A DNA stretch of 64,000 bases, from sequence record OR670491.1, one strand, 5' to 3'. Positions 1 through 64,000 of this stretch are shown one piece after another. Within the stretch, counting starts at the first letter, position 1, and each line of letters begins with the position of its first letter. The translations under genes were made by a program, and so were the position numbers. The notes below the pieces were generated by a model that was given only the letters and a program-made list of their open reading frames with translations, was not told where the DNA came from and ran no database searches.

Positions 1-62
1 TAATTAAAAAGGATACACTACTCTTAAGGGACATTGATTCAAAAAACCGCATTCGTGCTAAT

Positions 63-365
63 ATGTTTATTGCCCAGAATACTGAAGAAGAATTATCAGT
101 AAGTGATAACACCGAAAAGACAGAGACAGGTGCATATACTATTGACACCTTCAGTGAAGAATGGTATTTTCAAAACAGCCTTCTTCATCATTTACGCCCG
201 TATCAGGATACAAAATCGTTATGGGATATCTATCAAGTACTGAAATGTTGGGACGGGGGTTCTATTGATATGTTATCAGAGATGACTTCAAACTATTCCA
301 ACAGCACTATTGACACAGATGTAGTACTGAAAAAACTATGGAGCATGGTTGCTACTATAGATTAA
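63..365 (+). CDS. hypothetical protein, FQxS-motif family
   Basis: ORF; contains FSEEWYFQNSLL. Confidence 0.7.
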   Translation: MFIAQNTEEELSVSDNTEKTETGAYTIDTFSEEWYFQNSLLHHLRPYQDTKSLWDIYQVLKCWDGGSIDMLSEMTSNYSNSTIDTDVVLKKLWSMVATID

Positions 366-373
366 AAAAAAAC

Positions 374-401
374 GAGCCGGAGTGTTGACTTCGGCTTTTT
401 T
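374..401 (+). terminator. intrinsic terminator overlapping a promoter
   Basis: agccggag/cttcggct stem followed by a T-run. Confidence 0.75.
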
Positions 402-413
402 GTTTGGTACTAT
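385..413 (+). promoter_or_regulatory. sigma70-type promoter
   Basis: TTGACT-17-TACTAT. Confidence 0.65.
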
Positions 414-433
414 ATCTAAAAATAGGAGGATTT

Positions 434-988
434 ATGAGTTCAAGTTGTGACACCTTGTTTGAGCTATGCACCGATTCGCAGTTTGAAGGATGGGTGGATA
501 AAGTTAATGAATTAAGCGAACGTTATGCACGTTTCGTACAACTCGGTGAGTCTCTAAGTAACTTGCCGTTTACTGAGACTGGGGAAAGAGGAAGTTTAAG
601 TTATAAATGTGATGCATTGCGTTTAATTTTATCATATGATGGTTACCCATTTCTAAGATTATATCCACGTTCAAGAAATTCCAATAACTTGAATAATATA
701 ATTACACCACTATTTTTAACTTATAATACTCACAGTACTACACGAATTAAAATCAATAATGATATGCTACCGGACGATATATTAACAGTGTATGACCTCA
801 TGTACAGTCCTGATGAGCATTTTCAGTGCAGTACTCTATATAGTGTTCCTACCTATGAGAACGCTATTAAAACATTGGAGTTGATGCACAGTATTCAAGT
901 CCAAAGTGAACTATCATTAACGATGGAGTATTGTTTCTTCAATCATGATATTCTTAATAATCTAGATACAATTTTATACGGGTACTAA
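434..988 (+). CDS. hypothetical protein, FQxS-motif family
   Basis: ATG at 434 follows AGGAGG (track start 404 lies in the promoter); SPDEHFQCSTL. Confidence 0.75.
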   Translation: MSSSCDTLFELCTDSQFEGWVDKVNELSERYARFVQLGESLSNLPFTETGERGSLSYKCDALRLILSYDGYPFLRLYPRSRNSNNLNNIITPLFLTYNTHSTTRIKINNDMLPDDILTVYDLMYSPDEHFQCSTLYSVPTYENAIKTLELMHSIQVQSELSLTMEYCFFNHDILNNLDTILYGY

Positions 989-989
989 T

Positions 990-1604
990 ATGCGTAAAGA
1001 ATATGTTCAATCTTTTGCTATGTTGCAGCATTTAGAAGAAATACTACCACAGTGTATCAATTTTCAAAAAAGTATATACAAGAAGTACAGTATTTGTTCT
1101 CATATGACACTCCAACATAAGAAGTCAAATTTCTATACAGTGTATGATGATTATAATATCTTCTTAAAAAAGAACGGGTGTGACCTTCTTCATATTGAAA
1201 AGTGCAGTCCTAACAAAAATGACTACAGTGATGAATATGTGTTTATGCCTGAATATGATGAAGTGTATATTAATCCATGTTCGGATTTCACATTTGTTTT
1301 GCACAGCGATGACGATGACTCTGTTTACGATGTTTATGGCGTGTATAATGCAAAGTCTAAGATCATGTCATATGATGGCATTGACTTTAAAATTAAATCT
1401 AAAGATGATTGCGAAGCAGCACTTGCACAAATATTGACATTAGCTAATGTAACTATCAGTACAGACGAAGTGTGGAGTATGATTTCAGTACTTACTTCTT
1501 TGTACAGAAATAAAGATATACGTAATTTTAATATATCTTTTACTGAAACGTTTGATATTAAAAATAAATTGGTAACTGGAAATGAACTATTCGAATCTAA
1601 TTGA
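990..1604 (+). CDS. hypothetical protein
   Basis: 204-aa ORF abutting its neighbours. Confidence 0.7.
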   Translation: MRKEYVQSFAMLQHLEEILPQCINFQKSIYKKYSICSHMTLQHKKSNFYTVYDDYNIFLKKNGCDLLHIEKCSPNKNDYSDEYVFMPEYDEVYINPCSDFTFVLHSDDDDSVYDVYGVYNAKSKIMSYDGIDFKIKSKDDCEAALAQILTLANVTISTDEVWSMISVLTSLYRNKDIRNFNISFTETFDIKNKLVTGNELFESN

Positions 1605-2178
1605 AAATGCAAGAAACCTGAAAGGAATCAAAAACCTTTGGAGTACCTATGAATTTAATTTTCCCAAAAGTTCAGGTCTAGAAAGTTTAAATGTAGATAT
1701 CAAATTCCGTTATAATAATGGCATGACTGGAAAGATTAGGCTACATAAACTGGGTGTTACGTTCTATGATGACTGCGACCACAGTGTAGGTTTGGTAGAG
1801 TTCATTGACAACATGCAACAGGGTGAAAATTATATATGCAGTAGGATTGGTTCTGATGATTCTGAATTTATCATCGGTAATGGTTTACAATTCCATCTCA
1901 CTGAAGACTGGGATGAAGATTATTATGTGTATGATTATGAAAGTAAAAACATTTTTGATGAGAGTGATTCTCTTGTCACAGACCTCAACGAGCGTATCTT
2001 CCAGAAGAGTACTATCCAAGATAATGTGAGAACTCCAGAAGAAATTGTTGACATGTGCAATGCGTATGATACACTTATGGATATTATGAAAACTGATGGT
2101 ATCCAGTACATTTATCTTTGCGATGATGTATACGTGAACCAAATTCTGAAACGACTTGAGACATTTACTAAGAGGTAG
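1582..2178 (+). CDS. hypothetical protein, FQxS-motif family
   Basis: 198-aa ORF; NERIFQKSTI. Confidence 0.7.
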   Translation: MNYSNLIENARNLKGIKNLWSTYEFNFPKSSGLESLNVDIKFRYNNGMTGKIRLHKLGVTFYDDCDHSVGLVEFIDNMQQGENYICSRIGSDDSEFIIGNGLQFHLTEDWDEDYYVYDYESKNIFDESDSLVTDLNERIFQKSTIQDNVRTPEEIVDMCNAYDTLMDIMKTDGIQYIYLCDDVYVNQILKRLETFTKR

Positions 2179-2180
2179 TT

Positions 2181-2597
2181 ATGTTACTGTATCATGCCAG
2201 CCCAGTTAAAATTGAAAACTTTTACATTCCATTCGGTGGTTTGCATCTGGGCGGCAAGAACAGTGCACTGGAAGCAGCCCTACGCAAGCTGAGAAGCCCT
2301 CTGAACGTCGTAGACGCTAATACGGTACATCTGCATACCTGTGAGGTTAACGTCGCTAACGTGTATTTCAGTGATGATTTGGGTAGTGATGATTCATGGC
2401 GTGAGCTTATTGAGTACTGCCAAGCTAATGGCTATGATGCAGTACAGTACAAGAATGAGTTCGAGCCTGATGCTGTTCCTAGCTACATGATTTGGGATGT
2501 ATCTAACATTCGCATCGTTGAAGTTGATCCTATGCATATGGATGATGCAGAAATGATTTTGGAGGATTTCTATGCAGAGTATGAAGGACAATCTTGA
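2181..2597 (+). CDS. putative ADP-ribosyltransferase-fold protein
   Basis: N-terminal LYHAS strand, GLHLGG..SA and GYDAVQYKNEFE resemble small phage ART-fold domains. Confidence 0.4.
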   Translation: MLLYHASPVKIENFYIPFGGLHLGGKNSALEAALRKLRSPLNVVDANTVHLHTCEVNVANVYFSDDLGSDDSWRELIEYCQANGYDAVQYKNEFEPDAVPSYMIWDVSNIRIVEVDPMHMDDAEMILEDFYAEYEGQS

Positions 2598-3105
2598 GTG
2601 CACTAAGGTAATCTTGAAGATTGCTGAAATTTTCAGTACTTTATTGAGCGATGGAAAGATTACAGATGATCTGGTTCTTCCATACCCGTGGAAATTTTCT
2701 AAATTTTCTATATTTTATAAATTAGAATACAAAGAACATGCAGTACTGGAGTTTAATCCTAAAGCTGATTTCATTGAGAATAGTACACTGTTCGGAAAGA
2801 GTGGGTGCTATACATCGGACTTCAAAAAGATTACTACGCATATTCGTCCTTCTCCAGAAGAAAACGAGTTCCATTCATTTCTGTATCCTGAATTTAAGTT
2901 AACTGAAGAACTACTATTTCAGTACTCATTATTGTTCGAAGATGTACAAGATTTAGAGTTCTATAAAGAGTTAGTAGAAACTTTTAAGAATGTGAACCTT
3001 AAAAAAGATATTCTTATATTCTGGTTCATGGAGTATATTTCGAAGGATTTGCTAGATGAGTTTCTTCTAAATATGACAGCAATTAAGGAGAAGTTATATG
3101 CTTGA
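2572..3105 (+). CDS. hypothetical protein, FQxS-motif family
   Basis: LTEELLFQYSLLF. Confidence 0.7.
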   Translation: MQSMKDNLECTKVILKIAEIFSTLLSDGKITDDLVLPYPWKFSKFSIFYKLEYKEHAVLEFNPKADFIENSTLFGKSGCYTSDFKKITTHIRPSPEENEFHSFLYPEFKLTEELLFQYSLLFEDVQDLEFYKELVETFKNVNLKKDILIFWFMEYISKDLLDEFLLNMTAIKEKLYA

Positions 3106-3571
3106 CATTTTAGGTAATATTGATACAGTAAACTATTTCGTACAAGATGCATTGGTTGGGATTACGTCTAAGCCATTGCAGGTTCGCAACAATTTCCATC
3201 AGGGTGATGGATACATTGTGGACATTACTGAACCGAAAAAGAATGTATTCAATGTTAACATTGCAACAACAGGTCGTAACAATATCGCACGAATTATCAT
3301 TGACAAGAATGAAATTGTTCTTCGTTACAATGCTAAGTTCATGATGTTCTTCAAGAGTAAGACTGACATGTTCAGTACTAATCTCTTTGATGAACCATTT
3401 AAATTAGAAGATATCGAAGCAGTATTCTTTACTCAGAGTACGTGCTTTAAGTTCAGAGATGTAGAATTCAGTCCAGATGTAATGACTGAAACTTTACAAA
3501 TGCTAAGGATTATCTATTATGGGTTTAATGAGTTTGCACAAGAACGAAACCAGGTTAACAACTGTAGATGA
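3098..3571 (+). CDS. hypothetical protein, FQxS-motif variant
   Basis: RBS AAGGAG; EDIEAVFFTQST. Confidence 0.7.
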   Translation: MLDILGNIDTVNYFVQDALVGITSKPLQVRNNFHQGDGYIVDITEPKKNVFNVNIATTGRNNIARIIIDKNEIVLRYNAKFMMFFKSKTDMFSTNLFDEPFKLEDIEAVFFTQSTCFKFRDVEFSPDVMTETLQMLRIIYYGFNEFAQERNQVNNCR

Positions 3572-3977
3572 AACAATCGAGGCAGTACTGGCGAATCTTA
3601 GCTCCAAAAGGGATTACTGGTACAAAGGTATCCGTCTGTATCGTTTAACTGATCGTCACAATCAGGTTACGAATCAGTACGGTACACAGCAAGTCAAGTT
3701 CACTGCCTCAAAACGTAACACAGGGTTTGAAATTTCATGTGTAGTGTTAAATCTAAGTAAAAAACTTCTTGAATGCAATGAAGATTGTGCTATAATGTAT
3801 GCATCTGGTAACGAAGAGATCAAGATCGATTACAGTACACTAGATGAAATTGACTTCTTTCAGTACGAATGCATTGGCATTCAGACTCTAGGAGTTTCTC
3901 ATGATAAACTGAAGAAACTAATTCATACATTAAAAGGTATAATTGAACATGCAAGTAACTCCGCGTCTAAAGCTTAA
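3519..3977 (+). CDS. hypothetical protein, FQxS-motif family
   Basis: LDEIDFFQYECI; start uncertain. Confidence 0.65.
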   Translation: MGLMSLHKNETRLTTVDETIEAVLANLSSKRDYWYKGIRLYRLTDRHNQVTNQYGTQQVKFTASKRNTGFEISCVVLNLSKKLLECNEDCAIMYASGNEEIKIDYSTLDEIDFFQYECIGIQTLGVSHDKLKKLIHTLKGIIEHASNSASKA

Positions 3978-4452
3978 TTTAGAAAAAATTGCTGATTATC
4001 TTCGTACTAACAATATGGAACATAGTCTTTCGATTACAAGTGACCATATCCAATGTAGTACTAATGATTATACTGTACTGTTCGGGTTTCATAGCCTACG
4101 TTTGTCAGTAGTAAATAATCATGATGATACAGCAATTGTCATTACACCTTGTGATGTACTGAACAATGATGGTGAAGTACTTCACAAGAAACAAACCGTA
4201 TTCCATATCTTCAGGGGTGATGAGCCACAAGCATTGGAATACGATACACTGAACGTTGATAGTGGTGAATTGTTCCAGTTGGGTTTAGTACATGATTGTA
4301 CTTTCATGGATAACCGAGTAATTCTTCCTTTGTTGTTGAATATTCTGGTTAACCTTACAACATCTTCAATCCGACACTTCAACGATTCTATTTTAGTACA
4401 GGCGATGATAAACGTTTCAGAGGCAATCGAGGAATACAAAGTCGCCAGTTAA
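3943..4452 (+). CDS. hypothetical protein, FQxS-motif family
   Basis: DSGELFQLGLVHD. Confidence 0.7.
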   Translation: MNMQVTPRLKLNLEKIADYLRTNNMEHSLSITSDHIQCSTNDYTVLFGFHSLRLSVVNNHDDTAIVITPCDVLNNDGEVLHKKQTVFHIFRGDEPQALEYDTLNVDSGELFQLGLVHDCTFMDNRVILPLLLNILVNLTTSSIRHFNDSILVQAMINVSEAIEEYKVAS

Positions 4453-4492
4453 CCAATGCACAGGGAGTGCGATAAAGGATCAAGGATAGATC

Positions 4493-4966
4493 ATGGAGAC
4501 GAAAACTGTTGAGAACGGAAAGATAGATGACATTTTAGAATTGGACGCATTTAAAGTTCATGATATAATGTTCAATGTTAAAGACATTATTCAGTGTCTT
4601 TTCTTATGTAGCAAAACTATGCATGACTACTTTCACAACCCAAATACTAACATCTTTATACTTACTATTAGTACTGAAAACTCTTTCATCATGGGTATGC
4701 CTATGAGTACTAATGAAAAGTACATTGATAGTGTAATCCGTAATAATGAGAACATAACCCCACAATCTGAAGTGCATAAGAAGAAAAATACTTATACCAT
4801 TAAAGATGATAAAATTATGTTATGTTGTACTAAGGGATTTATTTTGGATAATTTTAAAGTGAAAGATAGTTATCATGATTTCAAAATATCTGAAAAGCAA
4901 ACTAATGTAGTTTTATATGCCACCGATATTGAAAGCCTAACAGTTAAAGATCCTGATTTGGAGTAA
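4493..4966 (+). CDS. hypothetical protein
   Basis: 157-aa ORF with AAGGA RBS. Confidence 0.65.
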   Translation: METKTVENGKIDDILELDAFKVHDIMFNVKDIIQCLFLCSKTMHDYFHNPNTNIFILTISTENSFIMGMPMSTNEKYIDSVIRNNENITPQSEVHKKKNTYTIKDDKIMLCCTKGFILDNFKVKDSYHDFKISEKQTNVVLYATDIESLTVKDPDLE

Positions 4967-4968
4967 TT

Positions 4969-5100
4969 ATGGCTAAAAATGTAAACAACTTCGTTCAGAA
5001 ACACATGAATGAGTTTAACAAACCTCAAACCCATGTGGATCGCAAAAAAGCGATGAAGAATGGAAAAACAAAACACAAGTCGAGATATATTCTCGACTAA
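4969..5100 (+). CDS. small basic protein (not in ORF track)
   Basis: GGAG RBS; translates as MAKNVNNFVQKHMNEFNKPQTHVDRKKAMKNGKTKHKSRYILD; resembles small basic proteins of T4-like phages. Confidence 0.65.
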   Translation: MAKNVNNFVQKHMNEFNKPQTHVDRKKAMKNGKTKHKSRYILD

Positions 5101-5119
5101 TTTTTTGCCTGGAGAAAGT

Positions 5120-5953
5120 ATGAAAGAATTTGATTACAAAAGTAAGTCAGTACTGGAATACATTGAATTACTAAATTCTAAAAATATTCCATTCGATGAT
5201 ACCAAGCTCCTTGGAAATGGAGATGAAAATTCATATAGTACTGAAAACTATGTAATCATTATTTCAAATGCAGCACCAGATATTGACATTACAGTACATA
5301 AGAAAAATAATGCCGCAGTGTTTATGTATACTCAAGATAGTAAATCAGAGTACTTACATTTCAGGGATATGAATTACTACAAAGAGAATGGTGAATTTAT
5401 ATTAAAATACAATATACTAAAGAATATCGAATTAAAAAAAGCACGATACTTTGATGGTGCTTATGACGTTAAAAGTTCAGATAAGCTTTGTATATTCACC
5501 ATGCATAAAAATATAGAAAAAGACAATGGATGGACTGAATTTGAAACTAAGTTCGATGAACAGAAAGTTTCTAATTTGTCAATACAAGAACGTTATGAAG
5601 GTTCAGATGTAGTGTGCAGTGCTGCTTACTTTCGTGCATTTGATAACACAACGAAACGTATGCAAATGCAAAACATTGACATTACGTTCAATGAAGGGTA
5701 TAGTACTGTTACTATTTCTTCAGGATATCGAAACAAGTTTACATTTGAGGTAGCAGTTCCAGACGGGTCAATTCTACACATATTTGACCCTGAATATATG
5801 TTCCAAGTTGAATTAACACTTGACACAGAGCAGTATGATAAATTACAATTTATTAGAAATTCAATCCAAGAAAAATTGGAATTATACCACTTACTAGGTG
5901 GAAAGAATCACAAAGCAACAATAGCATTACAAAATATCAAAAGTAAAAGGTAG
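5120..5953 (+). CDS. hypothetical protein, FQxS-motif family
   Basis: ATG at 5120 after GGAG; DPEYMFQVEL. Confidence 0.7.
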   Translation: MKEFDYKSKSVLEYIELLNSKNIPFDDTKLLGNGDENSYSTENYVIIISNAAPDIDITVHKKNNAAVFMYTQDSKSEYLHFRDMNYYKENGEFILKYNILKNIELKKARYFDGAYDVKSSDKLCIFTMHKNIEKDNGWTEFETKFDEQKVSNLSIQERYEGSDVVCSAAYFRAFDNTTKRMQMQNIDITFNEGYSTVTISSGYRNKFTFEVAVPDGSILHIFDPEYMFQVELTLDTEQYDKLQFIRNSIQEKLELYHLLGGKNHKATIALQNIKSKR

Positions 5954-5972
5954 TTCAAGGAGAGGATTTAGT

Positions 5973-6266
5973 ATGGATACTAAATTTACAATAAAGTTTC
6001 TAGATGAGCCATGTATTCCATATATTGGTGACAGGTTCAAGCCTTATGGTGCGAAGGAAGTTACGCATCCTGATGGCAAAACAATATATTTGGCCCCAGC
6101 GTCTTATGAGCGAGCAGTTGAAATGCTTATCATGAATTCTAAGTATTGCAAAGACAAATATATTAGTTACTTATACAATGAACATGTGTTAGACTTCAAT
6201 GACGAAAACATGTTTGTACTGGTAGTTTCAGATTTTAGTACTTGGCACGAACATCTGTTGTACTAA
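5973..6266 (+). CDS. hypothetical protein
   Basis: GGAGAGG RBS; NDENMFVL motif variant. Confidence 0.65.
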   Translation: MDTKFTIKFLDEPCIPYIGDRFKPYGAKEVTHPDGKTIYLAPASYERAVEMLIMNSKYCKDKYISYLYNEHVLDFNDENMFVLVVSDFSTWHEHLLY

Positions 6267-6275
6267 AATAAATTG

Positions 6276-6303
6276 TGGACATTTAAATTCCTTATGATAT
6301 AAT
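6276..6303 (+). promoter_or_regulatory. early promoter
   Basis: TGGACA-16-TATAAT with TGn extended -10. Confidence 0.65.
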
Positions 6304-6335
6304 GTTCGCATCTTTTTTGATAAACGGAGATATAC

Positions 6336-6722
6336 ATGAATACAAGTTCAGTTCTAAAAGCGATTGGCGGTGTCCTTCTAATTGAAGTTCTAGGTGAGTC
6401 AAAACTCTGCTGCGTAGAAGACATGAAGAGTACTAAATTCTTCAGTACTGGTCAAATCTTCAATGCGATTCGCGTACTGAATGATAAGACTGTTGAAGAC
6501 TACGGCAAGGTTTGGCCTCAATACCGAAACCAAGATGGTGAAATCAGTACTGATTGGAAAACCTTAGAAGCAGTTCGTGAAAGCTGTAATAGCGATTGGG
6601 AATTCGTTATTGAAGTATGTGACCAACTACAAGAAGACGTTCCTGATGTTATCGAACGTAAAGAAGTACAAGCACAACTTGAAAAGTTCCGTCATGGTAC
6701 ACTACCATACGATCTTATCTAA
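6336..6722 (+). CDS. hypothetical protein
   Basis: GGAG RBS, 128 aa. Confidence 0.75.
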   Translation: MNTSSVLKAIGGVLLIEVLGESKLCCVEDMKSTKFFSTGQIFNAIRVLNDKTVEDYGKVWPQYRNQDGEISTDWKTLEAVRESCNSDWEFVIEVCDQLQEDVPDVIERKEVQAQLEKFRHGTLPYDLI

Positions 6723-6774
6723 TCTGCGATTTATCAAAAACATCTAATTAACATTATATAAAAAGGAATTTAAA

Positions 6775-7077
6775 ATGGAAGACAACGGAATGAAATTTGA
6801 CATGTTTGAAGGTGTACCAGAGTACGATTTCACTCGAATTGAAGAAGGTGAACAATCTGAAGTAGTTAGTGTTACACTAAAAGCTGATTCCAAAAAGAAA
6901 CCAGCAGAGCGTCGTGCTCGTTCTCAAGAAGAATATGAAACCTTCATCGAGAGCGTACACTATGAAACGTTCTATACTAAAGATGGTGCACCATATGAAG
7001 TTCGCGTTACAGTACTGAAGCCTGAAGTGAATCCACTTGAGAACCTTAAACCAGTTTACTGTTGGGCTAGTCATTAA
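6775..7077 (+). CDS. hypothetical protein
   Basis: AAGGA RBS, 100 aa. Confidence 0.75.
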   Translation: MEDNGMKFDMFEGVPEYDFTRIEEGEQSEVVSVTLKADSKKKPAERRARSQEEYETFIESVHYETFYTKDGAPYEVRVTVLKPEVNPLENLKPVYCWASH

Positions 7078-7085
7078 TAGTCAAG

Positions 7086-7113
7086 AGGCTGGGAGATAAT
7101 CCTGGCCTTTTTT
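7086..7113 (+). terminator. intrinsic terminator
   Basis: aggctggga/tcctggcct stem + T-run. Confidence 0.75.
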
Positions 7114-7128
7114 ATTCAGAGGATTTAA

Positions 7129-8082
7129 ATGAAATTATACCTAATTCCATGTTATGATATTGAAGATTACAATTACGCGGAAGATAGCGAAGGTGGTAAT
7201 CACGCTTCCGATATGAATGTATTCAGCGTAAGTACTCATAAGCATGAACGTTATACTAACTTTAGTACATTTCTTCAATATAATACTTTTGAAAATTTGA
7301 CATTTCGCCAGCGTTACAATGCTTACGAATACCAACTAATTGATATTTCAGATGATCTAACTTTTCAATTCATGCTATTAGGTCTAAAGGATTTCGATTT
7401 CATTGCGTATAATCATAAAACTAAGAAGATCTATGTAGGTAATAATTCATATCGTATTGCAGGATTAGCATCTGATCCTAGTGAAGAAGAACCAGATCAA
7501 GCTAATGCTTCAAGTTCGACTTCATTAGCGGGTCGTCGTCGTGCACAATCAAAACATAATTCTTCGTATGGTGGTCGTAGTAATAGACCATCACAGCGTA
7601 TGTTTACGTTCAATTCACCACAAGAAGAACCAGTACCATACGATGAAGAAGATCAAGAAGAAGTTCAGATTCGTATTGACAGTACTAATGGATACGATGA
7701 AATTAAAAAAGAATTAATGGTTTACATGGAAGATATCTACTACAAGATGTTCACTAAAACTGCCATCCATTTACGTAGTTCAGGTAGACATATCATCGGT
7801 GAACAGTCTAATAGTCTGTTTAGTGATGATGGATATTCGTCTGTGTATGACCCAAATGCAGTGCGTAACGCAAATCCAGTAGGTTACAAACGTACTAATT
7901 CCTCTTATGATGAAGCACTACAATTGACCACTGAAGAGTTTGGTTTTTTGTTTGAATCATACTTGAACGATGATGAATTGTGGATTAATACACAAAAGAA
8001 AATCCATCATAGACACAAAGAATGCATTCGTGCTTATACTTGTGATGCATGGAAAAAGTTCACAGAATGTGAGACAAAATAA
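7129..8082 (+). CDS. hypothetical protein, FQxS-motif variant with low-complexity middle
   Basis: GAGGA RBS; ISDDLTFQFMLL. Confidence 0.75.
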   Translation: MKLYLIPCYDIEDYNYAEDSEGGNHASDMNVFSVSTHKHERYTNFSTFLQYNTFENLTFRQRYNAYEYQLIDISDDLTFQFMLLGLKDFDFIAYNHKTKKIYVGNNSYRIAGLASDPSEEEPDQANASSSTSLAGRRRAQSKHNSSYGGRSNRPSQRMFTFNSPQEEPVPYDEEDQEEVQIRIDSTNGYDEIKKELMVYMEDIYYKMFTKTAIHLRSSGRHIIGEQSNSLFSDDGYSSVYDPNAVRNANPVGYKRTNSSYDEALQLTTEEFGFLFESYLNDDELWINTQKKIHHRHKECIRAYTCDAWKKFTECETK

Positions 8083-8098
8083 AAATTAGTGATATAAT
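8071..8098 (+). promoter_or_regulatory. early promoter
   Basis: GAGACA-16-TATAAT with TGn. Confidence 0.5.
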
Positions 8099-8100
8099 TT

Positions 8101-8134
8101 AAGGTGATAGCAGAGTTGTTATCACCTTTTTTTT
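8101..8134 (+). terminator. intrinsic terminator
   Basis: aaggtgatagc/gttatcacctt stem + T-run. Confidence 0.8.
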
Positions 8135-8750
8135 AATCCTGAAAGGTTCCATAAGGAAATGATTAAGACCTAATCCACTCGAAAAGTAGAGGGTAGTTGA
8201 GTAGTCCTTTCAGTACGAACAGCAGAAGAAACCCGTTAGATGTTGGCATAGTTTGAACCACTCACGGCAATGCGGCTGTATAAAGAACTCCGATAAGCAC
8301 ACAGAGAGTTCCTAGATAGACATATAAGGATCGCACCTTACGAGATTTGCTAAGGGAGATTTCACTTTGAAACGCGGTCGTAATTTATACAATATAGTTG
8401 CGTCCAAAATTTGTGAAATCAAATACAAGTACTGTTCATATGGTATTTGTATTATGTGTCGGGATGTTTAAGACCGACGACCGTTGCTACAAGAACCGCA
8501 ATAGAGAGAAACAGAGCAACCCGCTTTCGCCCCAGTACTGGGAATTTGTGATATGAATATGTGAAGACCATCAGCGTCAAACTTTTTGTTCTTTCCCCTG
8601 CGGGGGGATGAAATATGTTCAAACAAATCCCGTCAATATTAATTAAACTACTAATAAAGCTGAATTAGACATGCGAAGCGTGTATAATTCTACCGATTTT
8701 TATTGAGTGCTAACGAAATAAAAGTCGTGTACATTCATTGATGTTTCCAT
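8135..8750. ncRNA. candidate large structured ncRNA (or replication origin)
   Basis: ~620 nt with no ORF of 60 aa or more on either strand; at least 9 complementary helices including long-range pairings. Confidence 0.45.
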
Positions 8751-8757
8751 AGGAATA

Positions 8758-9300
8758 ATGATGTCTTCAAGAAAATCAAGTGTAAGTATTGTGTATAAGT
8801 CAAGTAATTTTTTGGATTGTAATGAACCTCAAGACTTTGAGAGTTTTAGTGGTTTTCAAATTATCAGAGAACGAGGTAAGCTCTCTTATATCAGAGAACT
8901 ACAAGACGGAATTGAGATTACATCTATTAAATTCAGACCTACACAAATACCCACAATCCTCAAAGCACAATATGGTAATTACTTCGAAGAGAGATACAAC
9001 GGGAACACTATTAGTTCTAAGTGTCACTTAATCAACGGAGATTTAGAAGGAGAGTACAGAAAGTATAGCCCCGATGGAACGTGCATTGGCGTTAAATATT
9101 TCTGTTCAGGAGTCGATGTAACCCAGGAGATCATTGACTTTTTGAAATTAAATTGCACAGTACTGACAATACATGAGTATAAGTTCACGGAAGAAGAAGA
9201 GTTTGTACTTATGGTCAGATACGGTTCACATTTTAAGTTTTACTATGAATATAACATTGACAGTAGTACTTTTGATAATATAGTACTTAACTGTCTATAA
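8758..9300 (+). CDS. hypothetical protein (MORN-like repeat segment, acidic-F motif variant)
   Basis: NGDLEGEYRKYSPDG resembles MORN-variant repeats; FTEEEEFVL. Confidence 0.6.
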   Translation: MMSSRKSSVSIVYKSSNFLDCNEPQDFESFSGFQIIRERGKLSYIRELQDGIEITSIKFRPTQIPTILKAQYGNYFEERYNGNTISSKCHLINGDLEGEYRKYSPDGTCIGVKYFCSGVDVTQEIIDFLKLNCTVLTIHEYKFTEEEEFVLMVRYGSHFKFYYEYNIDSSTFDNIVLNCL

Positions 9301-9316
9301 TCAAAGGATTGATAAA

Positions 9317-9844
9317 ATGAGTGAAAAGGATTCTACTCAAACAAATAAACATTCAGTACACTTCAGTACTGGAAAGGATAACTGGACTACACCGAAGGAA
9401 TTATTTGAAGATTTGGATGAAATCTGGGGATTTACATTAGATGCTGCTTGTGTTAAAGAAACAGCACTATGTGAGAAGTACTTCACACCAGAAGATGATG
9501 CACTTTCACAGGATTGGGGTAAGAATATTTGCTGGCTCAACCCACCCTATAGTGATTTGAAAACTTGGTTATCTAAGGCGGTGGATGCATACAATAATGG
9601 TGCAACAGTAATGATACTAGTACCTTCAAGAACTGATACTATTGCATTTCAACAGTACGCAGCTAAGGTATGTGATTGTGTATGTTTCATTAAAGGTAGA
9701 TTGCGTTTTGGTATTCCTGAAGAACCTGAAAAGAAAACTGATTCAGCCCCCTTCCCTAGTTGCTTGATAGTACTGGATAAGTACTTGACTCCCGCTAAAC
9801 TAAATTATCTTAAATCTCTTGGATTGGTGATGAAGAACGTATGA
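9317..9844 (+). CDS. dam: phage DNA N6-adenine methyltransferase (T1/HP1-type Dam family)
   Basis: WTTP..LF..L...WGFTLDAA, WLNPPYS catalytic motif, LVPSRTDT, FIKGRLRF, SAPFPS. Confidence 0.9.
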   Translation: MSEKDSTQTNKHSVHFSTGKDNWTTPKELFEDLDEIWGFTLDAACVKETALCEKYFTPEDDALSQDWGKNICWLNPPYSDLKTWLSKAVDAYNNGATVMILVPSRTDTIAFQQYAAKVCDCVCFIKGRLRFGIPEEPEKKTDSAPFPSCLIVLDKYLTPAKLNYLKSLGLVMKNV

Positions 9845-10380
9845 AAGAAGCTTGTGTAGTAACATTCGGGAGAGTTAACCCGATACATAAAGGACATGGA
9901 TTAGTGTTTGAAAAGGCACAATCCCTACAAGAACAGTACGATGCGGACTTAAAGATCTTCCTAAGTACCAGTACTGATAATGTTAAAAACCCCTTACCAC
10001 CTGAATTGAAAATGTATTACACAGAGGGATTCTATCCTAATGTGCAAGAAAACATTTGCATTGAGGACAATTTATTTGATATAATGAGAGAGTTAGATGG
10101 GAAGTACATGGATGTGTTGTTCATCTGTGGCTCTGACAGGATTAACTCTTTCCAAAAAACTCTTGACAGCTACAATGGTAAGCTGTATAATTTCTGTAAT
10201 ATTAAGGCAATCCAAGCAGGTATTGACCGTAATGTTAGTAAGTACAGTTCAACACAAATGCGTTCCTTTGCTAAGAATGATGACTTCGAAAGCTTCAGTT
10301 CATTTTTACCAGGGAATGATATCGACTTAAAACAAAAACTCTTTGAAGATGTAGTAAAATACATGAGGAAAGAATTATGA
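9841..10380 (+). CDS. cytidyltransferase-like (HIGH-superfamily) nucleotidyltransferase
   Basis: VVTFGRVNPIHKGH, ICGSDR, SSTQMR motifs. Confidence 0.8.
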   Translation: MKEACVVTFGRVNPIHKGHGLVFEKAQSLQEQYDADLKIFLSTSTDNVKNPLPPELKMYYTEGFYPNVQENICIEDNLFDIMRELDGKYMDVLFICGSDRINSFQKTLDSYNGKLYNFCNIKAIQAGIDRNVSKYSSTQMRSFAKNDDFESFSSFLPGNDIDLKQKLFEDVVKYMRKEL

Positions 10381-10667
10381 CAGTACTGTTCAAAACAAGC
10401 CCATTACTATGGGAACAAAATGAAGCAGCAGGATATCGTAAAGTTCATGTAGAGTACGAGGGTAACACTATCCTTGCTTTCGTTGCGAATCGTACTTTCG
10501 GTAAATGGACTTCACTGCTTATCCCAATGGGGTACACTTACAATCGTTCTGAAGTAACTGCTATCTCTAAGCTGTACAATAATGCTCCGGTAATTATGGA
10601 TCTACTTAGTAAAGACGATTTGACACATGAAGATGTGATTAAATTTCTGGCAACCCTGAATGCATGA
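10377..10667 (+). CDS. hypothetical protein
   Basis: ORF with ATGA overlap. Confidence 0.7.
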   Translation: MTVLFKTSPLLWEQNEAAGYRKVHVEYEGNTILAFVANRTFGKWTSLLIPMGYTYNRSEVTAISKLYNNAPVIMDLLSKDDLTHEDVIKFLATLNA

Positions 10668-10938
10668 GATTGAACTAACAGGATACTTTATGCAAGAATC
10701 CATGATAGAAACTTTCCACAATTTCGAGGCACTTGAGAGTACTCAAATGTGGCAGGTAAAATCAATTTTTGGCGTTTTCAGTACAGAACACCAAGAACTA
10801 TTGAATAAGTTATCGAGTACTGGTATACTGTGTACAATAAAGATTGGTGTTCATGTCCACAAAGGGTATGTCATTTATTTTGACAAATCCAGATATTTTT
10901 ATATTGTAAAGGAGCAATACATTGACAAATACAAATAG
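10660..10938 (+). CDS. hypothetical protein
   Basis: 92-aa ORF in operon. Confidence 0.55.
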   Translation: MHEIELTGYFMQESMIETFHNFEALESTQMWQVKSIFGVFSTEHQELLNKLSSTGILCTIKIGVHVHKGYVIYFDKSRYFYIVKEQYIDKYK

Positions 10939-11539
10939 TAATACTTATTTCCGCTACCTACGTCTCGGCCTGTCTCTACGTCCAATTCGTGGTAAATGTG
11001 ATTCTTTAGCGGACTTAGATTACGCTTATGCATTGCATTGTGATGGTGTACAATATGTCCTGGGTGACTTCGGTACGTTTGAAGAAACCAATGACAGTAC
11101 TGAACTAAAGACTGGTATTGATAATCTCAATCTCATTACCAACAGTTCACGTCATGATATTGTTCTTGAAATTCAAAACTTCATTGAACAAAATACTGGT
11201 AAGCGTACTTGGTCATATGTCGGTACTGATACCCAACTCTCTGTAGCGTTCGGTAATGACGAGGGTTATGTAGCCCAACTTATTATGGACTTTGAGAACG
11301 AAGAGAAGTTCCTTGAGTTCAAGGATAAGATTATGCAATCCTTGATTCATATGGGTATTCAAGAAGAGAATATGCCAGAGATTAAAGATATTGAAGAGTT
11401 TGTTTTAATCCCATCTGATGAGAAGTATGATGCGATGTTTACCAATCTCAAAGTTCCAGGAGTTATCGTGGAGTTCTTTGATGATGGTGATGACAGCATT
11501 TACATCGACCTAGATGACGATGGTGACGATGACGAATAA
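10922..11539 (+). CDS. hypothetical protein with acidic tail
   Basis: AAGGAG RBS; ends DLDDDGDDDE. Confidence 0.75.
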   Translation: MTNTNSNTYFRYLRLGLSLRPIRGKCDSLADLDYAYALHCDGVQYVLGDFGTFEETNDSTELKTGIDNLNLITNSSRHDIVLEIQNFIEQNTGKRTWSYVGTDTQLSVAFGNDEGYVAQLIMDFENEEKFLEFKDKIMQSLIHMGIQEENMPEIKDIEEFVLIPSDEKYDAMFTNLKVPGVIVEFFDDGDDSIYIDLDDDGDDDE

Positions 11540-11547
11540 TTTTTATT

Positions 11548-11571
11548 GCCCGATGTATGTCGGGCTTTTTT
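11548..11571 (+). terminator. intrinsic terminator
   Basis: gcccga/tcgggc + T6. Confidence 0.75.
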
Positions 11572-11585
11572 GTAAGGAATGATAT

Positions 11586-11870
11586 ATGAAATCAGAAGAT
11601 ATAGAATTTACATATAGAGTTCTTTATAAAATGTATGCAAATCCAGTTGAAAATGATTTCACTTACTATGAAACACTTAGAACAATATGGATAATTTACT
11701 TACAAAATATTAAAGATTATTTCATAGGAAAACATATAACAATTAATAACATAAAATATAAATGTACTGATGTTACTAGTTATAGTGGGAAACTATCTAT
11801 TGAATTTTATCATCAAAATTCTTTTTATAGAAGATATCTTTCGGAGGTTAATTTGAATGATATTCAGTGA
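11586..11870 (+). CDS. small hypothetical protein (YxGKxV family)
   Basis: EDIEFTY...YFIGKHI. Confidence 0.65.
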   Translation: MKSEDIEFTYRVLYKMYANPVENDFTYYETLRTIWIIYLQNIKDYFIGKHITINNIKYKCTDVTSYSGKLSIEFYHQNSFYRRYLSEVNLNDIQ

Positions 11871-12129
11871 TTTACAATTCACGTATAAATGTATATTCGA
11901 TATTAAAGAGTCAGATAAATTACTTGACAATTTGTGGAGAATGTATCTAGAAGAAATACGTGAATATTTTTCGAAAGATGGTGGCTACACTATTCTTTAC
12001 AATAACGTAAAGATGGAGTACCAATACCTCCATAGTTACAATGGTAGAATTGAGGTTAGATTCTTTTCTAGTCAAATTGGTGGAAGGGACTTTATTTTGG
12101 AAGAATTAGATGAATACGAAACAGTATAA
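11857..12129 (+). CDS. small hypothetical protein (paralog of 11586)
   Basis: SDLQFTYK, SYNGRIE motifs. Confidence 0.65.
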   Translation: MIFSDLQFTYKCIFDIKESDKLLDNLWRMYLEEIREYFSKDGGYTILYNNVKMEYQYLHSYNGRIEVRFFSSQIGGRDFILEELDEYETV

Positions 12130-12415
12130 AGACTGGCAATTCATATACAGATATTTGTACCGCCAGCACATCGATAGTATAGTTGAGAATGACGCATTTC
12201 GAATATTATGGCGTAGGGAGTTAGAAAAGCTTCGTTCACATTTCGTGGATTCTATATTCACACAAGATGGTCACATTTTCAAATGCGTTAGTGAGTACAA
12301 CATTCACTCATATGATGGTAACGTTGCTATAAGTTTTCATAAAATAACTGACGTTGATGATGGAAGAACATATACATACGAGATGACAAAATTACCGGAG
12401 AATCTTAAAACATGA
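12110..12415 (+). CDS. small hypothetical protein (paralog of 11586)
   Basis: KDWQFIYR, SYDGNVAI motifs. Confidence 0.65.
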   Translation: MNTKQYKDWQFIYRYLYRQHIDSIVENDAFRILWRRELEKLRSHFVDSIFTQDGHIFKCVSEYNIHSYDGNVAISFHKITDVDDGRTYTYEMTKLPENLKT

Positions 12416-12612
12416 TACACTGTCCACATTGTAACAGTACTCAAATCGCTCGCTTCCGTCTTGATTCAGACTGGGCTAGTGGTGCTGGTGATTTCTTTCC
12501 CGTCAATGATGATGCGGAATATACTGAAGAACAACATAAAGATTTTGATAAATCATGGCGACCTGATATTGAATGCTTTTACTGCCTAGCGTGTGGTCGT
12601 ATCCATGACTAG
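12412..12612 (+). CDS. small zinc-ribbon protein
   Basis: CPHC...CLAC. Confidence 0.65.
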   Translation: MIHCPHCNSTQIARFRLDSDWASGAGDFFPVNDDAEYTEEQHKDFDKSWRPDIECFYCLACGRIHD

Positions 12613-12838
12613 AGGTGAATTAGCCAGACGTACATTATCTATGCTTAAAGACTTCAACCACCAAAAAACAACTGAATATTACATTTCAACTTTACTTGAT
12701 TATTACTACCAGAGAAAAGTAATCCTGGGTCGTCATGAATTCACAGTGCTACACATGTACAGCAATGGTTTAGTATCTGTTAAAAATGAAACTTATGGTA
12801 CACAAATTTTAGCATTAAACATTCTTGGAGATATATAA
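12605..12838 (+). CDS. small hypothetical protein
   Basis: ATG at 12605 overlaps the upstream stop. Confidence 0.55.
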   Translation: MTRGELARRTLSMLKDFNHQKTTEYYISTLLDYYYQRKVILGRHEFTVLHMYSNGLVSVKNETYGTQILALNILGDI

Positions 12839-13015
12839 ATGAGTAATAAACTATTCTTTTTCCTATGGAGTCTGTTCTCTCTTACAGTACTGTCAATTGC
12901 AGGTGCTTATTTGTTTTTAAGCATGGATACATGGTATATCAATTTACTATGTCCATTTGTTGCAGTTGGATTTGGATTTACTTTACATAGTGTAATTAAA
13001 GACTTTAAAGAATGA
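12839..13015 (+). CDS. small membrane protein (not in ORF track)
   Basis: GGAG RBS; MSNKLFFFLWSLFSLTVLSIAGAYLFL..., two hydrophobic stretches. Confidence 0.6.
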   Translation: MSNKLFFFLWSLFSLTVLSIAGAYLFLSMDTWYINLLCPFVAVGFGFTLHSVIKDFKE

Positions 13016-13302
13016 ATACAGAATCCAGTACTAAACTGCTACTAAAAGACATAGAATTCACTACAAAGGTTTTATATGAGTACTGGTCAGACAAAATTTT
13101 AGTTCAGTGTAATTCTGCTATGACAGATTTATATTTCAATACAGTTGATATTTTTAGAAATGAATTAATGCACAAACCTGTATTGTACAGGAATGAAGAG
13201 TACCAAATAGCTGCTGTTTCAACCAGTGCAGGAATGCTATTCTTGGATATTGAAAATTATAATTCATTTAGACCTGATGTACATTGGAAAACTTTAAGAT
13301 GA
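13012..13302 (+). CDS. small hypothetical protein
   Basis: KDIEFTTK motif shared with 11586. Confidence 0.6.
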   Translation: MNTESSTKLLLKDIEFTTKVLYEYWSDKILVQCNSAMTDLYFNTVDIFRNELMHKPVLYRNEEYQIAAVSTSAGMLFLDIENYNSFRPDVHWKTLR

Positions 13303-13553
13303 ATCACAAACTAATTAATAATACAGCTACTATGCTTGCAGATAGTACGTATGAAATGGGGTTTGTCTCTAGGGCAATAGTAAAGCGTGAATTTCGAGAG
13401 AATATTCAGACATTGTATCAAGAAAAATATCCAAATGTTATTGACATATTGTTCACCTTTGATATACGTGTTTGCTTTACTAATTGCAGAAATCACCGTG
13501 AGCACTGCCCTTTGGATAAATTTGATATCTATTTCTCTACACCAGAGGTTTAA
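13299..13553 (+). CDS. small hypothetical protein
   Basis: ATGA overlap; similar to 13554. Confidence 0.55.
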   Translation: MNHKLINNTATMLADSTYEMGFVSRAIVKREFRENIQTLYQEKYPNVIDILFTFDIRVCFTNCRNHREHCPLDKFDIYFSTPEV

Positions 13554-13832
13554 ATGACTCAACTTATTAACTGCAATCTTACCCAGCATACTATGAGTAT
13601 GCTTCATAAAAGCCTCCATGAAGAAAATATGAACATACAGAATGATTTGAGAATGAAGATAAAAAATGATCTCAATCGAATAATCAATATGTATTACAAG
13701 ACTAAACACAGTTCTATAATTAGTACATATTATGATTATGACCGCATTCGTGTTTCATACATCAACCGTAGCGGTAGTTTATGTGAGTCATACCTTGATA
13801 CTGTTATTGTTGAAAATATCCGTACAATTTAG
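13554..13832 (+). CDS. small hypothetical protein
   Basis: GAGG RBS; LINCNLT echoes LINNTAT of 13299. Confidence 0.6.
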   Translation: MTQLINCNLTQHTMSMLHKSLHEENMNIQNDLRMKIKNDLNRIINMYYKTKHSSIISTYYDYDRIRVSYINRSGSLCESYLDTVIVENIRTI

Positions 13833-13834
13833 TC

Positions 13835-13862
13835 TGAACAAAATCTCAAGAAGTGATATAAT
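13835..13862 (+). promoter_or_regulatory. early promoter
   Basis: TGAACA-16-TATAAT with TGn. Confidence 0.55.
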
Positions 13863-13893
13863 AGTTGGTATGGAATAATAACTAACACAAGGA

Positions 13894-14631
13894 GTGTGTA
13901 AAGTGCTTGACCGTATCCGTTTTGCGACAGAGATCGCTAATCAAATGAATATTGCAAATTTTCAAATGCTCACATCTGTTATGGCTGAACATGCAACAGC
14001 GTATTCAGTAAGTGGTGTTCAGTGTGGACAAGAAAACCTTTTGGCTGATGTTTACAGTGAAGTCCAAAGTAAACAGTACAGCGTTAAAACATTCAGAGAT
14101 AAGTTTGTTAGTCTCTATATGAATGAAGATATTAAAGAAGACCGTAAATTCACGGACTTTATTATCGAACGAAGAGTGTCGGGAGTATCAAATCCTAATG
14201 CAGATAGTGATTCTGTATTTGCTGAAGTACTGAAAGATATATACGAAAATGAAGCTAAAAGTCTTAATCATTACAATGTACGTGAAACTAACACAGTGCT
14301 CTTGGGATATGATGAAGATGACCAGTACTACTATTTTCGTATGACCGAAGTACCATTTGAGTACCCTACACCACAAAGCACTTCAATTAAAGAGTTCACC
14401 GAGAAAAGTAAAAACTTCAAAATGCACGAAGGAAATCGTTGCAGTGTAGAAGGTTATGATGAAAACGGCACACATGTCTATAGCTGGGTCCACCCTAACT
14501 GTCAGACATATACTCGTTGCTTAAAGAAACGTTATAATCTTGAAGAACATGAATCTTTTTACTTTAAAGTTAAAAAACAAGAATACAATCGCCCTGCTGA
14601 CTCTGAGCTAATGGGAATGATTTACTTCTAA
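13894..14631 (+). CDS. hypothetical protein
   Basis: AAGGAG RBS, GTG start, 245 aa. Confidence 0.75.
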   Translation: MCKVLDRIRFATEIANQMNIANFQMLTSVMAEHATAYSVSGVQCGQENLLADVYSEVQSKQYSVKTFRDKFVSLYMNEDIKEDRKFTDFIIERRVSGVSNPNADSDSVFAEVLKDIYENEAKSLNHYNVRETNTVLLGYDEDDQYYYFRMTEVPFEYPTPQSTSIKEFTEKSKNFKMHEGNRCSVEGYDENGTHVYSWVHPNCQTYTRCLKKRYNLEEHESFYFKVKKQEYNRPADSELMGMIYF

Positions 14632-14641
14632 GGACTATAGT

Positions 14642-14914
14642 ATGATAAATGATGAATTGAAGCGTGATTTATGGACGTATGATTATCTGGTTGATTTGGA
14701 TTGTGGTTGGAAATATAACTATGTAACACATGCTATACTATCTGATCACAGTATTAAGATATATAACACGTACCATAAGAAGCCAATTCATCACTATGGA
14801 ATGAATAAGTCTGGAATAATTGATGACATTGAATTTGACGTATTTGGTGTATACATACACGTTTCCTTCCTTGATGGTACACAGGGTTTATACACTATAG
14901 ATGAAATGAATTAA
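14642..14914 (+). CDS. hypothetical protein
   Basis: AAGGA RBS. Confidence 0.6.
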   Translation: MINDELKRDLWTYDYLVDLDCGWKYNYVTHAILSDHSIKIYNTYHKKPIHHYGMNKSGIIDDIEFDVFGVYIHVSFLDGTQGLYTIDEMN

Positions 14915-14915
14915 T

Positions 14916-14940
14916 GACCAGCACTGTGCTGGTCTTTTTT
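14916..14940 (+). terminator. intrinsic terminator
   Basis: gaccagca/tgctggtc + T6. Confidence 0.75.
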
Positions 14941-14953
14941 GTAGGAATACATA

Positions 14954-15643
14954 ATGATTAAAGATATAGATAAAGTACTGTTTGTACTAAAAGGTATAGT
15001 CACTTTGTATCGTGATATTACAAATATGCAATCCACCTTTGGATTAAAAGACATGGAAACTGAATATACACATTTGGAATACCTTAAATCGTCCCTATGT
15101 ACCGAGGATTCGGAGTACTCAATTCATCCAGTACTGGTAGAGCCATTTCAGGGTACTGGGTTCGGTATTTTCGATAAGAACATGGAACTAATTTCGATGT
15201 TCAGAGTTATGGACGGTCTTATCAACAGAACAGTACTATACAGTACGTGGGCTAACATAAATCCAAAATATCCAACGATTAAAGCCTTTGATGGTTCCCA
15301 AAAAGAAATAACCGTCGATGTTGATGAGAACATGACAGAGGAAGAACACTTCCAGACTTTAATGTTCAGGCAAATGCCAGAGTATAAACATATGATTGAT
15401 GCAATCAATTATACTAAAGAGATACTTCCTGCACTTGAAGTAAACAAATTCATGCACCCTGTTGATTACAATCACTTGAACTTAGATTTATCTAATACAC
15501 ACTTCTCTGAAAAGGTATTACAGTGTATTCAAAATGATACTAAGTTTGATTTCCTAAAAATACTAAAAGAAAATCCAAGAACAGATTTCTTTAAAGAATA
15601 TAATAATTCGTTCAGTACTGGCGATACTTCATGGTGGAAATAA
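14954..15643 (+). CDS. hypothetical protein, FQxS-motif family
   Basis: MTEEEHFQTLM. Confidence 0.7.
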   Translation: MIKDIDKVLFVLKGIVTLYRDITNMQSTFGLKDMETEYTHLEYLKSSLCTEDSEYSIHPVLVEPFQGTGFGIFDKNMELISMFRVMDGLINRTVLYSTWANINPKYPTIKAFDGSQKEITVDVDENMTEEEHFQTLMFRQMPEYKHMIDAINYTKEILPALEVNKFMHPVDYNHLNLDLSNTHFSEKVLQCIQNDTKFDFLKILKENPRTDFFKEYNNSFSTGDTSWWK

Positions 15644-15906
15644 TGGACATACAATCTCAATTACAATTGTTAACAGTACTTGAAGATGCGGCGTTTCAGG
15701 TTGTATCAGATATAAACAAATTACTCCCACCTGGAACTAAAGTACGTGTTAGAGAGAAGAGTTATAATACTTTCGAAATAGTTGAACAGGAATTAACTGT
15801 AAAAAAAGTAACTTATTATGACTCAACATTATGTATTCAGTGCGAAGATAAAGACGAGATGTTATTGTATTATAATCAACACACAGATATAGAGGTAATA
15901 TCATGA
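15631..15906 (+). CDS. small hypothetical protein
   Basis: ORF in operon; start may be 15643. Confidence 0.6.
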   Translation: MVEIMDIQSQLQLLTVLEDAAFQVVSDINKLLPPGTKVRVREKSYNTFEIVEQELTVKKVTYYDSTLCIQCEDKDEMLLYYNQHTDIEVIS

Positions 15907-17045
15907 CACATTTACAAATATACGAAGACCTAATGCACTTGTGCAAAACAAATGAAGCATTTTTTTATGTTGATCATAAAAGTCCGGCTGGTGGTACATA
16001 CCGTGTATTCACCTATCGTCTGGCTTCTTACACAGATTTCAGTCTTCCTAATGCACTGGAAACACGTGGTTCTATGTGGGAGATTGATGAAGATGGTGAA
16101 ATGATTCGTTGTGCTTCGCGTGCAATGAAAAAGTTCTTCAATGCTTACGAGAACCCATTTACAATGTTCAGTCCAGATACAACATGCGATGATATTGCTA
16201 TCGTGATGCCTAAACTGGATGGTTCAATCATCAGTACATTTCGTGATAATGATGGTGAAATCCGTTGTAAATCACATACTTCCTTGTCATCTGACCACGC
16301 AATTAACAGTACTCGACTATTGAACGAGAACCGTAATTTGTATGATTATGTAGACGAAGCTGAACGTTTAGGTTATACTGTGAATCTGGAGTATACAAGT
16401 CCAGAGTACCGAATAGTATTACCATATCAAGTAGAACAGTTATTTGTACTTAATGTTCGTCATCGATTGAGTGGTGAGTTGTTATGCGGTGCTGCATTAC
16501 GTTCGAAGTTCCCTTGTTTAGCACAATACAGTACTAACATGACAGGTAATAACATCTGTTCATCGTTTCCGGTGCGTTCTACCTTCAAAGAAAGTGTAGA
16601 TGAAGTACGTAAAATGGTTGACATTGAAGGATTTGTGTGTATCCTAAATAATGGTACAATGTGCAAATTGAAAACTGATTGGTATTGTTCATTGCATCTT
16701 ACAAAAGACAGTATTCTTATACCGTCACATTTGTACGAAACTGTACTCAATGATGCCAGTGATGACCTGAAACAATTGTTCAGTACTGATGAATATGCAA
16801 TGCAGTTGATATTAAAAATGGAACAGCGTGTCTTTTCATGCTATAATGCTTTACAAGATGAAGTAGAGAGCTTCGTCCAACAATACAAGCACTTGGAGCG
16901 AAAGGAATTCGCAATGAAGGTTCAGGAATGTCTTAAGAATGAACTGAACCGTCAGGGCTTGGCCTTTGCGTTGTACAACGGTAAAGTGGTGAATTATAAA
17001 GAAACTTTATTGAAGTACTACAAAGATGTACTAAAGGATTTTTAG
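15903..17045 (+). CDS. rnlA: RNA ligase 1 (T4 Rnl1/gp63-like)
   Basis: ETRG, KKFFN, adenylation motif PKLDGS, NLEYTSP, EGFV, KLKTDWY. Confidence 0.92.
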   Translation: MTHLQIYEDLMHLCKTNEAFFYVDHKSPAGGTYRVFTYRLASYTDFSLPNALETRGSMWEIDEDGEMIRCASRAMKKFFNAYENPFTMFSPDTTCDDIAIVMPKLDGSIISTFRDNDGEIRCKSHTSLSSDHAINSTRLLNENRNLYDYVDEAERLGYTVNLEYTSPEYRIVLPYQVEQLFVLNVRHRLSGELLCGAALRSKFPCLAQYSTNMTGNNICSSFPVRSTFKESVDEVRKMVDIEGFVCILNNGTMCKLKTDWYCSLHLTKDSILIPSHLYETVLNDASDDLKQLFSTDEYAMQLILKMEQRVFSCYNALQDEVESFVQQYKHLERKEFAMKVQECLKNELNRQGLAFALYNGKVVNYKETLLKYYKDVLKDF

Positions 17046-17071
17046 TACTAACTAGCCTAGCACAAGGAGAA

Positions 17072-17329
17072 GTGATGGCTAAACCTAAGTATAAAAATGA
17101 CGGTTCCCTTTCTCCGACCGAGTTCAGGAAAATACAACAAGATATCGATGAATTACAGCACAAACGCTCAAAGAAAGGTGTGAAGATTAGTAAGAAAAGA
17201 ATCGAGAATACTTTTGGGTGTAGTAGTACTGAATACAAGAAGAAGAGGAAACCAAAAGACGTGAAACCGAGAATACATGATGTGTCTCGACATACGTCTA
17301 AACGTGAAAACAAATTCGATCCACTATAA
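17072..17329 (+). CDS. small basic hypothetical protein
   Basis: AAGGAG RBS; Lys/Arg-rich. Confidence 0.65.
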   Translation: MMAKPKYKNDGSLSPTEFRKIQQDIDELQHKRSKKGVKISKKRIENTFGCSSTEYKKKRKPKDVKPRIHDVSRHTSKRENKFDPL

Positions 17330-17338
17330 GGAGTTCAT

Positions 17339-17569
17339 ATGAAAGTTGAAGTTCAGCATAGTATTGTACAAGATATGTCCGTTGTGAAATTTCTATCATT
17401 GAAAGATTATTTCAGATGCATCAAGTTCCTAGAAGAATCGAAACTACAGTGGACACCGTTGAAGTACAGTTCATCCAATGATACAGCCAGTATTCGTTGT
17501 GATGAATCTGTGCTTGTGAAAATCTCTAAGAGATTTGGGGTAGGTAAAGTTAATGAGCACAGTAAGTGA
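17339..17569 (+). CDS. hypothetical protein
   Basis: AAGGAG RBS. Confidence 0.6.
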   Translation: MKVEVQHSIVQDMSVVKFLSLKDYFRCIKFLEESKLQWTPLKYSSSNDTASIRCDESVLVKISKRFGVGKVNEHSK

Positions 17570-17807
17570 TCTAAAATACTACAACAAAACTGCGGATACG
17601 TTTATTACTCATTTATATGAAGAATTTAGTCGTATCCGCACGGAATATACAGGTAAATGTATTTTTTATTGTTCTTATCATAGTGGCGAAATTGAACGTG
17701 CTTACATTACTAAAGTGAAGTTCAGTGATGACTATCAATTACTCTTTGAATTAGATAATTGTTTCGTTATTGAAGCTAGTTTGATAATGGATGTACTGGA
17801 TAATTGA
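17553..17807 (+). CDS. small hypothetical protein (YxGK family)
   Basis: SDLKYY...EYTGKCIF. Confidence 0.6.
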   Translation: MSTVSDLKYYNKTADTFITHLYEEFSRIRTEYTGKCIFYCSYHSGEIERAYITKVKFSDDYQLLFELDNCFVIEASLIMDVLDN

Positions 17808-17813
17808 GGACAT

Positions 17814-18128
17814 ATGAATAAAGAACTTGCACATGAAGGTATCGAAAAGTTAAAGTACATTGAAAGGGAACTAATAGAATCCGTCGAATCTTTGATAGAA
17901 GATTACGTTTTCGATTTTAAGAAAACATTGATTGGATGTAAAGTAAAATGCTGGGATCATACAATCAGAGAATGGTTCAGTACTATTATTCTTGATGTTA
18001 AAGTATCTCGTACTGCTATTGGTAACTTAGTAAATGGTGAATGCTTTGTATACACTGAATACAATAACGGAACACGTCACCTTTCAAGAGGATGGCACAG
18101 ACTCGAAGATGTAAAATTTATCGAGTAA
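17814..18128 (+). CDS. small hypothetical protein
   Basis: GAGGA RBS; LIGCKVKC. Confidence 0.65.
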   Translation: MNKELAHEGIEKLKYIERELIESVESLIEDYVFDFKKTLIGCKVKCWDHTIREWFSTIILDVKVSRTAIGNLVNGECFVYTEYNNGTRHLSRGWHRLEDVKFIE

Positions 18129-18140
18129 TAAGGAGTAATA

Positions 18141-19085
18141 ATGCCGACTATTACATTAACAGTTGGTTTGCCAGGATGTGGTAAAACTACATGGGCTGTT
18201 GAAGCAATTCGAAAAGCAAAGTCAAAGACTGTCAATATCAACCGTGATGACATTCGTGAGTCAATGGCTGGTTCACATGATGCATACAAATTCAACGACG
18301 CTAATGAGCAGTACGTAACTACATTACAGTTCAGTGCAGCCGATTTAGCAGCTAAGAATTCGTGGAACATCATCGTTTCTGACACGAACCTTAAACAAGG
18401 TTTTCGTGATAAATGGAAAATGTGGGCTTCAGACAATGGGTACGACTACAAAGAAAAAGACTTCTATCAGGATTTTGAACCTAAAGAAGACCGTGGTGCT
18501 GATGTACATGAATTCTTTAAGATTAAAGAATATGTAAAACTTTGTAAGACTCGTAACCTAAAACGCGAACGTTCAGTACAGGACAGTATCATTGATACTA
18601 TGGCACATACGTACTATTACAGTAAAATGCGTATGTTCAATGCGTATGAGCTTCAGAATTATGACTCATTACCGCATTGTATTATTGTTGATATCGATGG
18701 TACACTAGCTCATAAAGGGGGTCGTAATCCATTCGATGAAAGTACTGTCCTACAGGATACTCCAGACGAGGAAGTAATTCTTTCAGTAATTGCAGAAGCA
18801 CAGTTCTTTAAACGCAAGATTATCGTTATGTCCGGCAGGACTGAAGGGTGCAGAGAAGATACTGAGAAGTGGTTACTGACTTGGGGTGTGCCTTATGATG
18901 AACTATATATGCGAGCAATTGATGATAAACGTCCTGATGATGTAGTTAAGTACGAGTTACTATCTAAACACGTTGCTGGGAAGTACACGGTCAAGAAGGT
19001 TTATGATGACCGTGAGGCAGTAACATTTATGTGGCGTAACCTAGTAGGATTGAAAGTATTCCAAGTCGAACCTGGATTATTTTGA
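18141..19085 (+). CDS. pseT: polynucleotide 5'-kinase/3'-phosphatase (T4 PseT-like)
   Basis: GLPGCGKT P-loop, RDDIR, HAD motif DIDGT, YDDR. Confidence 0.93.
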   Translation: MPTITLTVGLPGCGKTTWAVEAIRKAKSKTVNINRDDIRESMAGSHDAYKFNDANEQYVTTLQFSAADLAAKNSWNIIVSDTNLKQGFRDKWKMWASDNGYDYKEKDFYQDFEPKEDRGADVHEFFKIKEYVKLCKTRNLKRERSVQDSIIDTMAHTYYYSKMRMFNAYELQNYDSLPHCIIVDIDGTLAHKGGRNPFDESTVLQDTPDEEVILSVIAEAQFFKRKIIVMSGRTEGCREDTEKWLLTWGVPYDELYMRAIDDKRPDDVVKYELLSKHVAGKYTVKKVYDDREAVTFMWRNLVGLKVFQVEPGLF

Positions 19086-19098
19086 TACAATAAAATAT

Positions 19099-19129
19099 AT
19101 GAGCGGATCATTTGATTCCGCTCATTTTT
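19099..19129 (+). terminator. intrinsic terminator
   Basis: atgagcgga/tccgctcat + T-run. Confidence 0.75.
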
Positions 19130-19147
19130 ATCTAAGGATAAAGTACT

Positions 19148-19405
19148 ATGGATATGTTACAAGTGCAATTAAAACAAAGTACTGACTTGATACTTTCTAT
19201 TATTGAAGATCTAAATCAACAGTACTTAGGAAAACGTGTCATAACTCATACAAAGATTAAAGGGTTTGTTTCGTTAATTTATTTTAATTCATATGAAAAT
19301 AAACTATGCGTTCGAATTAGAACCATAGATGAAGAAACTGGGTATGAGGATGGTGGATTAGCATCTATACCTTTTCAAAATTTAAGGTTATTAGAAGATG
19401 ATTAA
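19148..19405 (+). CDS. small hypothetical protein (YxGKxV family)
   Basis: QQYLGKRVI. Confidence 0.65.
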   Translation: MDMLQVQLKQSTDLILSIIEDLNQQYLGKRVITHTKIKGFVSLIYFNSYENKLCVRIRTIDEETGYEDGGLASIPFQNLRLLEDD

Positions 19406-19649
19406 AACAGAATTAGCATTAGTAAAACTGCATGTAGACTACGCAACAGTACTCGTAGAAGATCTATCAAAAAAGTACGTTGGTAAACGTGTGCGTTGCT
19501 ATTATAGTGAATATGATTATAAACATGATTTCCGTGTACAAGAGATTTTTCTGTTCGACGGGGTTATTAATATTCGTGTAATCAATGAACATAACCATAC
19601 CTATACATATGGCCTAAATGCAACTATAGAGGAATTGCCAGATGAATAG
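19398..19649 (+). CDS. small hypothetical protein (YxGKxV family)
   Basis: KKYVGKRVR. Confidence 0.65.
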   Translation: MIKTELALVKLHVDYATVLVEDLSKKYVGKRVRCYYSEYDYKHDFRVQEIFLFDGVINIRVINEHNHTYTYGLNATIEELPDE

Positions 19650-19938
19650 TGTTTTGTCAAAATTAAAAGAATTGAATTTCTATACTTACCTGTGGCTTGA
19701 TGAACAGGAACAGGTTGTAAGCAGATCTTATTCCCATATAATGATTGAGTTATCAAAGGATATACTAAAAACAGAAGTAAAAGTATTTTGTCCAGAAGCT
19801 AATATGGGTGGGAAGATTGTTGATTTTACTTTCGCTGGATTTATCAACTATAATTACGAACGTTCACTTGGTATTAAGGTTGAAATTGGGGAAGACGATT
19901 ATTGTACCTTTCAGTTGCCCGATTTGGTGATACAATGA
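19642..19938 (+). CDS. small hypothetical protein
   Basis: GAGGA RBS; overlapping-stop operon. Confidence 0.6.
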   Translation: MNSVLSKLKELNFYTYLWLDEQEQVVSRSYSHIMIELSKDILKTEVKVFCPEANMGGKIVDFTFAGFINYNYERSLGIKVEIGEDDYCTFQLPDLVIQ

Positions 19939-20234
19939 ATGAGGAAGATTTAAGAATATTAACCTACTATAGTAATCATTCGATAATTTTATATGAGATG
20001 GTTTATGAATACAAATACAGCGAGTATCCTTTATTTGATTTAGTACTGAATTTTTATAACGAAGTACGTGACAAATATTACGGTAAACCCATTGTAATAT
20101 TAGATGATACATTTTATATAGCAGCAGTGCATGGTTCATTAAATGGTATATTCTTTGATTTGAAATCGGATCTTAAATCAAAACATGTTGATGATAGTTT
20201 GTATATTTCGGAGATACCAAAATGTCAAATTTAA
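19935..20234 (+). CDS. small hypothetical protein (YxGK family)
   Basis: EEDLRIL...KYYGKPIV. Confidence 0.6.
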   Translation: MNEEDLRILTYYSNHSIILYEMVYEYKYSEYPLFDLVLNFYNEVRDKYYGKPIVILDDTFYIAAVHGSLNGIFFDLKSDLKSKHVDDSLYISEIPKCQI

Positions 20235-20548
20235 CAGAAGAAGATTTAAAGTATCTTCTGTACGTAGAAAAATCTACCATATTAATTTCGTCGGTTTGTG
20301 AAGAGTTTGACGATACCAGATGGAAAGGATGTGTGCCAACATACATCTTCGACACTATGGAAATATTGGAAAATAAGTTCTATAATAAATTAGTATATGA
20401 AAAGGAATATCCTAAAGTCAAACTTTATATTAAAGAATGCTTTTTCGCTGGACGCAGTGGTTTTATGTTTGATACAGGACGAAACGAAAAAGAAAAGTAC
20501 ACTTTTACTAGTGTTTATCTTGATGAGATTTTGTTAGCAAAAGATTGA
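20222..20548 (+). CDS. small hypothetical protein
   Basis: GGAG RBS; EEDLKYLL. Confidence 0.6.
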   Translation: MSNLTEEDLKYLLYVEKSTILISSVCEEFDDTRWKGCVPTYIFDTMEILENKFYNKLVYEKEYPKVKLYIKECFFAGRSGFMFDTGRNEKEKYTFTSVYLDEILLAKD

Positions 20549-20573
20549 CATTGAACTGGAATTGAACTATAAT
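20545..20573 (+). promoter_or_regulatory. perfect sigma70 consensus promoter
   Basis: TTGACA-17-TATAAT. Confidence 0.7.
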
Positions 20574-20886
20574 GGACGAACTATTAAAAGAAATACTACA
20601 ATGGGAAAAGGATTTTGTTTTCATCAGTGAACAAAGAAACAATGCACCAAAGAGTGTTCGATCTGCCATTGAGTACTACATTGATGAAATGTGTGAATAC
20701 CTGACTAAAAAGTACTGTCCATTTAGTTCAGGATATTCCACCAACAGTTTTGTAACCAAACGAGATGTAGGTGAAATTCATATTGTAAAACGCATCACAC
20801 CTGGATTTGGTAACTGGTTTGTATTCAATACTGAACAATCTGAATACCTATACATCGAAGATTTAAGAAATATTATCAAAAAATAA
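20572..20886 (+). CDS. hypothetical protein
   Basis: 104-aa ORF; its ATG overlaps the -10 box. Confidence 0.55.
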   Translation: MDELLKEILQWEKDFVFISEQRNNAPKSVRSAIEYYIDEMCEYLTKKYCPFSSGYSTNSFVTKRDVGEIHIVKRITPGFGNWFVFNTEQSEYLYIEDLRNIIKK

Positions 20887-20897
20887 GGAGAGTACAT

Positions 20898-21518
20898 ATG
20901 TTAACAACACTAGCAATTATTTGGGTTCTTGGTGTAATCATCACTGCTATGCTTGCATACAATCACAATCGCAATATCATTGGGTATTCTGTACTCGGTG
21001 TAGTACTGTCACCTGTGATTTCAATCGGTGTTCTCCTAATGCTAGGTGAACGCAACCCCAATCTATTCATCAATGACAACCGTGATAAGGTTACACCAGT
21101 ACCAGAAACTGTTATTCCTGAAGAACTAGCACCTGCACCGGAAGTTGTTGAAGTAATAGAAGAAGTCGTGGAACCTGTCAAACCAGTACCGCCAGTATTC
21201 CCTGAAGTGCAGGTTGTTCCTGAAGTTAAAAAGCATAAGTCCAATAAGTCCTCAAAGAAAGCACGATATACTAAAGGCAAGAACAAAGGTAAGAAACCAG
21301 ATACCCAAAGCACTTCCACTTCCACCACAACCACCACCAATACCCCTGATAACGCAGCAGGCATCGCTACAGCAGCCGTAATGACTGCCCTGTACGTTGG
21401 TGACGATTACAGTGATTACACCACTACAACGACGTATAGCTCGTCCTCTGACACTTCTTCATATGACAGTTCCAGTTCATGTGATAGCAGCAGTTCTTCT
21501 TCTGGTAGTTGTGATTAA
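20898..21518 (+). CDS. membrane protein with low-complexity tail
   Basis: AAGGAG RBS; two N-terminal TM segments; Pro/Glu, Lys, Thr and Ser/Asp tracts. Confidence 0.75.
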   Translation: MLTTLAIIWVLGVIITAMLAYNHNRNIIGYSVLGVVLSPVISIGVLLMLGERNPNLFINDNRDKVTPVPETVIPEELAPAPEVVEVIEEVVEPVKPVPPVFPEVQVVPEVKKHKSNKSSKKARYTKGKNKGKKPDTQSTSTSTTTTTNTPDNAAGIATAAVMTALYVGDDYSDYTTTTTYSSSSDTSSYDSSSSCDSSSSSSGSCD

Positions 21519-21519
21519 T

Positions 21520-21885
21520 ATGAAAGACCTGAAATACGTTTCAATGTATTACGAGGTACTCACTAATCAAATCCTAGAATACATCGATTCGGTCAGAAAG
21601 GATCTTACGGGTAAAACCGTAAGATTCACCGACGAATACATTGAACAACAGAACAGGGTTGAATCTTATACCTTCATTGATGACGATGGTACAATTTTTG
21701 AAGATGCAGAGGATATCACACATATCAGTACTGATATTAAGATGGAAGTCATTACTATTGTTAGTAAGAACACAACCAGACTATACGCAGTAGTTGAATG
21801 TCTATCATGTCCAGATGACACTGTGTATGATTTTGACCAATACATAGATCTTAAAAATTTAGTACTTATGGGAGTGGAGGAATAA
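21520..21885 (+). CDS. hypothetical protein (GKxV family)
   Basis: MKDLKYVSMYY...DLTGKTVRF. Confidence 0.6.
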   Translation: MKDLKYVSMYYEVLTNQILEYIDSVRKDLTGKTVRFTDEYIEQQNRVESYTFIDDDGTIFEDAEDITHISTDIKMEVITIVSKNTTRLYAVVECLSCPDDTVYDFDQYIDLKNLVLMGVEE

Positions 21886-21887
21886 TT

Positions 21888-22124
21888 ATGATGACATTTT
21901 TTGGAATTTATGGTTTCGTTGCTATATGTTCATTTGTATGCAACTTTATAGTACTAAATTGGGGTTGTTTCAAAGATGAACTAATCACCATAATTAGTCT
22001 ACAATCCGCAGCACTTATGGCTATTATATGGCCTGTAACATTGGTATATCTTCTTATCTCATTGGTGCGAGATGTAAAAGATAAGTACGTTAAGAACTCT
22101 AAAAAAGGTGAGAAACATGACTAA
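21888..22124 (+). CDS. membrane protein
   Basis: two hydrophobic segments, IIWPV. Confidence 0.65.
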   Translation: MMTFFGIYGFVAICSFVCNFIVLNWGCFKDELITIISLQSAALMAIIWPVTLVYLLISLVRDVKDKYVKNSKKGEKHD

Positions 22125-22374
22125 TGTAGATAAATCTCATATTCGTTATTTGTTTTCTTTAGTTGATGATTTCTTACAAGATATCAAGCCCAAGTACATT
22201 GGGAAAGAAGTCCGTTTGACACATACCAGAGGTTACTATAAACATATCATTGAAGATGTTATTCTTCGTAAGGGTGAGTTGTGCTTTAAAGTTTGCAATT
22301 ACCTTGAAGATGGTACGTATGCTGGTTCTCAAATGGTACATGATGATAAGATTATTTGGATGAATATTGAATGA
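22117..22374 (+). CDS. small hypothetical protein (YxGKxV family)
   Basis: PKYIGKEVRL. Confidence 0.65.
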   Translation: MTNVDKSHIRYLFSLVDDFLQDIKPKYIGKEVRLTHTRGYYKHIIEDVILRKGELCFKVCNYLEDGTYAGSQMVHDDKIIWMNIE

Positions 22375-23114
22375 AACATTTTTTAGAAGTAACTGTTCCA
22401 GATGATAAAGAACTATATATTGTAGGCGACATTCATGGTAATGCTAAACTATGGGATATAACTAAAACAGAATTTGGCATTACTTCTGATGATTATGTTT
22501 TTAGCTTAGGTGATCTAATAGACCGAGGAACTCAAAGTGCTAAGTTACTTTTTGAGTTCCTTTTTTCTGATAACCGTTTTATGATTCTCGGCAATCATGA
22601 ACAGCTATGTGTTGATTCAGAAAAGTACAGAGACTGGCATCACTGTTGGTTATCGAATGGTGGAGATAAGTTCATCGAGGAAATCGGTGATACTGGTATT
22701 CAGTTCTTTAGACAGTACTTAAATCAGTTGCCTACAATCATCCAAATCAATCACAGAGGTCTGAAGATTGGACTCGTTCATGCTGGTGTTGATCTGAAGT
22801 ATCAAAACTGGGATCAGTTTATTTCTGGAACAAAGTCGCTTAGTACTGATATAATTGAGTCATTGCTATGGGAACGTAAGACATTTGATTTCTGCAAAGG
22901 AAACAATGTATACAATGCACCACGCATTCAGGGTGTTGACTACGTTCTTAGTGGTCATACTGGTGTGGTTGACCCATTGATTTATGGCAATCGCGTATGG
23001 ATAGACAGTCAATTCATGAGTGGTGATTTAACCGTTGCCACCCCACAAAGTGGCAAGATGCGTTACTTGCGTCGAGAAAAGGACGATTATTCTTTTAATC
23101 GTTTTAAAAGGTAA
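22371..23114 (+). CDS. Ser/Thr protein phosphatase (lambda NinI/PphA-like)
   Basis: GDIHG, GDLIDRG, LGNHE, VHAG, SGHT motifs. Confidence 0.9.
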   Translation: MKHFLEVTVPDDKELYIVGDIHGNAKLWDITKTEFGITSDDYVFSLGDLIDRGTQSAKLLFEFLFSDNRFMILGNHEQLCVDSEKYRDWHHCWLSNGGDKFIEEIGDTGIQFFRQYLNQLPTIIQINHRGLKIGLVHAGVDLKYQNWDQFISGTKSLSTDIIESLLWERKTFDFCKGNNVYNAPRIQGVDYVLSGHTGVVDPLIYGNRVWIDSQFMSGDLTVATPQSGKMRYLRREKDDYSFNRFKR

Positions 23115-23117
23115 ATT

Positions 23118-23381
23118 ATGCACGAAGAGATACAACAAATCATCAAAACTCGCATCAATTTTGAAAGTACAGTTTCGTCGATGGTCCATGATTATCGAAA
23201 CGATGTTCAAGCGTATCTATCTGACAAAGTTGTTGGGAAACGTGTGTGGTTTGAAGACATGTACCCAGAAGGTATTATCACGCGTATTGTAACAATGGGT
23301 ACAAACACTATATACGTAGAAATACAGTACAGTGGAAATAGATTATATCAAACGGATATTAAGTACGTTACGTTTTTATAA
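23118..23381 (+). CDS. small hypothetical protein (GKxV family)
   Basis: DKVVGKRVWF. Confidence 0.6.
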   Translation: MHEEIQQIIKTRINFESTVSSMVHDYRNDVQAYLSDKVVGKRVWFEDMYPEGIITRIVTMGTNTIYVEIQYSGNRLYQTDIKYVTFL

Positions 23382-23391
23382 GGAAATAAAA

Positions 23392-23619
23392 ATGAAAGAA
23401 ATTCTGGTCCAAGTAAAGAAATATCAAACTGAAGATGGTAAGATTTTTGATTCAGCCCGTGAAGCAGAACACCATGAACGTATCATTTGTGGGGTAAGAA
23501 AGACATGTCCACATTGTAATGGTACACAGCAAGTTCCTGATGAAGAATTTCGTCGTTTCTATGCGTGTCCAACATGTGATGGTCGCGGATGGGTAGAAAA
23601 ACAAGAGGTATGGAAATGA
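23392..23619 (+). CDS. DnaJ-type zinc-finger small protein
   Basis: CPHCNGT..V and CPTCDGRG repeats; AAGGA RBS. Confidence 0.7.
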   Translation: MKEILVQVKKYQTEDGKIFDSAREAEHHERIICGVRKTCPHCNGTQQVPDEEFRRFYACPTCDGRGWVEKQEVWK

Positions 23620-24029
23620 AATTATATTGCTTAACAAATATGTACTGTCAGGGAACGCAAGCTGGGATTCAGGCATTTCATGCTGGTGTAAGACTAATCA
23701 AAGAGTATGAAGGTTCACACTTCAGTACTATGATTGATGAGTGGTACTATGACCATGAAACGGTTGTAGTACTGAATGCTGGCTCTCACACTGCACTTGA
23801 AAAATACATGCAAGACTTAAAACAGCAAGGGAAGGTTCCATATGCTGAGTTCAAAGAGATCGGCTTAAATGATGCACTAACTAGTATTGCAGTACTATGC
23901 ACATCTGAAATGGTTGAAGACATGGCAGTACTGCGTATGAATCTACCTGCGGGTGAACAGCTAATGGAAGTTAAATATGGCAAGCTATATCCAGTACTGA
24001 AAGCTATTAGTACCATGAGGACATTGTAA
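23616..24029 (+). CDS. peptidyl-tRNA hydrolase 2-like protein
   Basis: QAGIQAFHA, W...ETVVVL, F.E.GLNDALTSIAV pattern resembles the PTH2 fold. Confidence 0.5.
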   Translation: MKLYCLTNMYCQGTQAGIQAFHAGVRLIKEYEGSHFSTMIDEWYYDHETVVVLNAGSHTALEKYMQDLKQQGKVPYAEFKEIGLNDALTSIAVLCTSEMVEDMAVLRMNLPAGEQLMEVKYGKLYPVLKAISTMRTL

Positions 24030-25237
24030 TGAAGTTTCCTGAACAACTCTATGTAGCAAGAAAATATGTATCATCCGAGCGTGTAGAAGCAATGGTAACT
24101 GATGCTACAAAAACACACACAAAAGCATTCGAAACTAAAAAAGAACGACTGGATAGTTGGGCTAGTAAAGCAGGTAGCAAAGAACTACCATCTATTTTCA
24201 TCGAAAACAAACCAACTATCGGTTTTAGTATTGTAAAAATGGTTTATTCCTACAACCGCGACACTTTCTTCACAGTTCGACACCCTGAAGGTTTTGAGTT
24301 CTATATTCCTGCAAGCAATATGAATGATCTTATTGCCAACAATGATATCATTAAAGGTGTTTTCCAAGCCCCATTGTACTTCAATGACAAAATGGAACTA
24401 ATCAATGAAAGTACTTCATTATTTGAAAAAATGAAAAAAGAGGAAGAGAAACAAAGTGAACGTAAAGATTTTGTGCAAACTCTTAAAGTAGGTGATGGTT
24501 TTACTTACAAAGATAATGACTATTATTATTGTGGTCGTGTTCACGCAATTTGTATGATGAAGTCAAAAGAATATAGTATTCCAGAAAAGAGTTCTCTGTA
24601 TCATTTAGTTTATAATATTAGTAAGCAGCATTATGTACTGAACACTAAACTGGATAAGTACACCTTAGCTCCTAAAGCATTGCTTAATGCCAAAACTACA
24701 ATTGATAAAGAAATTTCCAAAGCAAATGCCGAAATATATGAATCAAAAGATAAATTGAGTGATCATTTGAGTGATAGTCTCAAGCCTATCATTATGGCAG
24801 AGAAACCATTCAAAAAGACTAGTTTAAAAATCCGTTATGAGAAAATTGATGTAAAAGATATTTTCAACAAGACTAAACGCTTCAATAGTGATTTGATTTA
24901 CAAAGTACACAAAGATGGTCAAGACTATCGTGTGTTTGTTGGGTTAAAGGCTACTGCGTATGATCGCTATTCATATAACAGAAATGATTACAGTTTGATT
25001 TATTACGGGGAATTTGATGTATTTGCTGGTACTGAAGTTGATATTGATGAAAATGGTATCATGACATTAGATGTTGACCTAGATAAACATACATCATTCG
25101 GTTCATGGAATGGTTATCAATCTCCGTTCTATCCCCCTACTAAAAAATATTCATCATCTAACAGTTATGCTGACAGAAAACAAATGGTTCAACTATCAAC
25201 TGACCTTGAATTGTTTGTAAGCCATTACTACCTGTAA
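24029..25237 (+). CDS. hypothetical protein
   Basis: 402-aa ORF with GAGGA RBS. Confidence 0.8.
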   Translation: MKFPEQLYVARKYVSSERVEAMVTDATKTHTKAFETKKERLDSWASKAGSKELPSIFIENKPTIGFSIVKMVYSYNRDTFFTVRHPEGFEFYIPASNMNDLIANNDIIKGVFQAPLYFNDKMELINESTSLFEKMKKEEEKQSERKDFVQTLKVGDGFTYKDNDYYYCGRVHAICMMKSKEYSIPEKSSLYHLVYNISKQHYVLNTKLDKYTLAPKALLNAKTTIDKEISKANAEIYESKDKLSDHLSDSLKPIIMAEKPFKKTSLKIRYEKIDVKDIFNKTKRFNSDLIYKVHKDGQDYRVFVGLKATAYDRYSYNRNDYSLIYYGEFDVFAGTEVDIDENGIMTLDVDLDKHTSFGSWNGYQSPFYPPTKKYSSSNSYADRKQMVQLSTDLELFVSHYYL

Positions 25238-25265
25238 ACGGAATTTATATAAAAAGGATTTTACA

Positions 25266-26684
25266 ATGAGCATTCTATCTATTATCGAAAACATTAAAAG
25301 TGTTAGCAGTACCCTTGGCAAGAAAGCTATCCTGGAAGAGAACAAAGATAATGAAACTCTCAAGAAAGTACTGAAATATACACTAGACCCTAGTATTGTA
25401 AGTGGCTATAAGAAGCTACCAGAAGCCCATGACGCATCTCAACATATGTCATTGGATGAAGCTATAGATAAGCTGGAATGCATCTATAAGCGTGATGTGA
25501 CGGGCCATGCAGGGCGTGATTTCATTGCTTCAGTACTGGGTAGTGTAAGTCCAGATGATGCTGAAGTTATTCGTAAGATGCTTACCAAGAACCTAGATTG
25601 TGGTATTCAAGAGAAGAACTGTAACGATGTATTCGGTAAAGGTTTCATCAAAGATGAACCATATATGCGTTGTTCTTTGCTTGATAAAAAGACTGTTAAG
25701 AACATCAACTTCAAAGGTCATGGTTATGCTGTCTCCGAGGTCAAAATGGATGGCACTTACCTGAACCACGTAGTTATCAATGGTTCTCTTACTTCTTCCT
25801 CCCGTAATGGTAAACTATATGACTTCTTAGGTTGTCGTGATGGTGAGATGGCAGGTCTTGCACATCAAATCCAAATGAATGATGATCGTTTTAGTAGTGG
25901 CGTAGTCTTTATGGGCGAAGGTCTAGTACTTGATAATGACGGTGAAACTATTCTCCCACGCACAACTGGTAATGGTATCATCCAGAAAGCTGGGAAAGAC
26001 AGTATCAACCAAAATGAAGCAATGCGTACTGTATTTGTCCTGTGGGATGTTGTTCCTTATGATGCATTCTGCGACGGTACATGGAACGTAAAACGTAAAG
26101 AACGTCGTGAACTGCTTGAAAATGCAATCAATGCATTGGGTAGTGAATTTGTCCGTATGGTGAAATACCGTAAGGTTAAAAACATCAAAGAAGCATTTGA
26201 GTACAATAACGAACTCATGGAACAGGGTGAAGAAGGTTCAGTACTGAAATGTGAAGATGGTGTCTGGAAATCACATACGTCTCCTAAGCAGTTGAAAGTA
26301 AAACTAAAAATGCAATTGGATTTGCGTATTGTTGGCTTCAACGAAGGTGAAGGTAAACGTAAAGGTTCACTTGGTTCTTTACAACTCGAAAGTGCATGTG
26401 GTACACTAAAAGTAAATGTAGGAACAGGTATCAAAGAGAAAGATGCAGAGTGGACATTCAAAACCATTTGGGAACGAATGCAAGAACTAATTGGTAAAGT
26501 CGTTACCGTTGAGTGTAATGAAATAGTTATTGACAGTAAAACTGGTGAACCATCACTATTTTTACCAGTGTTTATTGAATTTAGATTTGACAAAAACACG
26601 TGTGACGATTATACTCGTATCTTAGAAATTCGTGATAGTGCTGTTGAGGTGTTCTCTAACAGTATCATTGAATCAATAGCTTAA
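25266..26684 (+). CDS. lig: ATP-dependent DNA ligase (T4 gp30-like)
   Basis: EVKMDG adenylation motif, SRNGK, GEGL, WDVV, EEGSVLK, KVKLK, OB domain. Confidence 0.93.
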   Translation: MSILSIIENIKSVSSTLGKKAILEENKDNETLKKVLKYTLDPSIVSGYKKLPEAHDASQHMSLDEAIDKLECIYKRDVTGHAGRDFIASVLGSVSPDDAEVIRKMLTKNLDCGIQEKNCNDVFGKGFIKDEPYMRCSLLDKKTVKNINFKGHGYAVSEVKMDGTYLNHVVINGSLTSSSRNGKLYDFLGCRDGEMAGLAHQIQMNDDRFSSGVVFMGEGLVLDNDGETILPRTTGNGIIQKAGKDSINQNEAMRTVFVLWDVVPYDAFCDGTWNVKRKERRELLENAINALGSEFVRMVKYRKVKNIKEAFEYNNELMEQGEEGSVLKCEDGVWKSHTSPKQLKVKLKMQLDLRIVGFNEGEGKRKGSLGSLQLESACGTLKVNVGTGIKEKDAEWTFKTIWERMQELIGKVVTVECNEIVIDSKTGEPSLFLPVFIEFRFDKNTCDDYTRILEIRDSAVEVFSNSIIESIA

Positions 26685-26702
26685 CCTTATCTGGAGGTAA
26701 TT

Positions 26703-27494
26703 ATGAAATTTGTTGTAACATCTGACGTACACGGTGGAACTAATTACCTCCATAGCGGTGATTACAGTGACGTAGTACTGATCATTGCTGGTGACTTTGA
26801 CGAAGTAAAGCGTAGTCGTTATCGTACCGGAATCGAAGAACTGTGTAAGCAGTTCTATAAGGTAGTACTGGTTCCTGGGAATCACGAATACTACGGTTCC
26901 AATATCCAAAAGACGCATCAAGTACTGTCCACTATGCAGGATGAGATTCCTAATTTCATCTTCCTACAAAACAAGTTCCAGTTCATTGGTGATGTACTGC
27001 TCGTTGGTAGTACTCTGTGGACTGACTTTGATAAAGGTAATTCACTGGTTAAGTTTGATGCTAAGATGAAGATGAATGATTACAAACACATTCGTCATGG
27101 CACTACGTCTGAACCTTGGCGTAAGAAGCTGACCCCTGAAGATACTGAGTTCATGCACCATCAGGATAAACAATTCATCAAGAATGCGATTTGTAGTGCT
27201 CGTTTGATGAGTGGTGATGATATTAAAGTACTGGTAGTTACTCACCACGCACCGAGTTACCAAAGTGTATCTCCACGATATAAGAATGATTCACTGAATG
27301 GCTGTTACTGTTCTGATATGGATCAGTTCATCGAAGATGTAGGAGCAGATGTATGGGTACATGGTCACGTACATAGCAGCTTTGACTACAATATCGGAAA
27401 GACACGTATTATTTGTAACCCAAAAGGTTATGAGTCATTTAGTGGTGCATCTGAGAACTTCGACTACAATCCACAATTTGTATTTGAAATCTAG
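26703..27494 (+). CDS. calcineurin-like metallophosphoesterase
   Basis: SDVH, AGD, PGNHEYY, THHAP, WVHGHVH. Confidence 0.9.
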   Translation: MKFVVTSDVHGGTNYLHSGDYSDVVLIIAGDFDEVKRSRYRTGIEELCKQFYKVVLVPGNHEYYGSNIQKTHQVLSTMQDEIPNFIFLQNKFQFIGDVLLVGSTLWTDFDKGNSLVKFDAKMKMNDYKHIRHGTTSEPWRKKLTPEDTEFMHHQDKQFIKNAICSARLMSGDDIKVLVVTHHAPSYQSVSPRYKNDSLNGCYCSDMDQFIEDVGADVWVHGHVHSSFDYNIGKTRIICNPKGYESFSGASENFDYNPQFVFEI

Positions 27495-27502
27495 GAGTCA
27501 AA

Positions 27503-27901
27503 ATGTCCATAACTTGCTTTACTTTTTCACCTGATGTCAGCGAGATTGTTCGTGTGTATCAGGTTAATTACCAGGTTAATTACCAGGGACGACCCACTAC
27601 TGATTCGTTTTTGGTAATGTCGGCTAACAAGGTAACTACTTTTTATCGTCATCAAGACCCATTTGTTATAAAAGACCGATATGGTATACGTGGAAATAAA
27701 GAACCGCCTATCAGTACTCATACTGGTATTGTACTGGTATGTGTACCGACTAGAGACTATATGTTCAGTACTGAAACTATTCAACAGCAAACATTAAACA
27801 TGGCAGCTTCACGTTCACGTGGAATGTATATTCGTGTAAATTTAGATGACATTGACCCTGGTTTGCGTTATGATTATATTAATGCGTTAGGGAGATTGTG
27901 A
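27503..27901 (+). CDS. hypothetical protein
   Basis: AGGAG RBS; in-frame YQVN duplication. Confidence 0.6.
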   Translation: MSITCFTFSPDVSEIVRVYQVNYQVNYQGRPTTDSFLVMSANKVTTFYRHQDPFVIKDRYGIRGNKEPPISTHTGIVLVCVPTRDYMFSTETIQQQTLNMAASRSRGMYIRVNLDDIDPGLRYDYINALGRL

Positions 27902-28308
27902 TAGTGATTAAATTAGATATGGATATCACACAACTAACACTACGCAAGGATAAGAAGATTTCATATGTTATGATGTTTGATGAAGTCTTTGCTAACAAGT
28001 TGACTGGGTGTGCAATAGAAATTCAAACTTTCTTCATTAATGATGACAGCGTTTATGTTAGTCAAGGTGGTCAGCGTGGATGGTTTGATGAGGTATTCAT
28101 GCAACCATATGATATTCAACCAAGTTATGACTACTACTTTTTAGTACCTGGTGATTATGGAACTGTTATGATTGATGATATCACTGACAGTTGTTATACA
28201 GATTCATTAAAACGCTTGACATTTATGAAGTTTGATCCTACAATGTTTAACAAGTTCACAGTTTACTATCTAGCCGAAGTATTTGATGAAATGATGAAAA
28301 AAGGCTAG
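27898..28308 (+). CDS. hypothetical protein
   Basis: GGGAG RBS, GTG start. Confidence 0.6.
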   Translation: MIVIKLDMDITQLTLRKDKKISYVMMFDEVFANKLTGCAIEIQTFFINDDSVYVSQGGQRGWFDEVFMQPYDIQPSYDYYFLVPGDYGTVMIDDITDSCYTDSLKRLTFMKFDPTMFNKFTVYYLAEVFDEMMKKG

Positions 28309-28333
28309 ACAAACCAAATCAACGTGATATAAT
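28306..28333 (+). promoter_or_regulatory. early promoter
   Basis: TAGACA-16-TATAAT with TGn. Confidence 0.65.
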
Positions 28334-28364
28334 ACTCACACATTAACAGCAGAGGAAATTAACA

Positions 28365-29060
28365 ATGGTTGAACAATTTATGTTTGGTGGTTATGCAAAT
28401 GGTGAAGTACGTAACATTTCTATTCCTTATGTTGTAGAAAAAGTTAACGGTTCAGAACGCACATATGACTTGGCATCTCGTATGATGCAAGACCGTATCC
28501 TATTCTTGGATACCGATTTCAACGACCAGATGGCACACATTATCAAACAACAATTGGTATGGCTTGATTCACAAGGTGATTCTCCAATCACTATGTATAT
28601 CTCGTCCCCAGGCGGTTCAGTTCACGCTGGTTTGGGTATTGCTGATGTTGCAAAATCCTGTATCTCTCCAATTCGTACTGTTGTTATGGGTTATGCTGCT
28701 TCTATGGGTTGCTATACTCAATCAGTACTGGGTACTAAGGGTTATCGTCTAGGTGGTAAGCGTTCATTCTTCATGTGTCACCAAGTAAGTTCTGGTACAC
28801 AGGGTTTGATTACTGACCAGAAGATTTCTTTGAGGCATTCTGACTCTCTGAACACGCTTCTAACGAAAGAAATCGCTGAAGCAGTAGGTGTGTCTCATGA
28901 ACAACTTCTGAAAGACGCAGACCGTGATTTGTGGCTAAATGCAGAAGAAGCACTTGAGTACGGCGAACATGGTTTCATTGATGGTATCATCCTTGGGCCA
29001 CGTGATGAAGCTGGTAAGTACCTTGTTAAGCGTCGTGGCGGCGTGGAAGAGTGGGTGTAA
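28365..29060 (+). CDS. clpP: ClpP-family protease
   Basis: DRILFL, YISSPGGSV, AASMG (Ser), CHQ (His), DRD (Asp): catalytic triad intact. Confidence 0.92.
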   Translation: MVEQFMFGGYANGEVRNISIPYVVEKVNGSERTYDLASRMMQDRILFLDTDFNDQMAHIIKQQLVWLDSQGDSPITMYISSPGGSVHAGLGIADVAKSCISPIRTVVMGYAASMGCYTQSVLGTKGYRLGGKRSFFMCHQVSSGTQGLITDQKISLRHSDSLNTLLTKEIAEAVGVSHEQLLKDADRDLWLNAEEALEYGEHGFIDGIILGPRDEAGKYLVKRRGGVEEWV

Positions 29061-29122
29061 TTGGTTGAGTATTGTGCCTCGAATTGAGGCACATTATTGA
29101 TATTTTATTGAGGTAATTTCAA

Positions 29123-29407
29123 ATGACAAAAGTACTCGTTCGTAATAACAGTACTGAAGAAGTTCAAGTACTCGATGATTCAGAATTCATTGATGTAGCA
29201 CTAACTCAAATGTCCGAAGCTGCATTGTCAGTTAAAGGATGTACACAGTCTGAAGAACTGCTTGATGGTTTAGCTGTAGTTCTTGAACTAATGCAAGAAG
29301 TACTTGCAAAAAATAACATCAATCCAATTAACGTTGTGACACATGCAACCAATCTACGTAATGAGTTTGGTTCATTCAGTGACAAAAAAGCATCCACTAA
29401 AGAATAA
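29123..29407 (+). CDS. degenerate MazG-like NTP pyrophosphohydrolase homolog
   Basis: KVLVR start, EELLD..AVVLE and C-terminal R.EFGSF follow the COG4997-type layout. Confidence 0.4.
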   Translation: MTKVLVRNNSTEEVQVLDDSEFIDVALTQMSEAALSVKGCTQSEELLDGLAVVLELMQEVLAKNNINPINVVTHATNLRNEFGSFSDKKASTKE

Positions 29408-29421
29408 GGAATAATAAGACA

Positions 29422-29865
29422 ATGGCTAATGATCAATACAAAGATGGACTAGAAGCATTCAAAGCAAAAGTAGTTCTAACTAATGAACAACTAAAAATGC
29501 AGCATCCACGATTCCGTCAGGGTTATCGTTCTGCACAAGAAGCAGCGATGAAGAAAAACAATCCAACGTTCCCTACAGCATTGTTTGATATTCCTAAACG
29601 TCCTGAAGTGTTTAAGGTCGAATGGACAGACATTATGGCTGCGACCAAACGACCTCGTTTTGCAAAACTTCATACCGATGAAGGTCGCTGGATGCTCATG
29701 GAAATCATGAAAGCAGTAGAAAAACAAGCCGACAAAATCGTTCGTTATAAAGATGTAGTGAATATGGTAGACAAAGCGTTTAACATTATCCTACAGTACG
29801 GTTACGATGAAGGTGTACTGACCGTAACTGATTGCGAACAGTACGATTTCGTACCAGTACAATAA
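29422..29865 (+). CDS. hypothetical protein
   Basis: AAGGA RBS, 147 aa. Confidence 0.75.
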   Translation: MANDQYKDGLEAFKAKVVLTNEQLKMQHPRFRQGYRSAQEAAMKKNNPTFPTALFDIPKRPEVFKVEWTDIMAATKRPRFAKLHTDEGRWMLMEIMKAVEKQADKIVRYKDVVNMVDKAFNIILQYGYDEGVLTVTDCEQYDFVPVQ

Positions 29866-29872
29866 TCTTTTA

Positions 29873-29898
29873 AGGGAGTCTTTATGGCTCCCTATTCT
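29873..29898 (+). terminator. probable terminator
   Basis: agggagtc/ggctccct stem. Confidence 0.55.
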
Positions 29899-30013
29899 CA
29901 TATGAGGAATATATGGAACTTTTAGTGCGGATATACATAAATCATTGTACAAAAATTGTCACTTTTGGGGTAAATACCGAAGGGTAACAGTTTTATAACA
30001 AGGTAGGTGGCAT

Positions 30014-30529
30014 ATGCAACACAAACTAAGTGAAGATCAAAGTGATGTTTTCTTACACCATATGTTTATAATTGATAAGTTTTTTGAGGGATTAAATGCG
30101 GAAGCAACTGCAATAATTAAGAAGTGGTATAAAGCTTATAAAAGAAATAAGAAATGGTATTGGTTGAATCGTGATATGGATTCTTTTATCCGAAAAATCA
30201 CATACAAAGACACCATAGAATTGAAACGTAGTTCTATGGGTTATAGCTATCTTTCTAAAACTCACGAAGAATCATGGAATATTGGGGTTAAAGTATCCGT
30301 TGTAGTTGATATGACCGGATTACCACAATCTGTTATCCAGGAAGAAACTGAGAAGTTATGGAAGATAGTAGAGTTCATGCACGATAACATTTCATTCGTT
30401 TATAAGAATTTCGATGCTTTTACTGACATAAAAGCGTACAATAGAAGCCCATATGTTCTTAGTGATAAACTTTATCATCACATGGAACTATGTAAGGCTT
30501 ATGTGAAGGAATGGAATCTAGAGGAATAA
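30014..30529 (+). CDS. hypothetical protein
   Basis: 171-aa ORF. Confidence 0.7.
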   Translation: MQHKLSEDQSDVFLHHMFIIDKFFEGLNAEATAIIKKWYKAYKRNKKWYWLNRDMDSFIRKITYKDTIELKRSSMGYSYLSKTHEESWNIGVKVSVVVDMTGLPQSVIQEETEKLWKIVEFMHDNISFVYKNFDAFTDIKAYNRSPYVLSDKLYHHMELCKAYVKEWNLEE

Positions 30530-30530
30530 A

Positions 30531-31055
30531 ATGAAATATACAGTACTGTCAGCACAAGACACAGAGATATGGCTTGGTAACGTATTAAAAACACTGATGG
30601 TTATAAAGAAGTTGATTTCATCTATCGGTGCTATTGAGACTAATCTCAAGCAAGATATCTTAAATGACTTCCACCGAAACGCGTACATGAAGTTCTACTC
30701 CAATATGTTCTATGGACTTTATGATTCTGATGATATCTGCATTTTTCCAAGTGGGAAAGCATGGTCATTAAACAGTGCATGTTTCAGTGATCTAAGGTAC
30801 AGTTTAACCCAAGAACAAGTGGATGCAAGAAAATACTTGGAACAAATCATGGATGATGGTACAATTACTTTCGTATCGGAAATCAGTCATTGCTGGAATG
30901 TCTATGCAGACAAACCATTCAATATTTCAGAAGAAGATATCATCAATTACACCCGCATCATGAGAATTCATGAATGTGTTAAAATGGCATTAAAAGATAT
31001 AGGACTATACGATGAAGCATGTAACTTGGATGAAGATAGCAGAAGTAGTAGCTGA
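30531..31055 (+). CDS. hypothetical protein
   Basis: GAGGA RBS. Confidence 0.7.
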   Translation: MKYTVLSAQDTEIWLGNVLKTLMVIKKLISSIGAIETNLKQDILNDFHRNAYMKFYSNMFYGLYDSDDICIFPSGKAWSLNSACFSDLRYSLTQEQVDARKYLEQIMDDGTITFVSEISHCWNVYADKPFNISEEDIINYTRIMRIHECVKMALKDIGLYDEACNLDEDSRSSS

Positions 31056-31488
31056 GGAAAGTAAGTGTCTTTCCCAGCACGTAGGTTGTGTAATCGTCAA
31101 GAATGACCGAGTGTTAAGTACTGGATACAATGGTACTCCATCTAAGCAGGTAAACTGTTGTGATGCGAATGCAAATTTGGTTCACGATGGTAAGTTTCAA
31201 GATTGGGTATCTGAGGATGCAAAACATGAACACCATGAGTGGAGTAATCTCCATGAGATTCATGCTGAGATGAATGCAATTCTTTACAGTTCTCCTACAG
31301 AACGTCAAGGTGCAACACTTTACAGTACTCTCCAACCGTGTTATACTTGTTCTAAGTTAATCGCTGGAAGTGGTATTAAGCGTGTTATCTATATGAAAAG
31401 CTACCCAAGAACTCCAGCAGAAGCCATCAAAGTACTGGAAGATGCTGGGATTGAAGTTAACTGTATTTTTGACATGGGATTAAAATAA
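31012..31488 (+). CDS. dCMP deaminase
   Basis: VGCVIVK, STGYNGTP, HAEMNAI, PCYTC. Confidence 0.92.
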   Translation: MKHVTWMKIAEVVAEESKCLSQHVGCVIVKNDRVLSTGYNGTPSKQVNCCDANANLVHDGKFQDWVSEDAKHEHHEWSNLHEIHAEMNAILYSSPTERQGATLYSTLQPCYTCSKLIAGSGIKRVIYMKSYPRTPAEAIKVLEDAGIEVNCIFDMGLK

Positions 31489-31787
31489 TGATTCAAGCTT
31501 TTGTTTTTCTTGGTCTGGGGTCGTTCTTACTAATCGTGTGGGTTATTGTTTGTTCTATCATATCAGTAACTGACAGTCCACATAAGATTAAAAAATATGA
31601 GGTTCGTTATGAACCAAAAAACAATAAGTACTATATCGTTCGAACATTCTGCTACTTAGATAAAGAAGAACGCATTCGTGGACGTTTGAGACTAACGATT
31701 TATTATAAAGATATCTCGAAAGCATCATATGTGTGTGAATTACTGAATAAAGATTACAGTGCGATTTCTGGTAATACTGAACTATAA
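31488..31787 (+). CDS. N-terminally anchored membrane protein
   Basis: hydrophobic N-terminal helix. Confidence 0.6.
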   Translation: MIQAFVFLGLGSFLLIVWVIVCSIISVTDSPHKIKKYEVRYEPKNNKYYIVRTFCYLDKEERIRGRLRLTIYYKDISKASYVCELLNKDYSAISGNTEL

Positions 31788-31790
31788 AAG

Positions 31791-31817
31791 AAAAAGGAGC
31801 CATAAGGCTCCTTTTTT
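31791..31817 (+). terminator. intrinsic terminator
   Basis: aaaaaggagc/gctccttttt. Confidence 0.8.
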
Positions 31818-31939
31818 GTTATTTAAAAACTATGAATGTAAATGTTAATAGAATGGTCTATTTGTGAAAAATTGGTACATTAGAAGTACTGTAATGTAGT
31901 TATATCTCACCCTGTTCGTTAAGAGATAATAAATTTAGT

Positions 31940-31968
31940 TTGACTTAAGGGAAACTTCCATGTATCAT
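31940..31968 (+). promoter_or_regulatory. sigma70-type promoter
   Basis: TTGACT-17-TATCAT. Confidence 0.55.
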
Positions 31969-32022
31969 TACTTCATCGTCTTAGAAACACATGGCGATTG
32001 ATGCACAAGTGAACTATAAGTG

Positions 32023-32051
32023 TTGACTTATGGCAAATCTAGTGATACAAT
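32023..32051 (+). promoter_or_regulatory. sigma70-type promoter
   Basis: TTGACT-17-TACAAT with TGn. Confidence 0.65.
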
Positions 32052-32080
32052 GCAAGAAACAACATAAAGAGGGCAAAAAA

Positions 32081-32692
32081 GTGTATCGATTCATGAAGGA
32101 AGTGTTTCAAGCAGTTATCGTTATGATGCTTATCAATTTCCCATGCAGTGCAGGTGTGGAACGAACAAGTGTCATGCGATATTATGAGGAACCTAATGCT
32201 CTGGTGGTTATATCAGAGTTAACGGATGGTTCTGCTGACCGTATAATCAATTTTTACGATAAGACCCCATTCAAAACATTAATCATTACATCTCCAGGTG
32301 GGAGTGTAGATGCAGGTCTGAAATTGGGTTCTTTAGTGAAAGAAAATGGAATTCAAGTGATTGTTGTAAAGTACTGCAACTCTGCATGTTCCCTCGTGTA
32401 CTTCAGTTCACCGAAGGATAAGAGACTAATGGAAGATGATTCAGTACTTGGACTACATAACGTTTCAATTGAAAGCAAAGGGGGTGATGGTGATAACACT
32501 TATGTGACTATTCGACAGTTGAAGCAGTTCACAGAGGAATTGTCATCTAAAGTAGGTTTTATGTTTACGTTGTACGCCAGTAATGGTATTCCTACAAACG
32601 TACTAATGCGTATCGCAACTGCACGTGGTGATGATGTAATTGTTGTCACTAAAAAAGAATTAGAAGTTTGGGAAGCATCAATCCCTGACTGA
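32081..32692 (+). CDS. exported ClpP/crotonase-like protein
   Basis: GTG at 32081 after AGAGGG; signal-like N-terminus; ITSPGGSV, CNSAC, LGLH. Confidence 0.65.
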   Translation: MYRFMKEVFQAVIVMMLINFPCSAGVERTSVMRYYEEPNALVVISELTDGSADRIINFYDKTPFKTLIITSPGGSVDAGLKLGSLVKENGIQVIVVKYCNSACSLVYFSSPKDKRLMEDDSVLGLHNVSIESKGGDGDNTYVTIRQLKQFTEELSSKVGFMFTLYASNGIPTNVLMRIATARGDDVIVVTKKELEVWEASIPD

Positions 32693-32765
32693 TTATAATT
32701 ACAAGAGGATGATATGTGTTGTACTCCCCTTGTAAAAAACATATAAAATACACTGGGATATTAAT

Positions 32766-33026
32766 ATGAGCACATTGCTTGATTGGATTTCAATCCTTTA
32801 TTATTCAATTTTAGTTTTATACAGTTTCACTATTCTACTTTCCGTTGGAATGTATAAAGAATTTCGTAATGGTTTTTTGAATGAAAAAACTAATAAGTTT
32901 GCTTCTAAATTCGAAGCAGTACTTTATTATTGTTTAGCTTCTGGATACATTACCTGTTTAGTACTAATGGGTATTCTTATGTATTTTATGGGAACCATTT
33001 TACAAGTTCTTCCATCTCTAAGTTAA
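32766..33026 (+). CDS. membrane protein
   Basis: two TM segments. Confidence 0.6.
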   Translation: MSTLLDWISILYYSILVLYSFTILLSVGMYKEFRNGFLNEKTNKFASKFEAVLYYCLASGYITCLVLMGILMYFMGTILQVLPSLS

Positions 33027-33032
33027 GTGAAT

Positions 33033-33060
33033 AAAAAAGGGAGCATAAGCTCCCTTTTCT
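33033..33060. terminator. bidirectional terminator between convergent genes
   Basis: aaaagggagc ataa gctccctttt. Confidence 0.8.
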
Positions 33061-33063
33061 AAT

Positions 33064-33972
33064 TTAAGCTGCACTTACAACATAAGTACATTCAGCAGTA
33101 TGTGAACCATCAACTGTAGTTACGATAACACTAGCATTACCTTCACCAACTAATGTCACTAAACCTGCATTTGATACAGTAAGAACTTCATCGTTAGTAC
33201 TTGACCATACAACATCTTTGTTAGCTGCATTTACTGGGAGTACAGTTGCAATTAGTGTTTCGGTTCCACCAATTGGGCCATTACTTGATGTTTTACTTAA
33301 AGTAACACCAGTAACTGGGGTATTGACAACATATGCACAAGATGCTACTTTAGAACCATCAACTGTTGTTGCGTTGACTGTTGCTGAACCGTTACCAACT
33401 AGAGTTACTAATCCAGAATTAGACACGGTGAGTACTGCGTCATTAGTACTTGACCATACAACTGATTTATTTGTTGCATTTTCAGGTAATACAGTTGCAA
33501 CTAGTGTTTCAGAACCACCAATCTGACCATTACTAGAATTTTTATTCAATGAAATACTTTCGACTGGAACAACAACTGCGACATACTTAGTCGCGTACTT
33601 ACCAGTTTGTACTTCATTGCCATTAGTAAGAATTACTTTATGGGTGAAAAATTTATATGCAAAACCGAGTGCTTCCATAGTTGTTGCATCATAAACTTTA
33701 ACAGCGAATTCATCACGACCAAGTGCACTTGCAATTTCTTGGGCAGTGGCTGATAAATCAAGTAGGTTACGATTTTTATCTCGACCAACCATTGATACTC
33801 TTTGATAAACAGTAGTTGAATCACTATCAACTAAGTCAAACATGCGAGTACTACACTCGTTGATAATGTATAGTTCTTTATCAATTTCTTGAGCACTGTG
33901 ATCAGTTGCTGCAAAAACACAGATACCACCAACGTTGAATGGCAATTCACCAAATTTAGCTATAGGCTTCAT
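33064..33972 (-). CDS. virion protein with two tandem Ig-like (Big_2) domains
   Basis: two ~83-aa repeats (ETLVATVLPENATNKSVVWSS / ETLIATVLPVNAANKDVVWSS); AGGAG RBS; late promoter upstream. Confidence 0.85.
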   Translation of the reverse strand: MKPIAKFGELPFNVGGICVFAATDHSAQEIDKELYIINECSTRMFDLVDSDSTTVYQRVSMVGRDKNRNLLDLSATAQEIASALGRDEFAVKVYDATTMEALGFAYKFFTHKVILTNGNEVQTGKYATKYVAVVVPVESISLNKNSSNGQIGGSETLVATVLPENATNKSVVWSSTNDAVLTVSNSGLVTLVGNGSATVNATTVDGSKVASCAYVVNTPVTGVTLSKTSSNGPIGGTETLIATVLPVNAANKDVVWSSTNDEVLTVSNAGLVTLVGEGNASVIVTTVDGSHTAECTYVVSAA

Positions 33973-34003
33973 TTGCTTCTCCTATCAATAGAATTATTTT
34001 AAT

Positions 34004-34011
34004 TATTTATA
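34004..34011 (-). promoter_or_regulatory. T4-type late promoter
   Basis: TATAAATA on the - strand, ~30 nt upstream of the Ig-protein start. Confidence 0.7.
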
Positions 34012-34020
34012 AAATTCAGG

Positions 34021-34049
34021 TTGACAAACATCAACAATCCTAATACAAT
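34021..34049 (+). promoter_or_regulatory. sigma70-type promoter
   Basis: TTGACA-17-TACAAT. Confidence 0.75.
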
Positions 34050-34080
34050 AGTACTAAATCCAACCGAATAGGAATAAGAC

Positions 34081-34683
34081 ATGACTTGCATCATCGCTCA
34101 CGCAACACGTACTTCATCGTTTATTGCTGCTGACAAGTTAGGTAGCAATAACTTTACAAAAGCAATCCAATCTGAGCCAAAGATCTTTGAGAAAGAGTTC
34201 GATTCTCGTGTATTGGAAGAAGGGTTTATCCCAACAATTCACAAAGATACCATGACAATCGGATACACTACATCGTTCCGTATGGGACAGTTGTTGGAAC
34301 ATTGTCTTGTTCTACCAGAGAAGCAACCAACCCAATCGTTCAAGGAATATCTAGTACAATCAGTAGTTCCAGCTATCCGCACTTTATTCCGTGAAGAATG
34401 GGGTTCTCGTGCCGATAATCAAGATGTAGGTGGTGGTCAGTTCATCATCCTTCATAAGCACAAGATCTATGAAATTCATGAAGACTTCTGTGTACTTGAA
34501 CCAAAAAACAACATCAGTGCAGTTGGTAGTGGTGCATATCATGCAATTGCAGCAATGGCAGCTTATCTAACAGTTGAAACTGAAACTGAAGTTCCATTGG
34601 TTGACCGTATTGGTTCGATCTTTGATATCGTCAGCGATCATGTTGTTAGCGTGAGTTTTGAGCATGACATTCTAAAATACTAA
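34081..34683 (+). CDS. Ntn-hydrolase, HslV/proteasome-beta-like peptidase
   Basis: MTCII (Thr nucleophile), AAD, KIF, AVGSGA motifs. Confidence 0.7.
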   Translation: MTCIIAHATRTSSFIAADKLGSNNFTKAIQSEPKIFEKEFDSRVLEEGFIPTIHKDTMTIGYTTSFRMGQLLEHCLVLPEKQPTQSFKEYLVQSVVPAIRTLFREEWGSRADNQDVGGGQFIILHKHKIYEIHEDFCVLEPKNNISAVGSGAYHAIAAMAAYLTVETETEVPLVDRIGSIFDIVSDHVVSVSFEHDILKY

Positions 34684-34711
34684 TAGGTGCACTAATATAA
34701 TAAGAGAGTAC

Positions 34712-34906
34712 ATGATGACATGGGATATTCTTGACATTGTTTTGCAGTTCTTGATGATTTTGATTGCAGTTGTTTGGTACAATCACATTGTTCTGTTATA
34801 TAATGAAGTTCGTAGTACTAAAGCAGATAAACATTTGACGTACCACATTTCAATCATCGTAAGTGCTTCAATTGTTCTTCTAACGAACTATTTGTTTGCA
34901 CGTTGA
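34712..34906 (+). CDS. small membrane protein
   Basis: two hydrophobic segments. Confidence 0.55.
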   Translation: MMTWDILDIVLQFLMILIAVVWYNHIVLLYNEVRSTKADKHLTYHISIIVSASIVLLTNYLFAR

Positions 34907-34917
34907 AAGGTCAACAT

Positions 34918-35670
34918 ATGTCTACACAATCCTTTTTAGAAAAAGCAGGGGAAAAACGTTTACTGATAATCAGCGGGGCTGGGTTATCGGTTGAAAGTGG
35001 GATGGAGCCATTTCGTTTTGATGATGGCTTATGGGATAACTTTCAAATCAATGACGTGTGTAATATTGCACGTCTTAGTTCCAAATATCATATAGTACAT
35101 GCATTCTATAATACTCTAAGAGTAAAATTAGGTTCGTGTGAACCAAATGCAATGCACTATTACATCAAATCATTAGAGGATCAGTACAAAGATAATTTCT
35201 TACACATGACCTCCAATATGGATGATTTGTACACTCGAATCGGTGGAACCGAGTTGAAGCTTCATGGTAATCTACGAGAAGTTATTAAAAACTACTCAAT
35301 CAATAGTGATGACTATGAAGTAATTGACTGTGGTTATGAACCGTTCATTCCAGAGACTGATGTGTTCTCTAAACCAAATGTTGTTATGATTGGTGAATAT
35401 CATCGTTATGTGGATGGGAACCGTCTTCCTATCTACGAAGAACGAAATGAAGTGTTGCGTAGTCTTACTGAAAATGATACAGTAATTGTTATTGGGAGCA
35501 GTGATACAGTACTGGTATGGTCCAGACTAGCTGGGGCGTTACCTTGTTATAGTGTTACTGTTAACGTCAGAAAGAATGACAATGACTTCCTATTCAATGA
35601 ACGTATCATTAAGCCAGCAACTAAAGCAATTCCAGTACTGGAGCCAATCATTAAGGAAAGAATGAAATGA
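34918..35670 (+). CDS. Sir2/CobB-like NAD-dependent enzyme
   Basis: SGAGLSVESG, FR..DGLW, TSNMDDL, LHGNL, KPNVVMIGE, VIGSS. Confidence 0.85.
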   Translation: MSTQSFLEKAGEKRLLIISGAGLSVESGMEPFRFDDGLWDNFQINDVCNIARLSSKYHIVHAFYNTLRVKLGSCEPNAMHYYIKSLEDQYKDNFLHMTSNMDDLYTRIGGTELKLHGNLREVIKNYSINSDDYEVIDCGYEPFIPETDVFSKPNVVMIGEYHRYVDGNRLPIYEERNEVLRSLTENDTVIVIGSSDTVLVWSRLAGALPCYSVTVNVRKNDNDFLFNERIIKPATKAIPVLEPIIKERMK

Positions 35671-36224
35671 GTTTGAGAGAAGTACCACTCGGAGAATTTG
35701 GCAAACAAGCAAACTTTGTATTCTGTTACTTCTTTGCACGAAATTGTAATCCATATGAGAATTACGAGTTGAATGATATTCCAGTAGTTAATCTGGTACT
35801 CCTTCAACTCCGTTGGGATGGGTTGATGGGTGGATGTGGAGGAACAGTTGAAGATTCTGATACTTCACTTGAAGCTGCGTTGAAGCGTGAAATCCAAGAA
35901 GAAATGGATTATAATATTTCCATTGAACAGTTGAAACCTCTAAAGACGTTTGAATTGTTCCCTGGTGCTAACACTCATAGCTTCAGTTATGAAGTCACAT
36001 ATGATGAGTTGAAAGCGATTCGTGACGGGTACAGTACTGCTAAACATGCCAGTGCTGAAGTAGCGGGTGTAAATTTATGTCACATTTCTCGATATTCTAA
36101 GGGAAAAAATCGAGAAGCAGGATATAATAATCTCATGACACAAAACTTCATTGGAACAGCTAAGGAAGAATTGCAGTACTTAGTTGAAAATGAAAACTTA
36201 CTTATCAGTTACTTACAAGGGTAG
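35667..36224 (+). CDS. NUDT16-like Nudix hydrolase
   Basis: LQLRWDG, GG.VE..D.SLE.AL.REI.EE Nudix box, AKH..AEV.G, NFIGTAKEEL parallel NUDT16 (MQMRFDG...SFIGSAREQL). Confidence 0.8.
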   Translation: MSLREVPLGEFGKQANFVFCYFFARNCNPYENYELNDIPVVNLVLLQLRWDGLMGGCGGTVEDSDTSLEAALKREIQEEMDYNISIEQLKPLKTFELFPGANTHSFSYEVTYDELKAIRDGYSTAKHASAEVAGVNLCHISRYSKGKNREAGYNNLMTQNFIGTAKEELQYLVENENLLISYLQG

Positions 36225-36230
36225 AACAAA

Positions 36231-36551
36231 ATGTCATATGAAATGTTCCTCGATGATATTCGTAACCCAGGATACTATTATCCAGGTCGTTCGATGGTTG
36301 TATGTCGTGATTTTAAAAGTGCATGTAAACAAGTTGAAAAATTTGGTATTCCATCATTTATTTCATTCGATCACGATTTGGGCGACATGAATTATGATGA
36401 AAAAACTGGGTATTCCTTCGCTAAATGGATTATTGATTATATGTTTGAGCACGAAATCAAAACACCTTTTGCATTTCATGTTCACAGTAGTAATCCAGTT
36501 GGTAAAGTGAATATCGAACATTACCTTAACAATGCATTCGAAAATTTATGA
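36231..36551 (+). CDS. cyclic-phosphate-processing receiver-like protein
   Basis: FLDDIR, ISFDHDLG, TGY, HSSNPVG. Confidence 0.8.
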   Translation: MSYEMFLDDIRNPGYYYPGRSMVVCRDFKSACKQVEKFGIPSFISFDHDLGDMNYDEKTGYSFAKWIIDYMFEHEIKTPFAFHVHSSNPVGKVNIEHYLNNAFENL

Positions 36552-36838
36552 AACAGTTAATTATAAGTGCATTAATAACAATAGCGTTATGTACGGTGTG
36601 TATTCTAATTTTGAATTATATTGACCAAAATTCAAAACAGAATGAACACTTTCAGTCCGCTGTAGTAATTTCATTAGGTCAGTGCAGTAAAAGTGCATGT
36701 TCTTTCACTTACAAAACCGAAGATGGTTATGTAATGTCTGGACTGTCAGAAAAACCAGTATCGATTGGTCAGATTGTTTACCAAAAGTGCTGGGAAACTA
36801 AAGTGCGAGGTCATGCTTGTAGTGATTTCGTGCAATAA
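36548..36838 (+). CDS. membrane-anchored Cys-rich protein
   Basis: N-terminal TM segment. Confidence 0.65.
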   Translation: MKQLIISALITIALCTVCILILNYIDQNSKQNEHFQSAVVISLGQCSKSACSFTYKTEDGYVMSGLSEKPVSIGQIVYQKCWETKVRGHACSDFVQ

Positions 36839-36888
36839 GTAATCTACCAATCGAGTACAAGGATGTACTCATAACTCAAGGATGTTTT

Positions 36889-38328
36889 ATGAAAAAATAT
36901 ACAATTGACACAAACGTACTACTATCTGATCCAAATGCTACCATTGCTTTTGATGGAGCAGCTATCATTCTACCGTTCACAGTACTTGAAGAATTGGATT
37001 CAATCAAAAGTCGTAATGTGGATGTTTCCCGTGATGCTCGTGTTGCAATCCGTAATATTGAAGCAATCCTTTCTGATGCATCACATGAAGAAATTAGTAG
37101 TACTGGTGTTAATATTGCTGATGTTCATACTAATATGAGTCCTGAAAGCAAATTGTTTGTTATTACAAGCGAAGAAGCTGAAGCACTAATTCGCACTGCT
37201 GGTAACGAAGAGAAAGTTCAAACTCTTCTAAAAAGCACAGTACCAGATGATAAAATCATTTTAGTAGCATTAGCAACTGATTCAGTACTGGTTACCCGTG
37301 ATATCAATATGCGTATCAAGGCTCTAAGCTACGGGGTGGAAGTTCAAGATTACCGTCATGATATCGTGATTGGTGATAGTGATTTGATTCACATTGGTCA
37401 ACATCACCTTGACCTACATTTCTGGGATGTGTATAGTAATCTGACTGATGTATCTATTCAGTCTGAACAAGTTGGTCGTCGTTTGTACCACTACATTCCA
37501 AAAAGCTTGATTGAACATATCATGCCACAAAATATTTGCATCGGTGATTACCTATATGATAATGCTGATGTTCTATTTGTGTACGAAGGCCAATCTGCAA
37601 TTGAAGAAGATGATGGTACTTTAACACCAGAAGATATTCTTGTATTCCAAGATATTGGACAATCTGTTGCTCTACGTGCTAAAGTGTGGGATATTAAGGC
37701 TAAGAATATTCAACAAGCACTAGCAATCAACAGTATCCTAGATCCTGATGTTCATCTAACAGTACTGTTGGGTTCCGCAGGTACTGGTAAAACGCTAATT
37801 ACCATTGCGACTGCACTTGAATTGGTTCTTGAGAAGAAGAAATATGACCGTATTATGTTCTCAAAACCACAAGATTCACAATGGGCCGAAATCGGTTTCT
37901 TACCAGGCACTGAAATGGAAAAAATGCTACCACATTGTGGCCCTGCATTGGATGCTTTGGAATTCTTACATAAAGATGATGCATCACCACAAGGTAGTAT
38001 TGAGGAAATAATCAAGCGTAATGTTATTCAGTTCAAAGCATTGAACTTCATTCGCGGTCGTTCATTTACCAACACTATTCTGGTTGTGGATGAGTTTCAG
38101 AACATCACACCTGCTCAGGCTAAGACAATCCTTACCCGTGCTGGCATGAACTGCAAAGTGATTATTCTTGGGAACTTGGCACAGATTGATAGTAAATTCA
38201 TTAGCCCAGTTAACAGCGGCTTAACATATGTTGTTGAGAAATTTAAAAACTGGGATGGTTGTCGAGTAATCGAACTCGAAGGTGTTGTTCGTTCACCACT
38301 GGCAGAATTTGCTGAAGAAAATATGTAA
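36889..38328 (+). CDS. phoH: PIN-PhoH family ATPase
   Basis: DTNVLL PIN domain, GSAGTGKT, IGFLPG, RGRS, DEFQN, GNLAQID, VRSPLA. Confidence 0.93.
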   Translation: MKKYTIDTNVLLSDPNATIAFDGAAIILPFTVLEELDSIKSRNVDVSRDARVAIRNIEAILSDASHEEISSTGVNIADVHTNMSPESKLFVITSEEAEALIRTAGNEEKVQTLLKSTVPDDKIILVALATDSVLVTRDINMRIKALSYGVEVQDYRHDIVIGDSDLIHIGQHHLDLHFWDVYSNLTDVSIQSEQVGRRLYHYIPKSLIEHIMPQNICIGDYLYDNADVLFVYEGQSAIEEDDGTLTPEDILVFQDIGQSVALRAKVWDIKAKNIQQALAINSILDPDVHLTVLLGSAGTGKTLITIATALELVLEKKKYDRIMFSKPQDSQWAEIGFLPGTEMEKMLPHCGPALDALEFLHKDDASPQGSIEEIIKRNVIQFKALNFIRGRSFTNTILVVDEFQNITPAQAKTILTRAGMNCKVIILGNLAQIDSKFISPVNSGLTYVVEKFKNWDGCRVIELEGVVRSPLAEFAEENM

Positions 38329-38337
38329 TAATACGTC

Positions 38338-38361
38338 GGAGTGCTTTTTATAGCACTCCTT
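38338..38361 (+). terminator. probable terminator
   Basis: ggagtgct/agcactcc stem. Confidence 0.6.
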
Positions 38362-38374
38362 CTAAGGAATTATA

Positions 38375-39655
38375 GTGATAATAAAACATCTGTATTATAT
38401 TGACTCAAATTTCAGAAAATACGATAAAGTTTCAAAACTTAATCCAAAATACATTACAGATGTTATTTTCCAAGAAAAATACAACATAGATCGAAACAGT
38501 ACTGAAATACTACAGGATGATATATCATCATATACACCAAACGTAACGGGTTTTTATTATATAAAATACCCAACTGGTGTTAGAAAAGTTTATGCTTTAA
38601 AATGTAATGAGTGCTCTAAAAACTCAGTATTACATGGCGAAGGAATATATCTGGTTCACTTGTCACACATCAAAAACGGAATCATTTCGTGTGGGTGTGC
38701 AAAACGCACAAACTGGACACCATATCAATATTACATAAAAATGATATCAGAATGTAAAAATCGTAATTGCATTTTTTTAGGTTACGATAAAAAACACTTA
38801 CGTTTATATTGTCTCGAACATGGTTACTGGAATACCACATCCAAAGCACACTTCTTTAATGGGAAAGGATGTAGTAAATGTGGGGACACCAATTCAAGAG
38901 TGTTGAGAACAAAAGACAGTTATTTTCATATATCTAAATTTAAAATCTTAAATGCGTATAATTATCGACGTTCCGACAAGATTGATAGTAGTGGTCGCTT
39001 GCGTTATTGGGAATATATGTGTAAGAAATGTTCACATGATGAGTATGTTAGGCTCGGTTTGTGTAATGGGATTTTTACATCATTTAATAGTGATTTAGTA
39101 AAGGGTAAGAAATCATGTCGTTGTTCAAGTAACTATAGATGGACAGAAAAACAGCGTGAATATCAAATCACCAAACTCCTAAAATCCAATTTTCCTCACA
39201 TTAGCTTTAAAGGTTGGGTAAATAGTTATAAAAATATCCATAGTAAGGCGATTTTAAATTGTAATATTCATAATAATTATACGCAAAAAGTAAACTACAT
39301 ACTTAATAATAATTGTGGTTGTCCACAATGTGCTGGGATGACACAGACAGAATGTTATATAAATGTAATATATGATGTGTTTCCAATTGCTATAAAATAT
39401 GGAATTTCAACACATACAAAAAACCGCGTTTGTAGTCAAAATAATAAATCACCATTTGACGTTATTAATCATGGAATTTGGGATTTTGAAAATCCATATT
39501 TATGCAAAATGGCAGAAAATGAATGCAAGCGAACGGTAAGTCGTGTTCTATCAGAACGCGAGCTACCTGACGGATTTACTGAAACCGCTGAAGTGAAATA
39601 TATTGATGATATAATTAAAATATATGAAAGCTGGGGTGGTATCAAACGAAAATAG
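38375..39655 (+). mobile_element. free-standing homing endonuclease (Cys-rich repeats + C-terminal GIY-YIG/T5orf172-like domain)
   Basis: repeated CxxC/CxxH units (KGCSKCG, CGCPQCAG); IKYGIS...R...E...DGFTET; AT-rich. Confidence 0.7.
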
Positions 39656-39665
39656 TAGTTTTTTG

Positions 39666-39693
39666 TAGACAAAACGAAAAATAGTGATATAAT
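39666..39693 (+). promoter_or_regulatory. early promoter
   Basis: TAGACA-16-TATAAT with TGn. Confidence 0.7.
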
Positions 39694-39726
39694 AATGTTA
39701 TTAACAACAAAGAAGGAGAATCAATC

Positions 39727-39924
39727 ATGGCTAAACAACCTAAGAAAAAAGAACCTGAAGTTAAAGTTAAGAAAGTTAAAGTTATTCAATCTAAAGAACA
39801 ACGTAATTACGAACTACGTAAAGCAGAAACCCTATCAGGTCTTCAAGCTCTACGTAAACAAGGTGTTCTAACTCGTGCTCAATACCGTGAGATAGTAGCA
39901 CAAAAAGGTTATTGGTCCATTTGA
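39727..39924 (+). CDS. small basic protein
   Basis: AAGGAG RBS; Lys-rich. Confidence 0.75.
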   Translation: MAKQPKKKEPEVKVKKVKVIQSKEQRNYELRKAETLSGLQALRKQGVLTRAQYREIVAQKGYWSI

Positions 39925-40019
39925 AGCAATAAACTGGAGTTCTTCATAAATACTTTCATAAGAATAATAATACTTTTTATGAAAATTAAAAAGAACTCCA
40001 TGTGTTATTTCAGTTTTTC

Positions 40020-40046
40020 ATCCCTGTCTTTTGGCAGGGATTTTTT
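40020..40046 (+). terminator. intrinsic terminator
   Basis: atccctgtc/ggcagggat + T-run. Confidence 0.75.
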
Positions 40047-40065
40047 CTATCCATAGGAAAGTGAG

Positions 40066-40800
40066 ATGAGCATAACTGATATATCCAATAAAGTTATTAA
40101 TGAATTGGTACAGAGAGGTTTTGCATCACCTATGATATATGGTTCGTGGTGCTACTATGAAAAGTACAAATTCGATGACAAGTATCCTAATGACATTGAT
40201 GTGATTAACATAGTACATGAAGAGTCGGAGGAAGGTGAATTTACTTTGGAGTTGAATTGTATTGACATTCCAGTTAATGTCGAATGCATGACTCTTCAGC
40301 ATTTTAGACAAGATTACAAGACTCCACAAATTAAGTACTTGGGTATAGGTCTTGCAGGTTCCAACAATTCATCAATCAATCACATCTTTTTATATCTAGG
40401 TGCAGTTCACAGTTACTATGCTGAACTTCCCAAAAATGTTGTTCGAACTATGTGCAGTTCATCATCGTCTAAGGCATTTAACAAAGGTGTTAAGAAACTG
40501 ACACTTGACGATGACTACGATAAAGATTTGGGTCTAAAAAACATCTGGCATAGCATTCATTTCATTTCTATAGTAGATTCATATTACAAGTCCTACGATG
40601 ATAGTCTTAATGTTGCAGAATATGCGTTGTATACTGAATATAACATGTTGCGTTGTATCCCGATGCGTGATATGATATATAAAATTTACGAGGAAACTGA
40701 AGGTTCTCTTCAGGATAAGGCTCAAGCAGTCATAGACTATGCAAAGCCTTTACGTAACAAATTAATGACAGAATTTCGTGCCTTATACCCAAAGGAGTGA
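40066..40800 (+). CDS. Pol-beta-type nucleotidyltransferase-like protein
   Basis: IYGSW...DIDVI motif; helical C-terminus with KNIWHSI. Confidence 0.55.
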   Translation: MSITDISNKVINELVQRGFASPMIYGSWCYYEKYKFDDKYPNDIDVINIVHEESEEGEFTLELNCIDIPVNVECMTLQHFRQDYKTPQIKYLGIGLAGSNNSSINHIFLYLGAVHSYYAELPKNVVRTMCSSSSSKAFNKGVKKLTLDDDYDKDLGLKNIWHSIHFISIVDSYYKSYDDSLNVAEYALYTEYNMLRCIPMRDMIYKIYEETEGSLQDKAQAVIDYAKPLRNKLMTEFRALYPKE

Positions 40801-40867
40801 TATAATGAAAAAACATACAGGAAAACAGCCGTTCCATTAGGTTAATTTAACTTAAAGGAGACTATAT

Positions 40868-41392
40868 ATGTTTTTTGAACAATCTTTTATTCTGTACTAC
40901 GATTCTGGTAAAGTTGAATACACTGATAACCTTTTTGAAGTTATCAACCGAATGGGTGGAGTTGATAGTTTTCATGCTGCAATGAAATTCAATCTAGGTG
41001 AATTCAACAAACGTAACGGTAAACTGTATAATATCAGTACTGGATTTTTCTTGTGCAATGCTAAAGGCTTGATGATTTCCCCTGATCTGTTATACGATGA
41101 GTATCAGATTGCATGGGATGAATTTTGGAAGAATAAGCGTAAAGCTATTGATGACAAATTCAAACACAACAGGTCTTGGCGTTTTAAACACAGTCAAGTT
41201 CGTTACAAACACCCACATACTCAACAAGAACGTCGCATGGCATGTGCAGTTCAAAAAGATGAGGGTGAACCTAGTATTCGTGGTAAACGCAAAATGCGTT
41301 CTATCCCTTCTTTATGGGATGATAAAAAGACAAGACACAGTACTGGATGGAAAACTAGTACTAAGCGTAAACATCAATACAAAGGGAGCTAA
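40868..41392 (+). CDS. conserved phage protein with basic C-terminus
   Basis: AAGGAG RBS; R.KR...IPSLWDD...GWK...KRKHQY. Confidence 0.75.
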   Translation: MFFEQSFILYYDSGKVEYTDNLFEVINRMGGVDSFHAAMKFNLGEFNKRNGKLYNISTGFFLCNAKGLMISPDLLYDEYQIAWDEFWKNKRKAIDDKFKHNRSWRFKHSQVRYKHPHTQQERRMACAVQKDEGEPSIRGKRKMRSIPSLWDDKKTRHSTGWKTSTKRKHQYKGS

Positions 41393-41406
41393 TGCTCCCT
41401 ATTTTT
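41383..41406 (+). terminator. intrinsic terminator
   Basis: agggagc taat gctccct + T-run. Confidence 0.65.
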
Positions 41407-41420
41407 ATGGATACAATAAA

Positions 41421-41759
41421 ATGAATACCAATGACCGACACACAATTATAGTAGAACTAGGCTACATTGAAATTGAAAATTGTAGTATTGATAAAATGAT
41501 TGAAGTACTACAAAAGTATCGTTCGGAATATGACGGATACATGTCACTCGTCCCTGAAGGTGGGTATAGTGGTTTTGACGGTTATAAAATCCTTTTATCA
41601 CGAGATGAAACTGATGAAGAAATTATTGCTCGTCATGCAGCAGAAAAGAAACGTAAAGAGGATGCTGAACGTACTGAAATGAATCGTTTAATGCAAAAGA
41701 AATCATTGAATGCTTCTCAAAAAGAAACTCTTATTAAATATATCCAGGAATATATGTAA
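41421..41759 (+). CDS. hypothetical protein
   Basis: likely start 41421; the longer track ORF overlaps the upstream gene and terminator. Confidence 0.65.
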   Translation: MNTNDRHTIIVELGYIEIENCSIDKMIEVLQKYRSEYDGYMSLVPEGGYSGFDGYKILLSRDETDEEIIARHAAEKKRKEDAERTEMNRLMQKKSLNASQKETLIKYIQEYM

Positions 41760-42415
41760 TGAAAAATATCACACAAGAGAAGATCCTGTACCTCGCAAAA
41801 TATAATGGTGGTTTTAATATCCAAAGCTGTGAGTACACTGGAAATATGGCTAAAATACTTGACTCTCTATTAAGTCTAGGATTGATTCGTTGGGATACTA
41901 ATGAACTTTGGTATGAATATGCTGGACAGCAATGGGAAAGTGATTATGACCATGCAATCCATTCATATACCATTACTAAAGCAGGTGAAGTTCGTTTAGC
42001 CATTATGCGTTGTGCCTATACCTATAAAAACTTCAAAGGTGAAGAGAAACATATCCGACGTAATCAAGAACTCATTCATCTCATGGGTGAAGCTGGTATC
42101 AAGATGGATGTTTTGTTGAATGAACCACGTTGGGTTAACAATCTCACCAAAGCAGAGTCGAAAGCACTACGATACATTACAGAACAAGAAGTTCAACCTT
42201 CTAAACCGGAAAAAGTACTACAAGGTGATGGTGAGTTAAGTCTTCAAAATGTGTTCGAAAGTACCAGTACTGAAAGTATTTCTGATATATCAGTCCAGAT
42301 GGCAATCAAAGCTATGGAGCTTTTTAAGACCCAATACGAAGGTACAAGTGCAGATGAAGTAGAACGTGAGTTCATTACTCGTGTACAAATTGCGTTACAT
42401 AAAAATAAAAAGTAG
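41759..42415 (+). CDS. hypothetical protein
   Basis: AGGA RBS, 218 aa. Confidence 0.75.
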   Translation: MKNITQEKILYLAKYNGGFNIQSCEYTGNMAKILDSLLSLGLIRWDTNELWYEYAGQQWESDYDHAIHSYTITKAGEVRLAIMRCAYTYKNFKGEEKHIRRNQELIHLMGEAGIKMDVLLNEPRWVNNLTKAESKALRYITEQEVQPSKPEKVLQGDGELSLQNVFESTSTESISDISVQMAIKAMELFKTQYEGTSADEVEREFITRVQIALHKNKK

Positions 42416-42421
42416 GTTCAT

Positions 42422-42601
42422 ATGAAAATTTTACTTGTACTAATAGCCGTAGTTATGGTATTATCTTGTTCAGTTAGTAATGGTAAGTACATTTACATGT
42501 CTGCGTTCGAGGAAGCACCGACAAACTGTGTACAAACTCATTCAGGTCTTATGCTAGTTAATGGCAGACCTTCAATTGAATACTTATGTATAGGTGATTA
42601 A
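42422..42601 (+). CDS. small exported or lipoprotein-like protein (not in ORF track)
   Basis: MKILLVLIAVVMVLSC. Confidence 0.55.
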   Translation: MKILLVLIAVVMVLSCSVSNGKYIYMSAFEEAPTNCVQTHSGLMLVNGRPSIEYLCIGD

Positions 42602-42604
42602 ATT

Positions 42605-42835
42605 ATGAAATTATTGTGTATTGCTATTGTTTCTTCTATTGTATTTCTAAGTGGGTGTGCACCTAAAGTTAATGAGATGGATGCTGAACTCATCCGTCTT
42701 GGATTGACTAAACTCAATCACGATGGTACACTGTATGCATGTCATGAAATGCGTCACGGTCAAGATCTGAACTTAATGTGCAGAAAGATTGTGAATCGTA
42801 AACGTATTAATACAATCCCAAGGGATGTACAATGA
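42605..42835 (+). CDS. lipoprotein
   Basis: lipobox FLSGC. Confidence 0.7.
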   Translation: MKLLCIAIVSSIVFLSGCAPKVNEMDAELIRLGLTKLNHDGTLYACHEMRHGQDLNLMCRKIVNRKRINTIPRDVQ

Positions 42836-43053
42836 AAGCAAAAGAATTAGCAGAATTACTGTTACAACATCCTGACGCAGAAGTTATTGTTTGTGATGAA
42901 GAAATGTTTTTAGTTAATGCGTCTAAAGTAACGGTTTATGAAAAAGATGAGATGATAAAAGAAGGTGATGGTAGTACCAAATCGGAAGACCTTACTTCTC
43001 TTGGAATCTACGATTATCCAATTTGTAATACACAAGTTATTTTTATTTCATGA
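42832..43053 (+). CDS. hypothetical protein
   Basis: MKAKELAELL..HPDAEV, a common phage N-terminus. Confidence 0.7.
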   Translation: MKAKELAELLLQHPDAEVIVCDEEMFLVNASKVTVYEKDEMIKEGDGSTKSEDLTSLGIYDYPICNTQVIFIS

Positions 43054-43060
43054 GGAAACT

Positions 43061-43420
43061 ATGAGTGATTATGTTGGATTCCTATACCGCTTTGGTGTTG
43101 CACAAGAAAAACACATCATCCGTATGCCAGCATATGGTGAGAAAGGATGGTATAAGAGTATTATCAGTGTAGGTGCATTTCGTGACCGTGAAGCAGTATA
43201 CTTCCTTAAGAGTCTCAGTGATGAACCTATTCGCTTCTCACTTCAGCGTTTATCAGAATGGGAGGAAAGTAATAAAATCACAGCAGAATCAATGCAAGCC
43301 GTATGTGGTATTCAAAATTATGTCCATCCATATGACAATCTTCCTTGTACTGTGCATAATTCAGTGTTTGACTTTTATGCAGCAGTAGGGTATGATTATA
43401 AAAAGAAACGTTACATTTGA
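43061..43420 (+). CDS. hypothetical protein
   Basis: ATG at 43061 after GAGGA. Confidence 0.7.
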   Translation: MSDYVGFLYRFGVAQEKHIIRMPAYGEKGWYKSIISVGAFRDREAVYFLKSLSDEPIRFSLQRLSEWEESNKITAESMQAVCGIQNYVHPYDNLPCTVHNSVFDFYAAVGYDYKKKRYI

Positions 43421-43439
43421 ATTTCAATGGGGATTTAAA

Positions 43440-44057
43440 ATGACAGCAGCCGACAAGTACTGGTGGATTTACAACCACGCCTCATTCGTCAACAAAGATT
43501 TAGTATATCCAAAGATTGAGATTGAACCACATAACGTATGCCCTGATACCAATCGCATTGAAGACCATGAATATCTAAATACAAAGGTTCAGTACTGGGT
43601 AGAGTTGATGACCCCTGAATTCGATGAAGATTCACAAAACTGGATTCTTTCACACGATTATCAGTTAGATTGTGGTGGTGATACCTTTGAAGAAGCAATT
43701 GATGCAGTGTACAATAAGGTTTTGGAACGTTACGGTACATACAAACAAGAAGATGCAGATGCGTTATTTGATTCATTGTTTAAAAAATCATCACAACCAA
43801 ATCCAGCATACCAGCAATTTAGCAATCCACATGAACGATTATACAGTGCTACGTTTCTGTTGTTGAATTACGATGACAAGTTCTCGCTGATTGATAGCAT
43901 AGATACTCGTAAAAATACAATAAAGTCCTTGCAGAAGTACATTGCTTCTTGTACAATAGAGCAATCAGAGAAAGCAAAGATTGCATTAGAAGATGAAGAA
44001 TGTTTGCTTTGGTTGCAAGAACTATCACTTAAAACAGGCGTGGATTTATTACTATGA
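43440..44057 (+). CDS. hypothetical protein
   Basis: ATG at 43440; DCGGDTFEEAI. Confidence 0.7.
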   Translation: MTAADKYWWIYNHASFVNKDLVYPKIEIEPHNVCPDTNRIEDHEYLNTKVQYWVELMTPEFDEDSQNWILSHDYQLDCGGDTFEEAIDAVYNKVLERYGTYKQEDADALFDSLFKKSSQPNPAYQQFSNPHERLYSATFLLLNYDDKFSLIDSIDTRKNTIKSLQKYIASCTIEQSEKAKIALEDEECLLWLQELSLKTGVDLLL

Positions 44058-44422
44058 ACAGTAAACTGGAAAAACTAATTGAAGAACTTCGACGGATGCC
44101 GCCAATTGAGCAAGTTGGCAATTACAAGCGTTATCGCGTTATAGCACGAGCACTGGATAAGAAAGGTCGAGTACTGGCAACTCGTACCAACTCTTATACA
44201 CAAACTCATCCTAAACAGAAAGGGTTTGCGATTCGTGCTGGACGTCCACAAGGTGAGTTTCTTCATGCTGAAATTTCATGTTTACTGGCTGCACGGGCTG
44301 AAGTTCATACTCTGTTGATTGCACGAGTCAGTAAAGATGGCATTCCAGTTCCAGCTAAACCATGCGAGATTTGCACTTTAGCTATCCAAGAATATGGAGT
44401 AAAAGAAATTATTCACACATGA
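44054..44422 (+). CDS. cytidine/dCMP deaminase-like zinc protein
   Basis: HAEI and PAKPCEIC. Confidence 0.8.
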   Translation: MNSKLEKLIEELRRMPPIEQVGNYKRYRVIARALDKKGRVLATRTNSYTQTHPKQKGFAIRAGRPQGEFLHAEISCLLAARAEVHTLLIARVSKDGIPVPAKPCEICTLAIQEYGVKEIIHT

Positions 44423-44643
44423 AAACTGAATACTACGATAAACATACTGTATTCTATACTAAATCCACTATACTGTATTATTACATATTTGAACCTAATT
44501 ACTGTTTACAGATAACAACCTACGCAAATGGTAGATTTAAAGATGTAAACTTCCCATTAACCGATTTAGCAAAACATATCAGTACTGAACATTTCATTAA
44601 TTTAGTACAAGTATATTGTAAACCAAACCCTAACAACACTTAA
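44419..44643 (+). CDS. hypothetical protein
   Basis: ATGA overlap. Confidence 0.5.
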   Translation: MKTEYYDKHTVFYTKSTILYYYIFEPNYCLQITTYANGRFKDVNFPLTDLAKHISTEHFINLVQVYCKPNPNNT

Positions 44644-44658
44644 ACTAAGGAGTCAATA

Positions 44659-45021
44659 ATGGCTAAAACAATTTCAATGAAAGACGATACCGTTGGTATT
44701 CGCAAAGATGGTTTCTATGGTTTCTCATGGACTACCCTATTCTTCGGTCCAATCCCTGCACTATTCCGTGGTGATTTCCTAACATTCCTTGGTGTAGTAG
44801 CTGTGTACGTAGTTCTTAACGTATTCACTATGGGTATTCTCGGAACCCTAGCTATGGTAGTATGGGCGTTCATGTACAACAAATATTACACCCAAAGCCT
44901 ACTCAAGAAAGGTTTTAAATTCAATGGCAGTGATGAAGACAACAAAGAAGCAGCAATGTATTTGCATGTGGAATTGAACTCTCATAACACGGTTGATAAA
45001 AACAAAGGTCCAGAGGTCTAA
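44659..45021 (+). CDS. membrane protein (DUF2628/HrgC-like)
   Basis: GFSWTTLFFGPIPALFRGD, YNK.Y...LLKKG. Confidence 0.75.
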   Translation: MAKTISMKDDTVGIRKDGFYGFSWTTLFFGPIPALFRGDFLTFLGVVAVYVVLNVFTMGILGTLAMVVWAFMYNKYYTQSLLKKGFKFNGSDEDNKEAAMYLHVELNSHNTVDKNKGPEV

Positions 45022-45200
45022 TGGAAATCTTTAAAAAAGATTATGATGGGGAAAGTCTTTATGATATGCAGCGTGACGTACACGAAGCGTTTGATTCAAG
45101 ATTTAACCCATTAGCCGACCAGATTCCACAAGATGAATTTGGTTTTCAAGAAGGTACATTCACAGTAACTATTACCTGGACACCGGATGAGAATAATTAA
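45021..45200 (+). CDS. small acidic hypothetical protein (not in ORF track)
   Basis: GAGG RBS; MEIFKKDYDGESLYDMQRDVHEAFD... Confidence 0.65.
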   Translation: MEIFKKDYDGESLYDMQRDVHEAFDSRFNPLADQIPQDEFGFQEGTFTVTITWTPDENN

Positions 45201-45301
45201 ACTTTTGATTGGCTTATTAGCAATGATATTGTTTTTTATATGTTCCGCTCCAATTAATACTATGGTGTTGATTTGGGCAGTTGTAATTTTAGCAGTACTT
45301 T

Positions 45302-45326
45302 AAAAGCACCCTAGTGGTGCTTTTTT
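45302..45326 (+). terminator. intrinsic terminator
   Basis: aaaagcacc ctagt ggtgctttt. Confidence 0.8.
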
Positions 45327-45360
45327 CATTTGTACAAATAAAAACCTATCTACCCTTTCA

Positions 45361-45402
45361 TTGATTCAGGTCAAAAGAAACATAGCGTTCTGGAGCTATA
45401 AT
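45361..45402 (+). promoter_or_regulatory. FNR-type class II promoter of nrdD
   Basis: TTGAT-tcag-GTCAA (9/10 match to the FNR consensus) centred at -41.5 relative to TATAAT 45397-45402; no -35. Confidence 0.65.
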
Positions 45403-45464
45403 GTTGTCTTGTGGAGTTAAATAACTTCACCCCAGATGAATTATAGAATACAAGGAAGAATTAA

Positions 45465-47267
45465 ATGCAACTAGATAAACTTTACACGGACGTGACTAAT
45501 TTCCTCAATCAGAACAATTCTGACCTAACCAACGAAAACGCGAATAAGGATGCTAAATGTGTCAATACCCATAGAGACTTGCTTGCAGGTATTCTTTCTA
45601 AACACTATTCACAAGATGTTATTGCACCCGACCTGATGCAATGGCATAATGATGGATATGGTCATATTCATGATTTGGACTACTATATTAGCCCGTTAAC
45701 TAACTGTTGCTTAGTAAATTACCCTGATATGCTCAAGAACGGTTTTACTATTGGCTGTGCCAAAATTGAAGAACCAAAGAGTTTCAGTGTAGCGTGTACA
45801 GTACTGACACAGATTGTTCAAGCTGTTGCTAGTTCCCAGTACGGTGGTCAATCACTGGCACATATTGATGTTGGTTTAGAACCATACGTCGAAAAGTCAT
45901 GGAATAAGCTATTAGCTAAACAAAAGAAATACAATCTAAGTACTGAATATATTGAAGAAGAATTACGTAAAGAAGTATATGATGGTTGTCAAACTCTCCT
46001 GTACCAGACTAACTCTATGATTAGTACCAATGGTCAGGCTGCATTCATTTCTTTAAGCTTAGGACTGAATACTTCCAAATTTGGCAAACTAATCACTGAA
46101 CAGTACTTAAAAGTACATGAAAATGGTTTAGGTGTTAATAAGATCACTCCGGTGTTCCCTAAAGTGATTTTCTTTTTACAAGATGGCATTAACATGAATC
46201 CAAAGGATATTAGCTACGATATGAAGCAATTGGCTATGCGTTGTGCTTCTAAGCGTATATACCCTGATTTCGTTAGTGTTCCACTAAATCACAAGGTTAC
46301 TGGGGCATCAAGTGCTGTTACTCCTATGGGATGCCGAAGCTTCTTAGGTAAATGGGAAGATGCTAATGGAAACGAACAGTACAATGGTCGCTTCAACTTA
46401 GGTGTAGTGTCTATCAACTTACCGCTAATTGCTCTTGAAAGCACTTCAGATGGTGATTTCTTTGATAAGATAGACGAGCACATGAATATTGCGTACAGAG
46501 CACAGATGAACCGTGTAGAGCGTTTAAAAGGTACTAAGGCTAAACAGAACCCTATCCTGTTCATGGAAGGTGCTCTTGCTCGTCTTGGTGCAGAAGAAAC
46601 TATTGACAAACTCTTCTACGATGGTTATGCTAGTATCAGTATTGGATATGTAGGATTAGTTGAATGTTCAGAGATTTTGACTGGTTCAATCAGTAAAGAG
46701 TTCTGCATGTCAGTACTGAATTATATGAAAGTGAAATGTGATGAATTCAAGAATGAGAGCAATATAGCCTTTAGTCTATATGGAACTCCTGCTGAATCAT
46801 TATGTTACAAGTTTGCTCGTTGTATCGAGGTAAAACACCCATCAGTACTTAAACGTGACTACATTACAAACTCATTCCATCAACCTGTATGGGTTGAGAG
46901 TACTCCATTCGAGAAGTGGGTTTATGAAGAAGGATTTGCATATTTGAGTGCAGGTGGTAACATTAGCTACGTCGAGTCACCAAATCTTTCAAACAACATA
47001 CAAGCACTAGAAACACTAATAAACTACGCATATACTAAGATTCCTTACTTTGGTATCAACCAACCAGTGGATCGTTGTTATGAGTGTAATTTTGAAGGTG
47101 AGTTCAGTGTTGATAAGCACGGGTTCCATTGTCCAGTTTGTGATAACAGAAATGAGAAAACCATCTCTGTAATTCGTCGTGTATCTGGATACTTAGGAAA
47201 TCCGTCTTCCCGTGGTTTTAACAAGGGTAAACAGCAAGAATGTTGTGAGAGAGTACAACACAAATAA
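45465..47267 (+). CDS. nrdD: anaerobic ribonucleoside-triphosphate reductase (no ATP-cone)
   Basis: HIHDLD, NCCL, GCRSFL, YGTPAE, CYEC..CPVC, glycyl-radical motif RRVSGYLG. Confidence 0.96.
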   Translation: MQLDKLYTDVTNFLNQNNSDLTNENANKDAKCVNTHRDLLAGILSKHYSQDVIAPDLMQWHNDGYGHIHDLDYYISPLTNCCLVNYPDMLKNGFTIGCAKIEEPKSFSVACTVLTQIVQAVASSQYGGQSLAHIDVGLEPYVEKSWNKLLAKQKKYNLSTEYIEEELRKEVYDGCQTLLYQTNSMISTNGQAAFISLSLGLNTSKFGKLITEQYLKVHENGLGVNKITPVFPKVIFFLQDGINMNPKDISYDMKQLAMRCASKRIYPDFVSVPLNHKVTGASSAVTPMGCRSFLGKWEDANGNEQYNGRFNLGVVSINLPLIALESTSDGDFFDKIDEHMNIAYRAQMNRVERLKGTKAKQNPILFMEGALARLGAEETIDKLFYDGYASISIGYVGLVECSEILTGSISKEFCMSVLNYMKVKCDEFKNESNIAFSLYGTPAESLCYKFARCIEVKHPSVLKRDYITNSFHQPVWVESTPFEKWVYEEGFAYLSAGGNISYVESPNLSNNIQALETLINYAYTKIPYFGINQPVDRCYECNFEGEFSVDKHGFHCPVCDNRNEKTISVIRRVSGYLGNPSSRGFNKGKQQECCERVQHK

Positions 47268-47274
47268 GGTACAT

Positions 47275-47604
47275 ATGTGCGATTTAAAACCAATAGTTGT
47301 TAACAAATACAAAGAACAGTATGATGTGTACATTGGTCGTGGGTCGAAATGGGGAAATCCATTCACCCACATTAAAGACAAGGAAACTAAAGCAGAATTC
47401 ATTGTTGCGACCCGCGAAGAGTCAATTGAGAAGTTCAGAGACTATATTCTGGAACGTATCGAAAAGGGTGAAGTTCAAATTGATGAACTCCTTGAACTCG
47501 CTGGGAAACGTCTTGGTTGCTTTTGTAAGCCCAAATCATGTCATGGTGATGTTCTTGTGGAAATAGTGAGTGCTATACTAGATGAACTATCAGACGATAA
47601 TTAA
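47275..47604 (+). CDS. DUF4326-family protein
   Basis: YDVYIGRGSKWGNPF, LGCFCKPKSCHGDVL. Confidence 0.85.
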   Translation: MCDLKPIVVNKYKEQYDVYIGRGSKWGNPFTHIKDKETKAEFIVATREESIEKFRDYILERIEKGEVQIDELLELAGKRLGCFCKPKSCHGDVLVEIVSAILDELSDDN

Positions 47605-48052
47605 AGACGATTTAGTTAACGGGGAGGGAGTACGATGCTCTCTCTTCGTGAGTGGTTGTAGCCACGGATGTGATGGGTGTTTCAATGAAGAAGCATGGGA
47701 TTACAGAAGTGGATCAAAATTCAGTACTGCTGAAGTTGAAGTTATTCTTAAAGAGTTAGATAAGCCATATGTTACCGGATTATCTTTACTTGGGGGAGAT
47801 CCTCTTATGCCAAAGAATATCAGTACTGTTATTGATTTATGTAAAACTGTAAAAGAATTACATCCTACCAAAACAATTTGGTGCTGGAGTGGCTATACTT
47901 TAGAAGAGATTAAACTAAATCATTCTAAGGATATTCTTCAGTACTTAGATGTTTTAGTAGATGGTAAGTTTATTGAATCCGAAAAGAATCTAAGATTACC
48001 TTTTAGGGGTTCTAATAACCAACGTATTCTTCACAAAGACAAAGATTTTTAA
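47582..48052 (+). CDS. nrdG: anaerobic RNR activating enzyme (radical SAM)
   Basis: NGEGVRCSLFVSGCSHGCDGCFN, LLGGDP, FRGSNNQR. Confidence 0.95.
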   Translation: MNYQTIIKDDLVNGEGVRCSLFVSGCSHGCDGCFNEEAWDYRSGSKFSTAEVEVILKELDKPYVTGLSLLGGDPLMPKNISTVIDLCKTVKELHPTKTIWCWSGYTLEEIKLNHSKDILQYLDVLVDGKFIESEKNLRLPFRGSNNQRILHKDKDF

Positions 48053-48057
48053 AATGT

Positions 48058-48081
48058 GGCTTCCCTAGTGGAAGCCTTTTT
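48058..48081 (+). terminator. intrinsic terminator
   Basis: ggcttcc ctagt ggaagcc + T5. Confidence 0.75.
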
Positions 48082-48115
48082 GCGTTCAAAGGAACTGTAG
48101 GTACGCGAATATGTG

Positions 48116-48123
48116 CATAAATA
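48116..48123 (+). promoter_or_regulatory. late promoter candidate
   Basis: CATAAATA ~35 nt before the tail-gene start. Confidence 0.55.
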
Positions 48124-48156
48124 CATGAACAAATATCTATAATAAAAGGGATATAT

Positions 48157-50856
48157 ATGTCAAAGAAAATATATGGTGGCTTAGATGTCACACATAATGT
48201 TACAGTGAAAGGGAAACGTACTGTTCAAGGTATCAATGATCAAGTTTTTGATTCCAATGGTAACATGGAACTTGATACTTATACTAAAGAAGAAATTCTT
48301 GACGTAATTAGTATGATGCCTTTGTCACATTATGGTACACATAACTATCTACCTGCTGGTGTAAGTGGTGACTTCAACGGAGCATCAGAAAACACATCAC
48401 AGCGTAGAAACAAAATTCTATTAGAAGATGACGGAACATTAGTAATGTTGCGTGCTGGTACAAACGGTAGTGTGGAAGGTCTATTCTACTCTTACCTAGC
48501 GAACGCATTAACTATTGAAGATATGGGTCGTACCGTGAATACTGGTAAGCAGTATCAACCAGGGTTTTTGGGTTCCACAAAAGTTGCTTTCGGTTTATAT
48601 AACACTGATAGTAATATAATGATTGGTCAATATAAAGATACAACTAATAGCACTACTGGTTATTTTGTATCTATTACAAACAATACACTTGATGATACTC
48701 AGCACTCAGGATTTATCATTAATCAGTACACTGACCTTTCACCACAAGGTAACATTGAATATGCAATGATGGCAGAAGATGGTTCAATCTATGTGTTTAG
48801 TTTAGATGTTGCAGATAATAAAATGCACATGATTGTACAGCGTATTGTGTTTAATATTAGTGCTGGTACATACACTACATCACGTATATCTGGATGGACT
48901 ACAAAAACATTCTACAATACAACTATCAGTGCTAATACTAATATAGTATTAACCAACAGAACTTATTCAACTGATATTGTAGATAAACCATATGCTCTTG
49001 TACCAACTAACCTACGTGGTATTGGTATATACATGACTTCATATGATTTATATGTTGCACAACAGCCTGGTACTCAGAACTTCCGTTTCCGTTTAAATGG
49101 GGACTTATGGGCGACAATGGCAGACTATAATACACGTCCACAACATAGTTTTAGTTTCAATTTCAATATGAGTACTAAACAATGTACGTTAGATACTGGC
49201 AATGACATTGGTTCATTCCAAGCACCTATCGTTATTACAAATACTGGGACTCAATTAGTTGCTACTGGTAATGCTCTAAACAAAGATGATTTTTATAACC
49301 ACAGTGGTGCACGTAACATTTATAGTGGATATTACTATTCAGTAGAAGGTGTTGCTTTCTGTACAATATGTCCAAACCTAGCAGAACCATTACACATGGA
49401 AAAAGGTCATTACCCAGCACAATCTGTTTATAGCATGATAAATGTTAGAGCAGTGAGTTGTACAGATTTTCGTGATGGAAGAGTTGGTCCGACATTTGGT
49501 TCAGCAGTAGGGTCATATATCAACGGTGTTGAATTGTTACCTGATAACAGTACTAAACAGTTCTCTCGTGCTTCCGGTACAGGTTCTTACCAACCATCAT
49601 ATGCAGTGCATAAGAGTACTCCTAACTTTACGTTCAAATCACTTTCAATGGGGACTATTCAGGGTTATGAGCCAACAGCAGAACGTGCAAACGTAGCTGA
49701 TACGACCAACAACCGAGTATTCATTAGTTCAATTTCAGGAAGTACAGTTACAACTAATGGTGGTGTACTAATATGTGGTCAACGTTACTCACAGTCGTTA
49801 TCATATGATAAGTACATGAATGGTACTAACGTAATTAGTGTTACTCAATCAGTACTTGACAACTTCAGAACAGCAGAGTATGCTAAAGTTGCTAGTTCAT
49901 GGAACCTATCAAGTGCATCGGGTAAAGACATGTCGTTGTTTGTTCCACAGCAATCTGACATTCCAGCGTTTGTGTTTCTCAGTTCAGTGACGAACAATAA
50001 CCAGAACTATATTCGTGTTGCAGAAGTTAATGTTAATACAAGAGTAGGGAACATTACTAGTATTACATTTAAACGTTTAGTTTATGAAAACGTTCATGGT
50101 GATAACTTCGTTTCGAATACATCAGGTTCATTCTCTTCTTCATCTGTTGGTATGACAATTTATGATGGTGGTTCATTCTATTTCTTAGGTGGTTCTGATC
50201 CATTAACACATAATACTATCGGTAACACAAATACACATATGTTCCGTGCTTATGTTACTAAATCCACTGCAACTATTGATAGCTTCATTATTGCGGGTGG
50301 TCACGCCAGTTATGAACAAGGTGCTCAACCAGCAGCGTTGCCTGGATTGGGTTTTGGTATTTTTGCTGCAATTGACTATTCTAACAAAATGACATTCGTA
50401 CCTTTTGGAACAACTATTGCTGATTATAACGCATGGACACAGAAAGCGACTGCAATAAACTTAGTATCACAAGACGTTGCACAAGGTTTTATCGTGTACT
50501 TCACCGAAGAAACACCAGTAATACTATCAGGTAAATCATTTACTCTACCTATTTCGAATATTGATTTAACAACTGTAAAAGCTAATCCAGCCAATACGAC
50601 GTTTTATCTTTATATTAAAATGGAGCAAGGTAATGTTAAATACCACATAACTACTGAAGTTATTTCAGAAGCTGGTACTTCTGCATATAACGTATTTTGG
50701 ATTGGAACAATTAAAACTAACTCTCTTCAAATTGAAACAGTAAATGTTGAAAAACGTTCTCGTTTGGATATATTTGGTGCATCACTAGAAGCAGCAGGTT
50801 CTTCATTCCCAGTAAGTTATGGTTTACCATCACAAACAGGAACTATCAACTGGTAA
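48157..50856 (+). CDS. large beta-rich virion/tail protein (paralog A)
   Basis: 899 aa, Thr/Ser/Gly/Asn-rich; late promoter; termini shared with 50869 and 51473. Confidence 0.7.
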   Translation: MSKKIYGGLDVTHNVTVKGKRTVQGINDQVFDSNGNMELDTYTKEEILDVISMMPLSHYGTHNYLPAGVSGDFNGASENTSQRRNKILLEDDGTLVMLRAGTNGSVEGLFYSYLANALTIEDMGRTVNTGKQYQPGFLGSTKVAFGLYNTDSNIMIGQYKDTTNSTTGYFVSITNNTLDDTQHSGFIINQYTDLSPQGNIEYAMMAEDGSIYVFSLDVADNKMHMIVQRIVFNISAGTYTTSRISGWTTKTFYNTTISANTNIVLTNRTYSTDIVDKPYALVPTNLRGIGIYMTSYDLYVAQQPGTQNFRFRLNGDLWATMADYNTRPQHSFSFNFNMSTKQCTLDTGNDIGSFQAPIVITNTGTQLVATGNALNKDDFYNHSGARNIYSGYYYSVEGVAFCTICPNLAEPLHMEKGHYPAQSVYSMINVRAVSCTDFRDGRVGPTFGSAVGSYINGVELLPDNSTKQFSRASGTGSYQPSYAVHKSTPNFTFKSLSMGTIQGYEPTAERANVADTTNNRVFISSISGSTVTTNGGVLICGQRYSQSLSYDKYMNGTNVISVTQSVLDNFRTAEYAKVASSWNLSSASGKDMSLFVPQQSDIPAFVFLSSVTNNNQNYIRVAEVNVNTRVGNITSITFKRLVYENVHGDNFVSNTSGSFSSSSVGMTIYDGGSFYFLGGSDPLTHNTIGNTNTHMFRAYVTKSTATIDSFIIAGGHASYEQGAQPAALPGLGFGIFAAIDYSNKMTFVPFGTTIADYNAWTQKATAINLVSQDVAQGFIVYFTEETPVILSGKSFTLPISNIDLTTVKANPANTTFYLYIKMEQGNVKYHITTEVISEAGTSAYNVFWIGTIKTNSLQIETVNVEKRSRLDIFGASLEAAGSSFPVSYGLPSQTGTINW

Positions 50857-50868
50857 GGGATTACAATT

Positions 50869-51456
50869 ATGGCTTATATTATAAGATCAGATATTGAAGC
50901 AATGACAACAATTAAGTCCAGGGGATTAGACACTGGACTTTCATTAACAGACATTGATGACGTATCTTATTCAACTGATGTTAACGGGGAATGTACGTTC
51001 CCTGTATTAACCTCAGATGAAATCGACTACATTATGAATGGTTTACCACTGTCACAGTACGGTGAACTATATGATTCAACCAGTCTAGGTGTTACATTTT
51101 CTGGTTATGATTTGAAATTTGGACGAATTGTTCCGGCGTTTATTGGTGGACATTTATATGATTACCCAGTCAGTACTGTTAAAGCTAAAACAGTAACGTC
51201 AGGTACACACACACAATATGTGTATGCTACGTTAGTACTGGGTGTACCATTATATGAAATTTCAGCGACCGCCATTGCTGAAACACAAATTCAAATGTTC
51301 ATTGGTACAATAACAGTTGGTACAGCAGGAATAACAGCAGCAAACATAGAACGCGTTTCAAGGTTCAGTACATATAGACCTAGTACTACTCAGAAAGGTT
51401 CGTCCTTCCCAGTCAGTACAGGAAATCCGGCACAAACTGGTTCTATAGGCTGGTAA
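50869..51456 (+). CDS. short virion/tail paralog
   Basis: LPLSQYG and C-terminal FPVSTGNPAQTGSIGW shared with both long paralogs. Confidence 0.7.
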   Translation: MAYIIRSDIEAMTTIKSRGLDTGLSLTDIDDVSYSTDVNGECTFPVLTSDEIDYIMNGLPLSQYGELYDSTSLGVTFSGYDLKFGRIVPAFIGGHLYDYPVSTVKAKTVTSGTHTQYVYATLVLGVPLYEISATAIAETQIQMFIGTITVGTAGITAANIERVSRFSTYRPSTTQKGSSFPVSTGNPAQTGSIGW

Positions 51457-51472
51457 TTAAAGGGAAATTAAC

Positions 51473-54199
51473 ATGTCATCACAAAGAATTATTGGTAACG
51501 CCAGTATATTAGGCAACTTGGCAATTGCTGGAAAAAATGCAATGCGTACTTTTAATGGAGTCTCACCAGACTCCAATACTGGTATTGTCGATTACCCAAT
51601 ATACAAACGTTCAGAAGTACAGAAAATTCTTGATATGATGCCTATTTCGCGTATAGGGGAGATGGACTATCTCCCTTTGAACGTAAATGGTTCATATGAA
51701 GGTGCAACTTCAAACTCAGCTACATATCGTATTCAGCCAACTATCATTGAAGATGATGGTACTGGTGTAGTAATACGTGCAGGCACAAACGGAAGTAAAA
51801 ATGGTTACTATTACTCGTTTATACGAGATTTAAGAAACATTACTTCTTTTACTCAGGATATGGTTATATCAACTACAACTGAATATAAACCATCTATTCT
51901 AAGTACTGGTGAAAATATTATTCGTTTCATCGGCACAAATGGTTATGAACTTTTAGTTTCATATACCTCCGGCTCTAATTATGTTTTCACATTAACAAAC
52001 GGTACATTCAACGAAGTATCACATATTCATGCTAAGTTAGCTGAATCAAGATTCGGTACTGACAAACCATTATATGCTCATGTGGTTGGTTCGAATATTT
52101 TTGTTTGGTGCAAAGACACCACGGTAGCAAACGGTGGATTAGCATATACATTGTATACAGTTTCCAGAAGTAATATAGTTGATGGTACTATGACTTCTTT
52201 TGCTAAAGTGACTGGTTTTTCTGGTCAAACAGTAAGGAATACAAACTATAGTGCATCAAATAATATTAGAGTTTTTGACCGTTACTGGTCTACAACTACT
52301 GGTACTGATTCACTATATGATATTGTTAGTCCAGTGAACAGTGTTGAATATATTGATTATAATGATTATAATATCCAAGCAAATGCCAGTACTGACAACT
52401 CTAAAATACGAGTTACTTTATACATAACTCCACGTTTCAAGACTCCATTAGCAATTTCAACTGTTCAGCCAACTGGTATTAGTTTTGTTTATAATATTAG
52501 TTCAAAGGTTATGACATTAGATGGGTCAGCAAGAGCACCAGCAACAGCAGCATACACTAATAATAATTTTGTTGTTACCAACCCATTCTCAATTTCAATG
52601 AGTAACTTTACTGGTTCAACTAATAGTTCATCTTCATTAGGTGACTGCGGTTCAATCTGTCAAACATCAGATGGTCTTGTTTTTACATCAAAATCAAGAT
52701 GGATATCAGATGAAACCTATGGTTTACAACTATATAAAGTACAAGGTACTCCATACGATAGTTGGGTCGCTAGTACTCGTAAGTCCAGTGATTTAACTAA
52801 CGTAAATGTTAAACCAACATATGGTTCTGCTGTAGGGGAAAACTTACTTGGTGTTAGATTTATTGATAAAAGAAAAGTACTTCTTGCATGTTCCAGTACT
52901 AGCGATGGTGTTACTTATGGCTATGACAGTACTGTATCCTCTGATATAGGAGACTCTCCAGTATACACATATAATAGTGTTGTAACTGGGTCTACAATTG
53001 AAGGTTTTGCTCCTGAAGCTGGACGTGAATATCATGGAAATAGTTATGATTATACCGCTATGGTTTCTTTGATTGCGGCTGATGGAACAGTAAAAACATA
53101 TGGTTCTTCATTTATAGAAGGAATAGCCAAAGATGCAAATGGATTATTAGATCCAGATACAATGACATTCTCAGGAAAATACACAATGAGTAATACTGCT
53201 TTGATGAATCTCAAACAATCGATCATTGATAGTGCAGATATTACTGGGACCAGTACTTCTAGGATTTGTTTTTATTATGTACCTGATAATACATTCTCAA
53301 GATCTATGGCAGTTGTTTGTACATACAATCCAACTAACAACCAAGGTTATGCTATTTTTGCAGAAGTAAATGCTGTTCTAAGTGGTTCAGAAATTACAAG
53401 TGCATCAGTATATACAACCAGATATGAAGTACTTGGTAGTATATCAGGAATCCAAAGTAATGCTCTAATGAAGCGTTGTACTGGATTAACAGTTGCAAAA
53501 TACTCTGGATTCAATTATCTTGGTATTGATACTATCCATCAGTTCACAGTTCCTGGTGATGTTAGTCAGAAAATGATGATAGCTAAAGTTAAAAATGGTG
53601 ATATCAGTACTAACCGTTATTTTACAACCTATCATGTTAGCAACGGTTCAGCTTTCCAGAGTGGTGCTATCCCTGGTGGTGGATTCGGTTATTATAACTT
53701 CAGTAATTCCGACTTACAGACAAAAGCAGTTCTTTCAGTATTCGGGACAACAGAAGCCCAGATGGATGGTTTGATTGCTGGTACTGGTGCAGTACTGAAC
53801 AATTATGTTGTAGTTTCTCAAGATGTAGCTGCTGGTTTCAACGTGTACTTCACCCGTGAAGTTCCGGTGTTCCTTGCTGGTATGTTCGACCGTCTGGTAG
53901 TTCAGACACTTGACCTAACAACCATCAAGAGTAATCCAGCTAACAGTACTTTCTACATTTACATAGAAATGAACCGAAGTACTGGTAAGGCTTCTTATGT
54001 TGTGAGTACTATACTCCTTGATGAAACGTTGACACGAGCCTTCATAGGAACTATAATTACTGGTGCTACTAACATATCATCAATTGAAACAGAAAAAGTG
54101 ACAAGGTTCTTGACCTATCGCCCAAGTACAACAAAACGTGGTTCTGCAATCCCGTCTAGTACTGGCGTACCGTCAGGCACTGGTACACGTTGGAAATAA
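51473..54199 (+). CDS. large beta-rich virion/tail protein (paralog B)
   Basis: 908 aa; MMPISRIG, IEDDGT.V.IRAGTNGS and SQDVAAGF.VYFT.E.PV shared with 48157. Confidence 0.7.
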   Translation: MSSQRIIGNASILGNLAIAGKNAMRTFNGVSPDSNTGIVDYPIYKRSEVQKILDMMPISRIGEMDYLPLNVNGSYEGATSNSATYRIQPTIIEDDGTGVVIRAGTNGSKNGYYYSFIRDLRNITSFTQDMVISTTTEYKPSILSTGENIIRFIGTNGYELLVSYTSGSNYVFTLTNGTFNEVSHIHAKLAESRFGTDKPLYAHVVGSNIFVWCKDTTVANGGLAYTLYTVSRSNIVDGTMTSFAKVTGFSGQTVRNTNYSASNNIRVFDRYWSTTTGTDSLYDIVSPVNSVEYIDYNDYNIQANASTDNSKIRVTLYITPRFKTPLAISTVQPTGISFVYNISSKVMTLDGSARAPATAAYTNNNFVVTNPFSISMSNFTGSTNSSSSLGDCGSICQTSDGLVFTSKSRWISDETYGLQLYKVQGTPYDSWVASTRKSSDLTNVNVKPTYGSAVGENLLGVRFIDKRKVLLACSSTSDGVTYGYDSTVSSDIGDSPVYTYNSVVTGSTIEGFAPEAGREYHGNSYDYTAMVSLIAADGTVKTYGSSFIEGIAKDANGLLDPDTMTFSGKYTMSNTALMNLKQSIIDSADITGTSTSRICFYYVPDNTFSRSMAVVCTYNPTNNQGYAIFAEVNAVLSGSEITSASVYTTRYEVLGSISGIQSNALMKRCTGLTVAKYSGFNYLGIDTIHQFTVPGDVSQKMMIAKVKNGDISTNRYFTTYHVSNGSAFQSGAIPGGGFGYYNFSNSDLQTKAVLSVFGTTEAQMDGLIAGTGAVLNNYVVVSQDVAAGFNVYFTREVPVFLAGMFDRLVVQTLDLTTIKSNPANSTFYIYIEMNRSTGKASYVVSTILLDETLTRAFIGTIITGATNISSIETEKVTRFLTYRPSTTKRGSAIPSSTGVPSGTGTRWK

Positions 54200-54204
54200 A
54201 TTTT

Positions 54205-54233
54205 AAGCTCGTCTATTGACGGGCTTTTCTTTT
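54205..54233 (+). terminator. intrinsic terminator overlapping a promoter
   Basis: aagctcgtc tatt gacgggctt + T-rich tail. Confidence 0.75.
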
Positions 54234-54244
54234 ATGTGTATACT
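54216..54244 (+). promoter_or_regulatory. sigma70-type promoter
   Basis: TTGACG-17-TATACT. Confidence 0.7.
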
Positions 54245-54269
54245 GTATGAAAACTGGGAGGTATTTTGT

Positions 54270-54812
54270 ATGAAATTCTTTAAGAAGAAAGACGATTTAG
54301 ATTGGTGTGCGTATGTCCAAGAACGTAAGATTAATAAATGTATTTTTAAATTAATTACTAAAAGTATCTTACTCAAAGAAAGTATCAAAACGGATCAAGA
54401 CCGTAGAGATTTAATCAATTTAAAGTACAAAGTAAGTTCATTTTTCTTTTACAATCTAATGAAAGAAATTGCCACGAGTACAGATCCTGATCGTTGGGAT
54501 GTTGATGTTGACCGATATTACGGTGGGGACATTAGTTTCACTATTCGTGATAGAAAGAAGAATGTATCCATCAACGCGGATTATGATACTGCTGATAATG
54601 TTCAGTTTGATGATCCCAATTTACGAATTAAAGATGAAGAAGTCAGAGTGAGTATTCGCAAAGATTTTGTTAAAACACATTTAGAAAGTCCAGAGAAATT
54701 CATTATGATTTACTTTGTAATGGAGTACGTTAGTGTTACAGAAAATCTAAAGAATTTAAGAAGACTACAAAATGAGCACGAGCTAAAACTATCAGTCAGA
54801 GATTGGTACTAG
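54270..54812 (+). CDS. hypothetical protein (tandem paralog 1)
   Basis: GGGAGG RBS; MKFFKKK, KS..LK....D.DRR..I..KYK. Confidence 0.7.
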   Translation: MKFFKKKDDLDWCAYVQERKINKCIFKLITKSILLKESIKTDQDRRDLINLKYKVSSFFFYNLMKEIATSTDPDRWDVDVDRYYGGDISFTIRDRKKNVSINADYDTADNVQFDDPNLRIKDEEVRVSIRKDFVKTHLESPEKFIMIYFVMEYVSVTENLKNLRRLQNEHELKLSVRDWY

Positions 54813-54820
54813 GAGAGAAC

Positions 54821-55339
54821 ATGTTTTTCAAAAAAGACAAAGTGGAAAAAGAAGAGAAGAATTTAAACTTTCTTAATGACATTATCCAAGTCCTTATGAA
54901 AAGTTATCAACTCAAAGATAAAGTACTGAATGATGACGACCGCCGATTGGTTATCGATATTAAGTACAAATTGAGTAAACATCCTTTACTAACTCTAATC
55001 ACAGAGATTGTTAAAGATCCACACGACAGCCGATGGAGATGGATTGAACAGTGTGCTTCCGTTTATTCCACTACTCGTTATGAATTACTTGACACAGTAA
55101 CTGACGTTCAAGTGGGTGTGCGATGCTTTGATATAAAAAACGCAACACGACACAAAAACATCCGAAGTTCTGTTGATTTTAATAGTGATGTATTAGTAGA
55201 AGACGAATCCATCTTTTTATTCTGTTTCTTGCACGGTTTGAATCAAATGTACACTACGATTTCAGTACTGAACCAGCAGCAGAAAAATCTACAAAAACGT
55301 AATGAAATTAAGGATTTATATCAATGTTCAAAATCTTAA
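54821..55339 (+). CDS. hypothetical protein (tandem paralog 2)
   Basis: AGGAG RBS; MFFKKDK, KSYQLK...DDDRRLVIDIKYK. Confidence 0.7.
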   Translation: MFFKKDKVEKEEKNLNFLNDIIQVLMKSYQLKDKVLNDDDRRLVIDIKYKLSKHPLLTLITEIVKDPHDSRWRWIEQCASVYSTTRYELLDTVTDVQVGVRCFDIKNATRHKNIRSSVDFNSDVLVEDESIFLFCFLHGLNQMYTTISVLNQQQKNLQKRNEIKDLYQCSKS

Positions 55340-55824
55340 AGAAGCAACAAGCAAATACAAATCCTCTTACTGAGTTCATTGGTTCACTTATTCTAAGCAA
55401 AAGTCCATTACTTGTTCAGCACTGCAAGGATGATTATGAACGTGAAATTATCATTAACAGAAAATACATTCATTCAAAATGTGACTCTATGATTTACAGC
55501 TTCGTAAAGTACTGCTTAGTGAATCGTAATTACGTCAGTGTTCATTGTGAAGATGAACCGTGTTATGATGGATGGGCGAAAGAATGGTTTATTTTTGAAA
55601 ATGGTCGTGGGTTCAAATTCTTTTCATTACCTGATGGTTCAGTTAGTATCTTCATCGCTAACAGAAATGAATGGGTAGAGTATTCCACATCAAAATATGA
55701 TTATGATGTTCTCGCTGATTTATATCGTTGTATTAAGAATTTTCAAGTAATTGAAGCCAATTTAGAAAAACAACGAAGAAATCTTAAATGCGTCGAACAA
55801 TACAATGAAATGTACAGGTGCTAA
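55324..55824 (+). CDS. hypothetical protein (tandem paralog 3)
   Basis: MFKILKK, KSPLL...DDYEREIIINRKY. Confidence 0.7.
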   Translation: MFKILKKQQANTNPLTEFIGSLILSKSPLLVQHCKDDYEREIIINRKYIHSKCDSMIYSFVKYCLVNRNYVSVHCEDEPCYDGWAKEWFIFENGRGFKFFSLPDGSVSIFIANRNEWVEYSTSKYDYDVLADLYRCIKNFQVIEANLEKQRRNLKCVEQYNEMYRC

Positions 55825-55826
55825 TT

Positions 55827-56225
55827 ATGGATATTAACGATATCTATAGTACTATACGTTCTATGGGTGATAGTCGAAAAGTATATGGTGATAGTAATCG
55901 CCAAAAGATATATGGCATTAACTCATACGATGTAATATCGTTTGAGTATGATGAAGGTGGACATAGTTCAATAAACATTGTTTGTCCACGTGACTCTGAA
56001 AATAACTTCATGTACGTTGAAATTAATAATGAAGGAATCAATTTCATTAAGATTCACAAAGGTGGAAAGACACATGAAGTACTGGATTTATCAGAAGAAG
56101 ATCGTTTCTTCCAGGAAGATACAGTGATTGATTTAGGCTTTAGTCTAAGTGATTATCACATTCTCCAAGAAGATTTCCTGAAATATTACAATGGCTTTCT
56201 AAAGGAGTTAACAATACACTTATGA
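55827..56225 (+). CDS. hypothetical protein, FQxS-motif family
   Basis: LSEEDRFFQEDTV. Confidence 0.7.
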   Translation: MDINDIYSTIRSMGDSRKVYGDSNRQKIYGINSYDVISFEYDEGGHSSINIVCPRDSENNFMYVEINNEGINFIKIHKGGKTHEVLDLSEEDRFFQEDTVIDLGFSLSDYHILQEDFLKYYNGFLKELTIHL

Positions 56226-56671
56226 ACCTAAATGTATCTAAAGAGTTTTTCGATGATGTCAAAGAATCTTTCTTACAATTAAACGAGAATAGTCGTTTAG
56301 ATCCTGAAATCAAAGAGGTTGTTCTTCGTTGGCAGAAGAGTCCTTTATTAGATAAAATTGTTCCTAGATGGAGTTGTCAGGGTCACAGTGATACACATAG
56401 TGATTCTGATTATTACATTATTTTCTGTACACAAGACGATGGTGCTGATATTCTATATGATATTTTTGACGAGTTTTGTAGTCTTGAACATAACTGTGCA
56501 GGGTGGAACTACAGTGTTATTAAGTTGATTCACCAGAATCACAAAAAGGCAGAACCGCACATTGAAATTGGGAGATACTCCGAAGGTCACCAAGAGACTA
56601 TAAACTATATGAAGGCTTTATGGCTCGCCAAATTACAGGAGATTGAGGATAATCATGAGCAATACAAATAA
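56222..56671 (+). CDS. TYW3-like fold protein (tentative)
   Basis: LDPEIKEVV...WSCQGH resembles the ID..I...SC.G pattern. Confidence 0.4.
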   Translation: MNLNVSKEFFDDVKESFLQLNENSRLDPEIKEVVLRWQKSPLLDKIVPRWSCQGHSDTHSDSDYYIIFCTQDDGADILYDIFDEFCSLEHNCAGWNYSVIKLIHQNHKKAEPHIEIGRYSEGHQETINYMKALWLAKLQEIEDNHEQYK

Positions 56672-57896
56672 ATTTCTTGAACAAACAATCGTCAAGCACT
56701 TGGCTGGCTCACAGGCATACGGAACCAGTACACCACAAAGTGATACCGATTATCGTGGTATCTTTTTGGCAAACAAAGAGTTCATTATGACTCCTTTTTA
56801 TCGAGTCAAGGAAGTATCTGATGTAAATGAAGAAGATACGAAATTCTATGAACTAAATCAGTACTTACAATTGTATACTGAAGCTAACCCGAACATTCTG
56901 GAATCACTGTGGGTTGACCCTGAACACATCGTAGAAAGTACTGAGATTTATGATTATCTCCGTAGCTTCAACCGTGATCTTCTTAGTTCTAAGATTGCAT
57001 TCTCTTACACTGGTTATGCATACAATCAGGTAAAACGCATGTCAAACCATCACGGTTGGATTGGTAAAGAACAAGTGGCAGAACGACGCTTACGTGAAAT
57101 CTTCACAGAGCACCCAACTAATGAAGTTGTGGATTGGATGTACGCGTATTTCCCTGATTATGTTGTGGAGCGTGTTGTAGAAGAAGATAAGGTACAAGAC
57201 CGTAAAGATGTAGTTGATTTCGACAAATACATGCGAGATACTTCCTTACAACTTATCAGTACTGTTCCTTTGGCACAACATCACTTTGTTCGTTTAGTTC
57301 ATAACTATCTACCACAAAAAGTACTGGACCGTGACTTTAGTCTAGCTAACTTCAATCATGGATACGAGTTAATTCACTACGGTGATAATATCTTTGCAGT
57401 TATTCCTAACGTTAATACTAAAACTATTAGTGTAAACAATGATCTAGTATGGGATAGTACAAAAGAACGTACACCAGAAGAACTAAAGATTACTCCTGCA
57501 CTAATTGTTAAATTCAATCGTAAAGAGTATGAAGAAAACAATGAAGGTCGCAAGAACTATCACAAGTGGAAAGAGAACCGTAATGCGAAGCGTGCAATTT
57601 TAGAATCAAAACACGGATACGACAGTAAACATGCTATGCATACAATTCGTCTTTTGAATACAGCAGAAGAAGCATTACTTACTGGTGAAGTTCTTGTAAA
57701 ACGTCCTGATGCTGATATGCTTATGGATATTCGCAACGGTAAGTGGACTTATGAAGAAGTTATGGAGTACTTCAACGATAAGGTTGACTATATTCGTAAT
57801 GTGGTTTACAAGAAGTCAGTACTACCGAAGAAGCCAAATATTGAATTAGCATCTAAAGTACTAATCGATATTCGAGAAATGCAGTGGTATAAGTAA
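56655..57896 (+). CDS. RlaP-like Pol-beta nucleotidyltransferase with central insertion
   Basis: AGSQAYGTSTPQSDTDYRGIF, NPNILESL, YD.KHAMHTIRLL, IRNGK..YEE. Confidence 0.85.
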   Translation: MSNTNKFLEQTIVKHLAGSQAYGTSTPQSDTDYRGIFLANKEFIMTPFYRVKEVSDVNEEDTKFYELNQYLQLYTEANPNILESLWVDPEHIVESTEIYDYLRSFNRDLLSSKIAFSYTGYAYNQVKRMSNHHGWIGKEQVAERRLREIFTEHPTNEVVDWMYAYFPDYVVERVVEEDKVQDRKDVVDFDKYMRDTSLQLISTVPLAQHHFVRLVHNYLPQKVLDRDFSLANFNHGYELIHYGDNIFAVIPNVNTKTISVNNDLVWDSTKERTPEELKITPALIVKFNRKEYEENNEGRKNYHKWKENRNAKRAILESKHGYDSKHAMHTIRLLNTAEEALLTGEVLVKRPDADMLMDIRNGKWTYEEVMEYFNDKVDYIRNVVYKKSVLPKKPNIELASKVLIDIREMQWYK

Positions 57897-57900
57897 TAGT

Positions 57901-57945
57901 TTTATTGGTCACAATGCACCTAAAAATGGCACTGTGACCAATAAA
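57901..57945. terminator. long inverted repeat / terminator with overlapping late-promoter-like AATAAATA
   Basis: tttattggtcaca ... tgtgaccaataaa, 13-bp perfect inverted repeat. Confidence 0.6.
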
Positions 57946-57985
57946 TATCCAATATAAACGTAATTAAACTTAAGGATATCCCTTT

Positions 57986-58613
57986 ATGTCAAGAAAATTA
58001 TATGCAGATTTACAAACATCTGGTGTTATTAAATTCAGTAAATCCGTATCTGGTAATACTGATGTTAATATCAAGACAGATTCCTTCAATATTACCGAAA
58101 CTCGGATCAATTGAAGGTAACGATAGTCACTTAAGTGATTCAGTCATTACATCTTTAGGTACTGAAAATAATAAATCATTAATCATTTCCGCATGGACTG
58201 GATTAAATGAGCATGAAAACAACGTTAACATTAAAGTGAAAACTACTAACCAAACTCATGAATCTGAATGGGTTACTTTATACAATTCTTTGGGTGAAAA
58301 ACTATATCAAGTTCCAAGTAATAGTAACATACTTATTGATGCATTGAAAGGTAGTAAAGTATTCAATCTTAATTTATCAGACCGCACTACCAAACTGGAA
58401 ATTAGTGCTGCTCCTGCTGAAATCTATGCCATTACTATAATTCTAGAACAAGGTACTGGTTCAAATTTAGTTAACTGGAGTCCTAATGTAAAATGGTCTT
58501 ATAATCGTCCGGTAGTTCTTTCTTATGAACTTGGCGAAAAAGATATTATTTCATTGGAAACATATGATAGTGGAGTTACATGGTACGGTGCATTAATCAG
58601 AGCAGGAGTATGA
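57986..58613 (+). pseudogene. tail-associated protein split by a +1 frameshift near 58090
   Basis: TAAGGA RBS + MSRKLYADL (like MSKKIYGGL of 48157) stops at TGA 58112-58114; the +1 frame carries the tail-protein C-terminal domain LEQGTGSNLVNWSPNVKW...TYDSGVTWYG. Confidence 0.65.
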
Positions 58614-58614
58614 T

Positions 58615-61410
58615 ATGTTAAACAATAATCCTAATATTGATAATATCGTACAGTTAATTTATGGTCATCACAAATTTCTTGAAAGAAACACTGGTGATAC
58701 AATTGACCCTACTGTACAGCACTATGTAATTAATGAACAAGGCGTATTGGCTAACAACCGTCATTTCATCAATCACTCCGCAATGGAAGGACAACCAAAT
58801 GGTGACGGCACAACAGAAGGTCAAAGTCTCCTTATTCTTGGATACATTTATGCGTATTTGGCAACCAACGACAATTTATTTCTTGAAAAAGCTAAATGGT
58901 ACTGGGATGCATATCATCAGTACTTCTATAATGGTAGAGAATTTCCTGATCCACCAACTCCGTTACAATGCAACTGGATTGTGAACGCAAAGGAACCAAT
59001 TCTAGCAAACTGGCCTTTGGCTGACGACGGATGGCCTACTCACGGTGGATTTAAAGGTATCGAGTTTCCTTTCGTTAATGGTCAATGCAAAGTGCCTCAT
59101 GGTGCTCCATATTATGGTGAGTATATTGATAAAGTTACGTTTGCATTCAAAGGTGCATTGGCATGGAATCAAATAAATGCATCAGTAAAAGCAATATTAC
59201 CTGATGGAAGTACAGATTGGGATAACCCTGGTGAGCAGTATGATGTTGATTGGGTTATAGATTTCTTAGGTCGTAAAGTTGATTGGGATGGAAACATTCT
59301 GGCTGAAGGTTTTGATGAATCTGAAAAAGGTACTGTCCAATTAAAAGACACTACACTCAATGGAACTTATAAACTAAACTTTGCCAACAGACAACCTATT
59401 GAATTTGGTGGTGTTTATATTGAACGTAACCAAATGCAACATAACCGTCCATTACACGTTCCAATTAGTTTAGAGTTTGCTGATAACGCGAGTGATGCCG
59501 AATTATGGTTCAGTGATGCTTCTTACTTGTTATATAAAATAACCAAAGAAAGAAAACATTATCTTGGCTGGAAATGTTCACTACTTACATGTTATGCATA
59601 CGGAGATATTGACGCAAAAGATAAATTCTTCCGTCAAAGTACAATTGTTACTACCCCATTTACTGATGGTATTTCATATGAATATTTCTATCCAAGTACT
59701 GCAATTGCTGAATTTGGAAGAAACTCACTTGGATATATTACAATTAAGCAACAAGAAAGTGCACAAAGTACACTTGAGCAACAGGCTATTTGGTTCAGAT
59801 TGAATACATCGTCCAGCTTAGTTGTTGATTACGGTGGTGTTTGTGTTGATGGGAAACCTTTATCATTTAAACCAGTACTGGAATTATCGAAAACAAAGAA
59901 TGAGCATGATACTGTTCGCTATCGCTGCGGTCTTCCAGAAAGTACCAATAGAGATATCAAACATTCAATAACACCGCTGAGTGCATTTGTTCGTGAGAAA
60001 AAAGATGATGGTTCCCCTTACATTATTGCAGATAGTAGAATTGTAGTTCCGTATGGTTCAGGTACATCAGAAATGTTATATAGTACTGATATTTTAGAAA
60101 CAAGACGAGACACTATTAACCAATTAGTTTGTGGTGAAGATGATGGTGCAGTTATTGGTTTCTGGTTACTTGATTCCGGTAAATCTGAAGTGAAAGCTTT
60201 TACTTATCGTTCATATGAAGATGATTATAACATCCGTATCGTTGATGATAATGGCTGGCGTTGGTGGTGGATGATTCCTGCAACCCACGGTGAATGGAGT
60301 ACAATAGAATTAACTGCTGATACTTTACATTTATCTGGATGGCAACCAAATCACCCTGATGACCCTGATCCTGCTGCTCCGGTATATACAGAATTAGAAG
60401 ATATTACAATTCTCCCTGATACGACTCCAGTAAATGGAGTTGCAGTACTGGATTGGTATTGTTTAAACGAGCTACCAGAACTGTACAACAACGAAGATGG
60501 CGATGACTACACTATGGCATTCGCCATTACAATTGCTGGTGAGAGTGCTTATACGGCTCTTTTAGGGGATTGTGTAATCAAAGATTATTTGCTAAACTCA
60601 TTACATTATACACCAGGAACTATCCCGTTCTCTAACATTACCGACCCATATGCTAGTCAGTACTCTGGATGGCGTGGATTACCATATCCTGGGTATCAGT
60701 ATCCTGTAATCTACTGTTTCGAAGATGTACCAGTTGACCATACACGCCTTGGTAATATGGTTGATTTCATGAAAGATTCTCAAGAGTGGTTTACTTCACA
60801 ATTCGGTACTGTTGGTCCTTGTGCTCAAGCATATGTATGGAACCGTTGGGATAACCTGAAATATGGGGAACCCGATACGTTTACTATGTTACACTGGGGT
60901 GATCAAGCGTGGAGTGGTTATGAACCTCGTGCATTCTTTGGTGCTTGTAGAGCATGGCAAGAACTACATGACCGTGGTGAGGAAGTTCCACAAACAATCA
61001 TTGATTTCTGTGAGAACTGGATTCATTTCTTGATTAAGTTTCAGAAAGACAATGATGGTCGCTCCCCGACGATTTTCAACAAAGATGGTACAGTTGAAGG
61101 TCCAGATTGGGACTTCACCGGACATATGTGTGGATTGTGGTTGGCAGGTGCATGTTGTGCTGGTCTTGCTGGATGTACCATTGAGGGATTAGATGAACTC
61201 GCTGATGGTTTAGTACTGGAACTTCAGAACAACTATGTGGTAGTTTCTCCTGGCTCTGTTATGAACGGTTCATGGAGTCCTGGTGTTCGTGAAGGTACTG
61301 ATAATGGTATGTTCTTCGGATTCTGGGCTGGTGAGATTATGCGTGGTTTAGGATTGTACTCAATGTACCGCCTTAACACACCTAACCGTTATGCTGCATT
61401 TCCTGGTTGA
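58615..61410 (+). CDS. GH8-like (alpha/alpha)6 glycoside hydrolase with internal CBM-like insertion; probable virion depolymerase
   Basis: TTEGQS and NASDAELW match the GH8 TSEGQS and ASDAD catalytic motifs; Trp-rich beta insert. Confidence 0.65.
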   Translation: MLNNNPNIDNIVQLIYGHHKFLERNTGDTIDPTVQHYVINEQGVLANNRHFINHSAMEGQPNGDGTTEGQSLLILGYIYAYLATNDNLFLEKAKWYWDAYHQYFYNGREFPDPPTPLQCNWIVNAKEPILANWPLADDGWPTHGGFKGIEFPFVNGQCKVPHGAPYYGEYIDKVTFAFKGALAWNQINASVKAILPDGSTDWDNPGEQYDVDWVIDFLGRKVDWDGNILAEGFDESEKGTVQLKDTTLNGTYKLNFANRQPIEFGGVYIERNQMQHNRPLHVPISLEFADNASDAELWFSDASYLLYKITKERKHYLGWKCSLLTCYAYGDIDAKDKFFRQSTIVTTPFTDGISYEYFYPSTAIAEFGRNSLGYITIKQQESAQSTLEQQAIWFRLNTSSSLVVDYGGVCVDGKPLSFKPVLELSKTKNEHDTVRYRCGLPESTNRDIKHSITPLSAFVREKKDDGSPYIIADSRIVVPYGSGTSEMLYSTDILETRRDTINQLVCGEDDGAVIGFWLLDSGKSEVKAFTYRSYEDDYNIRIVDDNGWRWWWMIPATHGEWSTIELTADTLHLSGWQPNHPDDPDPAAPVYTELEDITILPDTTPVNGVAVLDWYCLNELPELYNNEDGDDYTMAFAITIAGESAYTALLGDCVIKDYLLNSLHYTPGTIPFSNITDPYASQYSGWRGLPYPGYQYPVIYCFEDVPVDHTRLGNMVDFMKDSQEWFTSQFGTVGPCAQAYVWNRWDNLKYGEPDTFTMLHWGDQAWSGYEPRAFFGACRAWQELHDRGEEVPQTIIDFCENWIHFLIKFQKDNDGRSPTIFNKDGTVEGPDWDFTGHMCGLWLAGACCAGLAGCTIEGLDELADGLVLELQNNYVVVSPGSVMNGSWSPGVREGTDNGMFFGFWAGEIMRGLGLYSMYRLNTPNRYAAFPG

Positions 61411-61434
61411 CAACAAAATTTAAACTGATATAAT
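61407..61434 (+). promoter_or_regulatory. early promoter overlapping a terminator
   Basis: TTGACA-16-TATAAT with TGn. Confidence 0.7.
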
Positions 61435-61465
61435 GAGAACTTCAATATGAGGTTCTCATTTTTTT
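61432..61465 (+). terminator. intrinsic terminator
   Basis: aatgagaac/gttctcatt + T-run. Confidence 0.75.
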
Positions 61466-61477
61466 AAGGTGAATATA

Positions 61478-61873
61478 ATGCTAAATCAAAATATCATGAA
61501 AGCTCTGAAAATCATCCAACACGAAGTTAGTCTGGTACAGAAAAGTACTGATCGTTATTGCCTGATGGAAGATATCCAAGAGCAAATTGAACTTATTCGT
61601 AAAAATAAGGCTGTTGTTTCTCAATCTGAATCGTTAGAGGCAATTGCTGATATCATTTCATCCAAAACTGGAACAGCACGTGAAAATATTCTCGGTGCAC
61701 GCGACCTCGAACAAAGCGAGATTGAACATTTATATAAGTTCGATAACTGCGATTGGATTGAGATGATTATGGAACTAGAAGATAAGTTCGATTTAGAGAT
61801 CCCTACACACTTTGAAAGCAGAGACACTACACTTGGTTCTTTAGTTAATTTTATTGATCTAAAATATAATTAA
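61478..61873 (+). CDS. acyl-carrier-protein-like protein lacking the Ppant serine
   Basis: FDNCDWIEMIMELEDKFDLEIP aligns to [22 protein letters not shown] of E. coli AcpP; ~50-aa N-terminal extension. Confidence 0.75.
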   Translation: MLNQNIMKALKIIQHEVSLVQKSTDRYCLMEDIQEQIELIRKNKAVVSQSESLEAIADIISSKTGTARENILGARDLEQSEIEHLYKFDNCDWIEMIMELEDKFDLEIPTHFESRDTTLGSLVNFIDLKYN

Positions 61874-61882
61874 TAATGTACT

Positions 61883-61889
61883 CTAAATA
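61883..61889 (+). promoter_or_regulatory. late promoter candidate
   Basis: CTAAATA ~28 nt before the spanin start. Confidence 0.45.
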
Positions 61890-61916
61890 ATATCATCAAC
61901 TATAGGAGATATTATT

Positions 61917-62291
61917 ATGAGTATGCTAGAACTATTGCTTAAACATGTAATTATACCATATTGGAAACCATTATTAGTTGTTTTAGTAATGTCTGGATGT
62001 GTGTATGGTGGATGGGAAGCAAACAATTACTACACCGGATACAAAGAAAGCATTGATTTGAAAATTGAAAAACAAGTCAATGCTGCTTTGGATCAGATGC
62101 AACAAGAATCGGCTAAAAGTTATATTGAAACTAAGCAAATCATGCAAGATAATGCTAAGGTCATTGAAACTAAAATACCTTACATCGTTGAACGTGAAGT
62201 TTACTACAATGTATGTTTAGACCAAGATGGTGTGAATGTTCTTAAAGAACTAAAAGAAAATTCACGTAAAGCGAGGAATCAGTACAAATGA
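61917..62291 (+). CDS. inner-membrane spanin (Rz-like)
   Basis: N-terminal TM, coiled region, VY..VCLD.DG; overlaps a lipoprotein gene. Confidence 0.75.
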   Translation: MSMLELLLKHVIIPYWKPLLVVLVMSGCVYGGWEANNYYTGYKESIDLKIEKQVNAALDQMQQESAKSYIETKQIMQDNAKVIETKIPYIVEREVYYNVCLDQDGVNVLKELKENSRKARNQYK

Positions 62292-62593
62292 AATATATTC
62301 TGATTTTATCATGTGCACTATTATTTGCTGGATGTGCTCAAAAAGTACAATTACCTGCTGACCGAGTAGTAAAGCAAGAGATTCTACTTGAGCGTTGTTC
62401 GTTTGATACCCCACTCCCTGAACAAATTGTTGTTGACAAACACGGCAATTCAGGATACTCTGGTAAAGAAGTTTTGGATGTACTACGTAAATGGGATTCA
62501 ATCTACAATGATTGTGCTCTAAAGCACGATGCATTAATTGACTTGATTCGTAAACTACAAGGTGAAAACATCACGGTCATTATTAAAGAGTAA
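62288..62593 (+). CDS. outer-membrane spanin lipoprotein (Rz1-like)
   Basis: lipobox LFAGC; LERC..D.PLP; YNDCA.KHDAL. Confidence 0.8.
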   Translation: MKYILILSCALLFAGCAQKVQLPADRVVKQEILLERCSFDTPLPEQIVVDKHGNSGYSGKEVLDVLRKWDSIYNDCALKHDALIDLIRKLQGENITVIIKE

Positions 62594-62603
62594 GGACATT
62601 TGA

Positions 62604-63200
62604 ATGAAGAAATATCAGGTTTACTATAAAACTAATTTAGATTTAATTCATAAACTATCTACTACTGGAGAAGGTACTAAGCGTTATACTTTCAATAAGG
62701 TAACATTCAGATACTTCCCACAAAAAGTACTGACATTTGTTAAAAATTGCAAATGCATTGCTTGTGGTATCGAAGGAACCGAAGTTCGTATTGAACGTTC
62801 TCACAGTAACGATCCAATTTATGGTAAACCTCATCTCAATGTCTATGCAGTGTGTGGATTGTATGAAGTACTCATGACCGTAGATCATAACCATCTGGCT
62901 TCTAAAGGCGGGTCTGATTTAGAAAGTAATTTTAATACCATGTGCGTTCACTGTAATCAAATGCGTTCAAATAAAACTGAAACAGTTCAAGAATTTCTTG
63001 AAAATGTTAAAGGTCGAAATCTATTAGATGAACACATGAAACTTTTTTTCGATAAACAGGAAAAGAAAAAGAACCCTTCTAATAGAAAGCCAGAAACAAT
63101 CGCTTATGAAAAATGGTGGAATGAAGAACATTTATGGCATTACCGTGATTATCTTCGTAAATTGAAAAAAGAAGAAAAAGCTTTACTTAAACAAAAGTAG
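62604..63200 (+). CDS. HNH endonuclease-like protein
   Basis: CIAC, TVDH..LASKGGSD...N...MCVHCN. Confidence 0.8.
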   Translation: MKKYQVYYKTNLDLIHKLSTTGEGTKRYTFNKVTFRYFPQKVLTFVKNCKCIACGIEGTEVRIERSHSNDPIYGKPHLNVYAVCGLYEVLMTVDHNHLASKGGSDLESNFNTMCVHCNQMRSNKTETVQEFLENVKGRNLLDEHMKLFFDKQEKKKNPSNRKPETIAYEKWWNEEHLWHYRDYLRKLKKEEKALLKQK

Positions 63201-63210
63201 TATGTATAAT
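63182..63210 (+). promoter_or_regulatory. promoter overlapping a terminator
   Basis: TTTACT-17-TATAAT. Confidence 0.55.
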
Positions 63211-63238
63211 GGGACTTGAGAAATCAAGTCCTTTTTTT
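63211..63238 (+). terminator. intrinsic terminator
   Basis: gggacttga gaaa tcaagtcct + T-run. Confidence 0.8.
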
Positions 63239-63251
63239 ATAGGTAAAATAT

Positions 63252-63608
63252 ATGAAAACTAAAATCTTTCTACCACAAACCATGATGGAACTGTGTGAAC
63301 ATGATGCAGGAGATGTAGTCACTATTAGTGGTTCCTGGATTGAGAGTACTGAAGACTTTATGCCAGATGAGGTTTATTCTGTTGTTTTAAATGAACAGTA
63401 CAATACAAGCCGTTGGAATGCACAGTACAATCTAGTTTTTCTTGACAAGAACAATGAAAAGTACTATCATTGTACGTATGAACGAGGTCTGACAGAACGT
63501 AACTACACAACTCCTTTCTGTGATGAAATGGATGGTGTAAAGTGCTATGAAGTTTCTGTTCGTCAGGTTCCAGTTGTTACTTACAAAACCGAGTGGGATT
63601 ATCTGTAA
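63252..63608 (+). CDS. hypothetical protein
   Basis: 118-aa acidic ORF; SRW..Y..LVF. Confidence 0.7.
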   Translation: MKTKIFLPQTMMELCEHDAGDVVTISGSWIESTEDFMPDEVYSVVLNEQYNTSRWNAQYNLVFLDKNNEKYYHCTYERGLTERNYTTPFCDEMDGVKCYEVSVRQVPVVTYKTEWDYL

Positions 63609-64000
63609 TGCTTAAAGATTTAGATTTTTCAAATTTAGAGATCATCAGTGCAGTGAAGAACATTACTGATATGGATGATGAAAAAGGTGTAATGGTAACT
63701 ATCACTTTCGTAAAGGAAGAGGATAGCTATAAGCATCTTACTGGAATTGAAGAACTAATCCACAAGACCAATCTCGAAAACGATGGTAAGCTTATCAAGC
63801 TTCAGGCATCCTATTCCCAAAAAACGTCATTTTTTGTAGACCTAAATAATGTAGTCAAGGTGGTATACAATCATCCTGACAACAAATACAGAAGCACAAC
63901 ACGAAACGAAGAAGCAGCCATCGACACTAATATCAAAGATGATGTCGAATTTGTTAATACAGTTTTTGAGCGTTGTGCACCTGAATTGAAAAAAGTATAC
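63608..64000 (+). CDS. hypothetical protein, truncated by the window end (not in ORF track)
   Basis: TAATG overlap; open frame MLKDLDFSNLEIISAVKNITD... runs to 64000. Confidence 0.65.
   Translation, partial: MLKDLDFSNLEIISAVKNITDMDDEKGVMVTITFVKEEDSYKHLTGIEELIHKTNLENDGKLIKLQASYSQKTSFFVDLNNVVKVVYNHPDNKYRSTTRNEEAAIDTNIKDDVEFVNTVFERCAPELKKVY

Follow-up and report, generated by a model that had tools for sequence, protein, structure and literature searches.

The genome of Escherichia phage vB_EcoM_JNE01 (JNE01; a 355.6-kb Asteriusvirus, record OR670491.1) is rid of almost every G+C-rich palindrome, yet it carries AGTACT about every 350 bases. We conclude, with a probability of roughly 80%, that AGTACT is recognized at the level of DNA and is subject to selection or drive. 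A force acting on the DNA itself maintains the word at near-saturating density, and its probable reader is a protein that belongs to this phage clade and has Type II-like 6-bp specificity. None of the papers that could be searched describes such palindrome saturation in phages.

The window that we analysed comprises bases 1–64000 of the JNE01 genome. It contains 187 copies of AGTACT for 21.5 expected from base composition. This 8.7-fold excess bears out the roughly 10-fold enrichment proposed in the original prediction, whose hand counts of ~37 and ~28 copies in the first and second 10 kb proved exact; the following 10-kb segments have 31, 25, 25 and 32 copies, and the last 4 kb have 9. Counts, positions and shuffle controls define a lattice over the entire window, where AGTACT is the top hexamer and 48 copies are in the form of CAGTACTG. 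The whole genome harbours exactly 1000 copies for 119 expected, an ~8 times enrichment. AGTACT is its commonest hexamer and CAGTACTG its commonest octamer; the hexamer is found in every 10-kb bin and is densest in the early region (60–67 copies per 10 kb). One 50-kb sample of Escherichia coli K-12 has only three copies, i.e. about one per 17 kb, making the phage ~47 times denser. A basecalling artefact can be excluded since the assembly was obtained with Illumina reads and SPAdes. Mean spacing is ~342 bp in the window and ~356 bp genome-wide, without periodicity over the genome (coefficient of variation of the gaps 1.07). In the window, the copies are scattered as in a Poisson process. The longest stretch devoid of AGTACT (1836 bp, positions 38504–40333) is within the Poisson prediction, and a local cluster of three copies occupies 42 bp of a coding sequence (29131–29172).

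The word was predicted to occur in all three coding frames and in non-coding DNA, and the genome-wide counts agree: 396 copies are in the AGT-ACT frame, 160 in xAG-TAC-Txx and 284 in xxA-GTA-CTx, with the remaining 160 in non-coding DNA or at gene edges. JNE01 also encodes a tRNA-Ser whose anticodon, ACU, matches the motif codon AGT. The density is 5.0 per kb in non-coding DNA versus 2.6 per kb in coding DNA, and the non-coding DNA of the window has 11 copies for 1.9 expected. The extended non-coding copy cited earlier at 8534 was read in the sequence as the 12-bp palindrome CCCAGTACTGGG (8531–8542), inside a 675-bp stretch without genes (8083–8757). In the same stretch, a repeated intergenic element on the + strand (8398–8433) consists of AGTTGCGTCCAAAATTTG followed by AGTACT at 8428. 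Its other genomic copies, at 64332 and 267244, are each adjoined by AGTACT as well; no Rfam match was obtained in the window. Upstream of nrdD, AGTACT directly precedes a terminator-like hairpin (AAGCACC-CTAGT-GGTGCTT, then a T run; 45294–45326, + strand).

Loss of the enrichment in a codon- and dipeptide-preserving shuffle had been named as a possible refutation, and the enrichment survives it. With amino acid sequence and codon usage fixed, the coding sequences of the genome have 841 copies versus 257±12 (z=47), and codon shuffling yields 150. The octamer CAGTACTG occurs 182 times in these sequences versus 19.7 in the protein-fixed shuffle. For the window, 300 synonymous shuffles holding the amino acid sequence and per-gene codon usage fixed gave 48.7±6.3 copies, with a maximum of 65, compared with 175 observed (z=20); the corresponding values for CAGTACTG are 3.3 and 42. 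Markov models of order 0–4 predict 119, 119, 225, 401 and 835 copies genome-wide versus the actual 1000. Therefore, it is the hexamer itself, along with the pentamers arising from it, that is in excess. AGT-ACT encodes 52% of Ser-Thr dipeptides, and AGTACT occupies 46% of the x-Val-Leu positions that permit it, as well as 42% of such [KQE]-Tyr-[T..] positions. It thus fills about half of the protein-permitted positions in all three frames. It has even reshaped the dipeptide content, as ST, VL and QY are enriched 1.3–1.5 times and the reversed dipeptides are not.

Conservation was determined between JNE01 and phage 121Q, which share 73% of their nucleotides. AGTACT is kept at 49–57% of sites, compared with 23% for all hexamers and 26–29% for other palindromes with two G/C, about twice the value of other hexamers. 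Synonymous codons within AGTACT are unchanged in 130 of 161 instances versus 92 expected, and in the reverse direction in 121 of 143 versus 87. The synonymous-site check proposed at the outset thus favours the motif, whose codons outperform the same codons elsewhere. Together with the shuffles, it supports the core inference of the original prediction, namely a pressure on DNA that is not exerted through proteins or codon usage. Nevertheless, elevated conservation cannot separate selection from biased-repair drive.

Only the 6-bp core is invariant. The anticipated flank bias is present in the window, with C 5′ of 88 of the 187 copies and G 3′ of 97 of them. The preference in JNE01 is mild and symmetric (C at −1, G at +1, T at −3, A at +3), and it is A..T rather than C..G in phage XaC1. 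An invariant core with lineage-variable flanks fits enzyme-type recognition of 6 bp. Among one-mismatch variants, observed/expected (O/E) ratios are 1.45–2.3 for outer positions versus 0.5–1.8 for inner ones.

A 5.7-kb conserved island outside the window (335.2–340.9 kb) departs from this pattern, with one-stranded AGTACA and no AGTACT. Its + strand has 50 AGTAC, of which 49 are followed by A, C or G, whereas genome-wide 64% are followed by T; there is just one BGTACT (B=C, G or T). The C at −1 is retained in 24 of the 49 copies, and the G at +1 is lost. The independent isolate Turkey5 has the same island sites, and the syntenic but otherwise diverged region of 121Q harbours 0 AGTACT, 29 AGTACV (V=A, C or G) and 0 BGTACT. 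No clear AGTACA island was found in RaK2. The polarity of the island shows that an oriented, single-strand reading of the word also exists. Outside it, pentamer-only forms are ~2 times enriched, barely above background conservation and without strand bias (462 sense versus 475 antisense).

AGTACT enrichment is 6.7- to 12.3-fold in phages 121Q, RaK2, GAP32, CBB, Serratia BF, XaC1 and XbC2. The trait is common to relatives in the genera Asteriusvirus, Alcyoneusvirus, Mimasvirus and Eneladusvirus and to Xanthomonas phage XaC1. In contrast, three more distant jumbo phages, a PA5oct-like phage, XacN1 and Atu_ph07, have 0–3 copies for 10–17 expected. Among the phages sampled, only a single jumbo-phage clade has the trait. 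Most hosts of motif-positive phages are Enterobacterales, and some of these phages are reported on Xanthomonas.

By analogy, AGTACT may be regarded as the equivalent, in phages, of the highly iterated palindromes (HIPs) known from cyanobacteria, with HIP1 as its closest analogue; the comparison made in the original prediction was apt. Like HIP1 (GCGATCGC) and alternate HIPs (Elhai 2015, PMC4390886), it is a short palindrome with a copy every few hundred to thousand bp, independent of frame and also non-coding, with one-off variants biased to outer positions. In both cases, the genome with the word also encodes orphan DNA methyltransferases, and the word has no established function. AGTACT passes three tests of the HIP class: genome-wide excess, frame independence with non-coding presence, and outer-position bias. 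A fourth feature of the class is a genome-encoded methyltransferase recognizing the word or its core; JNE01 has two methyltransferases (see below). It fails that of HIP1 proper, as word and host differ and CGATCG occurs once in JNE01. Unlike HIP1, AGTACT is AT-rich without a GATC or CG core, and its genome, that of a lytic phage and not of a cell, is purged of nearly all other palindromes and has a one-stranded variant island.

AGTACT is also the target of the Type II enzyme ScaI (PMC8919816), and such enzymes typically read a 6-bp core whose flanks carry no information. However, phages normally avoid restriction targets, and AGTACT is enriched 8 times. A test of restriction-site avoidance gave the opposite sign for it, with avoidance holding for GCGC and 22 other palindromic hexamers, all at zero copies. 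GGTACC and CGTACG, which had been thought rare, have no copies at all. No endonuclease family, cognate to AGTACT or otherwise, is among the Pfam matches listed for the 449 predicted proteins that were scanned, about four-fifths of the proteome. Chi (GCTGGTGG), KOPS and DNA uptake sequences are likewise enriched short words, read by DNA-processing machines, and uptake sequences also occur as inverted pairs in terminators. However, these words lack symmetry and are skewed between strands, whereas AGTACT is a palindrome, save for the strictly one-stranded AGTACA of the Asteriusvirus island. The polarity expected of Chi- or KOPS-type words is not met by AGTACT in the window or the genome, and is met only at 335–341 kb.

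A binding lattice, a modification target and a recombination or replication signal had all been envisaged, and sequence data alone single out none of them. Our leading explanation, which we hold only tentatively, is that the reader is a clade-conserved Dam-family orphan enzyme, an N6-adenine DNA methyltransferase (PF05869, E=4.7e-34) encoded at 9317–9844 on the + strand. A point against it is that characterized PF05869 enzymes, such as T1 Dam and Stx-phage Dam, methylate GATC. JNE01 has a second methyltransferase, an intein-containing C5 enzyme, and the specificities of both are unreadable from sequence. The Dam-family gene is adjoined by a cytidylyltransferase-like gene (9841–10380, + strand; weak PF01467 match), as in the annotation of most relatives. 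Identity of the methyltransferase is 82–88% within Asteriusvirus, 63–69% with RaK2, K64-1, Munch and Erwinia Hallingskeid, 49% with XaC1 and 42–44% with XbC2 and Eneladusvirus. CBB and GAP32 also have this gene (PMC5259590), and no DNA methyltransferase is mentioned in the publications on PA5oct and XacN1. This co-occurrence is not independent evidence, because the sampled motif-positive phages are all close relatives. Acinetobacter phage Herod has a 42%-identical homologue and no excess of AGTACT (7 versus 12.5 expected). In cyanobacteria, alternate HIPs co-occur with methyltransferases of matching specificity (PMC4390886).

If this enzyme recognizes AGTACT, phage DNA would bear a dense m6A lattice, with about one site per 356 bp, that would label it as self. 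AGTACT is found in intergenic DNA, promoters and terminator stems. Among 34 near-consensus early promoters, 27 have it at one of three fixed registers, which overlap the −35 element or the spacer adjoining the −10 element. Its location inside early sigma70-type promoters could make their activity dependent on methylation state, such that incoming fully methylated DNA, for example, might be distinguished from newly replicated DNA. However, methylation alone leaves the benefit of more sites unexplained, as well as the one-stranded AGTACA island with its preserved 5′ C preference.

It is possible, but rather doubtful, that AGTACT is bound instead by a dimeric, non-enzymatic phage protein, across phage DNA and rarely on host DNA. 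Such a protein would organize or protect phage DNA or recruit machinery to it and, as it accumulates, would repress early promoters. The palindromic word with its mild symmetric flank preference, the conservation of its sites, the fixed registers in 27 of 34 early promoters, the density of the early region and the ~47 times excess over the host sample are all in keeping with this proposal. However, there is almost no information past 8 bp, whereas dimeric regulators usually read 12–20 bp. The flank preference varies by lineage, and a symmetric dimer fails to explain a strictly one-oriented island. Apart from a sigma factor and a DksA/TraR zinc finger, the Pfam matches listed for the 449 proteins include no candidate for sequence-specific DNA binding, a weak negative since most proteins have no family.

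We deem it unlikely that AGTACT is a polar signal guiding a DNA-tracking machine, much as Chi, KOPS or primase sites do. One-stranded CAGTAC would be the functional unit, and CAGTACTG would be the most economical means of supplying both strands with it in a recombination-replicating genome with forks and ends in both directions. In favour of this reading, the island of JNE01 is one-stranded with C at −1 kept, Turkey5 has the same sites, and 121Q has the same one-stranded pattern. In addition, true Chi is enriched 12 times, and its nearby copies at 309–329 kb are co-oriented (11 forward versus 2 reverse). The Poisson-like scatter likewise suggests that density matters and position does not. However, outside the island conservation belongs to the full hexamer and not the pentamer, strand bias is absent, RaK2 lacks a clear island, and no tracking enzyme that recognizes a sequence emerged as a candidate. 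In addition, primase trinucleotides need no enrichment.

Distinctly improbable, in our view, is a neutral drive modelled on Elhai's ratchet for HIPs, by which methyltransferase-linked biased mismatch repair or gene conversion would create and restore functionless AGTACT. It would equally generate frame-independent and non-coding enrichment and apparent site conservation, and the outer-position bias of one-off variants resembles that of HIP1. T4-like phages, with their recombination-dependent replication, form much heteroduplex DNA. Nevertheless, no one-mismatch neighbour is depleted (AATACT/AGTATT O/E 1.1), and all nine neighbour classes have second-order Markov ratios of 0.9–1.5, which differs from the situation of CTWGG under very-short-patch repair in E. 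coli. The Vsr and MutH families are absent among the Pfam matches listed for the 449 proteins. The drive would also need a long-lasting switch to a different, one-stranded word over 5.7 kb, and the fixed promoter registers argue against it.

There is little to recommend a signal at the RNA level, with AGUACU as a site for an RNase or RNA-binding protein or for pairing between copies in transcripts. Paired nearby copies do build terminator stems (e.g. GCCAGTACT-tg-AGTACTGGC), the island alters the word solely on the sense strand of + strand genes, and the window encodes an RNA-repair/nuclease set (Rnl1, PNKP, RlaP and a PIN domain). However, AGTACT reaches its highest density in promoters, 5′ of where transcription starts, palindromy would be unnecessary, and no mechanism accounts for enrichment across every gene class.

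Hijacking of the host nucleoid-occlusion protein SlmA, by which replicating phage DNA would block cell division, is hardly credible. The SlmA site GTGAGTACTCAC is centred on AGTACT and requires G1, T2, A4, G5 and a purine at position 3 (PMC3020112). The phage word is identical to that centre, and most motif-positive phages have Enterobacterales hosts, but the required flanks are absent or disfavoured: the phage prefers C where the purine is needed, with G the rarest base there (12%). The 12-bp site GTRAGYRCTYAC has no full match, and its half-sites occur 11 and 18 times for ~31 expected each. The flanks thus largely refute this hypothesis, and phages reported on Xanthomonas share the trait. 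Finally, there is virtually no chance that AGTACT merely reflects codon usage, the dipeptides present or low-order composition: the maximal-order Markov O/E is only 1.18–1.20 and AGT, ACT, GTA and TAC are favoured codons, but these codons and pentamers themselves result from AGTACT, and the hypothesis is refuted by the persistence of the excess with protein and codon usage fixed (z=47) and its greater strength in non-coding DNA.

A pressure of such strength implies a major, unrecognized cis-acting system in these phages. The trait persists across several genera, in a clade that includes phages used in therapy and biocontrol research, and its density is a clean signature of this clade in metagenomes. 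If AGTACT is unmodified, ScaI should cut these genomes ~1000 times; many of the 22 absent palindromic hexamers are common cloning sites. A lytic phage with two methyltransferases, some relatives of which grow on E. coli K-12, also represents a tractable model for the unsolved HIP1 problem. As a possibility that we raise without much confidence, these T4-related jumbo phages without hydroxymethylcytosine would tell their DNA from that of the host by a dense sequence code and not by a modified base. CAGTAC(T), on both strands about every 350 bp, may serve phage machinery as a methylation mark, or a tracking or binding protein may read it. The word may govern early-promoter shut-off or the protection or processing of phage DNA, and the one-stranded AGTACA zone beside the early region may provide polarity near a genome end.

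The window is 100% identical to Escherichia phage vB_EcoM_JNE01 (OR670491.1; 355,583 bp, genus Asteriusvirus), a 121Q/PBECO4-like jumbo myovirus. The whole-genome counts were made on the eight loci that cover this genome (L001 to L008), and the window was confirmed to be its start. AGTACT is the top hexamer of the window, with 187 copies observed for 21.5 expected, as the original prediction of an enrichment had claimed; its hand counts for the first two 10-kb bins (37 and 28) agree exactly with the computed ones. The whole genome harbours exactly 1000 copies compared with 119 expected, and the word is the top hexamer there as well. It was also correctly proposed that copies continue across the stretch, since each 10-kb bin of the genome contains 13–67 of them. 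The reported preference for C before and G after the word was recovered genome-wide, at 45% and 49%, respectively. The rarest flanks are G before and C after, and there is little information past ±1. The top octamer of the genome is CAGTACTG, with 233 copies, and 48 copies are found in the window. GGTACC and CGTACG, which had looked rare, are both at zero copies. The proposed search for a periodicity of spacing revealed none: the gaps are exponentially distributed (CV 1.07), and even coverage by AGTACT was thus rejected.

The JNE01 record was assembled with SPAdes from Illumina NovaSeq reads (PMC10868205), so modification-dependent basecalling errors are not an issue. No terminal repeat was found between the ends of the record. 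The ORF of the large terminase codes for 886 residues (L004:23670-26330) and can be aligned with other large terminases only from residue ~410 to 886, while its N-terminal half matches unrelated phage proteins; judging from sequence alone, this suggests a putative insertion or fusion. Between positions 14000 and 48000 of the window, many genes have Pfam matches linked to RNA repair and nucleotide metabolism: a T4 Rnl1-type RNA ligase, PNKP and RlaP, a REC domain for cyclic phosphates, a PIN domain, Sir2, Nudix, PhoH, an ATP-dependent DNA ligase, two ClpP, two dCMP deaminases and NrdD/NrdG.

We permuted synonymous codons within each gene, which keeps the amino acid sequence, the dipeptides and the codon usage fixed. 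The enrichment persisted, with 841 copies observed in coding sequences versus 257±12 in the shuffles (z=47); shuffling whole codons gave 150. The synonymous shuffle yielded 48.7±6.3 copies for the 175 present in the coding sequences of the window, and 19.7 copies of CAGTACTG for the 182 observed in coding sequences. The word had also been claimed to occur outside of genes, and it is in fact twice as dense there, at 5.0 copies per kb of non-coding DNA versus 2.6 in coding DNA; the non-coding DNA of the window has 11 copies for 1.9 expected. A codon, dipeptide or composition artefact is excluded by the shuffles together with the non-coding density. All three frames are used, as had been noted, and they are used to similar extents: 52% of Ser-Thr dipeptides are encoded by AGT-ACT, and the word occupies 46% of the x-Val-Leu positions that permit it and 42% of such [K/Q/E]-Tyr-[T..] positions. 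Thus, about half of the opportunities are taken. The ST, VL and QY dipeptides are 1.3–1.5 times enriched, and the reversed TS, LV and YQ are not. AGU represents 33% of Ser codons in JNE01. As a side observation, the phage codes for a tRNA-Ser with an ACU anticodon (L005:49165-49256), a Watson-Crick match for this motif codon; A34 tRNAs are unusual in bacteria. Its other tRNAs are Thr(UGU) twice, Leu(UAA), Gly(UCC), Ser(UGA) and Met twice.

Conservation was analysed on 56 orthologous genes aligned between JNE01 and phage 121Q (73% nucleotide identity). AGTACT is identical in the other phage at 49–57% of sites, compared with 23% for all hexamers and 26–29% for other palindromes with two G/C. We then considered only codons whose amino acid is conserved, with the expectation taken from the same codons elsewhere. 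Among the 161 such codons that fall within the word, 130 are unchanged versus 92 expected; in the reverse direction, 121 of 143 are unchanged versus 87 expected. The original prediction would have been refuted by loss of the enrichment in a codon- and dipeptide-preserving shuffle, or by a lack of excess conservation at synonymous positions; neither was the case. The commonest replacement of AGTACT is AGTTCT, a change that is silent or conservative whichever frame it falls in.

The excess extends to relatives, namely 121Q (7.9x), RaK2 (6.9x), GAP32 (6.8x), CBB (6.7x) and Serratia BF (7.1x), and to XaC1 (11.7x) and XbC2 (12.3x). The latter two are reported on Xanthomonas, which weakens an explanation restricted to Enterobacterales hosts. 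The flanks preferred in XaC1 are A..T, and thus only the hexamer core is invariant. More distant jumbo relatives have few copies: 3 versus 13.6 expected in the PA5oct-like PAC2, 0 versus 10.2 in XacN1 and 3 versus 16.6 in Atu_ph07. A single, small 50-kb sample of E. coli K-12 contains 3 copies versus 11.6 expected, which makes the phage ~47 times denser than that host sample. The AGTACT excess is real, strong and clade-wide, and selection or drive acting on the DNA itself is well supported.

Other palindromes are purged to an extraordinary extent. Of the 64 palindromic hexamers, 28 do not occur in the window, and 22 are missing from the whole 355 kb. Almost all of those with at least four G/C are gone, except GTGCAC, CACGTG and ACGCGT, and GCGC is absent from the genome (383 expected). 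JNE01 does not avoid EcoRI or EcoRV sites. The motif-positive relatives similarly have no GCGC and lack 24–30 palindromic hexamers per sampled piece. RaK2 DNA is reported to contain m5C in a CpG context and to resist most restriction enzymes (PMC3622015); this resistance may in large part reflect absent sites.

Outside of genes, the word is found in regulatory settings. The early region at 305-335 kb, which lies outside the window, has 34 near-consensus sigma70-type promoters, and in 27 of them AGTACT is present at one of three registers: abutting the -10 hexamer (AGTACTG-TATAAT; 18 cases), forming the 5' border of the -35 element (AGTAC-TTGCAA; 9 cases) or overlapping the -35 (TTGAC-AGTACT; 3 cases). 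Tandem repeats carrying AGTACT are present at 310.88-311.02 kb. This early-type region (L007:5000-35000) consists of tiny ORFs on the + strand with numerous perfect TTGACA-N16-TATAAT promoters, including 13 with 12/12 matches in 20 kb, and a second promoter class, AGTAC-TTGCAA-N16-TATAAT. On the minus strand, a cluster of seven RCC1-like repeat paralogues occupies 293.7-305 kb (L006:43697-L007:4965), and downstream of most of these genes lies a terminator in which two AGTACT copies form the stem. In the window, one copy adjoins a terminator, and the non-coding palindrome CCCAGTACTGGG described in the original prediction is present. The intergenic repeat AGTTGCGTCCAAAWTTTG occurs at window positions 8398-8415 and at genome positions 64332 and 267244, each time next to AGTACT and in an unusually long non-coding gap; an Rfam search of the window, this element included, gave no match.

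The reading that we rank first is that AGTACT forms a methylation lattice, with a probability of about 0.35; neither the reader of the word nor its function is established. A Dam-family (PF05869) N6-adenine methyltransferase is encoded at positions 9317-9844 of the window, and this gene and its cytidylyltransferase-like neighbour are conserved throughout the motif-positive clade. The papers on PA5oct and XacN1 do not mention a DNA methyltransferase, and cyanobacterial highly iterated palindromes co-occur with methyltransferases of matching specificity (PMC4390886). This makes the orphan adenine methyltransferase the leading candidate reader, on evidence that is circumstantial and phylogenetically confounded, and its specificity is unestablished. 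Transfer of the motif along with the methyltransferase family was rejected, as phage Herod has a 42%-identical enzyme and no AGTACT excess. A second methyltransferase, a C5-cytosine enzyme (235,566-237,455; L005:35566-37452), carries a Hint/LAGLIDADG intein inserted immediately behind the catalytic Pro-Cys motif; the enzyme was missed by a regex search and recovered with Pfam.

A lattice bound by a protein is ranked second and remains tentative. The families listed in Pfam analyses of 449 predicted proteins include a sigma-70-family factor, a DksA/TraR zinc finger and a ParE-like domain, but no clear sequence-specific binder. Regions 2 and 3 were detected in the sigma-70-family protein, encoded at 250-300 kb (L006), and region 4 is absent among the families listed for that batch. 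The site of E. coli SlmA shares the AGTACT core and needs G-T-purine flanks (PMC3020112); these are the very flanks that are disfavoured in the phage, where no complete site occurs, and SlmA was set aside as the reader.

The third-ranked possibility, a doubtful one, is an oriented tracking signal. Between 335.2 and 340.9 kb (L007:35200-40900), just downstream of the early region, lies the genome's longest stretch without AGTACT. This island has 50 AGTAC pentamers on the + strand and a single copy of the reverse-strand form. The next base is A in 33, C in 12 and G in 4 of 49 of these pentamers, and AGTACT is absent, compared with T in 64% of cases genome-wide. These pentamers are spread over all frames and over non-coding DNA, and they retain the preceding C and lose the G after the word. 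Turkey5, an independent isolate, shares the sites, which, with the Illumina data, excludes an assembly or basecalling artefact. The syntenic region of 121Q (L021:12500-17500) codes for proteins only 24–29% identical, and it has no AGTACT, all 37 pentamers being AGTACA. The island was sought in RaK2 and not found, with at most a mild version there. Such a long-maintained polar zone implies some reader of the oriented word CAGTAC, and CAGTACTG can be read as two such words that overlap. Beyond the island, however, the full hexamer is the conserved unit. True Chi (GCTGGTGG) is 12 times enriched, with 18 forward and 7 reverse copies in the genome versus 1.5 and 1.1 expected. Near the island (309-329 kb), Chi is co-oriented, 11 forward versus 2 reverse, and several forward copies of the early region (L007:9800-29200, genome 309.8-329.2 kb) lie in intergenic spacers adjoining AGTACT. 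This hints, from sequence features only, that a DNA end may lie close.

Neutral drive by DNA repair, ranked fourth, appears unlikely: very-short-patch-type biased repair should make one particular one-off neighbour scarce, and no neighbour shows such a depletion. Deamination from GCGC to GTAC or from AGCACT/AGTGCT to AGTACT was also set aside. Its intermediates are enriched, not depleted, and the GCGC sites that the genome lacks (383 expected) are too few to account for 1000 words.

Full-text literature searches revealed no earlier account of an AGTACT excess in these phages. It is best classed as a phage form of the highly iterated palindromes.

Follow-up and report, generated by a model that had tools for sequence, protein, structure and literature searches.

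The FQ motif of an Asteriusvirus jumbo phage as the signature of a large, fast-evolving paralog family

In this study, we found that a short motif recurring in proteins of Escherichia phage vB_EcoM_JNE01 (Asteriusvirus, 355.6 kb; OR670491.1) marks a single large, old, fast-evolving paralog family, here called the FQ-helix family, with a domain of ~130-160 residues, and that this family is confined to Rak2-like jumbo phages. The window, by which we mean the whole stretch of 64,000 nucleotides that was analysed, corresponds to bases 1-64000 of the record. JNE01 carries ~53 copies of the family, representing ~9% of its genes, or about 1 gene in 11. Taken as a whole, the explanation that we favour, with a probability of roughly 0.6, is a single paralog family in which the motif is a keystone of the fold and whose members form a non-virion repertoire for host interaction.

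Array layout and family membership

The window holds just the tail end of the tandem array. The main array is a ~24.5-kb, plus-strand region that starts at 335.5 kb, passes over the record ends and stops at 4.45 kb; most family copies are in it, arranged head to tail with stops overlapping starts in an operon-like manner. The span of 63-9300 given by the first-pass annotation was too small, as the array begins about 20 kb before it, at the opposite end of the record. It adjoins genes for Dam, a cytidylyltransferase, RNA ligase, PNK and phosphatases, and further copies are found outside it in smaller clusters and as singletons. The JNE01 family proteins are 106-229 aa long (median 158 aa) and acidic (median pI 4.8). 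Contigs from wastewater RNA libraries span portions of the array, which is not proof of transcription.

The 13 motif strings listed by the first-pass annotation are all present at their positions, but the proteins carrying them are not otherwise dissimilar, as had been described, since in 8 of the 13 homology extends over about 130 residues, well beyond the motif, and these 8 belong to one paralog family. The remaining five, two of which have no Q, are unsupported (Table 1). Iterated profile searches returned 114 and then 169 matches with 0 shuffled decoys; jackhmmer converged at 114 matches, again with 0 decoys, over HMM positions 3-151 of 159. Genome-wide, the iterated HMM recovered 51 genes at E < 1e-3, and 0 decoys were recovered even at E = 10. 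After the motif had been masked and each protein's own group excluded, scores above every decoy were retained by 11 of 18 groups. The HMM scan of the genome and its relatives that had been suggested thus yielded ~53 members in JNE01 and further copies in related jumbo phages. Outside the motif, the paralogs share about 10-20% identity. In related phages, BLASTP aligns the orthologs of the 404-988 and 14954-15643 proteins with each other at 28% over 115 aa (E 1e-4).

Table 1. Listed proteins and motif codons in the window, with the evidence for or against family membership.
Coordinates	Strand	Assignment	Motif	Evidence and remarks
3..365	+	Family member, 3' part	SEEWYFQNSLLHH	Full gene E 3e-18 (iterated HMM); gene begins at base 355367 of the linear record, 193 aa in full, split by the record start
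404..988	+	Family member; start annotated at 434	SPDEHFQCSTLYS	F 54 aa from C-terminus; as jackhmmer query 73 proteins, 0 decoys; iterated HMM E 9e-17
1582..2178	+	Family member via orthologs	LNERIFQKSTIQD	Ortholog L006_9409 recruited, E 1e-20; 5/7 orthologs in family alignment; hhalign 97%
2572..3105	+	Family member, top score in window, modelled protein		E 2.6e-20
2902..2940	+	Motif codons, residues 111-123 of the 2572-3105 protein	TEELLFQYSLLFE	
3519..3977	+	Family member via orthologs, no CDS in GenBank record	LDEIDFFQYECIG	Ortholog L006_11349 recruited, E 8e-14; hhalign 94-96%; gene called on ENA contigs
3943..4452	+	Family member, late-iteration recruit only	DSGELFQLGLVHD	Iterated HMM E 1.3e-9; first-round hhalign just 38%, motif alone
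14954..15643	+	Family member beyond main array, 229 aa	MTEEEHFQTLMFR	E 1.7e-19 (jackhmmer), 1e-14 (iterated HMM)
55818..56225	+	Solitary family member amid late, tail-fibre-like genes	LSEEDRFFQEDTV	ATG at 55827 gives 132 aa; E 3.5e-12 (jackhmmer), 5e-10 (iterated HMM)
3098..3571	+	Membership unsupported		hhalign 0.2-0.8%; FFTQST kept among orthologs
5060..5953	+	Membership unsupported		hhalign 0.1-0.2%; orthologs keep FQ, not the acidic residues or S
5973..6266	+	Non-member by every test		Without Q (NMFVL)
7129..8082	+	Membership unsupported		hhalign about 1%; DDLTFQFML at residue 79 of 317
8758..9300	+	Non-member by every test		Without Q (EEFVL)

All five proteins without family support scored 1% or less against the family profile in hhalign, and they also depart from the membership motif or its position rule. 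The size and position of the 3098..3571 protein would fit a degenerate family member.

The first-pass annotation was right to treat the sharing of the motif as non-random. Within-protein shuffles predicted 0.65 ORFs with [DE]x(0-3)FQxx[hydrophobic] in the first 6 kb and 7 were observed, a number attained by none of 2000 shuffles; the stricter form FQx[ST][hydrophobic] was observed 4 times against 0.08 expected. The family consensus is L-[TS]-E-E-x-[FYL]-F-Q-x-S-[LT]-[LVI]-[YH]-[DN], and membership was defined by [TS]-E-E-x-x-F-[QM]-x-S-[LT]-[LVI] at 30-65 residues from the C-terminus, a pattern that the family shows. The location near the C-terminus noted earlier was confirmed over 53 members, in which 49 residues (median; 10th-90th percentile, 33-62) separate the motif F from the end; the 14954-15643 protein departs from the position rule, with its F 96 residues away. 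The logo over these members gave Q in 48/53, S in 42/53, E in 37/53 and E/D in 42/53, while the F in 53/53 reflects its use as the alignment anchor (0.98 in the family profile). Synonymous codons are mixed at the motif, with Ser encoded by both AGY and TCN, which indicates selection on the protein.

Distribution and divergence

A search of 1.84 billion representative proteins gave only 30 family matches at E < 1e-3, and their named sources were Asteriusvirus phages or assembly records labelled E. coli, the latter mostly on contigs of ~350 kb. Among other jumbo phages, matches were found in SD-15_S21 (34), Munch (9), Kaldavass (4) and BF (2), as well as in CBB (8, with a broader HMM), and phAPEC6 has 46 members. 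Searches of Pfam, NCBIfam, PADLOC and PDB-sequence profiles gave no above-threshold match to the family, and we found no paper describing it. In PHROGs, the window members each match one of phrog_34636, 29816, 30625, 35972, 33838, 38478, 32531 and 22376, which are of unknown function and kept there as separate families; our profile searches merge them. The Rak2-like relatives carry several to dozens of copies that no database recognises as a single family, and merging some fifty "hypothetical proteins" per genome makes the annotation of these phages simpler.

The family diverges rapidly. Within the genus, between JNE01 and ph0011, positional orthologs had a median identity of 32% for family members against 62% for their non-family neighbours. 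This rapid divergence is compatible with relaxed constraint as well as with an arms race.

Motif helix, fold and possible roles

The AlphaFold2 model of the 2572-3105 protein (pLDDT 81.6, pTM 0.80, with pLDDT only about 74 near the motif) has an N-terminal helix, a 7-strand antiparallel beta-meander, the motif helix and C-terminal helices. DSSP assigned the motif to a helix at residues 112-121, capped by T111, and a second helix follows at 125-139, preceded by acidic residues. In a second modelled member (55818..56225), the elements follow in this order as well, in a model of low confidence (pLDDT 53). The helical segment said to follow the motif is therefore seen in a confident model and also in a low-confidence one. 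The first-pass annotation had imagined a module carrying variable payloads; what we find instead are diverged paralogs of one domain, with the motif as a predicted helix inside it.

About 30 fold matches were obtained in BFVD, all of them uncharacterised proteins of RaK2, GAP32, Yen9-03/04 and pEa_SNUABM_47, with 8-21% identity and TM up to 0.59. These fold relatives are multi-copy proteins in RaK2, GAP32, Yersinia and Erwinia jumbo phages. No solved structure among 48,161 chains resembled the model (best Z 4.9). Chains of the p32 family made up 9 of the top 10 Foldseek PDB rows among the matches listed, and p32/gC1qBP (MAM33) is similar in having an N-terminal helix, seven antiparallel strands, C-terminal helices and an acidic character. 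A fold shared with p32/MAM33 was rejected at Foldseek E 0.1-0.7, TM about 0.18 and VIA-align Z < 2.

We suggest that the motif corresponds to exactly one short helix, which [TS] would N-cap and whose first turn would be EE. The residue before F, F itself, Q and positions +4 and +5 would share one arc of this helix, the following [DN] would cap the next helix, and the variable positions -2 and +2 would lie on the opposite, presumably exposed side. The burial of the conserved face is deduced from helical geometry and not from model coordinates. Since the conserved residues fall on one arc and the variable ones opposite, the motif may act mainly as a structural keystone clamping the helical part onto the sheet, and such a role would explain why it survives while the remainder has diverged beyond BLAST. 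A functional site made up of the invariant Q and two Glu is an equally good reading.

Another possibility, to which we give only tentative weight, is an adaptor family in which the conserved helix (EE, FQ, S) docks one shared hub of the host or the phage, as the first-pass annotation had also considered, and the variable rest recruits differing targets, by analogy with the poxvirus F-box/PRANC families. The near-invariant polar residues (Q, E, E/D, S) exceed what most structural motifs keep, everything outside the motif has diverged to about 10-20% identity, CAG is used in excess for the motif Q and the family is acidic, all of which point in this direction. However, the conserved residues share their arc with hydrophobic positions and the variable ones lie on the opposite arc, judging from helical geometry, and no candidate hub is known. 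The fuller proposal, that the EE-FQ-S helix docks a shared cellular or phage hub and that the ~50 paralogs are a phage-encoded substrate-adaptor library directed at host or rival-phage targets, appears somewhat more doubtful still. If true, bacterial viruses would have their own counterpart of the eukaryotic-virus F-box/PRANC proteins, built on a fold that has no PDB match.

Docking of the proteins on host DnaN through Q-x-S-L-L as a mimic of the beta-clamp motif QL[SD]LF, an earlier speculation, is extremely unlikely. The Q-x-S-L-hydrophobic spacing is shared (Q, S at position 3, then L/T and L/V/I), and some members read QLSLI or QLSLL. Only Q, S and L match, however; Y, L, M, E, Q and N all occur at position 2, the final position has L/V/I and seldom F, and fifty clamp binders in one phage seem implausible. 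The FQ motif also has extra conserved residues, and its segment, an internal helix in both models, is predicted to be largely buried rather than an exposed flexible peptide. To our knowledge, the Dalrymple clamp consensus has no counterpart to the conserved F and acidic residues before Q, which also counts against this reading.

It is just as hard to credit that a common protease cuts after Q. The series E-x-x-[YF]-F-Q does recall TEV/3C-type sites (ExxYxQ then G/S), and EESYFQ, EEWYFQ or EDMYFQ occurs in several members, but the position following Q varies and a further 6 residues are conserved, which fits a helix rather than a cleavage site; the segment is likewise predicted to be helical. 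Moreover, no 3C-like protease was seen, and the annotated prohead protease is T4-like, a type that cuts after Glu.

Virion proteome and comparison with known families

The virion proteome of phAPEC6 comprises 62 proteins detected by mass spectrometry (PMC7247149 Table 1). None of the 46 phAPEC6 family members was among them, in a proteome that is that of a relative and not of JNE01, is the sole one available for the genus, and comes from a method that may overlook low-copy proteins. The members checked were gp039c, 087c, 093c, 121c, 127c-129c, 291c, 318c, a 277-kb member beside gp378c, and the others spread from gp404c through 318 kb; no gp between 347 and 549 was detected in the virions. The ortholog of the solitary 55818..56225 member, gp318c, is likewise absent from that proteome.

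These data contradict the idea of a capsid-loading or injection tag, in which the motif would direct proteins into the prohead for injection with DNA. Many internal proteins are packaged by jumbo phages and phAPEC6 has an inner body (PMC7247149), with no tie specific to this family, but with 0/46 members among the virion proteins the idea is unsupported, and we regard it as very improbable. In addition, the models predict that the motif is a helix within the folded domain rather than a peptide at one terminus. Proteins of the T4 IP/Alt type have a short N-terminal targeting peptide that is cut by the prohead protease, whereas the family motif is internal and near the C-terminus.

We infer instead, returning to the keystone and host-interaction explanation, that the family proteins are probably non-virion, cytoplasmic and produced during infection. 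Their variable surfaces may bind host or competitor targets in host takeover or counter-defence, and the repertoire would be kept up by tandem duplication followed by rapid divergence. Such a large, fast-turnover repertoire probably shapes the dealings between phage and host, which is relevant to host range and to the use of Asteriusvirus phages on E. coli O157 and APEC strains. For mutagenesis and pull-down, the strongly conserved helix offers a handle.

Multigene families arising by tandem duplication are represented by ASFV MGF360/505, herpesvirus US22, poxvirus ankyrin-PRANC and the early "hyperplastic regions" of T4-like phages. Like these, the FQ-helix family consists of dozens of same-strand tandem paralogs in accessory regions, diverges quickly, varies in copy number between relatives and has a presumed non-virion, host-interaction role. 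It has no sequence or fold relationship to them, and unlike them it takes up ~9% of the phage genes and keeps one almost invariant 14-residue helix.

A family behind the shared motif

The strings that the first-pass annotation had read as an acidic-xx-FQ-x-S/T-hydrophobic motif were present in all 13 of the ORFs concerned. Among the ORFs lying in the first 6 kb, 7 proteins carried the pattern [DE]x(0-3)FQxx[hydrophobic], versus 0.65 expected from within-protein shuffles, and 0 of 2000 shuffles reached 7. The stricter form FQx[ST][hydrophobic] occurred 4 times in the same ORFs versus 0.08 expected, and the remaining 97 ORFs of the window showed only a slight enrichment (10 vs 3.9). By the within-protein shuffle test, the motif is thus non-random.

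The carriers had been described as otherwise dissimilar. BLASTP inside the window gave no pairwise link between members, and pairwise hhalign of shallow orthogroup profiles was too weak to link them. In PHROGs, each window protein fell in its own family of unknown function, and the family had no match in Pfam, NCBIfam, PADLOC, a PDB sequence profile search, an ESM Atlas search or a search for related loci in viral contigs. The description nevertheless did not hold when iterated profiles were used. These searches ran against the ORFs of the first 20 kb of the window together with those of six syntenic loci, to which as many shuffled decoys were added. From the protein of 404-988, jackhmmer recruited 73 proteins, and from a member in the related Asteriusvirus phage ph0011 it converged on 114 proteins in 11 rounds, with 0 decoys even at E = 1. 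At their longest, the alignments covered positions 3-151 of a model with 159 positions. When the motif columns were masked and each BLAST-linked group was held out of training, 11 of 18 groups still outscored all of their own decoys. Eight of the 13 proteins thus belong to one family, which we call the FQ-helix paralogs. Membership was assigned by profile support (see the table); the five unsupported proteins could be very degenerate members, and for some of them the FQ-like string is conserved across orthologs.

Size, arrangement and divergence of the family

By megablast, the window corresponds to bases 1-64000 of Escherichia phage vB_EcoM_JNE01 (OR670491.1, genus Asteriusvirus, host E. coli O157:H7), whose genome has 355,583 bp. 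An iterated family HMM, run on the whole ORF set of this genome with decoys, detected 51 separate genes (E < 1e-3) with 0 decoys; with two ortholog-supported genes, the family reaches ~53 members, ~9% of roughly 570-583 genes. The median member is 158 aa long, with a median pI of 4.8 compared with 5.6 in other proteins of similar size. About 38 members form a single plus-strand array that begins at 335.5 kb, spans the record ends and extends to 4.45 kb; its stops and starts mostly overlap or abut. Directly upstream, at 330.6-335.5 kb and outside the window, lie ~20 closely spaced ORFs, each 74-117 aa long.

The span of 63-9300 first claimed for the motif, in which 17 of 17 genes carry a hypothetical annotation, was too small. 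The linear JNE01 record begins inside a gene, which leaves the ORF at 3..365 without its own start, and in phage Turkey5 (97.8% identical) the same DNA lies mid-genome. In Turkey5 and other Asteriusvirus genomes, ~16 further tandem genes (113-207 aa) occupy the 8-10 kb upstream of window base 1, mostly with a much sharper motif, such as LSTEELFQMSC, MSSEEIFQYSLVHK, LSPENFFQQSLLYP and SEESYFQNSLIY. In JNE01, the matching upstream DNA was recovered at the opposite end of the linear record.

The family is narrowly distributed. When 1.84 billion representative proteins were searched with the profile, only 30 matched at E < 1e-3, and the named ones were Asteriusvirus phages or E. coli-labelled assembly records, mostly on ~350-kb contigs. 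Searching genomes with the same profile gave 46 family matches in phAPEC6, 34 in Salmonella phage SD-15_S21, 9 in Salmonella phage Munch, 4 in Erwinia phage Kaldavass, 2 in Serratia phage BF and 0 in Pectobacterium phage CBB; a broader local HMM found 8 matches and 0 decoys in CBB, with the canonical motifs TEEWFFQLSTIKD and SEESFFQQSTVHD. The family also diverges fast: within the genus, its positional orthologs in JNE01 and ph0011 had a median identity of 32%, compared with 62% for non-family neighbours, 85% for Dam and 81% for the cytidylyltransferase.

Members of the family, unsupported carriers of the motif and other features (window coordinates unless given in kb of the JNE01 record)
Coordinates	Strand	Feature	Observation
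63-365		member	direct profile hit
404-988		member	direct profile hit
1582-2178		member	via orthologs
2181-2597	+	138-aa non-family gene within the array	well conserved, 76% identical to ph0011, whose ortholog is annotated 'putative ADP-ribosyl transferase'; no match in Pfam, NCBIfam
2572-3105		member	direct profile hit
3098-3571		unsupported	hhalign probability 1% or less
3519-3977	+	member, 152 aa	via orthologs, present in all relatives; no CDS in GenBank records of JNE01 and Turkey5, called on ENA contigs
3943-4452		member	picked up only as the iterations went on, E 1.3e-9
4969-5100	+	43-aa gene	Pfam DUF7230 (PF23876), kept in all relatives
5060-5953		unsupported	hhalign probability 1% or less
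5973-6266		unsupported	hhalign probability 1% or less
7129-8082		unsupported	hhalign probability 1% or less
8101-8128		terminator-like hairpin	
8135-8750		ORF-poor gap	within the first 9.4 kb, the sole stretch with megablast matches in distant genera (75-88% identity): Erwinia, Xanthomonas, Serratia, Pectobacterium, Klebsiella, Salmonella phages
8758-9300		unsupported	hhalign probability 1% or less
11586-12415		small tandem paralog set (BLASTP)	three ~90-100-aa paralogs at 11.6-12.4 kb, E 3e-5 to 3e-3
14954-15643		member (14.9-kb gene)	direct profile hit
19148-19649 and 22108-22374		small tandem paralog set (BLASTP)	
48157-50856		~900-aa paralog, among tail-fibre-like late genes	27% identity to 51473-54199 over 934 aa, E 2e-61
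50869-51456		195-aa gene, among tail-fibre-like late genes	matches C-termini of the ~900-aa paralogs
51473-54199		~900-aa paralog, among tail-fibre-like late genes	see 48157-50856
54216-55824		small tandem paralog set (BLASTP)	54216-54812 vs 54803-55339, E 7e-6
55818-56225		member (55.8-kb gene)	direct profile hit
72.7 kb, 231-234 kb, 244-256 kb, 276 kb, 293 kb, 306 kb		other family copies	

The motif as a predicted helix of the domain

The logo of the 53 members reads L-[TS]-E-E-x-[FYL]-F-Q-x-S-[LT]-[LVI]-[YH]-[DN]. The conserved F, numbered 0, is found in 53/53 by construction, being the alignment anchor, and the family profile gives it 0.98; Q at +1 is found in 48 (M in 5), S in 42, and the acidic positions hold E in 37 and E/D in 42. 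The motif lies near the C-terminus, with a median of 49 residues from F to the end. The conserved positions use mixed synonymous codons, and Ser is encoded by both AGY and TCN; therefore, selection acts on the protein. This mixture also disfavoured the motif DNA as a recombination signal. The motif Gln codon is, unexpectedly, CAG in 77% of members compared with 34% genome-wide (~48 genes, e.g. window 2920-2922), and the motif Ser codon is AGY in 69% compared with 41%.

The protein of 2572-3105 was modelled with AlphaFold2; the input alignment combined its orthologs with paralogs taken from the window and from the ENA contig L024 of a divergent relative (contig L026, nearly identical to the far end of JNE01, was left out). 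The model (pLDDT 81.6, pTM 0.80) consists, in order, of a helix at 2-26, seven beta-strands within 40-104, helices at 112-121 and 125-139, a short strand and a helix at 158-176. The motif TEELLFQYSLL coincides exactly with helix 112-121: T111 is at the N-cap, E112-E113 form the first turn, and the acidic +7 and +8 just precede the next helix. Helical-wheel geometry would place the conserved positions -4, -3, -1, 0, +1, +3, +4 and +5 together on one wide arc, and the free positions -2 and +2 opposite. The model of 55818-56225 was of too low confidence for fold searches (pLDDT 53) and showed the same order of an N-terminal helix, strands, motif helix (93-102) and C-terminal helix. Based on these models, the motif is probably mainly a structural keystone helix. 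It is also possible that it serves as a binding site for one hub. The proposed likeness to the beta-clamp motif was only partial, and the segment is a predicted helix inside the domain.

Foldseek found nothing significant in the PDB. Chains of p32/gC1qBP made up 9 of the 10 top listed rows (E 0.1-0.7, TM ~0.18), and the likeness to p32/MAM33 was rejected by VIA-align (Z < 2). In a wide VIA search of 48,161 chains, the highest Z was 4.9, which does not reach the usual background. The predicted fold thus appears to be without a recognisable solved relative, for which model error is a possible cause. Against BFVD, Foldseek gave ~30 matches, all uncharacterised proteins, with probability up to 1.00, TM up to 0.59 and identity of 8-21%; they came from Klebsiella phage RaK2, Cronobacter phage GAP32, Yersinia phages fHe-Yen9-03/04, Erwinia phage pEa_SNUABM_47 and other entries.

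Proposed role of the family

The motif had also been proposed as a capsid-packaging tag. The virion proteome of the relative phAPEC6 contains 62 proteins (PMC7247149 Table 1). In the phAPEC6 genome, the family comprises gp039c, 087c, 093c, 121c, 127c-129c, 291c, 318c, a member at 277 kb next to gp378c, and a main array starting with gp404c. None of the 46 family matches, mapped onto an annotation running to gp439c (306 kb) with array matches extending to 318 kb, was in the virion table, which also lacks every gp between 347 and 549; this speaks against packaging. The members are probably intracellular proteins of the infection period. Parts of the array are represented in short contigs assembled from RNA libraries of wastewater, which show the presence of the sequence, not its transcription or timing; our literature search found no Asteriusvirus transcriptome and no expression or phenotype data for the family.

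We suggest that the members may constitute a diversified repertoire for host interaction or counter-defence. The genomic context fits this reading, since the array adjoins Dam, RNA-repair enzymes and phosphatases and follows the array of tiny ORFs. We found no description of the family in the literature, and a comparative review of jumbo phages (PMC7824862) mentions other expansions only.

Follow-up and report, generated by a model that had tools for sequence, protein, structure and literature searches.

A family of large structured RNAs, new to Rfam, in Rak2-like jumbo phages and integrated elements of enterobacteria

Few classes of bacterial and phage RNA combine large size with an intricate fold; those known are RNase P, group I and group II introns, OLE, GOLLD, ROOL, HEARO and raiA. 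The known large classes have each revealed catalysis, RNA-protein machines or, lately, RNA-only cages. OLE is an ornate RNA of about 600 nt found in Gram-positive extremophiles; it is chromosomal and shares a conserved operon with its protein partners. ROOL and GOLLD are found in Firmicutes, their phages and their prophages, often adjoin tRNA genes and, according to a preprint, form RNA-only complexes by cryo-EM (bioRxiv 10.1101/2024.12.08.627333). In the Pseudomonas jumbo phage PA5oct, which is distantly related to the Rak2 group, ncRNA001 and ncRNA002 were found by RNA-seq; the PA5oct ncRNAs are abundant, promoter-driven and ORF-free, measure 236-451 nt, occur several to a genome and are of unknown function (PMC7318152).

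The locus considered here occupies positions 8135-8750 of the window, which spans the initial 64 kb of Escherichia phage vB_EcoM_JNE01 (genus Asteriusvirus), one of the Rak2-like jumbo phages. An original prediction had described this region as an ORF-free, GC-enriched candidate for a large structured RNA, and its basic properties were borne out. The longest ORF on either strand is at most 56 aa, CDS annotation is absent from the record between 8082 and 8761, and the G+C content is modestly above that of the flanks (0.39-0.40 versus about 0.33-0.37). Small "hypothetical proteins" are annotated across the RNA region in other phage records, and these ORFs are inconsistent between records. Current phage annotation misses the RNA gene completely, the region being either left blank or given spurious small ORFs.

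Known RNA families were sought with Rfam 15, whose 4227 covariance models include group I and group II introns, RNase P, tmRNA, 6S, ROOL, GOLLD, OLE, HEARO and raiA. No match was obtained in the whole 64-kb window at gathering thresholds. At E ≤ 10, the interval 7900-9000 returned only terminator-like or chance matches outside or across the core, and no family was matched within the core of 12 diverse homologues. ARAGORN predicted 0 tRNA or tmRNA genes in the window. Rfam and ARAGORN agree with the earlier impression that the region is unlike tRNA, tmRNA or introns. A group I intron was rejected, as the region lies between complete ORFs and not inside one, and Intron_gpI was unmatched even at E ≤ 10. 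Homology to ROOL or GOLLD was rejected on the covariance-model scan, and homology to the PA5oct lncRNAs after an nhmmer --max search of PA5oct 7000-24000 with the family profile gave no match and the motifs proved absent. No description of the RNA was found in the literature on jumbo phage and Rak2 ncRNAs, ornate RNAs, or phAPEC6 and Asteriusvirus transcriptomes, and papers on CBB, fEgEco12 and viral structured RNAs do not mention it. The RNA family is new to Rfam.

Comparison with the described systems reveals likeness without homology. Like ROOL and GOLLD, the JNE01-type RNA is large (0.5-0.8 kb), contains many conserved helices and pseudoknots, is borne by phages and prophages without a partner protein gene nearby, and has a function that is also unknown. 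In contrast to ROOL and GOLLD, it matches neither of their Rfam models in sequence or structure, resides in Proteobacteria, does not adjoin tRNA genes (the window has none, and the JNE01 tRNA cluster at 246-254 kb is at least 13 kb from every copy) and is present as 4-5 diverged paralogues per genome. OLE is similar in size, in its intricate conserved secondary structure and in its invariant junction nucleotides, but is not phage-borne and shows no homology. For the PA5oct ncRNAs, there is likewise no detectable homology, and no structure has been reported.

A whole-genome search of JNE01 (355 kb) located four diverged copies, 69-80% identical, at about 8.1, 64.0, 149.0 and 267.0 kb, all on the + strand and each within a CDS-free gap; a repeat search found no second copy inside the 64-kb window. 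Related jumbo phages carry the RNA at 4-5 places per record (62 of 62 records), with region identities of 87-100% within Asteriusvirus and 65-76% in other genera. Among 165 viral and metagenome loci found by sequence patterns, including those from IMG/VR, the RNA family was present in 85. Full-length copies were also detected in integrated elements of Serratia, Citrobacter, Enterobacter, Silvania and E. coli. Here, each prophage or island has one copy, adjoining the integrase and situated either between the integrase and CI repressor genes or at the edge of the element; at four integrated loci the RNA gene faces a CI-type repressor gene. None of the plasmid and temperate phage records searched contained the family. 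Judged by sequence, the RNA family resides on mobile elements of Enterobacterales and relatives.

For covariation analysis, 47 non-redundant sequences (median identity 62%) obtained from the 85 loci were aligned with MAFFT. Across the alignment, the 112 proposed pairs were 91.4% canonical. In a 120-pair set, the canonical fraction was 87.7%, compared with 70.9 ± 0.4% in column shuffles, and 879 double-change cells were counted, compared with 253 in shuffles (maximum 298), placing compensatory changes among the collected homologues far above the shuffled controls. Of the 68 pairs that RNAalifold predicted, 45 showed compensatory changes, and the column pairs scoring highest for mutual information were nearly all Watson-Crick. 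The shuffle statistics are not phylogeny-aware, no R-scape-type test having been applied, and kinship may inflate them. When the proposed pairs were read on the + strand, G·U outnumbered A·C mismatches by 371 to 108, and 91.4% of pairs were canonical as opposed to 86.2% on the - strand. The excess of G·U over A·C points to the + strand as the RNA strand.

The small hypothetical proteins annotated over the region in several other phage records might suggest that a protein-coding gene has decayed here, or that the DNA is simply conserved without having a function. Against this, the ORFs are all short and vary from record to record, indels among homologues are not multiples of three, and substitutions are paired across helices rather than concentrated at third codon positions. 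The covariation pattern refutes this explanation, which we reject as having virtually no chance of being correct. By contrast, the abundant compensatory changes among paralogues and orthologues strongly support a large multi-domain structured phage RNA, with further support from covarying pseudoknots, the + strand G·U excess and a conserved dedicated promoter. We are highly confident that the 8135-8750 family is a real structured RNA gene family.

The comparative model predicts three domains, all on the + strand, joined by five or more covarying pseudoknots or loop contacts, with invariant unpaired nucleotides at the junctions. The 5' domain (8135-8279) is supported by compensatory changes among the four paralogues and 47 homologues. 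Its helix P1 (8139-8146/8206-8213) is 90% canonical with double changes at 7 of 8 pairs, and is crossed by PK1 (8201-8203/8214-8216; 100% canonical). The P2 hairpin (8147-8150/8155-8158) was read from alignments only, and GNRA loops are frequent at this position in homologues. P3 (8170-8172/8194-8196 and 8175-8180/8189-8193) bears the conserved loop GAAAAGUA. P4 (8219-8223/8275-8279) and P5 (8233-8236/8264-8267) are both 100% canonical, the latter enclosing a variable hairpin at 8239-8263.

The central domain (8280-8453) contains P6 (8285-8290/8306-8311; 95% canonical, double changes at 6 of 6 pairs), P7 (8325-8329/8336-8340), P8 (8358-8365/8413-8420) and P9 (8422-8434/8441-8453; 93% canonical, double changes at 12 of 13 pairs). 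In P8 is an inserted module, UACAAUAUAGUUGCGUCCAAAAUU (8388-8412), which depending on the copy is found in P8, P14 or both. The P8 interior (8366-8412) has competing alternative pairings, aligns poorly and has no resolved fold. PK2 (8270-8272/8321-8323) includes the pair 8272-8321, which is GC in 37 sequences and AU in 10. In PK3, the P6 loop (8296-8299) pairs with 8348-8351, and 8297-8350 and 8298-8349 covary. The conserved unpaired segments of this domain are GAUAGACAUAUAAGG and CUAAGGGAG.

The 3' pseudoknotted domain (8454-8637) comprises P10 (8458-8462/8474-8478), P11 (8483-8487/8516-8520; 100% canonical), which pairs into the P13 loop, P12 (8497-8501/8546-8550; 99% canonical), P13 (8504-8508/8524-8528; 100% canonical) and P14 (8531-8535/8538-8542). 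It is connected to the central domain by PK4, in which the P9 loop (8435-8441) pairs with 8551-8557 (94% canonical, double changes at 7 of 7 pairs); each JNE01 paralogue has its own, internally complementary 6-7-nt sequence pair at this contact. P15 (8563-8568/8574-8578) is weak in the JNE01 8.1-kb copy. P16 (8589-8598/8603-8612) is a conserved G-rich hairpin with a UGCG loop that barely varies, so that covariation is uninformative about it. The conserved tail CAAAUCCCGUCAA (8623-8636) takes part in covariation of a non-Watson-Crick kind, 8571 with 8628 (UU 33, CC 14) and 8580 with 8636 (GG 23, AA 21). Invariant unpaired nucleotides at the junctions are GAAAAYGUA, GAUAGACAUAU, UAAGGGA, GACCGU, AGAAAC and CGUCA (twice). 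A terminator-like hairpin with a U run also occurs inside many copies.

Every complementary segment listed in the original prediction is present in the sequence at the positions given. Seven of the helices, corresponding to P6 to P11 and P14, retain pairing through compensatory changes in the 47 homologues. Three others lack family support: the long-range gggaatttgt/acaaatccc pairing (8540/8631) is only 50% canonical in the family and competes with the hairpin at 8531-8542, and the inner tttg/caaa and acgc/gcgt helices are 44% and 19% canonical, respectively. An A/U-rich hairpin of 11 bp (8694-8727, + strand; cgatttttatt/aataaaagtcg), also proposed earlier, is present but lies outside the conserved, family-aligned core and was seen only in the JNE01 8.1-kb copy. 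Whether it is part of the RNA or the leader of the gene at 8758 is undecided.

Between this hairpin and the core is a 3' module (8662-8690, + strand), in which an outer GAAUU/AAUUC stem (8662-8666/8686-8690) surrounds a hairpin (8669-8674/8678-8683) whose inner loop is GAACGNAGUGA in most homologues. The module is found 40-100 nt past the CGUCA(A/G) motif in jumbo-phage and prophage copies despite their unrelated flanks, and probably forms the 3' portion of the RNA, the 3' end being inferred. It overlaps a -10-like sequence, GTGTATAAT (8680-8688). An A/T-rich linker follows the core.

Upstream of the RNA, the extended -10 promoter proposed earlier was confirmed by consensus scanning. The predicted promoter (8070-8098, + strand) combines a -35-like TGAGACA (8070-8076) with the extended -10 TGATATAAT (8090-8098), and the start of the RNA is inferred to be near 8104-8106. 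The same type of promoter, TGnTATAAT with a TG(G/A)(G/A)AC(A/G) element ∼17 nt upstream, precedes 44 of 46 copies, prophage copies included. It matches the "divergent RpoD-like promoter" of phages CBB and GAP32, the -35 of which is TGAAACG (PMC5259590). The predicted promoter is of the host type (sigma-70, extended -10) and appears dedicated to the RNA.

Directly after the promoter, a terminator scan detected P0 (8101-8134, + strand), a 12-bp hairpin (8101-8112/8117-8128) with a U run on its 3' side, a feature not mentioned in the original prediction. P0 is predicted to terminate the upstream gene, whose stop codon is at 8080-8082, and is possibly also the 5' stem-loop of the RNA. The order promoter, hairpin, U run recurs in the orthologous copy of 121Q, CBB, XbC2 and EJP2. 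With a hairpin and U run in this position, transcripts from the JNE01 8.1-kb promoter would be expected to stop.

Public sequencing runs were also considered, the contigs of which carry no strand information. Run X1 had even, DNA-like coverage across 5.9 kb, run X5 yielded a single 257-nt contig in 5.9 kb (8331-8587), and run X6 gave only scattered contigs. In a 12-Mb metatranscriptome run, 41% of the sampled words of one prophage copy were present. The X5 contig and the metatranscriptome words are hints of RNA abundance; no discrete transcript has been shown. The interval 8100-8690 is described as a predicted stand-alone + strand RNA gene of ∼530-590 nt with inferred ends.

The genomic context bears on whether such an RNA would act on its neighbors. 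Phage HK022 put elements are likewise phage RNA elements just past early promoters in more than one copy, and the JNE01-type RNA might by analogy be a cis-acting leader that alters the transcription or translation of downstream genes, for example as a put-like antitermination RNA or as a giant regulatory 5' UTR. JNE01 copies 1, 2 and 4 do head long + strand gene runs and lack a clear terminator ahead of the next gene, and the internal terminator-like hairpin of many copies would have to be read through. However, convergent genes lie downstream of copy 3, prophage copies converge on cI and at several loci lack a co-directional gene directly downstream, and the downstream genes are unrelated from copy to copy. 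In addition, put is only ∼70 nt, the JNE01-type RNA being ∼8-fold larger. A cis-acting leader is consequently regarded as very improbable. The flanking genes differ among the four JNE01 copies, the neighbors being unrelated hypothetical genes, a Dam methylase, a sigma factor and endonuclease VII (Pfam and PHROGs). No partner protein was identified by Pfam and PHROGs among the neighbors of all four copies, and a tblastn search of prophage-locus ORFs against JNE01 found no flanking protein common to phage and prophage contexts. The differing flanks, the lack of a shared flanking protein, the convergent genes at copy 3 and the convergence on cI are evidence that the RNA would act in trans and not as the leader of a neighboring gene.

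A replication origin had been named originally as the main alternative. Here, DNA synthesis would be primed from a persistent R-loop between the transcript and the A/T-rich DNA immediately after it, as with ColE1 RNA II and the T4 oriF and oriG transcripts, and the 4-5 copies would be origins of the 355-kb genome. RNA II is of similar size to the JNE01-type RNA. Each of these systems has a promoter-driven, untranslated RNA of ∼0.5 kb with A/T-rich DNA on its downstream side, and T4 has several such loci per genome; the JNE01 copies are spread along the genome, and JNE01 encodes RNase HI and T4-like replication proteins. The promoter class, moreover, lies mostly upstream of DNA-synthesis genes in CBB (PMC5259590). 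Against this explanation stands the conservation across genera of elaborate RNA tertiary structure and invariant junctions; this structure includes pseudoknot and loop-loop pairs, which R-loop primers are not known to require. The prophage and island copies lie beside int and cI or at an element edge and not in a replication module, the JNE01 neighbors are not replication genes but those listed above, all copies have the same orientation, and no iterons or repeat arrays were seen in a repeat search of the window. Given that the conserved features are RNA-level tertiary pairings and that the prophage site is between the integrase and CI genes, the origin alternative is weakened, though not excluded, and is considered improbable.

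The architecture of the RNA is also relevant to catalysis. The junctions of the compact pseudoknotted core hold clusters of invariant unpaired nucleotides, a feature that a ribozyme would fit equally well, and large ribozymes typically show complexity at this level. Action on other RNAs (tRNAs or mRNAs) or on itself can thus be envisaged, but known ribozyme families are unmatched, exon or intron context is absent, nothing points to a substrate, and 4-5 copies favor stoichiometric over catalytic action; we consider a ribozyme quite unlikely. RNA-only higher-order assembly, in which an analogue of ROOL or GOLLD multimerizes through loop contacts, seems unlikely but is less easily set aside. The RNA is large, pseudoknot-rich and phage- or prophage-borne, as are ROOL and GOLLD, reported as RNA-only in the cryo-EM preprint; it has a swappable peripheral module in P8 or P14, and no nearby protein partner is encoded. 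On such a reading, the paralogue-specific yet internally complementary PK4 pairing would let each copy self-assemble without mixing. On the other hand, covariation is blind to whether contacts are intra- or intermolecular, the ROOL and GOLLD models are unmatched, copies do not adjoin tRNA genes, and the paralogue-specific loops could be mere drift.

Our best guess is that the JNE01-type RNA would act in trans and stoichiometrically, in high dose, as a compact scaffold or decoy that may bind a conserved host macromolecule or assemble with itself. Such a mechanism would explain both the several promoter-equipped copies in lytic jumbo phages and the single copy in the accessory region of temperate elements. 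It is inferred from copy number, context and architecture only, and no partner has been identified. No evidence discriminates between scaffold, decoy, sponge and ribozyme, which remain open. The full proposal, structured RNA gene and scaffold or decoy mechanism together, is accordingly no more than tentative.

In summary, the JNE01-type RNA adds a new class to the large ornate RNAs of phages and is comparable in complexity to the known large RNA classes. Tractable hosts (E. coli, Salmonella, Serratia and Erwinia) and the cultured carriers 121Q, PBECO4 and phAPEC6 make its function directly testable. At its most far-reaching, and here we speculate with considerable doubt, proteobacterial phages may have in this family their first large ornate RNA class, an RNA machine that would work without a dedicated protein, either a new ribozyme or a self-assembling particle whose paralogue-specific kissing sequences would keep 4-5 versions separate in one cell, and the RNA may manipulate a conserved host process on behalf of lytic giants and temperate elements alike. 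The several copies in jumbo phages, the single prophage copy beside int and cI, and the conserved promoter are features suggestive of a dose-dependent function, either in the conflict between phage and host or in host takeover.

Over 8080-8760, the window shows 100% identity at matching positions to the 355,583-bp genome of the Rak2-like jumbo phage vB_EcoM_JNE01 (OR670491.1; genus Asteriusvirus), so window and genome numbering coincide. That record has no annotated feature from the end of a 317-aa gene (stop codon at 8082) to the start of the next gene at 8761. Scanning of both strands revealed no ORF longer than 56 aa at this locus, and its GC content (0.39-0.40) is slightly higher than that of the flanks (about 0.33-0.37). 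The original prediction placed a helix-rich non-coding RNA of ~620 nt here, at 8135-8750 (copy 1), and called for its comparison with Rfam by Infernal. When this was performed with Rfam 15, no family was matched anywhere in the window at gathering thresholds, and nothing consistent was obtained at E ≤ 10 in copy 1 or in 12 diverse homologues; the matches at E ≤ 10 were to terminator-like sRNA models only, located in the flanks. No tRNA or tmRNA was detected by ARAGORN, and a literature search found no paper mentioning the family. Four ncRNAs have been reported from the jumbo phage PA5oct (PMC7318152); these were considered as relatives and rejected, as they are not homologous. A separate direct repeat of 205 nt was observed at 33104-33557, its two copies sharing 75% identity and separated by 249 nt.

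A BLAST search of 50,697 phage records matched 62, every one a Rak2-like jumbo phage, with four to five matching places in each. The hosts of these phages belong to Escherichia, Salmonella, Klebsiella, Erwinia, Yersinia, Serratia, Cronobacter, Pectobacterium and Xanthomonas. The whole JNE01 genome contains four copies, all on the + strand and 69-80% identical, each in a CDS-free gap: copy 1 and copies 2, 3 and 4 at about 64,006-64,715, 148,930-149,570 and 266,950-267,590, respectively. Copy 2 lies just beyond the window end; its promoter, GTGCTATAAT, and body fall within 64,006-64,715, and the window includes at most its first upstream bases (63990-64000). In a tree of the family, the clade with copy 1 covers several phage genera and Asteriusvirus copies 2-4 group together, implying that duplications have been both old and lineage-specific. 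None of the temperate phage records or plasmids in the collections searched carries the RNA.

Further homologues were collected by pattern scans of IMG/VR and metagenome contigs followed by an nhmmer profile filter, which left about 90 instances, spread over 85 of the 165 pattern-matched loci. The non-redundant set comprised 47 sequences at <97% identity, with a median pairwise identity of 62%. After APC correction of mutual information, the top-ranked column pairs were almost exclusively Watson-Crick covarying; for example, the pair 8499-8548 is CG in 19 sequences, UA in 18 and AU in 10 (100% canonical). Across 120 pairs assigned to helices in copy 1 coordinates, 87.7% were canonical, compared with 70.9 ± 0.4% in column shuffles, and 879 double-change cells were observed against a shuffle mean of 253 and maximum of 298. 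Moving partners one or two columns out of register left most helices with only about 20-55% pairing. Following register correction of helix P15 (8563-8568/8574-8578), 91.4% of 112 pairs were canonical, this set omitting P5a and four unmapped pairs. On a separate alignment, RNAalifold predicted 68 pairs, 45 with compensatory changes. Alignment of the four JNE01 copies likewise revealed invariant blocks between helices with coordinated changes on both strands. The RNA represents a real, conserved and highly structured gene family with no counterpart in Rfam 15.

The architecture has three domains, 5' (P1-P5), central (P6-P9) and 3' (P10-P16), together with covarying crossing contacts. PK1 (8201-8203/8214-8216) crosses P1, PK2 joins 8270-8272 to 8321-8323, and PK3 joins the P6 loop to 8348-8351. 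PK4, between the P9 loop and 8551-8557, has double changes in all seven pairs and a different sequence pair in every JNE01 paralogue. P11 (8483-8487/8516-8520) covaries and pairs into the P13 loop. Non-Watson-Crick covariation was found between 8571 and 8628 and between 8580 and 8636, both connecting two CGUCA(A/G) motifs. Seven of the helices originally proposed were borne out by covariation. The G-rich hairpin at 8589-8612 (P16) is conserved, but is too invariant for covariation to bear on its pairing. By contrast, the proposed long-range helix 8540-8549/8623-8631 was only 50% canonical and competes with P14 (8531-8535/8538-8542), and the tttg/caaa and acgc/gcgt pairings proposed inside P8 (8358-8365/8413-8420) were 44 and 19% canonical. 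A movable module, UACAAUAUAG..GUCYAAAAUU, occupies P8 in some copies, including copy 1, P14 in others and both in a few; such mobile placement is typical of peripheral parts in large folded RNAs. Many copies also repeat a palindrome, GUAC or AGUACU, within their loops and linkers, namely in variable hairpins, at the tips of P8 and in the 3' linker; it could be a sequence bias or a self-pairing motif.

Given that G·U pairs are more numerous than A·C mismatches (371 vs 108) and that the 91.4% canonical share drops to 86.2% when read on the opposite strand, the RNA is assigned to the + strand. TGnTATAAT, with TG(G/A)(G/A)AC(A/G) about 17 nt upstream, was found in 44 of 46 copies (8090-8098 and 8070-8076, + strand, in the consensus scan of copy 1), and is of the same type as the 'divergent RpoD-like' promoter of phages CBB and GAP32 (PMC5259590). 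Directly after the copy 1 promoter lies a 12-bp hairpin with a U run (8101-8134), an order retained in the orthologues of 121Q, CBB, XbC2 and EJP2. This hairpin terminates the upstream gene; its consequence for transcripts of the RNA itself is unexplained. A transcript from the inferred start near 8105 would retain an 8-bp hairpin and U8, which could act as an attenuator or a protective 5' stem. In many other copies, a terminator-like hairpin separates P15 from P16 within the RNA, after which conserved sequence resumes. A 3' module 40-100 nt past the core (8662-8690, + strand, in copy 1) comprises a hairpin, with the loop GAACGNAGUGA in most homologues, enclosed by an outer GAAUU/AAUUC stem. 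As it is kept in phage and prophage copies alike, it is probably part of the RNA unit; the transcript 3' end is not determined. Evidence of expression is weak: coverage in one wastewater 'RNA' run was even and DNA-like across the whole 5.9 kb, one metatranscriptome yielded nothing but a 257-nt contig within the RNA (8331-8587), another gave scattered coverage, and a 12-Mb metatranscriptome contained 41% of sampled words of one prophage copy.

A profile-filtered pattern scan of one bacterial genome per species recovered nine full-length or near-full-length copies, with the promoter type of the phages and 56-95% mutual identity. Six are from Serratia fonticola (in a complete chromosome), Serratia sp. 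2723, Citrobacter amalonaticus, Enterobacter chinensis, Silvania hatchlandensis and one Enterobacteriaceae isolate; the other three are from metagenome-assembled genomes, assigned to Buttiauxella, to an uncultured Enterobacteriaceae and, by binning, to Clostridium. Of eight bacterial loci scanned for neighbours, seven have a large serine recombinase or tyrosine integrase upstream of the RNA, directly so in six; at the eighth, the RNA adjoins a host gene at the element boundary. In four loci, a CI-like repressor gene (HTH and Peptidase_S24) converges on the RNA from the opposite side. Common motifs were observed about 100-200 nt past the core in five prophage loci, including a hairpin around CUCGCUUGUAAAGCGGG and another motif, GATATCGNNAGGATTC; the unit in temperate elements may therefore exceed the core by a good margin. 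A partial match was present in 2 of 5,426 complete E. coli genomes. In LR-29-1 (NZ_AP027515.1, 3,472,142-3,486,515), it falls in a 1.4-kb stretch without annotation, near DUF4326, DUF488 and dual-OB-domain genes, on an island that carries an integrase and is inserted next to ffs, the SRP RNA gene. The JNE01 gene at 47251-47583 resembles the island DUF4326 protein (tblastn, 38% over 122 aa) and is not beside the RNA in the phage. The reading of the region as an origin primer is weakened, without being excluded, both by where the RNA lies in prophages and by tertiary constraints at the RNA level.

Gene neighbours of the JNE01 copies differ and are unrelated: hypothetical genes and a nearby Dam methylase at copy 1, endonuclease VII and a baseplate gene at copy 3, and a sigma-70-family gene at copy 4. 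Two of these are "hypothetical" in the record, namely the Dam-type DNA N6-adenine methyltransferase gene (9317-9844; PF05869, E = 5e-34) and the gene directly upstream of copy 4 (265,958-266,920; Sigma70_r2 and r3, PHROG 'RNA polymerase sigma factor'). Neighbour comparison found no protein partner encoded in cis and no protein-coding gene common to phage and prophage contexts, and downstream genes are convergent at copy 3 and the prophage copies. Together, these features favour a stand-alone, trans-acting RNA over a leader, a view inferred from genomic context. Among the large 'ornate' RNAs associated with phages, the family is best treated as a new class, its function open; host-factor binding, ROOL- or GOLLD-like self-assembly and catalysis cannot be distinguished on present evidence. 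That lytic phages have several copies, equipped with promoters, suggests that RNA dose is important there, and the single copy that temperate elements have in their accessory region is compatible with a function in host takeover or in conflict between phage and host.
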